Of a stretch of DNA of 32,000 nt, positions 1 through 32,000 are shown piece after piece. Positions within the stretch are counted from its first letter, which is position 1, and each line of letters starts with the position of its first letter. The DNA lies in assembly GCF_021057185.1 (NCBI RefSeq), contig NZ_CP054059.1, positions 1,020,001 through 1,052,000 on the forward strand, read 5' to 3'. The stretch is from Candidatus Absconditicoccus praedator (GTDB lineage Bacteria > Patescibacteriota > Gracilibacteria > Absconditabacterales > Absconditicoccaceae). The notes beneath the pieces are model-generated. The model saw nothing but the letters and a program-made list of their open reading frames with translations. It did no database searches and was not told where the DNA came from. The position numbers and the translations under genes are program-made.

Positions 1-886
1 AAACTAAAGCAAAAAACAAAACATAAGACAACAGTTCAAAAAACATCAATCATGTATTATCATACATAACCATTGATGCTATTCCAACTGCAGCTATTGG
101 GAAAGTATATGCCCACCAAGAAAGATAAAAGTTTATTTTCATAAAAATTTTTGACTGAAAAATCAATAACATCAAAAAAAACAAAGAAATATAATAAAGA
201 ATTTTTCAAAACTGATCAATTTGTCACACCAGCTCATACCATGATACAAAACCAACTGCAGGTGGCGCTATTAGTATAAACAAAGTTGGAAGAAGTTTTT
301 CCGGGATTGGTGGATAAAATATAATACGATTAAAAAAGATTACCAACAAAACAAGCCAAAAAACAATTCAAATAGAAAAGAAAAACCAAGATATTTCCAA
401 TCAAAGATAGGAAACTCACACTATTGGAATCAATATATTACCTACTACAGGTATAAACCATGCTGGACTCATATGTGTAACTTCAAATTTGGTATCATGC
501 ATCCATAAAGATATAATAAAAAATGTGATAAAAAGATGCAACACACTTCAAACCCACAATAATATATGTGCTAAAAGATCATTAATACCATCAAATCCCA
601 CACTTAAAAGTATAAAACTTATAGAAACAGCCCCAAAAAAACTTATTTTTATTGGATGATTAATCTCAGACAACACCTGTTGTTTATAAAAAACAAACTT
701 TAACAAATAAACAACCAAAAACAAAACAAACAAGGCAACAACAATCATCAACAAATAAAAATCTATCATCTGAGGAAATCACAAAACTTCTTGACCTTTT
801 TGAATAGACATTATCAATCCTGAAAGTCACATAACCACCGCAAAAAATGGTACAGGAAAAAACTTCAATCTACTATCTTTTTCCAT
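1..886 (-). CDS. TehA/SLAC1-type (TDT family) anion/dicarboxylate transporter, 3' end beyond window
   Basis: ATG at 886..884. Table-25 translation is MEKDSRLKFFPVPFFAVVMGLSGLIMSIQ..., followed by polytopic hydrophobic segments and ...SWWAYTFPIAAVG... near the window edge, both typical of TDT-family channels. In-frame TGA (e.g. 550..548, 52..50) reads as Gly. No TAA/TAG in frame down to base 2. Confidence 0.7.
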
Positions 887-1101
887 AACAACAATTTAAT
901 ATCTAAATTAAAAAACTTATAAGTTCGTCTTAGTATAATCGCCTACAGATAGTTCTTTTAATAAAAACAAAACTATCAACTAATCTTTTTAGTGACAAAA
1001 AAATATTTTTTTATTTCTAATATAAAATAGATTTTATTAAAGAAGTTGAAAAAAACTAAGTTTTATTTATAAAAAAACATATTTAAAAAACTTATCAAAC
1101 C

Positions 1102-2061
1102 ATGAAAATAACCATAACAAGTGAAGAAGCTTGACAAAGATTTGATAGATTTCTTAGAAAATATCTTAAAAATTATGATATTACTCTTTCACAAATTTTT
1201 CAACTTATTAGAAAATGAAAAACAAAAGTAAACAACCAAAAAAAACCAAACAACTACAAAATAAATATTTGAGATCAAATATATATTCATCCAGAAATCA
1301 AAAAACTCAATCAAACAAAGCAAGAAAAAGTTAAAAACATAAATCAAACTTATATAAAACAATTAATCATATACGAGGATATTAATTGGATTTTTTTCAA
1401 CAAACCAGCCAAAACACCTACCCAATCTTGAACAAAACAAGAAAACAAAATCACCATGATAGACATTCTAAGAAGATACACAACATCAAAAAGCAAAACT
1501 TTTTCACCTATGTTTTGATTTAGATTGGATATAGACACCACAGGAATAATTGTAGCAGCCAAAAATTATAATGCACTCAAATACTTAAATCATATCATCA
1601 AACAAAGACAAACAGACAAAAAATATATTGCTATACTAAGTTGACATTTGGATGAAAAAATTACAGTCAAAAAAAACCTGTATAGAAAATACGACAAAAA
1701 AGTTTGAAAAGATCTAAGTTTTCCTGATGACAACTGAGATTATGCCAAAAGCATATTTGAACCAATCCAAAATCAACAAATTTACTGAGAAAACATCACA
1801 TTGGCTAAAGTAAAAATCATAACTTGAAGAATGCACCAAATAAGAGCTCATGCAAAATATATTTGAACACCTATAATTTGAGACTTATTATACTGAGAAC
1901 AAGCTACAAATAATCTGTTCCTAAAAAAACTTGGTATCAATAGACAACTTTTGCATTGTTATAAATATTCATTTTATGACAAATTCCAGGGCAAACAAAT
2001 ATCCATAAAATCCAACTATCCAAAAGACTTCGAAAAACTTTTTAAAACTTATGAAGAGTAA
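1102..2061 (+). CDS. RluA-family 23S rRNA/tRNA pseudouridine synthase (RluD/RluC-like)
   Basis: Continuous frame 1102..2061 ending in TAA once TGA=Gly. Catalytic motif GFRLDIDTTG. GRMHQIRAH motif with its Gly encoded by TGA at 1825..1827. GDLLYG motif with both Gly encoded by TGA. Confidence 0.88.
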
Positions 2062-2065
2062 TATT

Positions 2066-3031
2066 ATGCCAAACCCGATACTTCTTGAATCATACAACAA
2101 AATCAGTGAAGACAACAAACTTATTAGATTGGCAACTGTTACTACTATAATTTATTCTATAATTTTTGTTGTTTATGTGATTTACCAATTGTATTATATA
2201 GTTTCTGAATGAGCTGCTCAAGCAGAAACTATGGACATAGCTTTTGAATATATACAATTTTTTATGGACAACATCCAGTTTGCATGAGTTATAGTAACAT
2301 TAATAATCACTCTGGCTGTATGATACTTTCTATTGCCTCCCATAGCAGATTGAGCACTAATATCATATCTGAACAATCCTGAAAAATGATGAAAATCTTC
2401 TATATGAAAATGATTATTGAATTTTTTCCCTATGTTTGAATACAACAGTATGATGAGTGTGGTAAACTATTTGATTTTTTTCATCGCTGTTACTAGGTTG
2501 TGGGACATGGGCATATTAGAAAACACATTTGTACAAGTTGTAATTCTAATATGGGCTTTTATAATATTTTTTTCAACTATTTTTTTTCACTATTCAAAAT
2601 TTCTAATAATTATCGAATGATACTGACCGGTTGATGCTATCAAAAAAAGTATAGCATTAACACTTGAAAATTTTGGTATCACTCTAAAGTTTGTACTTAT
2701 GAACTATTTTTTATATATAAGATTCCTACTTAATATTGTAATAATAGTGATAATTCCATGGATTTTTATTTGGATATTTTATACATTATGAATTGATGAT
2801 ATCCAAATCATACAGTATTCTATGTATATTATCTTTTGAATTCTTATATTACTCACAGCATATATCAACTGAATCATAGAAGCTTTTTTTACTACTTATT
2901 GGTATAAAGTATACAAAACAATTACAAAGAATGAAGATAGCCAAGACAAAGACTCAAAGGAGACAAGCAAAGATGAAGATACCATTACACAACAAAACAC
3001 AAACACACAAGATAATGAAGAAAATATCTAG
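2066..3031 (+). CDS. hypothetical polytopic membrane protein with acidic/polar C-terminal tail
   Basis: ATG at 2066, 4 nt after the rluA-like stop. 321 codons ending in TAG at 3029. Several long hydrophobic stretches (IIYSIIFVVYVIY, VVILIWAFIIFFSTIFF, IVIIVIIPWIFIWIFY). Tail is KNEDSQDKDSKETSKDEDT... No family recognised. Confidence 0.6.
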
Positions 3032-3105
3032 TTTTGTATATTATTTTGAAAATTAGCAAAATCATTATAATAAACCTCCCCTTCAAACTTCCAATGAATA
3101 CTTTA

Positions 3106-3132
3106 GGGGGTGACCCTAGTCTTGTCCGAAAC
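3106..3132. repeat. IS left inverted repeat (GGGGGTGACCCTAGTCTTGTCCGAAAC)
   Basis: Matches the reverse complement of 4381..4407 at 23 of 27 positions by direct comparison. Confidence 0.75.
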
Positions 3133-3194
3133 ATTGATTTTATTATAAAAAAAGCTATAAGTATAGCATTTAAAATAATAAAATATATTTAAAT

Positions 3195-4376
3195 ATGGAA
3201 GGAATTAATGTAAAACAGATATTAGAAATAATACCTGATGAATTTATAGAAAAATTAGAAAAAAACTGTAATATAAATCATCAAGTTAAAAAAATGAGTT
3301 GAAAGGTAATGTTTAAACTGTTATTAATGTGAATATTAGATTGAGATAATTTAACACAAAGAACATTAGCATCAATATATAACAGTCCTGAATTTACTCA
3401 ATATGCAGATAAATGAGAACAACAAACAAGACATACAACTATAAGTGATAGACTTATAAACATGGATTATAAATTCTTTGAGAAATTGTTTGAAGAAATA
3501 AGTAAAAAGTTTGAAAAAGTATTAAAAATATGAGCAACAAAAATGAAGGTGGTGCTAAAGAGATTTGATTCTACATTAGTTTGAATATCAGAAAAACTAC
3601 TTAAGTTTTGAATAAAAGCATGAAGTCCAGATGAAAGACATATAAAATTTACAGTCTGATTAAAGTGATTGTTGCCAAATAAAGTTTCAGTTTATGAAGA
3701 GCAAAAAGCAAGTAGTGAAGATGTAGCATTATGAGAAACTATTTTACAAGAGACAACATCTAAAAATCAAATATTATTATTTGATAGATGAGTTCAAAAA
3801 AGAGAAACTTATTCAAAGCTAATAGATAAAAATACAAATTTTGTAAGTAGATTAAGACAAAATACTAAGTATCAAGTTATAAGACAAAATAAAGAAGTAG
3901 AATGAATAAAAGTATGAAATTTAGTGTTAGAATGTGATGAAATAGTAAAATTATATTGAAAATGATGAGATATATTAGAAAAAGAATTAAGATTAATAAA
4001 AGCAATAAATCAAAAAAATGAAGTATTTTTATTTATAACAAATATGTATAATTTCACAGCAGAAGAAATAACAGAATTTTATGCAAGGAGATGGGATATA
4101 GAAGTATTTTTTAGATTTATAAAACAAGAATTTTGATTTAGTCATTTTGTATCAAGATCAAAGAATTGAATAATGAATATGCTATATATGACACTAATAA
4201 CATCAATACTTGTAATAGTATATAAATCAAAAAACAGTATAAAATCCTACAAAGAAGCTAAAAGAAGATTTATTGCTGAATTAGATGAATTAATTTTAAT
4301 TGAGCTAGCAATAGCAATCTGAGGAGATGTTGATCTTCTTAAAAAGAAATATTTAAATTATTATAAATACTCTTAA
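3195..4376 (+). CDS. DDE transposase (DDE_Tnp_1, IS4/IS5 superfamily)
   Basis: 393 codons from ATG 3195 to TAA 4374. The C-terminal signature YARRWDIEVFFRFIKQEF is the Y-x2-R-x3-E-x6-K motif of IS4/IS5 DDE transposases. By my reading about 20 in-frame TGA codons are read as Gly. Confidence 0.85.
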
Positions 4377-4380
4377 TAAG

Positions 4381-4407
4381 GTTTCGGACAAGACTGGGGT
4401 AGCCCCT
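4381..4407. repeat. IS right inverted repeat (GTTTCGGACAAGACTGGGGTAGCCCCT)
   Basis: Reverse complement matches 3106..3132 at 23 of 27 positions. Begins 5 nt after the transposase stop codon. Confidence 0.75.
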
Positions 4408-4543
4408 CCAAAAGATTGTAACAAAAGGGATGGAGTACCCCCACTCCTAAAGATTGTAACAAAAGGGATGGAGTATTCTACTCTTACGGTTTGTTACCAA
4501 AAGGATGGAGTAAAGCACTATTTTTGTAACAATCTTTGAGAGG
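4405..4543. repeat. Three tandem 37-38-bp units closed by an inverted copy of the unit start (palindromic repeat module, MITE/REP-like or extended IS end)
   Basis: Units start at 4406, 4444 and 4481. A 27-nt core AAAGATTGTAACAAAAGGGATGGAGTA is identical at 4411..4437 and 4449..4475, and the third unit is degenerate. Unit junctions form short hairpins (GGAGTAcccccACTCC). The reverse complement of 4521..4543 matches 4405..4427 at 19/23. Confidence 0.7.
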
Positions 4544-4548
4544 TTTTC

Positions 4549-4577
4549 TTGAAATATTTTTTTTGATGTTGTATAAT
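4549..4577 (+). promoter_or_regulatory. sigma70-like promoter (TTGAAA-17 nt-TATAAT) for the 4635 gene
   Basis: TTGAAA at 4549..4554, a 17-nt spacer, and TATAAT at 4572..4577, 58 nt upstream of ATG 4635. Confidence 0.5.
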
Positions 4578-4634
4578 AATTAATAACTACTTTTTGATAA
4601 AATATATTTATTTTATCTCATAAACAAAAACAAA

Positions 4635-5246
4635 ATGTCCAAACTTCCTACAAAACTACAAACAAAAAAAGAGGATACAGAAACCCTGATAAATCTTCTA
4701 CAAGACCAAAAAGATAATTATTGAGATGAACAACTAATATTCCAAGCTCAACCTGATTTGATAGATCAACTACAGTATATGAAAAATGAAATTCTCAAAT
4801 GAGCAGAAGATTTGGATATCAAAGAGTCTGAAACTGATACTAGTAGACAAGAGCTTTGGAAAACACTAATTGATTTTGTTAACAGATTAAAAAACTATTA
4901 TAAAATCACCACAGAAAATTCAGAACTTCCCGAATGGATGTATTTCAAACCTCAAACAAATGAAACAGGCAAGGAGTTCCTCCAAAATTTTTTTGACAAA
5001 ATAGAAGAGGAGTTGTCCCAAGATTTCAGGGATTGATTTGATGAGATTTCAAACATTAGCATACAGGAAGCCAAGGATAGTTTTGAAGACTGGGAAAAAC
5101 AACAAAAATGAAAAGACTGGGATATGTATATAGAAAAAAGAAGAAATCTATCAAGATTGAACAATTATATCAAAATGGCTTTGATGATGACTGGTATGAC
5201 CAGATTTGAGATAAGAGCTTATTTGTATGATGAGGAGGAGTGATAG
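4635..5246 (+). CDS. hypothetical protein (acidic, helical, no recognised domain)
   Basis: 203 codons from ATG 4635 to TAG 5244. It joins track ORF 4812..5036 to flanking segments through in-frame TGA codons. No TAA/TAG in frame (checked codon by codon). Confidence 0.6.
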
Positions 5247-5391
5247 GTTTGATTAACTCAAAACATTACTTGCATTTTTTGGAAAATAAATTATAAAATA
5301 TTCATCTATTTTTGTTGGAAAACTGATTAACTTCAAGTTTTTATGATGATAATATGGTTTAGGATTTTTAACTATAATTAGTATACAAAAA

Positions 5392-6453
5392 ATGAGTAAA
5401 AACTTAGAGAACAATACAAACAATACAAATGCTACTATAAAACAAAGATTATCTAATGTACCAAAAAAAGTTTCAGAAAAACTATCTTGTATTTTAGATC
5501 CAGTTAAATCTAGAACATTGAGTAAAAGAAATACATGAGAAGCTTTGACCAAAGAAGAGTATAATAAAGTTTTGGAAGAAAATTTATGATTTGAAGGGTT
5601 TTGTATAAATATAAACTCTATGGAAGATGATTTTGAAAAATCCGGTAATAAATCTGAAAAACTACTAAGAAATAGGGATTTTTCATGAGCAATATTTGAT
5701 TTAACTGAAAAAGAAGCTGTTGAATACAGATTTGAGAAATGTAGCTTTAAAAATGCTTACTTTAAAAATATAGATTTATATAATATAAGTTTTGTAGATT
5801 GTTTCCTTGATGATATAACTATTGAAAATATTTCTGTAAAAGATAGTTGTACTTTATCTAATTGTAGTGTAACTTATATTCATAGACCATTTGATGATTC
5901 TGGTATAAATGATTTTTTCTCTGAAAGATCTTCTATTGTTGTGAATAACGAAACAGCTAAGTCGTGAAGTTGTTCTCCTAGTTATAAATTTGAATTAATG
6001 GACTCTATTGGTCCTAAAGCAAATAAAATATGAATCATAGTAGTTTATGATAAAGATAAAAAAGAAAAAAAACAACTAAAAGTATTGTTTAGAAAAACAA
6101 GAGAACTATTGTCGGTTATCTTTTTGGAAAATTATCAGGTTTGAAGCAAATTTCTACAACAGAATATGATATATACTTTTGATAATATTAGACAGAAGGG
6201 TAAATCAAATAATGATATTAGTAAAGATTCAATTAGAGAAAAAAATTATCTAAGGTATGATTTATTGAGTCAGTTGGAATCTCCTAAAAATAATCATTTT
6301 CCACAGGATGAAAATGGACACTTGGTTATAGATGCTACTAACTGAATTTATAAGTCTGAGTTAGTATTTAAGCTGGTAAGACCGGTTTTCACAGAGTCTG
6401 AGTCATTCAAAGAAAATTTTGAACAAGAACTTGAAAACCTTAATTATAGATAA
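5392..6453 (+). CDS. hypothetical protein with a pentapeptide-repeat segment
   Basis: 353 codons from ATG 5392 to TAA 6451, checked codon by codon. The central run CSFKN AYFKN IDLYN ISFVD CFLDD ITIEN ISVKD has a 5-residue periodicity with a central F/L/I, as in pentapeptide-repeat beta-helices. The rest is unrecognised. Confidence 0.6.
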
Positions 6454-6577
6454 AATATTTTGCCTGGCTTTATTTCAAATCAAAATTAATTAAACTATGT
6501 TATAACAAAGTTTGAATAGATTAGATCAAGAAGTTATTTGGAAAATTCTTCTAAATTTATTCCATAAAAATCTCAAA

Positions 6578-7324
6578 ATGTGAAAAATAGTAGCTATCGG
6601 AGGATGAGAAATCAAAAACCACGAAACACTTACTTTTGACAAAAGAGTAGTAGAGCTAACCAATAAAACAAACCCCAAAGCACTGTTTATCCCAACTGCA
6701 AGCAAGGAAGCTACTTGATATATAGAAACCTTCAAGAATATTTACTGACACCATCTTGGCTGTAATCCAGATGTTTTGTATCTTTTGAGTAAAAAACCTG
6801 ATTTTGAAGAGATTAAAGAAAAAATTTTATGAAGTGATCTTATTTATGTTTGATGAGGAAACACCTTGAAAATGATGAAAAAGTGGCGCAAACTTTGAGT
6901 TGATAAGCTTTTAGAACAAGCTCATCAGAATTGAACAGTCCTTTCCGGCCTAAGTGCTGGTAGTATATGCTGGTTTGAAGCAGGACACAGTGATTCAATG
7001 TCTTTTAAATCAGAAGATAACCGAAAATATATCAAAGTAAGATGACTTGGTTTGCTTAAATGAATACATTGTCCTCATTTTTCCAACCAAGAAAGAATAA
7101 AAGATTTCGAAGAATTCATAAAAAAATACAAAGATATTTGAATAGCCATATCAGATAACTGTGCTATAGAATTTATAGACAACAAATTCAAAGTTTTATC
7201 AGATAGTGAAGAAAACAAAGCTTATAAAGTATTTTACAACAAAAAACAAAAACAAGTAATTAAAAAAGAAATACCTAAATTCAGGGAATTTATAGATATT
7301 TCTTTTTTGTATGATAATAATTAA
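6578..7324 (+). CDS. S51 family peptidase (dipeptidase E / cyanophycinase-like)
   Basis: The protein begins MGKIVAIGGGE. It contains LIYVGGGNTLKMMKKW and the nucleophile-elbow motif LSGLSAGSICW, followed by GHSDS. Several of these Gly are TGA. Ends in TAA at 7322. Confidence 0.82.
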
Positions 7325-7362
7325 TAATTTTTTGTGTACAAATTAAATTTTCTGATATAATC

Positions 7363-7710
7363 TTACTGATTTTCACTGTTTTGTGTGTCTTGATGGTCGT
7401 TGTTTGTTTCTGATTCAGTATCAGTTGGTTCTTCTTCTTGTTCAGGCTGATCCAAATCCAGTTCTTCATCTTGATCTATATCTACTTCACCATCTATTTC
7501 TCCTGGGTCTAAATCATCTATTTCTAATTCTTCTCATGGTTCAAACTCTATTTCTTCTCATGGTTCAAACTCTATTTCTTGTTGTTCTTGAGGTTGTTGA
7601 GAATCATCAAAAAGATATATTAATCAAGATCACAACAATCAAAATATCAATATCATTATAGTAAATGCTATAAATATTATAAGTATTTTATTTTTTTTCT
7701 TTCTTGCCAT
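7363..7710 (-). CDS. small N-terminally anchored, extremely acidic protein with an internal tandem duplication
   Basis: ATG 7710..7708, TAA 7365..7363, 115 codons. The protein begins MARKKKNKILIIFIAFTIMILIFGLLGSGLIYLF (a TM segment) and continues with an E/D/Q-rich tail. It contains a perfect 24-bp tandem repeat. The track ORF 7383..7661 (+) is its antisense shadow. Confidence 0.6.
7531..7578. repeat. Perfect 24-bp tandem duplication (2 units) inside the acidic-protein gene
   Basis: TTCTCATGGTTCAAACTCTATTTC occurs at 7531..7554 and again at 7555..7578. It encodes EEIEFEPG twice on the minus strand, with Gly = TGA. Confidence 0.95.
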
Positions 7711-7726
7711 TTTGTAATATTAAGTT

Positions 7727-8530
7727 TTAAATTTGATTTACTTTGCTTTTTGCAAGTTCATTTGTCTGGTCTGATTCAAGTACTTTGAAGTAATATTTTT
7801 TAGCCTCATTTTTGTCTCCAATTTCTTCCAAAAGACTTGCAATAGCCAAAAGATAATTTATGTTGTGAGGTCTTAGCTTTACAGCATTTTCCATATAATT
7901 AATAGACTCTTCTATATCATCAAGACTGTACATTATTTCTGCCATACTTACATGATATTTGGGATTGTCATTTTTCAAAAGAATTGCTTTGTTTATTAGT
8001 AGTTTTGCAGTTTGGAAGTCTTCTTTTTCAAAATAAATTTGTCATACTTGCCAGATAGCTTTGTGGTCGTTTGCATCTTTTTCCAAAACTTTTTTCAATA
8101 ATGGTAATGCTTTTTTGTTGTTTCCTAGGGAAAAATATAGATCCGATAACATTTTTAGCAAATCAATATTTTCATTATCATAAGAAAGTCATTCAATTAA
8201 TTTTTGCTCATAACTTTCAATTTGTCATTTTTCTTTTAGAAATTTTGCTTGATAAATGATTCTTTCTATTTTTTTGTTGAGTAGTTCTTGATTTTCTTTT
8301 TTGGTGTTCGGGTCTTGGGTGGATTCTTGTGAAGTGTTCTTTTGTTGATTGGACTTTTCGATAATTTCTTTTTTTATATTTTCCAAATTTTTTTTGTACT
8401 CGAATTTTTGATAAATATTTTTGATTATATGATATGCTGATAGTATATACTTCTTGACTAATAGAAAAACAGGTACAGATAATACTATAAAAGTCAAAAT
8501 CAGCCAAAGTTTAATTTCCAGTTCAAGCAT
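7727..8530 (-). CDS. TPR-repeat protein with N-terminal membrane anchor
   Basis: Track ORFs 8225..8530 and 7727..7978 are in the same frame. They are joined by TGA codons only (8227..8225, 8191..8189, 8044..8042), checked codon by codon. TPR-like helices include DLYFSLGNNKKALPLLKKVLEKD, IWQVGQIYFEKEDFQTA and AIASLLEEIGDKNEAKKYYFKVLE. Confidence 0.8.
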
Positions 8531-8688
8531 AAAAAAAATTATTTTCTAAATCATCACAAATATATATTGATTTTTTGGATAAATTCAATAAGAAAATTAT
8601 AAAACTAAAAACTGTTCAAAAGCTTTAATATATCATTTTTATTGGTTTAAGAATTAATAATATTTTTATATCAACAGTATGTAATAAA

Positions 8689-9027
8689 ATGCAAAACAGA
8701 TCCGTATGATATGAATGAGAGCAAGTAGCAAAAAATCATTATGAGAATGATTGATATTTGCTTGTTGATCAAAATTTTGCTACCAATACATGAGAAATAG
8801 ATTTGATTTTACAAAAAAATAATACTTTGGTTTTTGTAGAAGTAAAAATTGTTGACTGAATAGATGATTTGCATGATTATATAACTAAAAAAAAGTTGAA
8901 ATATCTAGAAAAAACTATACAATATTACTTGCAAAAGCACTATCATCAGGGAGAAATAAGAATTGATGTAGTGTTTGTGAAAAAATGAAAAGTGTTTGAA
9001 GTGTATGAGTGAGTTGAATTAAATTAA
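8689..9027 (+). CDS. yraN: YraN family (UPF0102) endonuclease-like protein
   Basis: 112 codons. MQNRSVGYEGEQVAKNHYENDGYLLVDQNFATNTGEIDLILQKNNTLVFVEVK...RIDVVFV matches the YraN pattern (GE..A...L...GY....N.....GEIDLI......LVFVEVK ... R.DV). Conserved Gly are TGA. Confidence 0.85.
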
Positions 9028-9137
9028 ATTAAAAGTTATATTATAGTTTAAAATTTGAATTTTATACAGAAAAATTGTATATATAAAAATATATATACAT
9101 TCAACATCAATACAATTTAAATTTAAAAAATTAAAAA

Positions 9138-10433
9138 ATGGAAAAAACTAAAAAAATTATACTATTTTTTATGTGAATAATATTTTGATGAGGTATAACA
9201 TTTTTATGATATTCTTATTATCTTGATAATCATTTGTCTTCGTATACAGATACAACAGTAAGAGTTGATAGTACTAGTTTGGTACAAGATATAAAAGATA
9301 AATTCTCATCTATAGGTTGAACTTCTCAAGAAACTCTAGAAAATGAAAATGATAGATTTGATAAAATATATCAAGTATGGTCTATATTGGAGTCAGAGTA
9401 TTATCGTAGTGATGAATTAGATTTTGAAGATATGTTTGATTCTGCATTGAGAAGTTTTGTAGAAGAAACTTGAGATCCTTATAATAACTATTTATCTTCT
9501 GAAGAAAATCAGTCTTTCCAAGAATGACTAGAATGAAATCAAGATTTTGAATGAATATGAGCAGTAGTTACAAAAAGAGATAATTGAGTTATGATAGAAG
9601 AGTTGATGCCTGAGTCGCCTGCTTCAAGTGCATGATTACTGCCAATGGATATTATATTGGAGGTGGATTGAGAATCTACTTCAGACTTGTCTTTATCAGA
9701 AGCAGTAGAAAAAATTCGTTGAGAAGAATGAACAAAAGTAGAATTAAAAATATCTAGAGAAGAAGATTGAGAAAGAGAGACTTTTACAGTTGAGGTTGAA
9801 AGAGCCGAAGTGAATGTTCCATCAGTAAGGTGAGAAAAAAAAGATCTGAACTGAAACACAGCTTGATATATTCAAATATCTATCTTTTGAGAAGATACTC
9901 AGGAGGCTTTGAGTAATGTTATACAGGATTTACAAGAAGAAACTCTTGATTGAATAATACTTGATTTGAGGTGAAATTGATGAGGATTTTTGCCTATGGC
10001 AGTAGAAATAGCATCATATTTCTTGCCGGAGTGAGATACTATAGTAACTACAGATTATACTATTCAGCCTTGAGATGAGTACAACTCTAGTTGATATCAT
10101 CAGTTGCAAGACAAACCTGTAGTTATACTGGTAGATCAAATTTCGGCTTCAGCTTCAGAAATTATAGCAGCTGCCCTAAGAGAAAATTTGGATTCACAAA
10201 TAGTTTGAGAAAAAACTTTTTGAAAATGATCAATACAAACTCTTCATGATTTCCAAGATTGATCATCACTTAAATATACTATGTGAAAGCGATTTACACC
10301 TTCTTGAGAAACAGTAGAATGAGAATGATTAGAGCCAGATCATAAAGTAGAATTTGATACCGATAAATATGAAACTGAAAATGTTGATAATCAACTTGAA
10401 AAAGCAAAAGAAGTGCTTAAAGAATTATTTTAA
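9138..10433 (+). CDS. S41 carboxy-terminal processing protease (Ctp/Prc family) with PDZ domain
   Basis: 431 codons from ATG 9138 to TAA 10431. Motifs are FEGIGAVV, PASSAGLLPMDIILEVDG (PDZ), ILDLRGNGGG (9972..9986 with three TGA Gly), SASASEIIAAAL (Ser nucleophile) and GEKTFGKGSIQ (Lys). Confidence 0.92.
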
Positions 10434-10450
10434 TAACATTTAATTGGATT

Positions 10451-11470
10451 ATGTATTTTGTGGTAACCTGAAAAAATTCATATTTATCATCAAAAGAGCT
10501 AAAATTATTCTGATTTGATTCTTTCAAAAGAATATCAAAAAATATCCTTTTGATTGACAGCTACAATCCAGATGATTTAGATAAGCTTTGATGAGTGATA
10601 AAATACTGAAAAATAATTAGTTTTGATCAAATTAAAAATTATCTAAACAATAAAGATATTATCTGAACCAATAGTAAAACCTTTTGATTGAAGCTAAAAA
10701 AAACATTTTGAATCAAAAAGTTCAAATTAATACAACCAGAAAATACAGATCTTGAGGTCAAAAATCATTGAAAAGAATTTTTGTTTTTTGAAGATAAAGT
10801 TTTGTTGGTAGAATGATATCAAAAAATTGATTTGTATGAAACAATAGATTATCAAAAACCATCAAGATGAATGAAAGTTTGAATGATGCCTTCAAAACTG
10901 GCTCATATAATGATCAATTTGTGTACGTGATCAGCTACTTGACAAGTTGAAACTATATATGACCCTTTTGTGTGATTTTGAACAACTTGATTTGTGGCAA
11001 ATTATTTTTGATATAACTTTTTGTGATCTGATATAAATACAACTCCAGCAAAGCAGAACTTATCTTTTTGGAAACAAACAGATTATTATAAAAATATGCA
11101 ATTTACTTTGTTCAAAAACGATGTTAAAACTCCATTTGAAAAAAAATTTTTAAATAATGTGGATTGTATAGTTACAGAATGATGGCTTTGACCAGTAATA
11201 AATAATAATACTACTCAAAAAATGCTAACCAAAAATCACGAAGATATCTACAATCTTTATAATGCTTTTTTGCAAAATATATCAAAATTTTATGATAATA
11301 TATGCATGGTTTTTTGTTTTCCTATTTATTCAAAAATGACAAATTATTGATTTTGAGTTTTAAACAAGTTAGAAAAATGAAATATGGAGTTTGACTTTGA
11401 AAAATTGTGAAAACCATATAAAAGAGATGGCCAACTTGTATGAAGGCAGATTATATTGGCAAAAAAATAA
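10451..11470 (+). CDS. class I SAM-dependent RNA methyltransferase (UPF0020/Trm11-like)
   Basis: 339 codons. MPSKLAHIMINL is followed by motif I DPFVGFGTTGFVANYFGYNFLGSDIN (Gly mostly TGA) and a TEGWLGP motif in place of (D/N)PPYG. Family assignment is by motif resemblance only. Confidence 0.6.
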
Positions 11471-11472
11471 TT

Positions 11473-12552
11473 TTATTTAGAAACTTTGTCCCATCAAAGT
11501 TGTCCACATGCTCATTTTTCTTTTCTTCAAAGACTATTTCTTAATGTACTGGTAATTCAATTTCTTTCCAAGACTTTTTTGAAATTTTCTATTTTTTCTG
11601 GATTTGGTTCTTGATAATTTGGTGTAAGAGGATTTTCATTAAATGGTATAAGGTTTACATGACAGTTTTTTGATTTTAGAAGTTTTGAAAGTTGGATAGC
11701 ATGGTTTTCCGAATCATTTAAATTTTTAATAAGAATATACTCGTGAAATATTCTGGTTTTTGTTTTGTTTTCATACCAATCCAAAGTTTTCATAAGGTCT
11801 TGTAGGGGATACTTCTGGCTAACAGGCATCATTTTTTTCCTTAATTCTTGATTTGGTGCATGCAAACTAATTGCTAGCATAACTTCTAAATTGTCCTCAA
11901 CTAGCTTTTCTATTTGTGGAATAAGTCAAGAAGTAGAAATTGTTATATGTCTTTTGCTAAGTGATAAGTAATTTTGTTCAAGCATAAAAAAGAGGGAGTT
12001 TTTCAGATTTTCATAGTTTAATAAAGGTTCTCACATACCCATAAAAACAATGTTTCTTACTTTATGTAATGTTCAGTCTTCTTTTTTTCAAAGTTTATTT
12101 TTGATTATATTGTTGGCAACCAGTACTTGACTTAAGATCTCTTCTGTAGTAAGATTACCTGCAAATCCAAGTTTTCAAGTAATACAAAAATCACATCATA
12201 TAGGGCATCATTTTTGTGTAGAAACACATAGTGTTATTCTATTTAGTTTTTTTTGGTCTCAATTATAATGATAGTGATATAAAATCACAGTTTCGATTAT
12301 ATTGTTGTCTTTTGTGGTAAATGAAATTTTTGTGCTTTCTTCTCAATCAATTTGTTCTTTTAGAGTTAGTGAACTAATATAAAAACTGTTATTTAATTGT
12401 TCTCTTAACTCCTTGGATAGGGTCGTCATATCCTCAAAATTTATATTGCTGTTTTTGAATATTTCTTGCTTGATTTGTTTTATTCTAAAAGGTTGTAGCT
12501 TTTTTGTTTTTCTAAAATTTTCCAACTGTTCCAAATTGAGTATCCACTCCAT
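11473..12552 (-). CDS. rlmN: 23S rRNA/tRNA (adenine-C2) methyltransferase RlmN, radical SAM
   Basis: Track ORFs 12343..12552 and 11557..11880 share a frame and are joined through TGA codons. Radical-SAM cluster CPIGCDFC lies at 12207..12184. C-terminal ...GACGQL has the conserved second Cys. TAA at 11475..11473. Confidence 0.9.
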
Positions 12553-12601
12553 TAAAAATCTTTATTTTTCTAAAATTATTATGTGGTTTTCCAAGTTTAT
12601 A

Positions 12602-14089
12602 CTACTTGAAATCTTGTATTATATTTTGATAATCATTGTATGCTTGTTTATTGTTTTTTAGTAATTTTTTAAAATTGTTTATAGCATAAATTACTGTTGC
12701 ATGATTTTTTCAACCAAAATAATCTCATATTTTTTCAAGTGTCCATCAAAAATGTTCTTTTGCAATATACATAAGCATTTGTCTTGCCATACTAACTTCT
12801 TTTTTTCTACTTTCTCATTTTATATCAAATATTCATATATCATAATAATTTGATACATATTCTACTATTTTTCAAAAGCTTTTGGTGTTTTTGGTATTTT
12901 TGTTTTCTGCATTTATTATGTTTACTTGTTGTTGCTCTGATTTGTCTATATTGTATCACAATGTTTGTAATGCTTCAAATATATCTTTTTCTCATATCTC
13001 TTGTTCTAACAAATTTTTTCTTGTCATTATTAAGTTTATTGCTCATTCAATTTCTCTAATATTGTCTTGTATGTTTTTTGCAAGAGTTTCACAAAGGCTT
13101 TGATCAAGTTGTTCTCATTTTTCCCTAAGCTTAGAATGTATTATAGCCAGTCTAGTTTCAAAGTCAGGTTTTTTAACATCTGTCACAAGTCAAAGTGCAA
13201 ATCTGCTTTTCAATCTTGCTTCCAGCAGATCAAGTTCTTTTGGTGGACGGTCAGAAGATATTATGATCTGTTTTTGATTTATATGAAAATCATTAAATAT
13301 ATTATGGAAAATTTCTTGAGTTTTTTCTTTGTTTGCTAAGAACTGAATATCATCAATGATAAGAACATCCACTTGTTCAAGTTTTTTCATCAAGTTGGAG
13401 AGAGTATTTTTTCTTATTGCCTCTACTATCTCATCAATAAGCTTTGTGCTTGGTAAATATACAATTGTTTTTTCGTTTTGAGTTTTCATTATATAGTTTC
13501 AGATAGCCTGCAGTAAGTGAGTTTTACCAAGTCATACATCTCAATATATAAAGAAAGGATTGTAAACTTTTCAGGGTGATTCTGATATTTTTTTGCTTGC
13601 AGAATATGCCAACTGATTGCTTCATCAAACTACAAAATTTTCAAATTTGTATCTTTGATCAAAAAGTATTCCAAAGAAATTTTTTAATTTTTCTTTTGTT
13701 TTTTTATCAATATTTTCTGGTGGAGTGTTTTTTTTGTTGTTGGTTCCCAAAATTTTTTGTATATTGATTTGTAGCTTATGTTTTCAGCTTTGAAATTTAC
13801 TATAAACTGCAATTTTTATTTTGAATCAGTCACTATAAACTTCTTGTATACTTGCTTCAAGCTCTTTTTTAAAAAATTTTTTTACTTGTGATTGAATAAA
13901 TTCATTTGGCACTCATATATATATTTCTTTTGTTTTTTCTTCAATACTCAAAATTCAGCATTTTCAAAGAAAAGAATATATTTTTTTGGGATCTTCTCTT
14001 GTTGATATATTTTTAATAGTTTTTTCCCGTAGGTTTTTAAGAAATTCTACTTTTTGAGTATCATAGTTTTCTACTGTATCAACAAGCAT
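12602..14089 (-). CDS. dnaA: chromosomal replication initiator protein DnaA
   Basis: ATG 14089..14087, TAG 12604..12602, 495 aa. Walker A GDVGLGKTHLLQAI lies at 13543..13520. It contains DVLIIDDIQFL, SSDRPPKEL and RLKSRFAL. The domain IV motif is ARQMLMYIAKEHFGWTLEKIGDYFGGKNHATVIYA. Confidence 0.95.
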
Positions 14090-14118
14090 TTAATTGCAGT
14101 TATTTTTTAAAATTTTAA

Positions 14119-15192
14119 TTATTCTTCTTTCACAAAAGCAAGTTGTTTTGCTTGATTTTCCATCATCACATCATTTATAATTTTATCTATTTCTCAGTTC
14201 ATTATTTGAGGTATATTAGACCAAGATTTTTTAATACGATGGTCTGTTATTCTATCTTGCGGGAAGTTGTAGGTCCTAATTTTTTCAGATCTGTCTCAGC
14301 TTCAAATTTGATTTGCTTTTTCTTCCTGAATTTTTTCGTGATGTTGTTTTTGTTCTATTTCATAAAGTCTTGATTTTAGAACCTGAAATGCCTTTTCTTT
14401 GTTTTGTAGCTGTGATTTTCATTCTCAAATAGTTACTATAATTCCAGTTGGTTTGTGAATTAGTCTAACTCAGGTTGCATTTTTATTTGCATTTTGTCAT
14501 CAAGCACTACTTGCTGCAAAAGTATGTAATTCTACATCATTTTTATTTAAATTGACTTGTACATCTTCAACTTCTGGCATTATACTTACTGTAACAGTTG
14601 ATGTATGAACTCTTCATCAGCTTTCTGTCTCTGGTATCCTTTGGACTCTATGAACTCAACTTTCAAATTTTAGCTTTGAGTATACATTTTCTCAGCTTAT
14701 TTTGATTATACATGATTTTAATCATCATATATCACTAATTTCTTCTTCAATTATTTCAGTTTTCCATCAAGCATATTCGGTATATCTTAGGTACATTCTC
14801 ATAAGTTCTAGAGCAAACAATCCAGCTTCATCTCATCATGCTGCTGGTCTTATTTCCATAAAAATATTTTTTTCATCATTTGGATCTTTTGGAAGCATAG
14901 CTATTTTAAATTTTTCATATATATCTTCTAGCATTTCTTCAGATTCTTGTTTTTGTGCTTTTGCCATTTCAATTAAATCTTCATCTTTTTCAGTATTTAT
15001 CATCTCTTTTGCCTCTTCTAGGCTATTGTGATATTTTTTGTAGTCTTGATATAGATTGTATGTTGGTTCAAGATTTGTAAGTTCTTTATTTAATTTTATC
15101 ATTTTTTCATTATCAGAAAAAACCTCTGGGTTACATAGTTCTTCTTTGATTTGATTATATCTTTTTTCTACTTCTTCAAGTTTTTGCCACAT
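14119..15192 (-). CDS. prfA: peptide chain release factor 1 (UAA/UAG-specific)
   Basis: 357 aa. RF1-type tripeptide region RIPETESGGRVHTS (PxT class, not the SPF of RF2). GGQ is encoded TGA-TGA-CAA at 14502..14494. It contains EIRPAAGGDEAGLFA. TAA at 14121..14119. Confidence 0.95.
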
Positions 15193-15206
15193 TATTTTTG
15201 GTTAAT

Positions 15207-15872
15207 TTAATAAAATATATTACTTACTATCACAAACAATATTCAATAAATAAAATCTCCTATTTTTGCTGTTGTAGATTCAATAAAATTTCAAGTATAT
15301 GGAATAAATATAAGTAAAATTAATCCAAAAGCAAGATATATTCAATATTTTTCTATTATTTTTGAACTTTCAGGATAAAAAAATTTAACTAATCTAAATC
15401 AATCCAATGGTGGTATTGGCAATATATTTAATGCTGCCAGTATGATATTTATAAATGCTGTTAGGTACAAAAAAAGTAAAATAGAATTTTCCTCTACATT
15501 TATATTTGCTGGATGAGTGATTTCAAGCCAAAAAAATGAATAAGTAACAATCAATAAAACTGCAATTATTGCTATAAAAAAATTTATAAATGGTCAAGAA
15601 CTTGCTACAATTATTTGATCTTTGATAGGATTTTTATAAAAACTATAATTGGTTTGTGTATATTTTCATCGTCAGAAATTTATGAAAAAAACAGACAAAA
15701 ATCATAAAAAACTTAGATGTTTAATAGGATTGAGTGAGATTTTTCATTGAATTTTTGGTGTATGATCTCACAAAATATATGAAGTTAATGCATGAGTGAA
15801 TTCATGAACACTTATAGAAAAAATAAAGATTGTTGCAATAAAAACAATTTCTACTAAATCAAATCAAAACAT
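15207..15872 (-). CDS. M50 family site-2 protease-like membrane metalloprotease
   Basis: 221 aa. It has an HEFTH zinc motif, the second motif NILPIPPLDG (final Gly = TGA), and multiple TM segments. Confidence 0.85.
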
Positions 15873-15883
15873 AAATTTAATTT

Positions 15884-17815
15884 TTAATCTAAATTCTCTA
15901 TTAGAAAATTATAAAAATTTGATAAACTGAAAACATCTTCCCGGTGAATATTTCTTTTGAATGTTGTATTAATATTTCCTAAATTTTCTTTTTTGAACCA
16001 GTAATCATATAATCTTTTTGGAAATGATATATCTAGATTTTCTTTAATGTTTATCTGTCATAGTTCTTTTCAAAAGATTAAAAAAGGAACTTCATTTTTA
16101 TAATCATTATGAATAGATTCAAGAAGTTCTTCTCTGGTAGTTCATTCAGTTATGAAATAGTTGTTTATGTTTGATGCTATTTCATTGTTTATGTATCTAG
16201 ATGGGTTGATTATAGGATTTTCTATCAAGAATATATTTGATATATCTTTTTTTAATCACATTTGAATTCATCTAATGGCAACATCATAATTTCAGCTTTC
16301 TAATCTATCTTGGAATTCTTGGTAAGAGTCATATTTTTCAAAATTAAAAAATTCTTTTACTTCATTTTCTTCCAGTATTTTTTGTATTTTATTTTTGATA
16401 AACTTGTTGTTATCATTATCTTGGTATACAAAATCTAACTCAAATTCTTCATACTCAGGATCGGAATCTATAGTAGGTTTTTCTTGATAGTGTACTGTAA
16501 GTTCACTAAGGGTTTCTGATTGTCAATCTTGATATCATCTTACAATATAATTGTTTTCTCATTCTTGTACATTTCAAAATCTTTCAGCTATATTATAGTC
16601 TGCACTTTCTCATCACTCATAAGATTGGAGTTGGTATTCTGCTCATTCTCATGCTTGTACACTTACAGAATCATAACTTCAAGTAAAATTAAATGTTAAT
16701 GAATGTGTATCATCAATAGATGAAAGATAATATTCATTTTCACCTTCTTCAATTTGTTCTGGAAGTTCAGGTAGCTCTTTTTCTTCCTGAGTTGGAGAAG
16801 TAAGTTCTTGATGTCTGTTGTTTAATGTTTGATTAATATCTCATCATTCAATATCTGTGTCAAACAGAAATCTGTCTTTTACAAGGTAGTTTTCATATTC
16901 GTCTTGATAAAAATTGTTTATGACTTCTGCTCATATACTCTTTCTAACCTCAGAATTAAGTTTTTCTGACTGAATATTAAAAAACAATGATAAAAAGTTG
17001 TTTAGAATAACTTTGTTTTCTCTATATCAATCAAAATTTTTATCTCATATATATGAGTCTATAATTTGAGTCTGCTGTGCGTGTTCTTCTAGTTCTTGCC
17101 AGCTGTTAAATGATTGCACTTGGTATTGCTCTACTGATGCTTTTTCACAACTTGATAAATCAAACGTTATATTGTTGTTTGCTGATCAAGCTTGCAATCT
17201 TCAACATGATGTTCATATAGGATTTGAAGCAAAATTTTGAATATATTCTTCGGTATTTGTTCATTCTAAAATATGTTTTGGTAATAGAAATTCTGATAGT
17301 ATGATATGGTTGTCTATACTAGAGTTTGGAAAAGTTATATTTACTGTATCATTGTTTTTTTCAACTTCGATATTATTGAAGTTATTCAGGTATTGTAAAT
17401 TTCGTTTGTTGTTTTTAATTACATCATTAAAAGTAAAGTATATATCCTCAGTAGTTACTTCTTCTCAGTCTTGCCAATATATTCAATCTTTTACTGAAAG
17501 TTCAAACTCTCTATAGTTATTGGTGCTAACATTACATAATTTTTCACTAAACTTTATATCAGTTCATGATACATAAGGCTCTAAACATCAATCAAACATT
17601 AATGATTGAAAAAATTTATCCTCTCAAGAGTTTGAAAGATATGGAATATATCAAATTTGTCATACCACTCAATGTACATATGTTCATCCTTCTACTGGTT
17701 GATCTTCTGAATTTTCAAAAATAAATAAATAAAATATGTGAAGTGTAATAATTCACCAGATAGCAATTATTATTGTGTAAAGATACTTAAAAAATTTTCA
17801 ATGAGTTATTTTCAT
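15884..17815 (-). CDS. family-5 extracellular solute-binding protein-like (OppA/DppA fold), membrane-anchored
   Basis: 643 aa from ATG 17815 to TAA 15886..15884. N-terminal TM segment. IYWQDGEEVTTEDIYFTFNDV and LLPKHIL resemble SBP_bac_5 signatures. The frame at the stop agrees with the frame at the start. The middle of the protein is divergent. Confidence 0.6.
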
Positions 17816-17818
17816 AAT

Positions 17819-18046
17819 CTAGTCTACATATGGTAAAAATATTGATGATATAATGAAAACAACACTAGATATTACAGCCGATTTTTTAAGTGTTCACTCA
17901 AGACTTTTTTGGCTTCAGTAATCACTTCATCATCAAAGTGCTCCTCCTACTCCTACTCATAATCATCATTTTGGACTCATAAGTAAAACACTGATAACAA
18001 ATGCAATTCAGGATAATATCATTATTCAAATAAGGAAATATCTCAT
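17819..18046 (-). CDS. secG: preprotein translocase subunit SecG
   Basis: 75 aa: MRYFLIGIMILSGIAFVISVLLMSPKGGLGVGVGGALGGGSDYGSQKSLEGTLKKSAVISSVVFIISSIFL. It has two TM helices flanking the Gly-rich SPKGGG..GG loop typical of SecG. TAG stop at 17821..17819. Confidence 0.85.
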
Positions 18047-18140
18047 TTTTCACAATTACTTATAAATATAAATACTATCCCTTTTTAATCATTTTTTTGT
18101 TTTTTTCAACTTGAAAATATTTTTTTTTTGAATAATCTTT

Positions 18141-18482
18141 GGTAACCTCAAGTTAGGCAATACACCTAAAGATAAATTAGGTGAGGAAAGTCCCAACACC
18201 AATAAATAGCTAATAGATAACATCTATTGGATCTTGGAAAAGCAAAGGAAAGTGCCACAGAGACGAAAACTAATCTTTAAAAATTAAAGATAAAAGGTGC
18301 AACGTGAGGGTGTTCCATTAATATGGGCTACCTCTGCTGAACCTATAAGATTTATAGGTCAGTGGTAAACCCTAGCTGGTGCAAGCTGACTCATTCTTGT
18401 GAGGTAGTGCTTGATGTCTGTAATAAACAGATCTAGAGAAATTTTGCCAATACAGAATTGGGCTTATTGACTTGAGGTTATT
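18141..18482 (+). ncRNA. rnpB: RNase P RNA, bacterial type A
   Basis: Universal P4 strands GAGGAAAGTCC (5') and ACAGAATTGGGCTTAT (3') are present. So are AGTGCCACAGAGACG (J11/12-like) and GGTAAACCC. P1 pairs TAACCTCAAGT (18143..18153) with ACTTGAGGTTA (18470..18480). This is the most GC-rich non-coding island in the window. Confidence 0.9.
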
Positions 18483-18505
18483 TATAATATATATTTGTAA
18501 AGACA

Positions 18506-19720
18506 ATGAAAAATGTTAAAAAAGATTTTCCAATATTTAAAAACAATCCATGATTAGTTTATTTAGATAGTTGTGCAACTACTCAAAAGCCTTCTAATGT
18601 TATTAATTCTATAAAAGATCATCTAGAATCTTATTATTCTAATATACATAGATGACTATATCACTTGTCAGAAAAATCAGAAGATGCATATATTAGATCA
18701 AAAAAACTAATAGCTGATTTTTTGTGAGTTAAAAAGTCAGAAATTATTTATACATATAATTCTACTTATGCCTTTAATATTTTGGCTGAAAGTTTATATT
18801 ATTCATGATATCTTCAAAAATGAGATAAAATTTTATTGTGAATAGCAGAACATCATTCAAATATAGTTCCTTGGTTGATGTTGAAGGAAAGATTTTGAAT
18901 TGAGGTAGAGTTTATTTGAACAAATGATGATTATGATTTGGATATTGATGAATTTGATAAAAAATATGATGAAAAAACAAAACTTGTAGCATTAAACTAT
19001 GTTTCAAATGTTACTTGAACTATTTTTGATATAAAAAAAATATCAAAAAGGCTGAATGAAGAAACATTATTTGTTGTAGATGGTAGTCAAGCTGTGCCAA
19101 ATTTTTCAATAAATCTACATGATATTTGATGCGACTTTTTTGTTTTCACATGACATAAAGTTATGGCAAATACTTGAATTTGAGTTTTATGGTGAAAAAA
19201 ACAACTTCTAAAAAAGCTAAATCCTAGTATATGATGATGATGAAGTATAAAACATGTTTGAAAAGAAGATTATGAGTCTTTGGATACTGTTGAATGATTT
19301 GAAGCTTGAACCCCTAATTTGTCGTGAGCGGTTAGTTTGCTTGCTGCTTTTGAATATATAAGAGATATTTGATGATTTGATTATATTTGGGATAAAGAAC
19401 AGTCTTTAGTAAAATATGCCATAGAATGATTTGAAAAAAGAAAAGATAAGGTTCAATTGATATGAAAACAAACTCAAGAAAATAGAGTAGGTGTCTTTTC
19501 GTTTATAATAAAAAACTCTAATTTTTCTCCTATAAAATTTTGAGAATTTATGGCAATGAATAATATATGTCTAAGATGTGGATGACACTGTGCTCATCCT
19601 TATCTTGATGAAATGTGAGCTTGATGAACTTGTAGAATAAGTGTATACTTATATAATGATTTTGAGGACTTGGATAAGTTTTTTGATGTTTTAGACCAAT
19701 TTCTTGATAAGTTTTTCTAA
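18506..19720 (+). CDS. sufS: class V aminotransferase, group II cysteine desulfurase (SufS/CsdA-like)
   Basis: 404 aa. It contains YLDSCATTQKP and HRG. The PLP lysine lies in FVFTGHK (Gly TGA at 19151..19153, Lys at 19157..19159). It also has GTPN and the active-site motif RCGGHCAHP. Confidence 0.88.
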
Positions 19721-19746
19721 AATAAATTAATTTTTTAAATTGCTGT

Positions 19747-19774
19747 TTGACAAAAAAATAAAATTCTGTATAAT
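19747..19774 (+). promoter_or_regulatory. sigma70-like promoter (TTGACA-16 nt-TATAAT)
   Basis: TTGACA at 19747..19752, a 16-nt spacer, and TATAAT at 19769..19774, about 30 nt upstream of ATG 19805. Confidence 0.55.
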
Positions 19775-19804
19775 TATACTGTATTTAAAAAATAAAAATA
19801 AAAA

Positions 19805-20359
19805 ATGGAAACATTATGAAATAATTATGAAAAATCAAACGAATTGGCAGAAACAAATGAAAGAGCTGAAATACAAGAGGGTCTAAATCAAATAGATTCA
19901 AACTTTAGGTTTGAGCAAGTTGGTAATAAATATCTTTTGGAGTATGATTGAGTTGCCTTAGATATGGAGATAAACTGAAAAGAACAACTTATTGCTATGG
20001 CTTCTCTAACAAAATGGATTTTGGATAATCATAAATGAAGTCATGAAGGAAATGAATATTATGTAGACCATGATTGAAATAGTTTTGATATATTTGTAGA
20101 TAATAGACCTTTGAAGTTATTGGATACAGCAATTTTATCAGAGTCATCTCTTATGGAAAATTTATGATTAGAACATCAAAATATTCGCAATCAAACTACA
20201 AAGGTAGCAGAGTATATGGCACAAAGAGAAGATATAGTAAGATCATATGTTGATTTTTTAAATGATGTTACAAGCTATGAAAAAGAATTGGTAGAAGTAA
20301 GATGAACATACTGATTAGAAATATCTAATCTTAGGAGGGAGATTACTAAGGCAGCTTAA
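19805..20359 (+). CDS. hypothetical protein (orphan, monocistronic unit)
   Basis: 184 codons from ATG 19805 to TAA 20357 with TGA=Gly. It has its own consensus promoter upstream and a hairpin terminator downstream. No family recognised. Confidence 0.55.
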
Positions 20360-20369
20360 ATATATTTAA

Positions 20370-20396
20370 AAAAGAGTGAAAAAATCACTCTTTTTT
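20370..20396 (+). terminator. rho-independent terminator-like hairpin
   Basis: AAAAGAGTGA (20370..20379) pairs with TCACTCTTTT (20385..20394) around an AAAAA loop, followed by a T-run. It lies 11 nt after the stop at 20359. The stem is AT-rich, so stability is modest. Confidence 0.5.
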
Positions 20397-20467
20397 AAAA
20401 TTAAAATTTCTTGCTATTTAATTTAAAATGATTAGTATAAAAAGGATTTATACTATATTATTAATCT

Positions 20468-21118
20468 ATGAAAAAAATTTTTAAACATATAATGTACTGG
20501 CATTTTTTCTTGCAGGTAAAACTTCTAAAACTATTAAAGAGACCTTATGTAGTTTTGGTTGTATGAGTTAGTCAAAAATCAATGATTAGAGAAAAATTAA
20601 AAGATGAAGCACTGAAGTCGTGAATTAAAACAAGAAAAAAATATATGCCATATAATACTTGGTTTGGTGTAGTTTTGGACTTTTTGGATGTGCCATCAGC
20701 TTATTCAAATATCAAATGATGGATATGAATTTATTTTTACTCATGGTATAAGTTTTTTAAAAGCTTAATTAGCTTTCCTGATGTGTTGTTTTTGAGTGGG
20801 GGAGTAGATGAGGATTGAGAAGCACAAAAAATACTTAGGTCTATATCTCCTGATATGATAGTATTTACAGATATTAATACATCTTTTGCAGATGATTATA
20901 CATCCATGGATGTCATAGAAAAAGAGTTTTGATGTTTTATAGATTATCTAAATAAGAAATCTCAAAAAGAAACTCTACAATATGAATATACATGATTAGA
21001 TCAAATTGTTGAAATTATAAACTCAGATAAAAAATATATTTGAGTGATAGATAAAGATGATGAAAGATTAGTTTCATTATGAAAAAAGCTTATAAATAGA
21101 ATTTTTATCAAACTATAA
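20468..21118 (+). CDS. hypothetical protein, possibly a degenerate Mur-ligase-like central domain
   Basis: 216 codons from ATG 20468 to TAA 21116. YVVLVVGVSQKSMIRE occupies the position of the Mur ligase P-loop (I.VTGTNGKTT) but lacks GKT. DVLFLSGGVDEDGEAQKILRSISPDMIVFTDINTSFADDY resembles the Mur E..-...-P..-.TN...DH region without DH. The similarity is weak. Confidence 0.5.
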
Positions 21119-21125
21119 AAAAAGT

Positions 21126-22415
21126 ATGAAAGTATGATTGGTATGAAGAACAAATGTAGGAAAATCTACACTTTTTAATAAACTTATATGAACACATAGA
21201 TCTATAGTTACAGATATATCTTGAACTACTAGAGAAAGTTTTTCGGAGTTAGCAAATATTTGAGATGTTAGCTTTCTGTTATTCGATTCTCCTTGATTGG
21301 ATACAGAAAATGAAAAACCTATAATCAAAGAAATCCTACAAAACTGTGATGTGGTAATTTTTATGGTAGATGCAAAAGATTGAATTACCCACAAAGATCA
21401 GGAAATACAAGAAATGATTTTTAAGTCTTGAAAACAAAAACAAACACTTTTACTTATTAATAAAGTAGAATGAGATTCTACCAGTATTCAGGCGGATGAG
21501 TTTTATCAGTTTGGTTTTCAAAATATACATAAAGTTAGTGTTTTACAACAAATATGAACAGATTTTATTAAAGATTTTATAGTTGATCAATTTAAAACAA
21601 ACAAATTAAAATCATATGACAGTCAAGTTCAGTCTATACCATTGGCTATAGTGGGTAGACCAAACACTTGAAAATCTACTTTGTTAAATAAGTTTGCTCA
21701 AAAAGAAGTAGCGAAAGTTGAAGATAAACTTTGAACTACATTGGATTACTTGAAAACTTATATAAACTATAAATGAGAAGATTTTGTTTTGTATGATACT
21801 GCTTGAATAAGAAAAAAATGAAGAACTGTATGATTAGAGAAGATAGCTTTTAGTAAAACTTATAAGCTTTTGGAACTAGCTCAACCTACTACAGTTATAC
21901 TATTGGACATGCAGGAATGATTAACACATACTGATAAAACTATACTTGGTAAGATTTCTAAATTGAAGGTTCCAGCAATAATAGCTGTAAACAAAACTGA
22001 CCTTTTTTCAAAAAAAAGTATAGATAATTTTATAAAATTTTGTACAAGAAATATAGAATTTGCAAAACATATTCCTATAATTCCAATATCATCAAAAACT
22101 TGATATTATATAGATAAGATACTAGATTTTGCTCAATCTATTTATCAGGAAAACAATAAAAAAATACAAACATCTCAGCTAAATAATATTCTCAACAAAG
22201 CTTGGATACACAATCCTCCAAGGTTTCCAAAAAATAAGATTTGTAAATTTTATTATGCAACACAAACCGATATTGCTCCACCAAGATTTGTAGTTTTTGT
22301 AAATGATGAAGAAAAAGCTAATTTTTCATTTAAAAAATGGATAGAAAATAATATTAGAAAAAATTTTGGATTTATATGATGTTTTATTGATATCAAGTTT
22401 AAAGGCAGATCTTAA
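21126..22415 (+). CDS. der: ribosome-associated GTPase Der (EngA), tandem GTPase domains plus KH-like C-terminus
   Basis: 429 aa. First P-loop GRTNVGKST (21144..) and second P-loop GRPNTGKST. Also DSPG / DTAG, NKVE / NKTD, and the C-terminal PPRFVVFVN. Many P-loop Gly are TGA. TAA at 22413. Confidence 0.93.
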
Positions 22416-23440
22416 TAAAGATCTTTTATTACAACTTTGATGGGTCAAGAATTTTTTGCTTTTTCTTTTGTTATTTCAAAAAGATTTTTTGCATATATTC
22501 AAGGTAGTCTAATGCATCAGTTTGATCTTTTCTCTCAGTCAGTTGTTCAAGCATGCAAAAAGTATGGTGAACGATAACTTCATATTTGTATTGAATAAGC
22601 CATGGGAGCATCCTCATAAGAAAATGAAGTTTTATCTGCTATAAAATTTCAGCTAGTGGTATACACTCATTCTGGTGTTTTAGAGTCTTTTGTTCATACT
22701 GATGTTATTGAAGCAAATTTTAGATTTCATTCTTCAAAATACAAAACAGCATTTTCTCAATTTTTAATTGTAGTGACAACAATTACTGTGTCATTTTCAT
22801 CTATATGTGATTGAAACTTTGTGTATAAACCTAGAAATTCTGAAAGGTTTTTTCATGTATGTTTTAATATTTCTGGATTAATCAAAGGTATATTTAATTT
22901 TTCATAATTAAATATCGATGAATTTTTATCTAAAGGATTAACATCTTTATTTAATTGTTGTAATCAATTATTTTTTCAGTATCAAATATGTTCTCATAAT
23001 CTTCTTCAATGAAGTTCTAAAAGGGGGTCTTGTCGGAGAGAAGTAGTTTCAAATTCAATTACATTTAATATATCTTTTTTTTGTTCTTTATCCAAATTAT
23101 TATATTTTTCATAAATATCTTTAAGTACTATTTCTGACCTTTCATCTGTTTCTTCAGATACTTCAATTTCTTCGTAATCGTCATATTGTTCAGGAGTTTC
23201 AATGTCGTGTTCTCAAGGTATTTGTTTTGTACCTTCTTTATTGTCTTTTGGTTGTTCTTGAGTAGGTGAAACTCCTAGTTCTGAAAATCCAATAACATCT
23301 ATATTATTATCATTTTGAGTTTCTTTTGATGTAGTTCAACATCACGAAGATAAAACTGCAAGTAAAATTGCAGAGTTTAATAATATATTTTTTTTATGTA
23401 TTTTTTTTCATCCAGTATCTTGGTCTAATTTCTTTCTCAT
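22412..23440 (-). CDS. lipoprotein with C-terminal L,D-transpeptidase (YkuD) catalytic domain
   Basis: 342 aa from ATG 23440 to TAA 22414..22412. Signal peptide with lipobox-like AVLSSGC. An acidic linker follows. YkuD signature YFLHAGTTDGEKRSNGCIRLP, with the catalytic Cys codon at 22516..22514 and the preceding Gly as TGA. It overlaps the der stop by 4 nt (convergent). Confidence 0.82.
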
Positions 23441-23588
23441 AGTTTAAGTGTTAGATAAGTTTTTTAAAATTTAGTAATACAAAAAATAACTTCAATTTTA
23501 AGTAAATTTTAAAAATGATAAAAGAATCTTTGATTCTTAATTGGCATAAAGATATATAATGAAAAAAGAAGTTAAGGCAATCTTTTTT

Positions 23589-23618
23589 ATAAAAAAACCA
23601 TCTCTATCAAGATGGTTA
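23589..23618 (-). terminator. rho-independent terminator downstream of ybaB
   Basis: On the minus-strand transcript the sequence is AACCAUCU-UGAUAG-AGAUGGUU followed by UUUUUAU. The arms lie at 23596..23603 and 23610..23617, 10 nt after the ybaB stop. Confidence 0.6.
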
Positions 23619-23627
23619 TGTAAAAAC

Positions 23628-23978
23628 TTATTTTAATCAAGGCATATTTGGCATTCATCCTCATCATCCTCATCACATCATAGATGCTATATCATTTGGA
23701 TCAAATCATAGTGTGTCTTTAGTTTTTTGCATAGCAACCTCTTGAGCTTTATTTTGTCACTTTTCTATAGATGCCTTGATTGCTTCTTCTAAAGATTCTT
23801 TCATATTTGGATCCAAAAGGCTTTCATCTTCTATTTTTACATTCTTAATTTTCATTTCTGCAGTGATATCTATAAGAACTCATCATTCTCTAGCTCTAAT
23901 TACAGTATTTTTAAGTGTTTCTTGTAATTTTTTGTATTTGTCATACATTTGTTTCATATCTCAAAGATTTCCAAACAT
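23628..23978 (-). CDS. ybaB: YbaB/EbfC family nucleoid-associated DNA-binding protein
   Basis: 116 aa: MFGNLGDMKQMYDKYKKLQETLKNTVIRAREGGVLIDITAEMKIKNVKIEDESLLDP...LEEAIKASIEKGQNKAQE... with a terminal GGGGGGGMPNMPGLK tail. This matches the YbaB pattern throughout. Confidence 0.88.
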
Positions 23979-24007
23979 TTTGTTGTTTTATATAATAAAA
24001 ATAAGTA

Positions 24008-25285
24008 TTATTTATCTTTTCAAGAATCTGATTTATTTGATTCTGATTTCTTTTTTGTTGAATTGGCATTTTTTCATTTTTTGTCGGAGTTATTATTTGA
24101 TTCAACTAGTTTTTCATAAACTTTCTTTTCTGCATCAAGTGGAGTTTTCCAGTCTATTTGATCTGATATTCCAAGCTGATTTGAAATTTCCTTTAATATA
24201 AAGAATTTTCATAAACTTTCTTTTGAAGATTTTCTTACATCATTATGTATATTATTTCTTTCTTCTTCTGATATAGAATCCATATATTTTTTAAGTCATT
24301 CTTCTCATCCAAATCTTTTCTCAAGCGATTTCATTCTTGTTTTTACTTCTTCATCTATTATAGTCTTTGGAATCACAACTTCCATACTTTCTTCTGCAGA
24401 TTTTATAAAGTTTTCTATTTGATTTACTAATCAGTTTTCAAATTTTTGTTTTTGAACAATTTCAGTGATTCTTTCTCTTAGTTCATCAAGGTTTTTTACC
24501 TCATTATTGAAAAGTTCTTGTATTTTTTCATCTGTCATTTCAGGAAGTTGAACTTTTTTAATTTCTATCATTTCAAATTTTATATTAGTTGGATTTCATT
24601 CCTTGTGGTAATGAAGTATGTGAGGTAGTTTATCATGCTGATACTCTGAGTTGAAAACTTCTCATTTTTTCTTTCCTACAAATAATTCTTGAAGTATATG
24701 ATGTTCATCCATATCTTCTTTTCATATAAATGCTGTACCATTATCAAGTTTTTGTTCGTTTTCATCTAAAAAGTCAAATTTTACTTTAGCTACTGTATCC
24801 TGTGTCATTTCTTCTACATCATCATATTGCGCATATTGTTTTTGTAGGTTTCATAGAGTTTGTTGTATTTCTTCTTCTGTTACAGAATCATCTACTTTTT
24901 CTATTTTTGCTGCTTTCCAATTATCATTTTTTACTTCTACTTGTGGATATTCATCAAGATTGAATGTGATAGTAGTATTTTTATCATCTGATTTGTCGTT
25001 CACATTGTATATTTGTCAAATAAATTTTATATTTGGATTTTCTTCAATTATTTTTTTAAGTCACTCATTTACAATTTCTTCATATATTCCCATTTTAATG
25101 TATTCTGGATTTGCTTTTTCTTCAACCATTTCCAAAGGTGCATGACCTTTTCTAAATCCTGGTACTTCCATATCTTGTTGAATTTTTTTAAGTATTTTCT
25201 CTTTGTATTTTGAACTATCTTCATTTGGTATAGTTATACTTATCTCATAGTTTGAATTATTTCATTTTGTTAGCTCGTATTTCAT
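24008..25285 (-). CDS. tig: trigger factor
   Basis: 425 aa. N-terminal ribosome-binding signature VPGFRKGHAP. Overall TF architecture with a Lys/Ser-rich tail. ATG 25285..25283, TAA 24010..24008. The track ORFs on + in this span are antisense shadows. Confidence 0.88.
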
Positions 25286-25448
25286 TCTTTTTTTTAGTAT
25301 CTAAATAAACCACTATAATAAGGAAAAATTTTATATTTTCAATAATTTTTTAATTTATAATTAATCTATTTATAGTTGATTTTTTAAAGCAATTTTTTAT
25401 AAATGATGTTATCTGTTTTTTTAATTCATAAAAAAAGTAAAACAAAAA

Positions 25449-27515
25449 ATGAAAAAATGAATAATCTTATTTATTTGATTTATTCTAGTATCTTCTATAT
25501 TGTTATATAATACACAACAGCAAGAATATACGAATCTAGAAGATTGAACTAAAGCAATAGAAAAAATATCAGAAAAAAATGAAATAGACCTTAATAATTT
25601 TTTAAAGTTATATGAAGATAATGAATTTGATAAAGTAAGAGTTATTGACTGAAAAAAACTACACTGACTTATTGAAATAGAAATTATAGAAACTACTCAT
25701 ATAATTGGTTATAAAATTCCTCAAGTAAATTATAAAAAATTCACAACAAAAAAACCTGAAGAAACTACAATTTCGGAATTATGAATTGATCCAAGAAAAG
25801 AAACAAGTATTACGGTAAAATATGATGAAAGATGAGTCTTAGCAAGTGTGTTTTTGGAAACTTTATTGCCATTACTGCTTTTGGTGTTGTTGCTGATTTT
25901 CCTTTTTAGGCTTTTTGCTCCAAAATGAGGTGGTTGATTTCCATTCTCTTCTACACAAGCTTGAAAACTACAACAAAAAGACGATATAAAAGCAAAATTC
26001 AAAGATGTTGCATGAATGGATGAGTCTAAGAATGAATTGGAAGAAATAGTTGACTATTTAAAAAACCCTACTAAATACAAAAAAGTATGAGCAAAAATAC
26101 CAAGATGAGTTCTATTGTATTGACCTCCTGGAAGTGGTAAAACATTGGTAGCAAGGGCTGTTGCCTGAGAAGCAGATGTTCCTTTCTTCTCTTCTTCTTG
26201 AAGTGAGTTTATGGAAATGTTGGTAGGTATGTGAGCAGCCAAAGTTAGAGAGCTTTTCAATAAAGCCAAAAATGCAGCACCTGCTATAATATTTATAGAT
26301 GAAATAGATACTATTGGAAAAAGAAGGTGATCGGGACAAACCTGATGACATCAAGAACAGGAGCAAACACTGAACCAAATACTTACAGAAATGGACTGAT
26401 TCAACAAAGATACAAATGTAATTGTGTTGGCTGCCACTAATAGGCCTGATATGTTAGATAAAGCATTGTTAAGACCTTGAAGGTTTGATAGAAAAGTTTA
26501 TGTATGAACACCTACATTAGAAGAAAGAATTGATATACTGAAAGTTCATACTTGAGACAAAAAATTAAGTAAATCAGTTGATTTAGAAACAATAGCTAGA
26601 AGAACAAGTTGATTTGTATGAGCTGATCTAGAAAATCTTGCCAATGAGGCAGCCATAAAAGTAGCAAGAGAAAGAAGAAAAATCCTTACAAACGAAGATT
26701 TTGAATATGCATTGGAAAAGGTTATTATGTGACCTGAGAAAAAAATTAAAACTATGAAAGAAAAAGAAAAGCAAATTATTACATACCATGAGTTATGACA
26801 TGCAGTTACAGCATATATGCTACCAAATGCAGATCCAGTAGAAAAAATAAGTATAGTTAGTAGATGAATGGCATTGTGAGTGACTTGGATGATGCCACAA
26901 GAAGACACATACTTGAACAGTAAAGCAAAGTTTCTTGATCAACTTGTGACATTACTTTGAGGAAGAGTTGCTGAAGAATTAATCTTTGGTAAAGAAGAAA
27001 TAACTACAGGAGCATCAAATGATTTTGAGAAAGTTACTCAAATTGCTTCTGATATGATTATGAAATACTGAATGGACGATGAACTTTGAACAATTAACTA
27101 CAAACAAAGAGAACAACAAGATATGCAAGTATACAGACCTTATAGTGAAGAAACAACTAAAAAAATTGATGAAAAAATATTTAATATCGTGAATGAGGCT
27201 TACGAAAAAGCCAAGAAAATACTTCAAGACAACATGGATACAATCGAAAGATTGGCAAAACTTCTATATGAAAAAGAATACATATCCAAAGAAGAGTTTG
27301 AGGAAATTATGCAGAAGCCTGAAAAAGCTGATGAAATGTATGAAGATTTTATAGAAAAGCAAAAAGAAAAATCAAAACAAGATAAACAAGTACAAGAAGA
27401 GGAGGAAGAAGACGACGAAGATACAGAAGAAGATAACAAAGAGAAGGAAAAAAACAGGCTGGAAGATATGCTTGATAGGTTCTTGAAAAAATGAAAAGAT
27501 TCAGATAACAAATAA
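25449..27515 (+). CDS. ftsH: ATP-dependent zinc metalloprotease FtsH with long acidic C-terminal extension
   Basis: 688 aa. Two N-terminal TM segments. Walker A GPPGSGKT at 26121..26144 (first Gly TGA). Walker [32 protein letters not shown]. Zinc site HELGHA at 26787..26804 (Gly TGA). Track ORF 27123..27494 is its C-terminal fragment. TAA at 27513. Confidence 0.96.
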
Positions 27516-27519
27516 AAAA

Positions 27520-29016
27520 ATGTCATACAAACTGGTAGTAAAAGATGCTTTTTGGCAGATTCTTTGAAGAGTGCTAAGTGCTGTAGCCTGACTTTTAGTG
27601 ATAAAAATGATAACTCCTTATCTTTGACCTCTTAGATTTGGAGATTATTCTACAATATTGAAATATTTTGCTGTATGGGCAGCATTAGCAGATTTTGGAT
27701 TGTATGTTATTGCATTAAGAAAACTTGGACAAATCAAAGAAGAGTCATTTGAAAAACTTAAAACAGTCTATTGAAAGATAGTAGCTACCAGATTTTTTAT
27801 GATATTTGTTGTTTATACTCTTGCTATATTTGTAGCATATCTTATACCCGCATATACAGAAAATCCATATTTAATATGGTGACTACCTCTTGGTATGATG
27901 TTTAGTGCAAGTTTCATGGTTGCAGGGATGCTTCAGGCGCCTCTTCAGCTCTATTGGAAAATGAAGCATCTTTGTATATGACTTGTGCTATCAAGATCTG
28001 CACAGCTTATCATGTTGGTGACTGTGTTATATATATTGTTTCCATGACAAGAGTTTGATTGAAGTACATTATCAATATTTGTATTTTGTTTGATAATGGC
28101 ATCTGTGGTATTGTCTTGAATTGTTCAGATAGCATATGTACATCGAGTATGAAGAAAAATAATACCATTAAACCTAAAATTTGATAAAGAATTTTCCAAA
28201 GATATAATATTTTCAAATCGACAGTACTGAGTTGCATACTTTTTGAGTAGTTTTCATACTTTGGTAGTGTTAATAATTCTTTCTATCTTTTTTCCAACAG
28301 AACAAAATTTTGCTTATGTATGAGTATGGGCATTAGCTCTTGCTTTGATGGAAATATTGTTGGTAGTGCCTCAAAGTCTTGGGAATGCATTGATTCACAA
28401 AATATCTTCTAAATCAAAAAAGCATATATTAAAAAGCTTTGGATATATGATTATTTTTACTATATGGATAGGTATAGTTTTTCTTATTAATTTTGCTGTT
28501 TTTTGAACACAAATCATATATTTTGTTGGATGAGAAGACTACCTTTGAAATTGATATATATGAGGCGATGTTGTTCTTGCTTTTTTATGAGTAGTCTTAG
28601 TGCTTAGTTTTGTGAAGCAAATTTTTAACTACGTTTTTGTAATAAACAATCTTCAAAATAAGCTTTTAATAATAAATTTTTTATGAGTATCTATCTGACT
28701 GATTGTATGATTACCATTGATACTTCAGTATAATTTAATATGAGGAATAATTACTCAAATATTATTAGAGGTTTTATTTGTATTATGAGCTATATTTATT
28801 GCTTGGAAAAATAAGATTTTGCCAACAATTAATCGAAATTATTATCGAACAGTTATTTTTATATGATTTGTAATATTAATTTTATGATTTTATCTTGAAT
28901 CAATGATTGGTTATGCACATTTTCTAAGTTTTATTATGATGGTTGTTATTCTTAACTCAGTCTTACTAGTTTTATCTTATTTTCCAATAAAAAATATTAT
29001 GAAACAAATTTATTAA
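27520..29016 (+). CDS. MOP-superfamily polysaccharide/lipid-linked oligosaccharide flippase (Wzx/MurJ-like)
   Basis: 498 aa from ATG 27520 (4 nt after the ftsH stop) to TAA 29014. About 12-14 hydrophobic segments. N-terminus KDAFWQILGRVLSAVAGLLVIKMITPYLGPLRFGDYS is typical of Wzx/MurJ-like flippases. The subfamily cannot be assigned by eye. Confidence 0.65.
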
Positions 29017-29548
29017 GTTTTTCTTTTAAGTATTTAACTTTTTTAATATTTGAATCAGGTAGAGAATTTTCTATATATTCTAAATATCAAAAATAAAAAC
29101 TTATTGACTCTTCATCAATATAAGGAATACTTTTTTCAATAAAATTTAAAAGTTCATAATCATTTTTATTGTTTGTTTCTTCGATAAATTCTTTAAAACT
29201 TGGAAGTAATGATAAGTCTATCATGTTTCTTTCTGACTCAGCCATGTTTTGTTGTATTCTTTCTAAAATATTTTTTTCTCTCATCCAGAAATAATCAAAG
29301 AGTTTATAATAAAGTTCATTTGCTTTTTTAGTATTTCATTCTAAGTTTTGGTTTTTTATTATTTTCAGTACTGCTTTAACTGCTAAAGAAATTAGATTTT
29401 TATTGTTTCATACAATATTAAGAATTTCATCAAAATTTATACTTCAGTTTAAATCTAAATTTTGTATTAATTCATCTCTAAATTGGGTTAAAGGTTTTTC
29501 CGTACAAATTCATTCTCATTCTCTTCTTTCTGGAGTGATTAAAGTCAT
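28952..29548 (-). CDS. hypothetical protein (orphan)
   Basis: ATG 29548..29546. It extends track ORF 29087..29284 in both directions through TGA codons. The first TAA in frame is at 28954..28952 (checked codon by codon), so its last 65 nt overlap the convergent flippase gene. No family recognised. Confidence 0.5.
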
Positions 29549-29715
29549 TTTTTATTTTTTATTTTTTAAATTATATATTAAAATGATAAATAAAATTTTA
29601 AAAAATTCAAATTTTAAGGCCAAAAAATATAAAAAACAAGCAATTAATCTTAATTTTTATTTAGTTTTTAAAATATGGCTAACTCAAAGTATAAACTCAT
29701 ATTTTAATTAAATAA

Positions 29716-29744
29716 TTGACAATTTAAGCCTTTTTGATTAATAT
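29716..29744 (+). promoter_or_regulatory. sigma70-like promoter (TTGACA-17 nt-TAATAT) for the giant ORF
   Basis: TTGACA at 29716..29721, a 17-nt spacer, and TAATAT at 29739..29744, 58 nt upstream of ATG 29802. It sits in the longest (about 250 bp) and most AT-rich intergenic region of the window. Confidence 0.5.
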
Positions 29745-29801
29745 ATTGAATACTAAATTAACCATATTTTTTTTATTAGCTATTTACTTTAAATAATATA
29801 G

Positions 29802-32000
29802 ATGTGATTAGGAGTTTTTGAAAATAGACAAACAAACAGTGAAGCTCAAAATATTCTATGAATTGGAGAAGATGAAACTTGAGTTTTGTTAGAAGTTAGA
29901 CAAGAACTAACATCAACCTTACTGGAAGAGAGGTTTATGGGAAGTGAGAAAGAAAAAGTAAAGCATATACTTGAAAAATTAAAAAATATTATAGGTGTTA
30001 AAAAGATGAAACATTCTATTACTCTTAATAGATTTTTGTTTCATATTTCTATGTTTATAAATCCAAAGATACTAAATGACTACAAAAGAAATCTTAATGA
30101 ATTATTTTATATAATATCAAACGATGAAACTGTGTATAACCTTTTTATGAAGCAGTCAAAAATATTACTTAATATATTAAATGAAGAAGTTGGTGATAAT
30201 GAAACTCTTTTTAATAGATCTCAATTTCCAGATAGAAAAAATATGATTTTTTTAGAATGATTATATTATTGAATCCTAAACATTAAAGAAGCTTTAGAAT
30301 ATGTTTTTTATATCAAAAGCACAGATAAGGCTTATTGTGAATACTATGAGCAACACAAAGATAATAAGCTAATTACAAATATAATAAATGAAATAGATTC
30401 TTTTTTAGAAGAAAATGAAGTTAGCTTGGATAAAGATAGTAATGAATATTATGAGCTTATTTTGCATTTTTATATGCTTAGAATACCAAATAAAAGCACA
30501 TCATCTAAATATAAACATATAATACTTAAAAATCTTCAAAAAAAAATTGGTATAAGTTGAATTAATCAAAATTTTTCAGGGCAAAATGTAGGCAGTAAAT
30601 TTCAGAAAAACTTGTACAAAACTTGAAGCAAGATATGAAATAAACAAAGAAGAGATACAAATATTACTAACTTTTTAAATGATTTGAAAATTTTAGGAAG
30701 AAAACAACAATATTATAAAAAACTATCTCAAAATCTAAAACAAAATGATTGTGATGGTCTTTTGATTGAGGAGTTTTTGGATATATTTTTTGATTCATTA
30801 TTTGAAAGCAATGTTGATCTGGATTTTGTGGGTGTTCTTTATATGGCTTTTAAAGAGAAAAAAATATCCAATGATGATAATATCAGGATAAGCTCTATAT
30901 ATAAAAAATATAAACAGTGAAAAATAGAAAACACTTATGATCTTCAAAACTTTTTAGGTTTTCTTTTGTTAGCAAGTAAAAATCCTGAACTTCAGTCTTT
31001 TTCAGAAGAAAACAGGGACTACTTGTTTTCTGAGTACAGTGCTGAATTTATTGAGGAAAATGTTAACTTTTTCTTGAAGTTCAAAGACAATGTATGTTTA
31101 ATAACTCAAATATTATGAGCTGATTTTGTACAAAAAAATATTGAAAATATTCAGTGATTTAAAAATATTTCTTCTTTGTTAAAAAAAGTAGATATAGATT
31201 TAATTGGAAATAAAAATTTGTATTATTTATTGTATGTAATTTTTTGGGAAGAACAAAACCAAGTTAGCAAATATGTTGAAGAATTTAGAGAATACAAACA
31301 AAATTTAATAAGACTTAAATCACAGGAAGATTTATTTTTACAGGAGACACAAAATCCTATAGATATTGGTTTTTGGGAGTTTTTGCAAACTGATCTTGAT
31401 TATGAAAACTTACTTAATCTTGAATTTGCTATACAAGAACTAGTAGAACTAAACAATAAAATTAAAAATTTTTTATCAGATAAGCAATTTTCTAATGAAA
31501 TAACTCATAGAAGAAAAATATATGATATATCAGTAGAAAGGCTTATTTATTATGTATATTTTTGTGAAAATTTTGACTGCAGTGAAATAAGTGAAAGAAC
31601 TCTTCAAAATATATTTTTATTGCAGGAAGATAAATATCATACAGTTGTAAATAATATATTAAGTTTGGCAAACAATACAGCATTAAAAAAGCTAAATCAT
31701 CTAAGTAAAAATGAAATTTTATATATTTTTTATCATAATTTTGCAGATATATATCATTTATTAGATAATGACTTTGAAAATATACAAGATATCCTAAGTT
31801 GATTAAATAAAACTAGCTTTGTGGAAAAATATCAAAAAGAAATAGAAGAAATATTAGATTCTACAAATATAGATGTTACATTAATTTTTGAATATTTTGA
31901 AAATCTAGAAGAGGAAATAGATTGGTTAGAGAGGCTATTAAAATTGTTTAAGTTCTTAAAGAAAAATAATTTATTGCCAATAATAGAAAGTAGTTTTCCA
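29802..32000 (+). CDS. large hypothetical protein, N-terminal 733 codons or more, continues beyond window
   Basis: ATG 29802 is preceded by an in-frame TAG at 29799. Track ORFs 29886..30260, 30684..30920 and 31176..31802 are all in this frame. The gaps between them contain TGA but no TAA/TAG (checked codon by codon), and the frame is still open at 32000. The protein is rich in N/K/E/L/F/Y and looks helical. No motif recognised. Confidence 0.7.

Follow-up and report, generated by a model that had tools for sequence, protein, structure and literature searches.

UGA as glycine, and CGA very probably as tryptophan, in a chromosomal segment of Candidatus Absconditicoccus praedator

Under the standard code, the 32,000-nt stretch analyzed here (the window; G+C content, 26.5%) appears to hold only gene fragments, which raises the question of how its codons are to be read. 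The longest start-to-stop open reading frame (ORF) under table 11 is 208 aa (31176..31802), exactly as the initial annotation of this DNA had reported; stop-to-stop ORFs do not exceed 214 codons, and only 20 reach at least 100 codons. The same annotation had suspected antisense artifacts, and two of the six table 11 ORFs of at least 110 aa do lie antisense to real genes: 23776..24201 opposes the YbaB and trigger factor genes, and 26546..26908 opposes the FtsH gene. When TGA was dropped from the stop set, the number of ORFs reaching 100 codons rose to 62, 28 of them spanning at least 200 codons (the longest being 733, 696, and 644); dropping TAG or TAA instead did not regain long ORFs. With TGA as a sense codon, 28 protein genes can be placed in the window, 91% of which is then coding (Table 1). 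Stops are visible for 26 genes (23 TAA and 3 TAG), so that the earlier statement that all visible stops are TAA or TAG stands, while its count of 27 does not. The gene ends match those of homologues, since the RF1, Der, SufS, and DnaA alignments extend to within 1 to 6 residues of the C terminus; the called lengths of the M50 protease and flippase genes equal those of the corresponding NCBI proteins.

Fragmentation under table 11 could also be read as the standard code acting on decayed pseudogenes, a poor assembly, or sites of selenocysteine insertion or programmed readthrough. We consider this reading refuted, and its probability negligible, by the density and conservation of TGA and by the lack of in-frame TAA and TAG: the 28 genes contain 442 in-frame TGA codons but not one TAA or TAG, a TGA density (4.5% of codons) that is incompatible with selenocysteine. 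TGA positions are also conserved in relatives, invariant active-site glycines are encoded by TGA, and Pfam coverage becomes full length again once TGA is treated as sense.

Table 1. Features of the window. Bit scores are given with glycine versus tryptophan at TGA; the fifth column gives the TGA sites at which the best PDB reference has Gly.
Feature	Coordinates	Strand	In-frame TGA	Gly at TGA sites	Remarks
SLAC1/TehA-type anion channel gene	2..886	-	9		PF03595, 1.6e-50; 3' end cut by window edge; WWAYTFP, two TGG at 118..113
RluA-family pseudouridine synthase	1102..2061	+	13		PF00849, 83.0 vs 65.9 bits; GRMHQIR Gly, TGA 1825
DDE transposase (IS-type)	3195..4376	+	20		PF01609, 1.6e-20
Peptidase S51	6578..7324	+	12		PF03575, 175.4 vs 147.7 bits; one CGA, 7022..7024
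S41 C-terminal processing protease with PDZ domain	9138..10433	+	35		PF03572, 160.8 vs 102.9 bits
RlmN radical-SAM rRNA/tRNA methyltransferase	11473..12552	-	13		PF21016 and PF04055; orthologue in related locus L001
DnaA	12602..14089	-	22	9/17	Walker A GDVGLGKT (13543..13520), TGA at 13543 and 13534
Release factor RF1 (prfA)	14119..15192	-	17	13/17	PDB RF1 matches, 6e-90; best RF2, 7.5e-51
M50 site-2 protease	15207..15872	-	11		100% identical to A. praedator NCBI protein; PPLDG TGA, 15401..15399
SBP_bac_5-like solute-binding protein	15884..17815	-	35		CGA, 17404..17402 (aa 138); CGG, 15943..15941 (aa 625)
RNase P RNA, bacterial class A	18145..18482	+			Rfam RF00010, 120.6 bits vs gathering score 100
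SufS-type cysteine desulfurase	18506..19720	+	31	11/31	PF00266, 355.7 vs 263.9 bits; TGHK Gly, TGA 19151
GTPase Der/EngA	21126..22415	+	19	12/19	First P-loop TGA, 21144; second, 21669
YkuD L,D-transpeptidase	22412..23440	-	21		SNGCIRL Gly, TGA 22519..22517; CGA, 23035..23033
YbaB/EbfC	23628..23978	-	11		
Trigger factor	24008..25285	-	13		
FtsH	25449..27515	+	34	21/26	Reference, PDB 7tdo (26 aligned sites)
Oligosaccharide flippase	27520..29016	+	25		99% identical to A. praedator NCBI protein
Large ORF, at least 733 aa	29802..32000	+	12		Cut by window end

The annotation had placed in-frame TGA on invariant glycines, and every motif coordinate that it gave carries TGA as claimed. Both glycines of the RF1 GGQ motif (14502..14494) are TGA (14502..14497); TGA occurs at 9972, 9978, and 9981 in the S41 motif LDLRGNGGG (9972..9983); and in FtsH, the TGA at 26121 is the first glycine codon of GPPGSGKT, and that at 26796 encodes the Gly of HELGH. 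TGA was masked as X in alignments to PDB homologues, and the residues opposite the 152 resulting TGA cells were counted: 97 were Gly and none was Trp. Of 110 nonredundant TGA sites, 66 were Gly, far more than chance would give at a background frequency of 6.7% (p = 2e-48). In the M50 family alignment, six TGA columns are Gly in 110 to 119 of 119 homologues. When window TGA codons were compared with the codons of nine related loci, they were paired with TGA 238 times, with GGN 139 times, and with TGG never.

These data also bear on table 4, the Mycoplasma code, in which UGA specifies tryptophan. The same long ORFs are regained regardless of which amino acid is inserted at TGA, and a few W entries do occur in otherwise all-Gly columns, some database relatives evidently having been translated in this way. 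However, tryptophan lowered the Pfam score of all 15 domains compared, and it would bring the protein composition to 5.2% Trp and 1.3% Gly, as opposed to 0.64% Trp and 5.8% Gly when TGA is read as glycine. Together, the PDB alignments, Pfam scores, composition, and codon pairs refute table 4, to which we assign only a very small probability. Thus, the residue tabulation and the profile comparison that the initial annotation had suggested both come out in favor of its main claim, and four independent lines of evidence agree that UGA is glycine rather than Trp, Sec, or stop. That observation and the main reading hold, but neither is novel.

The annotation ranked TGA among the commonest Gly codons, which is true but understated: TGA dominates, with 442 occurrences versus 122 for GGN (78% of Gly codons). 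This preference, which includes invariant catalytic glycines, fits the A+T richness of the genome, as UGA is the most A+T-rich Gly codon. Relatives with 22 to 27% GC use TGA for 75 to 79% of their Gly codons; for another relative, whose GC content is 41%, the figure is 14%. Locally, the SufS gene has a run of four TGA codons from 19232, and the C-terminal poly-Gly tract of YbaB/EbfC is encoded as TGA TGA GGN TGA TGA GGN TGA (23675..23655). The large ORF at the window end, for which a search against Pfam gave no match, is an outlier in Gly codon choice, with only 12 TGA versus 14 GGN.

The lineage named in the annotation, Gracilibacteria/Absconditabacteria, was right as to Absconditabacteria: the M50 protease and the flippase match proteins of Candidatus Absconditicoccus praedator. 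The window is an ordinary chromosomal segment of this cultured CPR predator (Absconditabacterales, formerly SR1). It is conceivable that the DNA comes instead from a recoded phage or another mobile element; recoded phages are known, those that infect CPR bacteria among them (PMC10746230), and the window contains one transposase. On the other hand, the segment carries dnaA, prfA, ftsH, der, tig, rlmN, and sufS, the two matched proteins lie on a 1.13-Mb A. praedator contig, and related genomes keep the same gene order. The RNase P RNA gene confirms origin from a cellular chromosome. The mobile-element reading is refuted by the housekeeping genes, contig matches, and conserved gene order, and we give it next to no credence. 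The transposase, with its 20 in-frame TGA codons, indicates that the mobile element itself uses the recoded code.

The annotation also held that Trp is still TGG, and both TGG codons of WWAYTFP were confirmed on the minus strand. The statement is true but incomplete, since CGA also behaves as Trp, a reassignment that is absent from standard table 25 and that the annotation missed. The window has nine CGA and two CGG codons (9.3 and 2.1 per 10,000 codons). Usable comparisons for CGA came from the M50, S41, SBP_bac_5-like, and flippase genes. At the position of the CGA at 15671..15669 (aa 68) of the M50 protease, 110 of 119 homologues have Trp, and the CGA at 10290..10292 (aa 385) of the S41 protease faces the Trp of Bacillus subtilis CtpB (KWLTPNG). 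Against related loci, window CGA codons are opposite TGG in 8 of 22 cells and opposite AGR/CGY in 1 of 22, whereas window AGR/CGY codons are opposite TGG in 0 of 264 cells and opposite CGA or CGG in 0 of 264 (Fisher p = 3e-10 for pairing with TGG). At individual sites, the CGA at aa 138 of the SBP_bac_5-like protein is TGG in related locus L012 and CGA in L013; DnaA has CGG at 14029..14027 (aa 21), a codon that is also CGG in L001 but CGA in L012; and the TGG at aa 379 of trigger factor aligns with CGA in L038. The flippase has four CGA codons, at 28144, 28219, 28834, and 28846 (aa 209, 234, 439, and 443), where relatives have TGG, CGA, or Phe codons, some aliphatic codons, and one AGG; the column at aa 443 is hydrophobic and varies. 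Among 119 flippase homologues, columns with TGG in the window are 55% W and 29% "R," while columns with AGA are 73% R, and W is absent from their six most common residues.

Could CGA and CGG nevertheless be arginine, as in plain table 25, with the Trp-like pattern reflecting coincidence or real Trp-to-Arg substitutions? The NCBI annotation of the organism follows that table, so that its M50 protein carries R68; the single AGG opposite a window CGA (L038, flippase aa 209) points the same way, as does CGG in L038, a higher-GC relative, which aligns with Lys and Ala like a true Arg codon; and just 11 window codons are affected. Yet this reading would require Arg in the conserved M50 Trp column and again at the CtpB Trp, and it is at odds with the skewed pairing of CGA with TGG. 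We regard it as improbable. The codon comparisons argue that the genome very probably reads CGA as Trp and possibly CGG as well. Since CGA behaves as Trp, a translation of the locus by table 25 alone is slightly wrong; full decoding would require table 25 plus CGA/CGG as Trp. Taken as a whole, an A. praedator chromosomal segment in which UGA is Gly and CGA, probably with CGG, is Trp is, on the sequence evidence, a highly likely description of the window.

In this translation system, UGA is read as glycine, and UAA and UAG are the sole terminators, acting through RF1; the RF1 encoded here has the stop recognition tripeptide P-E-T, of the PxT type of RF1. Arginine would be encoded by AGA, AGG, CGU, and CGC, and CGA, possibly with CGG, by contrast would specify Trp. 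[quoted passage not shown] The 32,000-nt window contains no tRNA genes, and no tRNA-Gly(UCA), tRNA(UCG), or tRNA(CCG) was seen in nine recoded related loci.

Genetic code 25 (candidate division SR1/Gracilibacteria), with UGA as Gly, goes back, by the account in PMC8629427, to Campbell et al. 2013 and Rinke et al. 2013, and UGA as Gly in SR1 and Gracilibacteria was validated by proteomics in BD1-5 (Hanke et al. 2014; PMC4032931). Absconditabacterales, to which the organism belongs, and BD1-5 are the two orders of GTDB class JAEDAM01 in which the code is used. The window resembles it in having in-frame UGA at conserved glycines, UGG as Trp, stops limited to UAA and UAG, low G+C content, and RF1, and differs in nothing essential, UGA being here the majority Gly codon. 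CGA/CGG as Trp was predicted for Absconditabacteria by Shulgina and Eddy 2021 (PMC8629427) and is stated for Absconditabacterales (PMC13092985), although A. praedator is not named in the text or tables of the former screen, and neither NCBI table 25 nor the public annotation of the A. praedator genome includes it. The likeness lies in the rarity of CGA and CGG, inside the range of that screen, in Arg being encoded mainly by AGA, and in CGA occupying Trp columns and exchanging with TGG among relatives. Code 4 of Mycoplasmatales, Entomoplasmatales, and several insect endosymbionts is similar in the capture of a stop codon in an A+T-rich reduced genome and in the expected loss of RF2, but there UGA inserts Trp, whereas here it inserts Gly.

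Under the bacterial standard code (table 11), the window, with a G+C content of 26.5%, breaks into fragments: no start-to-stop ORF exceeds 208 aa, the same maximum that the initial annotation had given for the standard code, and just 20 stop-to-stop frames reach at least 100 codons in the whole window. With TGA no longer counted as a stop, 62 frames reached 100 codons or more and 28 reached 200 or more; the three longest measured 733, 696, and 644 codons. Since dropping TAG or TAA instead gave no comparable gain, the restoration of reading frames is specific to TGA. The comparison of ORF lengths with and without TGA as a stop, which had been proposed as a check, thus moves the maximum from 208 aa to 733 codons. 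Six ORFs reach 110 aa under table 11, and two of them are antisense to real genes, one opposite those for YbaB and trigger factor and the other opposite that for FtsH, as expected from the initial remark that housekeeping genes would appear as antisense artefacts; the companion warning that table-11 annotation would be ruinous here was justified, that table yielding nothing but fragments.

Gene calling in which just TAA and TAG counted as stops gave 28 genes, which make 91% of the window coding and carry 442 in-frame TGA codons. All 26 genes with a visible end terminate at TAA (23 genes) or TAG (3 genes); the exclusive use of these two codons had been noted correctly, but the number of visible stops had been put at 27. 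PDB alignments of RF1, Der, SufS, and DnaA reach nearly to the protein ends, and the M50 site-2 protease and the oligosaccharide flippase as called here have the same lengths as their NCBI counterparts, indicating that UAA and UAG are real stops and that UGA does not terminate. TGA was found exactly at every conserved-motif position at which it had been reported from inspection of the sequence. Overlaps between genes are short, as is typical of a compact genome (see the table).

Coordinates of features and codons discussed in the text
Feature	Position	Strand	Observation
RluA-family gene and next membrane-protein gene	2051..2061		11-nt overlap
IS-type DDE transposase gene	3195..4376	+	PF01609; 20 in-frame TGA
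Repeat-rich segment	4395..4545		just 3' of the transposase gene; locally higher G+C
Direct copies of AAAGATTGTAACAAAA(GGGATGGAGTA)	4411, 4449		within the repeat-rich segment
Inverted copy of the same repeat	4522..4537		within the repeat-rich segment
S41 protease, codon 385 (CGA)	10290..10292	+	opposite Trp of B. subtilis CtpB
RF1 gene	14119..15192		intact
M50 protease, codon 68 (CGA)	15671..15669	-	Trp in 110/119 homologues, motif FGWxKP; R68 in the matching NCBI protein, P0001
SBP_bac_5-like protein, codon 138 (CGA)	17404..17402	-	TGG in related locus L012, CGA in related locus L013
RNase P RNA, bacterial class A	18145..18482	+	Rfam RF00010, 120.6 bits; in the 670-nt gap from the SBP_bac_5-like gene to sufS
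SufS poly-Gly tract	19232..19243	+	four TGA in succession
der and ykuD	22412..22415		4-nt overlap, convergent ends
YbaB C-terminal poly-Gly tract	23675..23655	-	TGA TGA GGN TGA TGA GGN TGA; 9-nt repeat in Tandem Repeats Finder
Flippase, codons 209, 234, 439 (CGA)	28144, 28219, 28834	+	relatives mainly TGG, CGA, or Phe
Flippase, codon 443 (CGA)	28846	+	Phe in three relatives
Flippase gene and following gene	28997..29016		20-nt overlap, convergent ends
ORF truncated by the window end	29802..32000		at least 733 aa
Longest table-11 ORF	31176..31802		208 aa

The residue inserted at UGA can be read first from composition. With TGA translated as Gly, the window genes have 5.8% Gly and 0.64% Trp, both ordinary, whereas translation as Trp gives 1.3% Gly and 5.2% Trp, both abnormal. 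Five proteins were then aligned with PDB homologues from standard-code organisms after every TGA had been masked as X, so that the choice of residue could not bias the alignment. Of the 152 TGA cells, 97 faced Gly and not one faced Trp, against a Gly background of 6.7% in the PDB references; this comparison, the tabulation of residues opposite TGA in conserved families that the initial annotation had called for, upholds its reading of TGA as Gly. With one PDB reference per protein, Gly was found at 21 of 26 TGA sites in FtsH, 13 of 17 in RF1, 11 of 31 in SufS, 12 of 19 in Der, and 9 of 17 in DnaA, which sums to 66/110 (p = 2e-48).

Three further comparisons agree with glycine. Six TGA columns of the M50 protease are Gly in 110 to 119 of 119 database homologues (at least 92%). 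In Pfam searches of ten proteins, substitution of Trp for Gly lowered the score in all 15 domains compared, for example from 355.7 to 263.9 bits for Aminotran_5, from 160.8 to 102.9 for Peptidase_S41, and from 238.2 to 195.6 for PCRF. In codon-by-codon comparison with orthologues from nine related TGA-recoded loci, the window TGA was matched by TGA in 238 cases, by GGN in 139, and by TGG in none. UGA is therefore a glycine codon here, and only UAA and UAG terminate. The table 4 reading, in which UGA would specify Trp, is rejected by the absence of Trp from all 152 PDB cells, the lower scores of all 15 Pfam domains, and the lack of any TGA-TGG pair. Composition, alignments, Pfam scores, codon pairs, and gene ends likewise exclude selenocysteine, read-through, and pseudogene decay.

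The release factor encoded in the window is of the RF1 type: its PDB matches were 6e-90 for RF1 versus 7.5e-51 for RF2, and its tripeptide, PET, is of the PxT type. Both glycines of its GGQ motif are encoded by TGA. As the literature on the clade suggests, RF2 would have been lost, leaving RF1 to handle termination at UAA and UAG only, and UGA would be decoded by a tRNA-Gly(UCA). tRNA scans covered the window and 13 loci, nine from TGA-recoded relatives and four non-recoded. No tRNA gene was detected in the window, and a tRNA-Gly(UCA) with G1:C72, C2:G71, G3:C70, and U73 was found neither there nor in the nine recoded loci; the tRNAs recovered in the scans were Ile, Pro, Phe, Trp(CCA), Lys, and Ser(UGA) only.

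UGA accounts for 79% of Gly codons in the window (78% over all 28 genes), in line with its initial description as a very common Gly codon linked to AT bias. Its share tracks A+T richness across the window and the related loci, being 75% in L001 (27% G+C), 78% in the Vampirococcus locus L037 (22% G+C), 57 to 69% in L012 to L014 (30% G+C), and 14% in L038 (41% G+C). This trend fits a model in which, after UGA capture, mutational pressure would have favored the most A+T-rich synonymous Gly codon. Poly-Gly tracts in YbaB and SufS consist almost wholly of the former stop codon. The ORF at the end of the window departs from the general pattern, with Gly encoded as GGN 14 times and as TGA 12 times (binomial p = 3e-4 against the overall 78% TGA); its Gly content is low, 3.5%, and a Pfam search of this ORF returned no match. 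It could represent a recent acquisition or atypical evolution.

The lineage assigned initially, Gracilibacteria/Absconditabacteria, is borne out by the M50 protease and the flippase, which are 100% and 99% identical, respectively, to NCBI proteins of Candidatus Absconditicoccus praedator; the M50 match is named "site-2 protease family protein" and is encoded on a contig of 1,129,696 bp, and the flippase differs only at the four masked residues. The organism falls within the code-25 orders, Absconditabacterales or BD1-5 (GTDB class JAEDAM01), and NCBI taxonomy lists it under Candidatus Absconditabacterales. The next closest flippase, from Vampirococcus lugosii, is 68% identical, and the best RF1 match among the related contigs searched is 69% identical. 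Gene order is shared with relatives, prfA-dnaA-rlmN in L001 and ftsH-flippase in L038 to L041, and the loci sharing it are likewise TGA-recoded. A phage origin was rejected: because the window contains housekeeping genes and an RNase P RNA, it is part of a cellular chromosome. One of the related genomes, a MAG labelled "uncultured Candidatus Peribacteria bacterium" (GCA_964394325.1; L001, CAYMVT010000025.1, and L040, CAYMVT010000017.1), is nevertheless TGA-recoded; it has 27 to 28% GC and a window-like gene order, and its RlmN, FtsH, flippase, DnaA, and RF1 are 54 to 74% identical to those of the window. This MAG behaves as an Absconditabacterales genome, and its Peribacteria label looks wrong.

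The transposase gene carries many in-frame TGA codons (see the table), and the mobile element is thus either native or a long-standing resident in a host that reads UGA as Gly. The adjacent repeat gave three matches versus 0.33 expected by chance, and the predicted fold of the repeat-rich segment has a z of -2.8. An Rfam E-value search of this segment identified no family, the only hit being sroC at chance level (19.5 bits versus a gathering score of 45). The segment may correspond to the end of an IS or to a small structured RNA.

The initial annotation also held that Trp is still encoded by TGG. This part stands, the window TGG being matched by TGG in 48 of 67 cells of relatives and by TGA or GGN in none, and window TGG occupying 3 of 12 Trp positions of the PDB references; it is incomplete, however, in that CGA behaves as a Trp codon too. 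Translation of both CGA and CGG as Trp was predicted for Absconditabacteria by a Codetta screen (PMC8629427), and a 2026 paper states the same assignment for Absconditabacterales (PMC13092985). Both codons are very rare in the window, with 9 CGA and 2 CGG among 9720 codons; Arg is otherwise encoded by AGA (203), AGG (32), CGT (6), and CGC (2). In the 22 cells available from the nine related loci, window CGA was paired with TGG 8 times, CGA 5 times, Phe or Tyr codons 4 times, and AGR/CGY once, whereas window AGR/CGY was paired with TGG in 0/264 cells and with CGA/CGG in 0/264 (Fisher p = 3e-10). The exceptions at the flippase CGA sites are an AGG in L038 (residue 209) and three Ile codons, in L037 (residues 209 and 439) and L041 (residue 439). 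In database translations of 119 flippase homologues, columns with a window TGG contain W (55%) and "R" (29%), as expected if Trp CGA codons of the relatives had been translated as standard Arg, while columns with a window AGA contain R at 73%, with W not among the six commonest residues. These codon patterns argue strongly that Candidatus Absconditicoccus praedator reads CGA, and perhaps also CGG, as tryptophan. The tRNAs with UCG or CCG anticodons would then carry Trp identity, as the clade literature suggests; scans of the window and the related loci yielded no tRNA(UCG) or tRNA(CCG).

The two window CGG codons lie in DnaA (residue 21), where relatives have CGG or CGA and the alignment contains no standard-code reference, and in the SBP_bac_5-like protein (residue 625), opposite Ser; one window TGG stands opposite CGG in L012. 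DnaA was not among the PDB structures matched by the DnaA N-terminal domain, and the CGA of the S51 peptidase falls in a poorly aligned loop of its PDB alignment; neither this site nor the CGA of the YkuD protein supplied a usable comparison. The flanking genes of 32 standard-code loci provided a usable comparison for RF1 only and nothing reliable on CGA. In L038 (GCA_030429145.1, JAUIDC010000001.1, 936 kb), CGG is opposite Lys and Ala of the window protein, and several CGA codons are opposite window TGG. It is conceivable that this genome represents an intermediate state, in which CGG may still be Arg while CGA is already Trp-like.

The correct genetic code is needed for any further interpretation of the window. 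Under table 4, about 4.5% of residues would be annotated as Trp, including those at catalytic glycine positions. Table 25, with which the complete public A. praedator genome is annotated, is the correct official table, but it assigns Arg to roughly 0.1% of codons, where Trp is very likely meant, including several conserved sites. The deposited proteins have Arg at residue 68 of the M50 protease, residue 385 of the S41 protease, and residues 209, 234, and 439 of the flippase, and they are probably mistranslated at these positions, where the cell would insert Trp. Candidatus Absconditicoccus praedator is cultured, growing in co-culture with its prey, Halorhodospira. If this reading is true, the organism would for that reason offer a practical way to prove by proteomics, for the first time, that a bacterium has reassigned a sense codon from Arg to Trp.

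The window brings nothing categorically new, UGA = Gly having been in print since 2013. The assignment of CGA to Trp in the clade is likewise a published prediction, to which the window adds independent support, at the level of codons, from a cultured species. As an example of genetic code 25 the window is a textbook case: UGA is read as Gly, and genes interrupted by in-frame UGA become full length once UGA is taken as sense. It shares with the extended Absconditabacterales code the rarity of CGA and CGG and the occurrence of CGA at Trp positions, and it differs from genetic code 4 in that its UGA is never opposite Trp.

What the first reader, a model, noticed from the sequence alone, without database searches (positions are those of the whole stretch)
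3106..4407. Intact IS whose transposase is locked to the alternative code
A 1.3-kb IS has 27-bp imperfect IRs and a 393-aa DDE transposase carrying the Y-R-E-K signature. By my count about 20 in-frame TGA codons interrupt it for any standard-code host. The element can therefore only be active in UGA=Gly lineages. This suggests a mobilome confined by the genetic code, and the element could serve as a marker for horizontal exchange among recoded bacteria and their phages. It sits between conserved genes and an orphan gene pair, which suggests it delimits an accessory islet.
Basis: partly seen in the sequence, partly recalled or inferred. Interest (0 to 1): 0.6.

Follow-up and report, generated by a model that had tools for sequence, protein, structure and literature searches.

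The report
Active IS4 transposon in recoded bacterium
This is an ordinary, recently active IS4-family jumping gene in a small predatory bacterium that reads UGA as glycine; its 20 in-frame UGA codons match the host's normal codon usage, and it lands specifically in the GC-rich tips of small hairpin repeats.

Summary
Window 3195-4376 (+) encodes a 393-aa DDE transposase with exactly 20 in-frame TGA codons, a Y(2)R(3)E(6)K motif, an NCBIfam IS4 hit above cutoff and a Tn5-transposase-like predicted fold. The genome has four 1,280-bp copies, identical except base 1 of one copy, plus two fragments, so the element is intact and recently active.

Two corrections:
- **Ends.** The true element is 3117-4396 with 16-bp inverted repeats. 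This resembles IS186 and REP-targeting IS elements.
- **TGA count.** It is not special. TGA supplies 71% of glycine codons in host genes, and the IS density (5.1 per 100 codons) is near the host median (4.5).

The nearest relatives (51-79% identity) also carry TGA at the Gly positions. They form one well-supported clade among standard-code relatives, which in named genomes are mostly Bacteroidota and carry Gly there. This fits a code-confined lineage but does not separate code from host range. No link to code-25 phages was found.

The 9-bp duplications match only between different copies. Together with the GC-skew breaks, this points to IS-mediated rearrangement or misassembly, not an islet boundary.

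Earlier scan notes on other copies in this genome reached similar readings. Verdict: new member of a known kind.

The parts
3108..3116 (.). Left flanking 9-mer GGGTGACCC, a copy of the GGG-N3-CCC hairpin-tip target and not part of the IS
   Evidence: Varies between otherwise identical copies. It is identical to the 9-mer right of the copy at genome 653,935-655,214.
3117..4396 (+). IS proper, 1,280 bp
   Evidence: Four genome copies are identical over exactly this span, except base 1 (T, or C in one copy).
3117..3132 (+). Left terminal inverted repeat TAGTCTTGTCCGAAAC
   Evidence: Read from the sequence. The core is conserved in the 79%-identity relative L031.
3137..3184 (+). AT-rich leader with a 23-nt imperfect inverted repeat (3137-3159 and 3162-3184) just upstream of the start codon; role unknown
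   Evidence: the repeat finder pair I3, 83% complementary. No strong sigma-70-like site was scored here.
3195..4376 (+). Transposase gene: 393 aa, 20 TGA=Gly, 2 GGA, 1 TGG, stop TAA. Catalytic D125 (3567-3569), D197 (3783-3785) and E303 (4101-4103); Y296/R299/E303/K310 motif
   Evidence: AlphaFold model has pLDDT 84 and pTM 0.84. Best fold matches are Tn5 transposase, E about 1e-9.
4381..4396 (-). Right terminal inverted repeat (reverse complement CAGTCTTGTCCGAAAC)
4397..4405 (.). Right flanking 9-mer GGGTAGCCC (target copy)
   Evidence: Differs from the left 9-mer at two bases. It is identical to the 9-mer left of the copy at genome 930,590-931,869.
4397..4543 (+). Remainder of the 37-nt hairpin-repeat array into which the IS is inserted (units at 4403-4437, 4441-4475 and 4478-4512; inverted unit start at 4522-4543)
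   Evidence: the repeat finder family D1 and pairs I6/I7. About nine such arrays occur in the genome.

Best explanation
Window 3117-4396 is one of four identical copies of a 1,280-bp IS4-family insertion sequence in the 1.13-Mb genome. Earlier scan notes name the organism as Candidatus Absconditicoccus praedator.

- **Transposase.** A single gene encodes a DDE transposase (D125, D197, E303, plus the YREK motif) with a Tn5-like fold. By inference from the family, it moves by cut-and-paste through hairpin intermediates.
- **Target.** It recognises the short GC-rich palindrome GGG-N3-CCC and duplicates those 9 bp. In this 28%-GC genome such sites are rare. Among sites not flanking the IS, the largest group (8) lies in the hairpin tips of intergenic 37-nt repeat arrays, and most IS ends abut such array units. 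This probably makes insertion harmless (inferred).
- **Codon usage.** The 20 TGA codons are glycine codons used at the host's normal frequency. The element is a long-resident, fully adapted member of a clade of IS4 elements found only with TGA=Gly coding. It is not a recent import.
- **Rearrangement.** After insertion, recombination between copies, or misjoining of repeats during assembly, exchanged the flanks of the copies.
For: Family:
- NF033592 scores 166 bits against a cutoff of 115, and DDE_Tnp_1 is hit.
- D-72-D-106-E spacing and Y(2)R(3)E(6)K fit the IS4 hallmarks given in PMC2266710.
- The predicted fold matches Tn5 transposase.

Activity:
- Four 1,280-bp copies differ at one base, all with intact ORFs, plus two fragments.

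Target:
- 10 of the genome's 29 overlapping GGG-N3-CCC matches abut IS ends. The one IS end that misses the pattern (GGGGTGACC) is one C short.
- 8 more sites are unoccupied 37-nt units whose GTTGAAGA/CTCCAAAAG context continues across occupied junctions.
- Standard-code relatives in Bacteroidota also sit in hairpin loops, with 7-11-bp duplications.
- IS186 targets GGGG(N6/7)CCCC (PMC5009759), and REP-targeting IS elements are known (PMC1525189).

Codon usage:
- In the host, TGA is 71% of Gly codons in 539 long ORFs, with a median of 4.5 TGA per 100 codons. The IS has 5.1, and its GC3 is as low as the host's.
- A 74-nt tRNA with anticodon UCA is present.
- Gly is near-invariant in 92 standard-code relatives at 5 of the 20 TGA positions and is the majority residue at 3 more. 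Trp is never found there.

Clade:
- 24 TGA-bearing clusters form one clade with SH-aLRT 100.
- Two relatives checked on their contigs translate only with TGA as sense.
- One of those contigs belongs near a different family of TGA-recoded bacteria.

Flank exchange:
- Exchanging segments 655-930 kb and 932-1023 kb gives three perfect 9-bp direct repeats and cuts the GC-skew switches from 10 to 8.
Against: - No single copy, as assembled, carries a matching 9-bp duplication. The target-duplication reading therefore depends on re-pairing flanks between copies.
- The pair formed by the left flank at 314 kb and the right flank at 1.2 kb matches only with a one-base indel.
- Two metagenomic relatives (L030, L031) show longer inverted flanks and no clear duplication.
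- Transposition, the hairpin mechanism and target recognition are inferred from family membership, not shown.
- No empty site from another strain could be recovered.
- Read data were unavailable.
Confidence: 0.88

Rival explanations
1. The genetic code itself is the operative barrier. The lineage entered UGA=Gly bacteria once, accumulated TGA codons, and can now spread only among recoded hosts and their phages. On this reading it serves as a tracer of exchange inside that group.
For: - All 24 closest clusters carry 9-24 TGA and form one clade, with no standard-code member nested inside.
- The clade occurs in at least two families of recoded bacteria.
- Code-25-only phages and prophages of these bacteria are documented (PMC10746230).
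Against: - The same pattern is expected from ordinary host-range limits or vertical descent.
- Transposase identity between the two host families (59%) is about the same as for their topoisomerase I (53%), so no transfer is demonstrated.
- P0077 may represent a second entry into recoded hosts.
- There is no phage copy of this clade.
- The element was not found in about 400 sampled genomes of the class. Of the TGA-bearing matches there, the best was 27% identity.
Confidence: 0.35
2. The mismatched flanks are an assembly artefact. Identical 1.3-kb repeats were joined in the wrong order, and in the real chromosome each copy has its own perfect 9-bp duplication.
For: - One exchange of two adjacent same-orientation segments repairs three junctions at once and simplifies the GC skew.
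- Short-read contigs of a public run break at these repeats.
- 9 of the 10 skew switches lie within 4.5 kb of an IS copy.
Against: - Real IS-mediated rearrangement gives the same picture.
- Even after the exchange, 8 skew switches and one unmatched copy remain.
- Two truncated copies, abutted by a 1.37-kb IS3-family element, show that real rearrangement occurred.
Confidence: 0.35
3. The GC-rich 9-11 bp at each end belong to the element (27-bp inverted repeats), and it inserts without a target duplication.
For: - The ends read as inverted repeats. They are perfect in the copy at 654 kb.
- Relatives keep CCCC next to the core repeat.
Against: - These bases vary (TGAC, TCAC, TAGC, and a one-base deletion) between copies that are otherwise identical over 1,280 bp.
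- The same 9-mer sits at the same place in unoccupied repeat units.
- IS4-family elements make duplications of about one helical turn (PMC2266710).
Confidence: 0.07
4. Fossil element or recent import from a standard-code donor.
For: None found.
Against: - Four copies are identical apart from the first base of one, and all are intact.
- Codon usage and GC3 match the host.
- The nearest standard-code relatives are at or below 49% identity.
Confidence: 0.02

Closest known systems
IS4 family insertion sequences (IS50/Tn5, IS10, IS186, IS4Sa/ISPepr1-type subgroups; De Palmenaer et al. 2008, PMC2266710)
   Same: - Single-ORF DDE transposase with D(72)D(106)E spacing and Y(2)R(3)E(6)K.
- Size of 1.28 kb, short terminal inverted repeats, and a right end beginning 5'-CA.
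- A 9-bp target duplication, inferred.
- NCBIfam IS4 model above cutoff, and a Tn5-like predicted fold.
   Different: - At or below 41% identity to relatives in named genomes and about 27% to named elements on plasmids (IS4Bsu1, ISTeha5).
- The left end is TA in four of five left ends.
- Written with TGA=Gly.
- Subgroup not assigned, because ISfinder is not available here.
IS186 of E. coli, target 5'-GGGG(N6/N7)CCCC-3' (Lee et al. 2016, PMC5009759)
   Same: An IS4-family element that recognises a short GC-rich palindrome and inserts in either orientation at rare sites.
   Different: - Here the palindrome is GGG-N3-CCC and the whole 9 bp appears duplicated. In IS186 only the 6-7-bp core is duplicated.
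- The targets are tips of a repeated hairpin element.
- No close sequence relationship to IS186 was shown.
REP/BIME-targeting IS elements (Tobes and Pareja 2006, PMC1525189; ISPpu9, PMC12288879)
   Same: Insertion confined to intergenic palindromic repeat units, giving nests of IS elements in repeat arrays.
   Different: Those elements belong mostly to other families (IS3, IS110) with other chemistries. The 37-nt arrays here are a lineage-specific repeat, not classical REP.
Mobile elements written in a host's alternative code: mycoplasma IS elements with UGA=Trp (ISMag1 shared between Mycoplasma species, PMC1868952) and code-25 phages and prophages of Absconditabacteria/Gracilibacteria (Liu et al. 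2023, PMC10746230)
   Same: Mobile DNA that carries many in-frame TGA codons and is therefore readable only in hosts with the matching reassignment.
   Different: This is an IS with UGA=Gly. I found no paper describing IS elements of code-25 bacteria. That mycoplasma transposase genes contain UGA codons is my own recollection, not checked here.

Membership tests
IS4 family (ISfinder sense, PMC2266710) | DDE triad with D(60-110)D(100-150)E spacing | tested here: met
   D125, D197 and E303 are invariant in 33 aligned relatives. The spacings are 72 and 106 residues (criteria).
IS4 family (ISfinder sense, PMC2266710) | Complete Y(2)R(3)E(6)K motif | tested here: met
   Y296, R299, E303 and K310, read from the translation. 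All four are invariant in alignment A1.
IS4 family (ISfinder sense, PMC2266710) | Transposase from a single ORF, without frameshift | tested here: met
   One 393-aa frame under table 25, identical in four copies.
IS4 family (ISfinder sense, PMC2266710) | Target duplication of about one helical turn (7-13 bp) | tested here: inconclusive
   Perfect 9-bp repeats appear only when flanks are paired between copies. Relatives in Bacteroidota show 7-11 bp duplications in place.
IS4 family (ISfinder sense, PMC2266710) | Curated profile match and Tn5-type fold | tested here: met
   NF033592 scores 166 bits against a cutoff of 115. Foldseek best hits are Tn5 transposase chains 4dm0, 1muh and 1mus, E about 1e-9, probability 1.00. 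A sequence-only PDB search found nothing.
IS4 family (ISfinder sense, PMC2266710) | Cut-and-paste transposition through a hairpin on the transposon ends | not testable with these tools
   Inferred from family membership only.
Gene written in translation table 25 (UGA=Gly) | In-frame TGA at positions that are Gly in standard-code homologues | tested here: met
   Gly in 92/92 standard-code relatives at residues 139 and 325, 91/92 at 199, 88/92 at 36 and 143, and 72/92 at 155. Trp is never found at these positions.
Gene written in translation table 25 (UGA=Gly) | Host has a tRNA reading UGA and uses TGA genome-wide | tested here: met
   A 74-nt tRNA with anticodon UCA lies at genome 383,059-383,132. 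TGA is 71% of Gly codons in 539 long ORFs. Loss of release factor 2 was not tested.
Site-specific (palindrome-targeting) IS, as IS186 or REP-targeting IS | Insertions confined to a defined sequence motif far beyond chance | tested here: met
   10 of 11 IS ends abut GGG-N3-CCC. The genome holds 29 overlapping matches in 1.13 Mb.

The most novel reading that the evidence does not exclude
A natural genetic firewall for a transposon. One IS4 lineage crossed once from standard-code bacteria (possibly Bacteroidota-like) into UGA=Gly bacteria and filled up with TGA codons, including at 11 to 12 of its 20 TGA sites where standard-code relatives mostly have Ser, Asn, Lys or another residue. It has since radiated only inside recoded hosts across at least two families. 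On this reading its tree, compared with the host tree, would measure gene flow within the recoded world.
Probability: 0.35. Interest if true: 0.45.

Novelty: new member of a known kind. Interest (0 to 1): 0.3.

Why it matters
- **Annotation.** The result fixes the true ends (1,280 bp, 16-bp inverted repeats), the target and the family of the main IS4 element of a cultivated Absconditabacteria predator.
- **Codon reading.** A high TGA count in a mobile element of a recoded host reflects host-typical codon usage. It is not a special adaptation.
- **Broader points.** The TGA-bearing relatives form a single clade, a small natural illustration of how codon reassignment can isolate mobile DNA. This idea is already tested in recoded E. 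coli (my recollection, not checked here) and described for code-25 phages (PMC10746230).
- **Genome order.** The flank and GC-skew analysis indicates that this genome, or its assembly, has been reshuffled at IS copies. That affects any synteny-based reading of the region.

Tried and rejected
- **Rfam** scan of 2900-4800 at E up to 1: no RNA family.
- **PDB** sequence search: no significant hit. The fold search was needed instead.
- **Class-wide search** of about 400 genomes: only distant IS4 elements, at or below 30% identity. Multi-copy IS elements are often missing from draft genomes, so this is weak evidence of absence.
- **Named genome collection:** returned only standard-code relatives, mostly Bacteroidota. 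I assume its confirmation step reads TGA as stop, which would under-rank recoded relatives, so host names for the recoded clade were not obtained. Cluster look-up gave no names.
- **Empty-site search.** Exact look-ups of flanking proteins found only short-read contigs that stop at the repeat. A metagenome scan for the left flank found nothing.
- **Metagenome scan** for the 15-nt inverted-repeat core: 120 hits, none encoding a relative, so all were chance matches.
- **Literature.** The paper describing the genome (doi 10.1111/1462-2920.15823) and the IS1634 paper are not held.
- **CRISPR reading** of the 37-nt repeats: rejected, because the units abut without spacers.
- **3-bp duplication** with GC runs inside the IS: rejected, because the GC runs vary between identical copies.

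Full report
**1. Observation**

Under table 25 the frame 3195..4376 (+) is open for 393 codons and contains 20 TGA codons. Under table 11 the longest ORF inside it is 49 aa. The TGA positions are residues 36, 46, 50, 74, 113, 130, 139, 143, 155, 158, 180, 199, 237, 241, 255, 257, 258, 314, 325 and 376. Only two Gly are GGA and one Trp is TGG.

The protein hits Pfam DDE_Tnp_1 (E 1.6e-20) and NCBIfam NF033592, an IS4 family transposase model, at 166 bits against a cutoff of 115. The motif Y296-x2-R299-x3-E303-x6-K310 can be read directly. D125, D197 and E303 are invariant in an alignment of 33 relatives.

An AlphaFold model built on that alignment has mean pLDDT 84 and pTM 0.84. Its best structural matches are Tn5 transposase chains at E about 1e-9 and probability 1.00.

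**2. Copies and true ends**

The window lies at 1,020,001-1,052,000 of a single-contig genome of 1,129,696 bp with 27.9% GC. Earlier scan notes name the organism as Candidatus Absconditicoccus praedator. I did not verify that name.

The genome holds four full copies, all on the + strand:
- 314,032-315,311
- 653,935-655,214
- 930,590-931,869
- 1,023,117-1,024,396 (the window copy)

It also holds two fragments:
- A 5' fragment at 605,193-605,357 on the - strand.

The four copies are each 1,280 bp and identical except for base 1, which is T in three copies and C in one. All encode the same intact protein. Identity ends exactly at window 3117 and 4396.

The inverted repeat is 16 bp: TAGTCTTGTCCGAAAC on the left and CAGTCTTGTCCGAAAC on the right when read inward.

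**3. The GC-rich ends are target, not element**

Outside the 1,280 bp every end abuts a GGG-N3-CCC block. The centre of that block differs between copies (TGAC, TCAC, TAGC), and one block lacks a C.

The same 9-mer occupies the same place in unoccupied units of a 37-nt repeat, GTTGAAGA-GGGTCACCC-CTCCAAAAGATTGTAACAAA. This repeat forms about nine short intergenic arrays.

The genome has only 29 overlapping matches to GGG-N3-CCC. Ten flank IS ends and eight are free repeat units. The IS therefore inserts in the tip of a small GC hairpin and duplicates it.

The behaviour has precedents:
- IS186, also IS4 family, targets GGGG(N6/7)CCCC (PMC5009759).
- REP-targeting IS elements are documented (PMC1525189).
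- Standard-code relatives in several Bacteroidota genomes sit in hairpin loops with 7-11-bp duplications.

An earlier follow-up note on another copy reached the same target conclusion.

**4. Flanks do not match within a copy but match between copies**

As assembled, no copy has identical 9-mers on both sides. Between copies they pair exactly:
- The left flank of the window copy equals the right flank of the 654-kb copy (GGGTGACCC). Together the two halves rebuild a hairpin, AGGGGG-TGA-CCCCCT.
- The left flank of the 930-kb copy equals the right flank of the window copy (GGGTAGCCC). Together they rebuild a complete 37-nt unit.
- The left flank of the 654-kb copy equals the right flank of the 930-kb copy (GGGTCACCC).

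Exchanging the two adjacent segments 655-930 kb and 932-1,023 kb restores all three perfect 9-bp direct repeats at once. It also lowers the number of GC-skew switches from 10 to 8, removing those at 655.2 kb and 1,023.1 kb.

Nine of the ten skew switches lie within 4.5 kb of a copy of this IS, of an 888-bp IS (about 11 copies) or of the 1.37-kb IS3-family element (with for the switch at 1,124.4 kb). Either the chromosome has been reshuffled by recombination between IS copies, or the repeats were joined in the wrong order during assembly. I could not decide between these, because read data were unavailable and short-read contigs stop at the repeats.

In either case the window copy marks a breakpoint, not the border of an islet. 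The downstream 203-aa gene is lineage-restricted. It has four paralogues in this genome and three in one related genus, and it was found in no other of the 70 family genomes searched.

**5. The TGA codons**

In 539 long host ORFs, TGA supplies 71% of glycine codons. The median density is 4.5 TGA per 100 codons, against 5.1 for the IS. About 7% of host genes have a TGA share as high as the IS's 91%. A 74-nt tRNA with anticodon UCA is present. The TGA load is therefore simply host-like.

TGA here means Gly. Among 92 standard-code homologues, Gly occupies:
- residues 139 and 325 in all 92
- residue 199 in 91
- residues 36 and 143 in 88
- residue 155 in 72

Trp never occupies these positions, whereas the one TGG codon (W300) is Trp in all 92.

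At 11 to 12 of the 20 sites, standard-code relatives mostly have another residue, for example Ser at 46, 50 and 130 and Asn at 314. The recoded relatives carry more Gly overall, with a median of 23 against 16.

**6. Relatives**

A search of the large protein collection gave 1,872 homologues. The closest clusters, at 51-79% identity, show W at the TGA positions. This means they were called with TGA as sense. Two of them checked on their contigs translate only that way.

I built a tree with all W masked, so that the trait itself could not drive the topology. In it, 24 recoded clusters form one clade (SH-aLRT 100) and a 25th is unresolved. No standard-code sequence is nested inside. The nearest standard-code rows, at 45-49% identity, fall in the same polytomy.

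In named genomes the standard-code relatives are mostly Bacteroidota, at or below 41% identity. A 15-kb contig carrying a 59%-identity relative has a topoisomerase I that best matches a different family of TGA-recoded genomes (63-71%) than the window's family (53%). The clade therefore spans at least two recoded families. With divergence comparable to that of a housekeeping protein, however, no transfer is demonstrated.

No relative occurs in phage records. Viral contigs hold only 32%-identity relatives, which aligned as one uninterrupted stretch.

**7. Comparison and verdict**

All sequence-testable hallmarks of the IS4 family listed in PMC2266710 are met. The duplication length is inferred.

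Mobile DNA locked to a host's alternative code is already known. Examples are code-25 phages and prophages (PMC10746230) and IS elements shared among UGA=Trp mycoplasmas (PMC1868952). That mycoplasma transposase genes contain UGA is my own knowledge. I found no paper on IS elements of code-25 bacteria.

This is a new member of a known kind. Its single-clade distribution is a modest point of interest, and the finding also gives a useful caution about the order of this genome's segments.

Noticed in passing
whole genome G000; switches at about 100.6, 213.9, 473.9, 488.8, 609.4, 655.2, 764.6, 989.1, 1023.1 and 1124.4 kb: The GC skew is a mosaic with 10 sign switches instead of 2. This suggests repeated IS-mediated inversions or translocations, or assembly misjoins.
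   Followed up: partly
window 4397-4543; genome arrays near 173.4, 228.3-229.8, 315.3, 476.4, 605.4, 653.9, 930.5-932.0, 1024.4 and 1085.8 kb: A family of spacer-less 37-nt hairpin-repeat arrays with a fixed order of unit types. The stems differ between unit types but stay complementary. No Rfam family matched the window copy.
   Followed up: partly
genome 228,356-229,742 (- strand): A different element of about 1.4 kb interrupts another 37-nt array. A similar end sequence lies immediately left of the IS4 copy at 314 kb, so the arrays act as nests for several IS types.
   Followed up: no
window 4549-4577 and 4635-5246: A near-consensus promoter-like site (TTGAAA-17-TATAAT) at the distal end of the array lies 58 bp upstream of a 203-aa gene with no Pfam match. 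The gene has four paralogues in this genome, one of them just upstream of the array at 930 kb, and three in one related genus only.
   Followed up: partly
loci L042, L043, L045, L094, L095, L098, L100, L102, L061, L063, L099: Standard-code relatives of this IS in Bacteroidota genomes are inserted in the loops of palindromic hairpins with 7-11-bp duplications, for example GCTGGGA-[TTTGCAA]-TCCCAGC. Hairpin-loop targeting looks like a trait of the whole subgroup.
   Followed up: partly
transposase residues 46, 50, 130 and 314 (window 3330-3332, 3342-3344, 3582-3584, 4134-4136): In the recoded clade these sites are TGA (Gly), whereas standard-code relatives have Ser or Asn (Asn in 86 of 92 at residue 314). 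Recoded members carry a median of 23 Gly against 16, suggesting that TGA codons were gained at non-Gly sites after the code change.
   Followed up: no
genome 653,935: The copy at 654 kb has C as its first base, giving a perfect 16-bp inverted repeat and the usual 5'-CA end. The other three full copies and the 5' fragment have T.
   Followed up: no
loci L130 and L131 (IMG/VR contigs): Two viral contigs carry full-length IS4 relatives at 32% identity, aligned as one uninterrupted stretch. They are not members of the recoded clade.
   Followed up: no
loci L030:7341-8711 and L031:1649-2976: Two recoded relatives are bracketed by perfect outer inverted repeats of 17 and 15 bp, separated from the IS repeat by unmatched bases and with no clear duplication. 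This may reflect insertion into larger palindromes or chimeric contig flanks.
   Followed up: no

Follow-up and report, generated by a model that had tools for sequence, protein, structure and literature searches.

The peptide chain release factor 1 gene (prfA) of Candidatus Absconditicoccus praedator, located at 14119..15192 (-) of the window (the whole analysed stretch of DNA, 32,000 nucleotides long), is very probably an ordinary housekeeping prfA of the Absconditabacterales (candidate division SR1), which use genetic code 25, and the TGA-TGA spelling of the two glycines of its catalytic GGQ motif is best understood as synonymous codon drift. Such a spelling is to be expected under a code that is already known, and is a by-product of it that has not been selected for.

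When translated with table 25, 14119..15192 (-) is an intact reading frame of 357 residues with 17 in-frame TGA codons, which are read as glycine and include G231 and G232. The minus-strand frame at the motif reads GCA AGT AGT GCT TGA TGA CAA AAT GCA, the catalytic tripeptide G231 G232 Q233 being encoded at 14494..14502 (-) by TGA (14502-14500), TGA (14499-14497) and CAA (14496-14494), exactly, to the base, as described in the first-pass annotation of this DNA. With table 11 the same frame is broken 17 times, the first break being at codon 119, in agreement with the earlier claim that no functional product can be made from this gene where UGA terminates.

The product scores above the cut-offs of two RF1 equivalog models (NF001859, 466.2 bits with a cut-off of 400, and TIGR00019, 453.1 bits with a cut-off of 423.25) and below the cut-off of the RF2 model TIGR00020 (275.5 bits versus 370). 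The PxT tripeptide anticodon (P187 E188 T189, within RIPETE, at 14626..14634 (-)) is of the RF1 type, and the SPF motif is absent from the product, so that the initial assignment as an RF1-type factor (PET, not SPF) stands. The PxT tripeptide anticodon corresponds to UAA/UAG specificity, and in the relatives it takes the form P[D/A/E/...]T. The domain order is that of a full-length factor, with PCRF (PF03462) at residues 9-202 followed by RF-1 (PF00472) at residues 210-319. The best solved relative is the RF1 of S. mutans (1zbt, E 1e-99), and the product aligns end to end with the RF1 structures 1zbt and 5j30. Each of the features by which RF1 is recognised (equivalog score, domains, PxT and GGQ) is present, the GGQ motif only when TGA is read as glycine. 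The nearest named homologue is the RF1 of Candidatus Vampirococcus lugosii (70% identity), further close matches carry the labels Absconditabacterales or candidate division SR1, and the protein identity across the family is 52-73%. The gene is flanked directly downstream by dnaA (12602..14089 (-); Bac_DnaA 213.6 bits, Bac_DnaA_C 79.8 bits) and directly upstream by a gene of an M50-family peptidase (15207..15872 (-); PF02163, 63.2 bits). The dnaA gene lies 29 nt from prfA on the same strand, and the next gene is rlmN, not dnaN.

The reading of UGA as glycine in SR1 and Gracilibacteria, which is NCBI table 25, is reportedly described in work by Campbell et al. in 2013, Rinke et al. in 2013 and Hanke et al. 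in 2014. When the present gene is aligned with the RF1 sequences of six code-11 relatives of the same class, 12 of its 17 TGA codons match invariant glycines, both GGQ columns (G231 and G232) included; one more matches a mostly-glycine column, and none of the 17 falls on tryptophan. TGA codons are also found in the genes of glycyl-tRNA synthetase (GlyRS) and of a PrmC-like protein. The genome encodes a tRNA(UCA) at C1 c[383059,383132], reading gcgggca...tgcccgc-t, which has the glycine identity elements G1:C72, C2:G71, G3:C70 and U73, when the identity criteria of Shulgina and Eddy (PMC8629427) are applied. The tRNA-Gly(UCC) and tRNA-Gly(GCC) of this genome have the same GCGGG acceptor stem and U73 as this tRNA; tryptophan has a tRNA of its own, tRNA-Trp(CCA). 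Judging from these elements, the tRNA(UCA) is probably charged with glycine.

Several other components of this decoding system were seen in the genome. The GlyRS gene (C1:176522-177910 (+)), whose product must charge tRNA-Gly(UCA), itself contains at least 18 TGA codons, which is a tighter self-reference than that of RF1. The sole PrmC/HemK-like candidate for the glutamine methyltransferase of the GGQ motif is encoded at C1:782473-783231 (-) with 11 TGA codons; it scores 145 bits, under the equivalog cut-off of 199 of TIGR03534. Two further tRNAs, tRNA(UCG) and tRNA(CCG), at C1 c[324194,324267] and C1 [457200,457275], are arginine tRNAs by their anticodon label; their discriminator is G73, and their acceptor stem is like that of the tRNA-Trp(CCA) of this genome. 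A reassignment of CGA/CGG to tryptophan has been proposed for Absconditabacteria (PMC8629427), and the features of these two tRNAs are consistent with it. The prfA gene contains no CGA or CGG codon.

The genome is a single closed contig of 1,129,696 bp with 27.9% GC, which is scored as 100% complete. A whole-genome six-frame search with PF00472, PF03462 and TIGR00020, accepting E-values up to 10, found the prfA locus only. Four standard-code relatives from this class each supplied a second release-factor gene, three of these genes having the SPF motif; used as tblastn queries with genetic code 25, they matched prfA only (E ~1e-44), everything else having E > 1. The genome thus has a single class-I release factor, and no prfB, recognisable RF2 remnant or ArfB-type GGQ protein is present in it. 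The first-pass annotation had regarded the loss of RF2 as implied by the spelling of GGQ and had proposed a whole-genome search for prfB; the profile and tblastn searches of the closed genome bear this out, having found no prfB in addition to the prfA locus. In the comparison set, families of this class that use the standard code have two release-factor loci in most cases, with no in-frame TGA, and all code-25 genomes have a single release-factor locus. The features that identify code 25, which are TGA at conserved glycines, a tRNA(UCA) with glycine elements and the absence of RF2, are all found in this genome.

In this genome TGA is an ordinary codon, as shown by the codon counts of 929 ORFs, a crude, non-overlapping set defined with TAA and TAG as the only stops and not from a curated annotation. 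TGA is the commonest glycine codon (15,138 of 21,367 glycine codons, 70.8%), and TGA-TGA accounts for 744 of the 1,543 Gly-Gly pairs (48%). TGA is found in 911 of the 929 ORFs (98%), with a median of 12 TGA per ORF, and 24 of the 55 GGQ tripeptides encoded genome-wide start with TGA-TGA. The TGA-TGA spelling at the RF1 GGQ motif is therefore the modal spelling in this genome, and it is no more than what chance gives. In prfA itself, 17 of the 19 glycine codons are TGA (89%, compared with 71% in the genome; binomial P = 0.054). The termination machinery had been proposed to depend on tRNA-Gly(UCA). This tRNA is indeed present, but RF1 is no more dependent on it than other proteins are, because 98% of the ORFs, including that of GlyRS, contain TGA.

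The codons of the GGQ motif were compared among the prfA genes of 36 code-25 genomes, of which 35 belong to the GTDB family of this organism and one to another code-25 lineage within the class. In this sample the two glycines are spelled TGA-TGA in 16 genes (including the gene discussed here), with one TGA in nine and without TGA in 11, and in six standard-code relatives they are necessarily GGN; this is the comparison of code-25 and code-11 relatives that the first-pass annotation had suggested, and TGA-TGA is one of several spellings on the code-25 side. The number of TGA codons expected at the motif was calculated from the other glycine codons of each gene, with three standard-code rows left out. 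TGA is observed at 41 of the 72 GGQ glycines, with ~35 expected (SD ~3.7), and the double TGA in 16 genes, with ~11 expected; the genomes are kin, such that these counts are descriptive, and the slight excess of TGA across the 36 relatives is not significant. On the maximum-likelihood tree of RF1 the TGA-TGA state requires 9 to 11 changes, and its clustering on this tree does not exceed that of shuffled labels, 91 of 500 shuffles giving values as low. Well-supported sister pairs are unlike at the motif, being GGTGGG and TGATGA (L023 and L024), TGAGGA and TGATGA (L020 and L026) and TGATGA and GGTTGA (L005 and L006). The share of TGA among the glycine codons of the ~4-kb locus is strongly anticorrelated with the local GC content in 30 relatives (Spearman rho -0.82), and the TGA share of prfA in the relatives is as low as 1 of 19 glycine codons. 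This pattern suggests that GGN and TGA replace one another neutrally, as synonyms, under AT pressure, and this genome is at the AT-rich, TGA-rich extreme of the family. The view that the GGQ spelling of this gene is special is not retained: TGA-TGA is modal here, and it is common and evolutionarily labile among the relatives.

The sequence around the motif was also found to be a family trait. In the whole family the GGQ flank (window 14446-14517 (-), RF1 residues 226-249) is derived and reads (A/G)SS(A/S)GGQNANKNQTG; the canonical form, SGAGGQHVNKTDSA, persists in the code-11 relatives and in G057, the other lineage with code 25. The divergence of the SSAGGQNANKN form of the family from the canonical SGAGGQHVNKT drew attention, but it has a partial precedent, as the RF1 of S. 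mutans (1zbt) already has GGQNVNK (within GGQNVNKVATA).

The proposed sequence of events is a simple one. UGA would be decoded as glycine by the dedicated tRNA-Gly(UCA); RF2 has been lost, which leaves RF1 to terminate at UAA and UAG alone. With 27.9% GC the genome is under strong AT mutation pressure, which is probably the driving force, and the GGN glycine codons would largely have drifted to TGA, which now makes up ~71% of the glycine codons. The GGQ glycines of RF1 would be written TGA-TGA because this is the most probable Gly-Gly spelling in this genome, and no regulatory or special device would be involved. The excess of TGA at GGQ among the relatives and the TGA share of 17 of 19 in this prfA count against drift alone, and together they would allow for a small contribution of weak selection for TGA at critical glycines. 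It may be, though this is rather doubtful, that in the AT-richest Absconditabacterales tRNA-Gly(UCA) is the principal glycine decoder, and that TGA is preferred at critical glycines, such as those of the RF1 GGQ motif, by translational selection and not by AT drift alone.

A stronger form of selection, in which TGA at the GGQ motif is selectively maintained, either as a lock on the code that counteracts reversion or transfer, or by coupling the synthesis of RF1 to the supply of tRNA-Gly(UCA), is improbable. The coupling would be a loose analogue of the autoregulation of prfB via its in-frame UGA, but a feedback of that kind is impossible here, because without RF2 nothing competes at UGA. The small TGA excess in the 36 code-25 prfA genes (41 versus ~35, and 16 versus ~11 for both codons) and the high TGA share of this prfA (89% versus 71% genome-wide) are in the direction predicted by selective maintenance; however, the excess is within ~1.6 SD among related genomes, TGA is absent from the motif in 11 of the 36 relatives and present only once in another nine, sister taxa differ in their state, which shows no clustering on the tree, and the same lock would be present in 98% of the ORFs. 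If UGA were tryptophan (code 4) or still a stop codon, the gene would be a pseudogene or mis-read, and 38 of 120 close relatives in public protein collections (P0002-P0120) do have the motif written as WGQ, GWQ or WWQ. These entries are Trp-rich and Gly-poor overall, and they are evidently code-4 mistranslations of code-25 genes. In the gene discussed here TGA coincides with both universally invariant glycines of GGQ and with a further 10 invariant glycine columns and never with tryptophan, the tRNA(UCA) has the acceptor stem and U73 of the tRNA-Gly species of this genome next to a separate tRNA-Trp(CCA), and prfA is both the sole class-I release factor of a closed genome and conserved across the family (52-73% identity), such that the code-4 or stop reading is effectively refuted. 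A sequencing or assembly error at 14497-14502 as the source of TGA-TGA is equally hard to credit, as the identical TGATGACAA or TGATGACAG spelling recurs in this motif in another 15 genomes, each assembled independently, and there are 15 further TGA codons in prfA and ~15,000 in the genome.

The properties of this gene, as described above, are in good agreement with what has been published. The reading of UGA as glycine, the high usage of TGA, the tRNA-Gly(UCA) and the loss of RF2 are all already known for the clade: the direct proof of glycine at UGA, from proteomics, concerns a BD1-5 relative only (PMC4032931), a 'high usage of TGA as a glycine codon' has been noted with reference to Campbell et al. 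2013 (PMC10746230), prfB is absent and prfA is kept in all available BD1-5 genomes (PMC6851277), and reassigned lineages have tRNA-Gly(UCA) without RF2, whereas non-reassigned 'Gracilibacteria' have RF2 without that tRNA (PMC8629427). The literature was searched for papers on GGQ in combination with Absconditabacteria, and none was found; the remark on GGQ and TGA may be unpublished, and it is a direct corollary of the published facts.

When compared with other RF1 proteins of the Absconditabacterales/SR1 (for example of Candidatus Vampirococcus lugosii), the length, the PCRF and RF-1 domains, the PxT tripeptide and the GGQNANKN flank are alike, and many of these relatives, too, write GGQ as TGA-TGA; there is no difference of substance, the gene discussed here, with 17 of 19 glycine codons being TGA, being at the AT-rich end. 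The genome is an instance of NCBI genetic code 25, with TGA at conserved glycines, tRNA-Gly(UCA), RF2 absent and low GC (PMC8629427, PMC6851277, PMC4032931). The lineages using code 4 (Mycoplasmatales, Entomoplasmatales and insect endosymbionts) are similar in the loss of RF2, in having RF1 alone as class-I factor and in the takeover of UGA by a tRNA(UCA) (PMC4695839, PMC8629427). There UGA is tryptophan and here it is glycine, and under code 4 TGA can never occur in GGQ, whereas here TGA is the majority glycine codon and reaches catalytic motifs such as GGQ because glycine is common and GGN is GC-rich. The prfB gene (RF2), with its +1 frameshift, is also a release-factor gene with an in-frame UGA. 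In prfB this UGA is a true stop codon, which is read by the gene's own product and acts as a feedback sensor; in the prfA discussed here UGA is a plain sense codon that no factor recognises, and no frameshift is needed, because the ORF is continuous under table 25.

A different region of this genome was found in which TGA is not used. At C1:300132-302883 (L059:633-3384, + strand), six consecutive small ORFs of 115-225 residues contain 43 glycine codons and no TGA (P ~1e-23 at the genome share of 71%). This cluster has a GC content of 33-40%, compared with 27.9% for the genome, three of its ORFs have a prepilin N-terminal methylation motif (PF07963, best 35.8 bits), and it adjoins tRNA-Ile/Pro/Phe. 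The possibility that these are spurious ORFs over an rRNA operon was rejected, since Rfam gives tRNAs only in this region and no rRNA. The cluster resembles a type-IV-pilin-like cassette that is code-neutral and may have come from a donor with the standard code. It is more curious than the spelling of GGQ and deserves a look of its own.

The spelling of the GGQ motif adds nothing on the mechanism or the history of the reassignment, and its practical value is diagnostic only. Because GGQ is universally invariant, a TGA inside it tells code 25 (glycine) from code 4 (tryptophan), and it also exposes mistranslated database entries. If translational selection for TGA were true, a captured stop codon would have become an 'optimal' codon for an amino acid. 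The gene is mainly an illustration that in code-25 bacteria even the termination factor can have its catalytic motif spelled with what used to be a stop codon.

What the first reader, a model, noticed from the sequence alone, without database searches (positions are those of the whole stretch)
29549..32000. Promoter-driven giant ORF (733 codons or more, open at the window edge) with no recognisable domain: best candidate for something undescribed
The largest and most AT-rich intergenic region in the window (about 250 bp) contains T6-A-T6-A-T6 tracts at 29548..29567 and a TTGACA-17-TAATAT promoter. Downstream of it a single frame stays open from ATG 29802 to the window end. It fuses three apparently unrelated track ORFs through TGA-Gly codons.

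The 733 visible residues are N/K/E/L/F/Y-rich and look all-helical. I can identify no nucleotide-binding, nuclease, helicase, methyltransferase or transport motif, so any catalytic domains must lie beyond base 32000.

It is transcribed divergently from another orphan (28952..29548). Very large lineage-specific proteins are a hallmark of episymbiotic CPR-type bacteria and are candidates for host-interaction or defence machinery. Standard-code annotation would miss this one completely.
Basis: partly seen in the sequence, partly recalled or inferred. Interest (0 to 1): 0.7.

Follow-up and report, generated by a model that had tools for sequence, protein, structure and literature searches.

The report
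Long orphan protein ending in HicA RNase
The open frame is a real gene of the predatory bacterium Candidatus Absconditicoccus praedator (UGA read as glycine). It encodes a 930-residue protein: about 860 residues of helical sequence with no detectable relatives, then a small HicA toxin-type RNase domain just past the window edge, so it is an unusual fused variant of a known toxin family and not a new kind of giant protein.

Summary
The ORF is real. From ATG 29802 to the window end there are 733 codons with no TAA or TAG. The other two forward frames have 57 and 63 such stops. Twelve in-frame TGA codons are read as Gly; code 25 was verified on RF1.

The identical gene exists in public data: UFX83462.1 / WP_231177876.1, Ca. 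Absconditicoccus praedator. It is 930 aa and ends 594 nt beyond the window. RefSeq names it a "type II toxin-antitoxin system HicA family toxin".

Residues 868-923 are a full HicA domain: Pfam 55 bits, the AF2 model matches solved HicA structures at TM 0.66-0.85, and the catalytic His is conserved. Residues 1-733 matched only the protein itself among 1.84 billion representative proteins and no family library; Pfam finds nothing significant in 734-867 either. Low-confidence models show residues 1-841 as short helices. There is no TM helix, signal peptide, Walker motif or internal repeat.

No HicB lies within 10 kb. The next gene is a PilT-like ATPase with its own promoter. The TTGACA-17-TAATAT promoter is credible.

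Best reading: a single-gene fused HicA RNase whose helical N-terminus regulates it in cis. This resembles the published fused HicA classes 13 and 14 but is much longer and unrelated in sequence. The protein is not giant and is already annotated. Interest is moderate to low.

The parts
29802..32000 (+). First 733 of 930 codons of the gene (UFX83462.1 / WP_231177876.1). It continues 594 nt beyond the window to a TAG at extended coordinate 32592-32594. The visible part is the orphan helical N-terminal region. The linker (aa 842-867) and the HicA domain (aa 868-923, extended nt 32403-32570) lie outside the window.
   Evidence: Open frame and TGA positions. A 100% identical 930-aa protein. Locus L001 overlaps window 19802-32000 with 0 mismatches. 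Pfam HicA_toxin at 55.3 bits. No homologue of aa 1-733 in 1.84e9 representatives.
29716..29744 (+). Probable sigma-70-type promoter, TTGACA-17-TAATAT, 58 nt upstream of the ATG.
   Evidence: 10 of 12 matches; the pattern TTGACA-N16-18-TAnnnT occurs four times in 42.6 kb. All four are in the 8.6% of sequence that is intergenic, and all lie 30-58 nt before a + strand start.
29549..29801 (.). Divergent 253-bp intergenic region, 13.0% GC.
   Evidence: No Rfam family or tRNA here.
29548..29567 (.). T6-A-T6-A-T6 tract. On the minus strand it is the A-rich leader directly before the ATG of orf183.
   Evidence: A-rich leaders precede many of the gene starts in this genome, and no Shine-Dalgarno sequence is seen.
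28997..29548 (-). Divergently transcribed orphan gene (183 aa, 'hypothetical protein'). It shows weak similarity to aa 454-534 of the large protein.
   Evidence: the only hit is itself; 30.8 bits, against a maximum of 25.0 in 300 shuffles and 26.9 for the best unrelated real protein.

Best explanation
Shown: this is a genuine, apparently independently promoted gene of Candidatus Absconditicoccus praedator (Absconditabacteria/SR1, genetic code 25). It encodes a 930-aa cytoplasmic protein built from three parts. (i) An ~840-aa region predicted as many short alpha-helices; residues 1-733 were searched exhaustively and matched nothing but the protein itself. (ii) A ~25-aa basic, probably disordered linker. 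(iii) A complete C-terminal HicA domain (dsRBD-like alpha-beta-beta-beta-alpha fold) that keeps the catalytic histidine, H890.

Inferred mechanism: the HicA domain is a ribosome-independent RNA endonuclease, as in HicAB toxin-antitoxin systems. No HicB antitoxin is encoded nearby, so the large helical N-terminal region would hold the RNase inactive in cis and release it on some signal such as phage infection or stress. That would make this a single-chain 'fused toxin-antitoxin/sensor' of the kind proposed for Gerdes' HicA classes 13 and 14 and demonstrated for CapRel.

Confidence differs by layer. Identity and architecture: about 0.95. Cis-regulated RNase mechanism: about 0.45.
For: - Gene reality and code.
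- Full length and identity.
- HicA domain: Pfam PF07927 at 55.3 bits against a cut-off of 27, covering 1-56 of 58 profile positions. PHROG 353 'toxin', 2e-13. PDB HicA sequences 1whz, 4c26 and 6g26. AF2 model of aa 689-930 with pLDDT 77-87 over the domain. The top five Foldseek PDB hits are all HicA: TM 0.66-0.85, rmsd 1.3-3.2 A. H890 sits in the catalytic His column, which is the H24A position of 4c26.
- No HicB or other antitoxin family within 10 kb on either side.
- Own promoter upstream; the next gene has its own TTGACA-17-TATTAT promoter.
- The sequence before internal Met866 is GC-rich, unlike the A-rich leaders that precede many of the real starts, which argues against a separate hicA cistron.
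- Atypical Gly codon usage fits an accessory or recently acquired gene: TGA is 15 of 39 Gly codons here against 589 of 734 in 36 neighbouring genes, p = 4e-8.
- Precedent for helical-N-terminus plus C-terminal HicA fusions, and the cis-regulation proposal: PMC10865869.
Against: - There is no evidence of RNase activity, toxicity or expression.
- The N-terminal region has no homologues, so there is no conservation signal and no confident structure (pLDDT 37.6). Its role as regulator or sensor is pure inference.
- The neighbourhood is housekeeping (FtsH, MurJ-like, PilT, MurA), not a defence island, and PADLOC finds nothing.
- The Gly of the usual G-S-H motif is Thr here, with a one-residue insertion, so full catalytic competence is not certain.
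- No terminator-like site follows the gene, so co-transcription with pilT cannot be excluded.
Confidence: 0.5

Rival explanations
1. Predation or competition effector. The protein would be a polymorphic-toxin-like weapon whose C-terminal HicA RNase is delivered into the Halorhodospira prey, possibly with the help of the type IV pilus machinery encoded next door. The long N-terminus would serve as the delivery or adaptor part.
For: - The architecture resembles polymorphic toxins: a C-terminal toxin domain after a long N-terminal region and a flexible basic linker.
- The organism is an obligate epibiotic predator (PMC12428579).
- The gene immediately downstream is a PilT-like T2SSE ATPase, followed by a cNMP-binding protein and a membrane-anchored protein.
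- The absence of an immunity or antitoxin gene is tolerable if the toxin acts only in another species.
Against: - No signal peptide and no TM segment (maximum KD19 hydropathy 1.21).
- No known trafficking domain such as PAAR, Rhs, LXG or MAFB by Pfam or NCBIfam.
- pilT has its own promoter.
- No downstream immunity gene and no cassette array.
- No homologues in other predatory Absconditabacteria.
Confidence: 0.15
2. Non-toxic RNA-binding protein. The HicA/dsRBD-like fold would be used only as an RNA-binding module at the end of a helical scaffold, with a regulatory or RNA-processing role and no toxin-antitoxin logic.
For: - HicA has a dsRBD-like fold (PMC10865869).
- The neighbourhood is housekeeping.
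- There is no antitoxin.
- The G of the G-S-H motif is replaced.
- The linker and domain region (aa 801-900) carries net charge +7, while aa 401-800 is acidic.
Against: The catalytic His and the second conserved His-Pro are retained. The domain scores as a full-length HicA toxin. A species-restricted orphan with atypical codon usage is an unlikely housekeeping factor.
Confidence: 0.2
3. Evolutionary accident. A former small hicA gene (start at Met866) would have become fused in frame to an upstream young or de novo ORF by loss of a stop codon. The N-terminal 865 aa would then have no function, or the whole gene would be decaying.
For: - A Met lies two residues before the Pfam HicA start (aa 866).
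- The N-terminal region has no homologues anywhere.
- Its composition simply mirrors an AT-rich genome.
- No HicB remains.
Against: - An 865-codon stop-free run in 25% GC DNA, where the other frames carry about 8% stops per codon, is not expected without selection.
- Codon usage fits coding.
- The promoter is placed for the long ORF.
- The sequence context of Met866 is unlike real starts.
- The predicted structure is regular and helical, not disordered.
Confidence: 0.1
4. Spurious AT-rich open frame, or an artefact of choosing the wrong genetic code.
For: None beyond the low-complexity composition.
Against. In addition, two assemblies are identical over the 12.2 kb they share with the window.
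Confidence: 0.01

Closest known systems
HicA toxins of HicAB type II toxin-antitoxin systems (Pfam PF07927; structures 6G26, 5YRZ, 4C26, 4P78, 1WHZ)
   Same: The C-terminal 56-60 residues match in sequence (55 bits) and in fold (TM 0.66-0.85). The catalytic His and the His-Pro motif are conserved.
   Different: Canonical HicA is a stand-alone protein of ~55-70 aa encoded next to hicB. Here the domain is the last 7% of a 930-aa protein and no HicB is nearby. The Gly of the G-S-H motif is replaced.
[quoted passage not shown]
   Same: Both are monocistronic, with a predominantly alpha-helical N-terminal region followed by a canonical C-terminal HicA domain. Cis-regulation of the toxin has been proposed for this class.
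   Different: Class 13 proteins are 340-440 aa; this one is 930 aa. Its N-terminal 733 aa have no detectable sequence relatives at all, so they appear unrelated to the class 13 N-termini. No CPR members were found in the held part of the paper's supplementary tables (the stored file is cut before the fused-class sheets).
Gerdes Class 14 SMC-HicA fusions
   Same: A large, mostly helical protein with a C-terminal HicA domain.
   Different: No Walker A or B motif and no SMC, AAA or NERD domain. Predicted helices are 27 aa or shorter, with no long coiled-coil arms.
CapRel(SJ46)-type fused toxin-antitoxin defence proteins
   Same: The proposed logic is the same: one polypeptide carrying a toxin domain plus a regulatory or sensor domain that autoinhibits it.
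   Different: The toxin fold differs (RelA/SpoT-like versus HicA) and the domain order differs. No homology exists, and the function here is untested.
Polymorphic toxin systems (Zhang et al. 2012, PMC3482391)
   Same: A C-terminal nuclease-type toxin domain after a long N-terminal region and a linker.
   Different: No secretion or trafficking domain, no signal peptide, no adjacent immunity gene and no alternative toxin cassettes.

Membership tests
HicA toxin family (PF07927) | Sequence match to the family profile above the curated threshold, covering the whole domain | tested here: met
   55.3 bits against a cut-off of 27, aa 868-923 covering profile positions 1-56 of 58. PHROG 353 'toxin' at 2e-13.
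HicA toxin family (PF07927) | dsRBD-like alpha-beta-beta-beta-alpha fold | tested here: met
   The AF2 model of aa 689-930 has pLDDT 77-87 over the domain. The top five Foldseek PDB hits are all HicA: 6g26, 5yrz, 4c26 and 4p78, with TM 0.66-0.85.
HicA toxin family (PF07927) | Catalytic histidine at the start of beta-1 (H24 in B. pseudomallei HicA) | tested here: met
   H890 falls in the column of the GSH histidine, which is the Ala of the H24A mutant 4c26. The preceding Gly is Thr here.
HicA toxin family (PF07927) | Small stand-alone protein (~55-70 aa) | tested here: not met
   The protein is 930 aa.
HicAB type II toxin-antitoxin module | Adjacent hicB antitoxin gene (RNase-H-like fold with or without an HTH/RHH domain) in the same operon | tested here: not met
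   No HicB family in any gene within 10 kb on either side. The low-confidence models show no beta-rich HicB-like segment in aa 1-867.
HicAB type II toxin-antitoxin module | RNA cleavage and growth inhibition neutralised by the antitoxin | not testable with these tools
   This needs expression and RNase assays.
Fused HicBA, Gerdes Class 13 | [quoted passage not shown] | tested here: met
   definition from PMC10865869.
Fused HicBA, Gerdes Class 13 | Size of 340-440 aa and an N-terminal region homologous among class members | tested here: not met
   The protein is 930 aa. phmmer of aa 1-733 against 1.84e9 representatives finds only itself. A direct comparison with class 13 sequences was not possible because those sheets are truncated in the held supplement.
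SMC-HicA, Gerdes Class 14 | SMC ATPase head (Walker A/B) and long coiled-coil arms | tested here: not met
   No Walker A or B motif. No SMC or AAA Pfam hit. The longest predicted helix is about 26 aa, from a low-confidence model.
Polymorphic toxin systems | N-terminal secretion or trafficking domain or signal, plus a downstream immunity gene | tested here: not met
   No such domains. No hydrophobic N-terminus or TM segment. The downstream gene is a PilT-like ATPase with its own promoter.
CPR 'giant' surface proteins | Very large size (1392-4163 aa for the ten longest Vampirococcus proteins) with membrane or surface localisation | tested here: not met
   The protein is 930 aa with no TM segment or signal. 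Comparison values come from PMC8080830.
Genetic code 25 (UGA = Gly) genome | In-frame TGA at conserved Gly positions of universal proteins | tested here: met
   In RF1, 13 of 17 TGA positions align with Gly, including GGQ, and none with Trp. ORF tiling rises from 7.7 kb to 44 kb when TGA is treated as sense.

The most novel reading that the evidence does not exclude
The ~860-aa orphan region is a previously unseen sensor or delivery module. On this reading the protein is either a single-chain abortive-infection RNase of a CPR bacterium or a HicA-armed effector injected into the phototrophic prey with the help of the adjacent pilus machinery. Either case would be a first functional link between a HicA RNase and the predatory, episymbiotic CPR lifestyle.
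Probability: 0.12. Interest if true: 0.7.

Novelty: new variant of a known kind. Interest (0 to 1): 0.33.

Why it matters
If the fused protein is active, it extends the catalogue of single-chain HicA systems to a much larger architecture that is unrelated in sequence. It would also do so in one of the very few cultivated CPR predators, where the hypothesis could be tested in co-culture.

It is also a reminder that the RefSeq name 'HicA family toxin' describes only 6% of the protein. In practical terms the finding is a lone orphan with no conservation signal, so by itself it opens no long-standing question.

Tried and rejected
- Family libraries: Pfam, NCBIfam, PADLOC and PHROGs on the 733-aa and 930-aa proteins gave nothing outside the HicA domain. 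The weak E2F_TDP, ALC and SctR hits (E 0.009-0.09) were rejected as noise.
- Homologue searches: the word-indexed search and the exhaustive phmmer search found only the protein itself. A search with the HicA region alone returned nothing, so the lengths of related HicA proteins could not be surveyed.
- Related loci: scans of genome, metagenome and viral contigs with the protein found no relative.
- Contig lookup: the exact-sequence lookup of P0001 failed. It worked through the code-4 translation P0003.
- Structure: the full-length AF2 model is unusable for fold search (pLDDT 37.6), so no fold search of the N-terminal region was attempted.
- Internal repeats: none by self-BLAST.
- Synteny: ten related loci anchored on the MurJ-like gene keep FtsH-MurJ but nothing downstream. 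A 745-aa ORF in the same position in L009 turned out to be FtsK, and its neighbour is a methionine aminopeptidase.
- Literature: the original A. praedator paper is not held.
- Rejected readings: spurious ORF, code 4 (TGA = Trp), SMC-like ATPase, membrane or giant surface protein, and defence-island context.

Full report
**Observation.** The window is 23-33% GC. It tiles into genes only when TGA is treated as a sense codon: ORFs of 100 aa or more cover 7.7 kb with three stop codons and 44 kb (both strands) with TGA as sense.

In the RF1 gene (14119-15201, minus strand), 13 of 17 TGA positions align with Gly of a solved RF1, including both Gly of the GGQ motif. None aligns with Trp. FtsH, Der and DnaA motifs agree. 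The genome therefore uses code 25.

In the finding's region, ATG 29802 directly follows a TAG. The frame then stays free of TAA and TAG for 733 codons up to base 32000, with 12 TGA codons. The other two forward frames have 63 and 57 TAA/TAG. Codon usage scored against the window's conserved genes is positive only in this frame. The ORF is real and far beyond chance.

The T6-A-T6-A-T6 tract (29548-29567) and the TTGACA-17-TAATAT site (29716-29744) are both present. The generic promoter scan is not enriched over shuffles (13 sites against 10.8 +/- 3.4). However, the strict pattern TTGACA-N16-18-TAnnnT occurs only four times in 42.6 kb. All four are in the 8.6% of sequence that is intergenic, and each lies 30-58 nt upstream of a same-strand gene start. 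The promoter call is therefore credible.

Three details were wrong:
- The spacer is neither the largest nor the most AT-rich in the window.
- The frame joins four standard-code ORFs of 50 aa or more, not three.
- The divergent orphan spans 28997-29548, not 28952-29548.

**What the gene is.** A database search returned one protein, 100% identical over all 733 residues. It is 930 aa, from Candidatus Absconditicoccus praedator (UFX83462.1 / WP_231177876.1), and is named 'type II toxin-antitoxin system HicA family toxin'. A Logan assembly of SRR15691272 carries the same gene translated with code 4. That entry allowed the DNA to be fetched as locus L001, whose first 12,199 bases equal window 19802-32000 with no mismatch. 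The gene ends with TAG 594 nt beyond the window, so the protein is 930 aa and not giant.

**The C-terminus.** Residues 868-923 match Pfam HicA_toxin over the full profile, at 55.3 bits against a cut-off of 27. They also match PHROG 353 'toxin' and the solved HicA proteins 1whz, 4c26 and 6g26. An AF2 model of aa 689-930 reaches pLDDT 77-87 over this domain, with alpha-beta-beta-beta-alpha topology. Its five best PDB matches are all HicA toxins, at TM 0.66-0.85. In a multiple alignment, His890 occupies the catalytic His column, which is the H24A position of 4c26. The downstream His-Pro is invariant, while the Gly of the G-S-H motif is Thr here.

**The N-terminus.**
- Residues 1-733 have no family match in Pfam, NCBIfam or PADLOC; scans of the full-length protein against Pfam, PHROGs, NCBIfam and PADLOC add nothing for residues 1-867.
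- There are no homologues other than the protein itself in a word-indexed search of 5.8 billion clusters. The same holds for an exhaustive phmmer search of 1.84 billion representatives.
- Scans of genome, metagenome and viral contigs found no relatives.
- There are no internal repeats, no Walker A or B motif, and no TM segment or signal peptide (maximum 19-residue hydropathy 1.21).
- The full-length AF2 model is unreliable (pLDDT 37.6). It consistently shows short helices of 27 aa or less through residue 841 and a coil linker at 842-867.
- 'All-helical orphan' is therefore supported. SMC-like coiled coil and HicB-like alpha/beta fold are not.

**Context.** Upstream lie FtsH, a MurJ-like flippase and the divergent 183-aa orphan. 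Downstream, after 128 bp carrying its own TTGACA-17-TATTAT promoter, come a PilT-like T2SSE ATPase, a cNMP-binding protein and a membrane-anchored 489-aa protein. MurA and other housekeeping genes follow.

No HicB or other antitoxin family lies within 10 kb on either side, and this is not a defence island. In ten related Absconditabacterales / 'Peribacteria' MAG loci, FtsH-MurJ synteny is kept in eight. Nothing downstream of murJ is shared, and no homologue of the target or of orf183 is present.

The gene is compositionally odd. Only 15 of its 39 Gly codons are TGA, against 589 of 734 in 36 neighbouring genes (p = 4e-8). This fits an accessory or recently acquired gene. Starts in this genome lack a Shine-Dalgarno sequence and many follow A-rich leaders. 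The Met two residues before the HicA domain (aa 866) follows a GC-rich stretch, which argues weakly against an independent hicA cistron.

**How it probably works.** HicA toxins are ribosome-independent RNA endonucleases normally held in check by HicB. This is established knowledge, summarised in PMC10865869. Here the domain is intact and there is no HicB, and the gene has its own promoter, although no terminator-like site follows it.

Gerdes (2024) catalogued 14 HicA contexts. Class 13 is a monocistronic fusion of a predominantly alpha-helical N-terminal region with a C-terminal HicA, 340-440 aa long. Class 14 is an SMC-HicA fusion. Gerdes proposed that such fusions are autoinhibited and triggered, by analogy with CapRel.

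The present protein has the same logic. It is more than twice the class 13 size, lacks the class 14 ATPase, and has an N-terminus unrelated to anything. I therefore read it as a new variant of the fused-HicA kind: a single-chain RNase whose helical N-terminus is regulator or sensor. That mechanism is inferred, at about 0.45.

Rivals:
- A delivered predation effector (0.15). The architecture and the pilT neighbour favour it. The lack of any secretion feature or immunity gene counts against it.
- A non-toxic RNA-binding scaffold (0.2).
- A stop-loss fusion of hicA to a functionless young ORF (0.1). The 865-codon stop-free, codon-adapted frame makes this unlikely.
- A spurious ORF, which is excluded.

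**Verdict.** It is half wrong: the protein is not giant, is not unannotated, and is not an undescribed kind. Novelty is 'new variant of a known kind'. Interest is moderate to low (0.33), because there is a single sequence, no conservation signal and no functional data.

Noticed in passing
window 29802-32000 (and L001 10001-12793): The gene uses TGA for only 15 of 39 Gly codons (38%), against 589 of 734 (80%) in 36 neighbouring genes (Fisher p = 4e-8). This is the lowest share of any gene with 10 or more Gly codons. It suggests a young or horizontally acquired gene that is only partly adapted to code 25.
   Followed up: partly
window 28997-29548 (-) versus target aa 454-534: The divergent 183-aa orphan shows weak similarity to a segment of the large protein: 29% identity over 94 aa, 30.8 bits. 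The maximum in 300 shuffles was 25.0, and the best unrelated real protein scored 26.9. This may be a shared helical module or may be compositional noise.
   Followed up: partly
window 18145-18482 (+): Bacterial RNase P RNA class A (Rfam RF00010, 120.6 bits) fills most of the 669-bp gap between 17819 and 18487. About 326 bp upstream of it remain without any feature called here.
   Followed up: no
window 19747-19774 and 29716-29744; L001 12860-12888 and 17918-17947: TTGACA-N16-18-TAnnnT occurs four times in 42.6 kb. All four are intergenic and lie 30-58 nt before a + strand start codon. This looks like a strong canonical sigma-70 promoter consensus in an Absconditabacterium.
   Followed up: yes
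window 3174-4376 (+): An IS4-type DDE transposase (PF01609, 74 bits) with 20 in-frame TGA codons. This mobile element appears fully adapted to code 25.
   Followed up: no
window 7363-7710 (-): A small gene for an N-terminally membrane-anchored, very acidic protein with a tandem EIEFEPGE repeat. Several frames on both strands are open here, so the region first looked like a 402-bp intergenic gap.
   Followed up: partly
L001 12922-16232 (just beyond the window): A PilT-like T2SSE ATPase, a cNMP-binding-domain protein and a membrane-anchored 489-aa orphan form an overlapping three-gene cluster directly downstream of the HicA-fusion gene. The cluster has its own promoter.
   Followed up: partly
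window 25449-29016; loci L002-L011: The FtsH / MurJ-like gene pair is conserved in 8 of 10 related MAG loci (MurJ-like 42-69% identity). Synteny ends immediately downstream of murJ. In the closest relative (L009) the position is occupied by methionine aminopeptidase and FtsK.
   Followed up: yes
gene starts from window 19805 onward into L001 (19 starts): No Shine-Dalgarno-like sequence was seen before any of the 19 checked gene starts. Many starts are preceded by A-rich runs such as 'aaaaaATG'.
   Followed up: partly
window 28997-29016: The MurJ-like gene (+) and orf183 (-) converge and overlap by 20 bp at their 3' ends.
   Followed up: no
window 12602-15201 (-): dnaA and prfA (RF1) lie in a tightly packed run of minus-strand genes. 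There is no sizeable non-coding region next to dnaA, so an origin of replication is not obviously adjacent to it.
   Followed up: no
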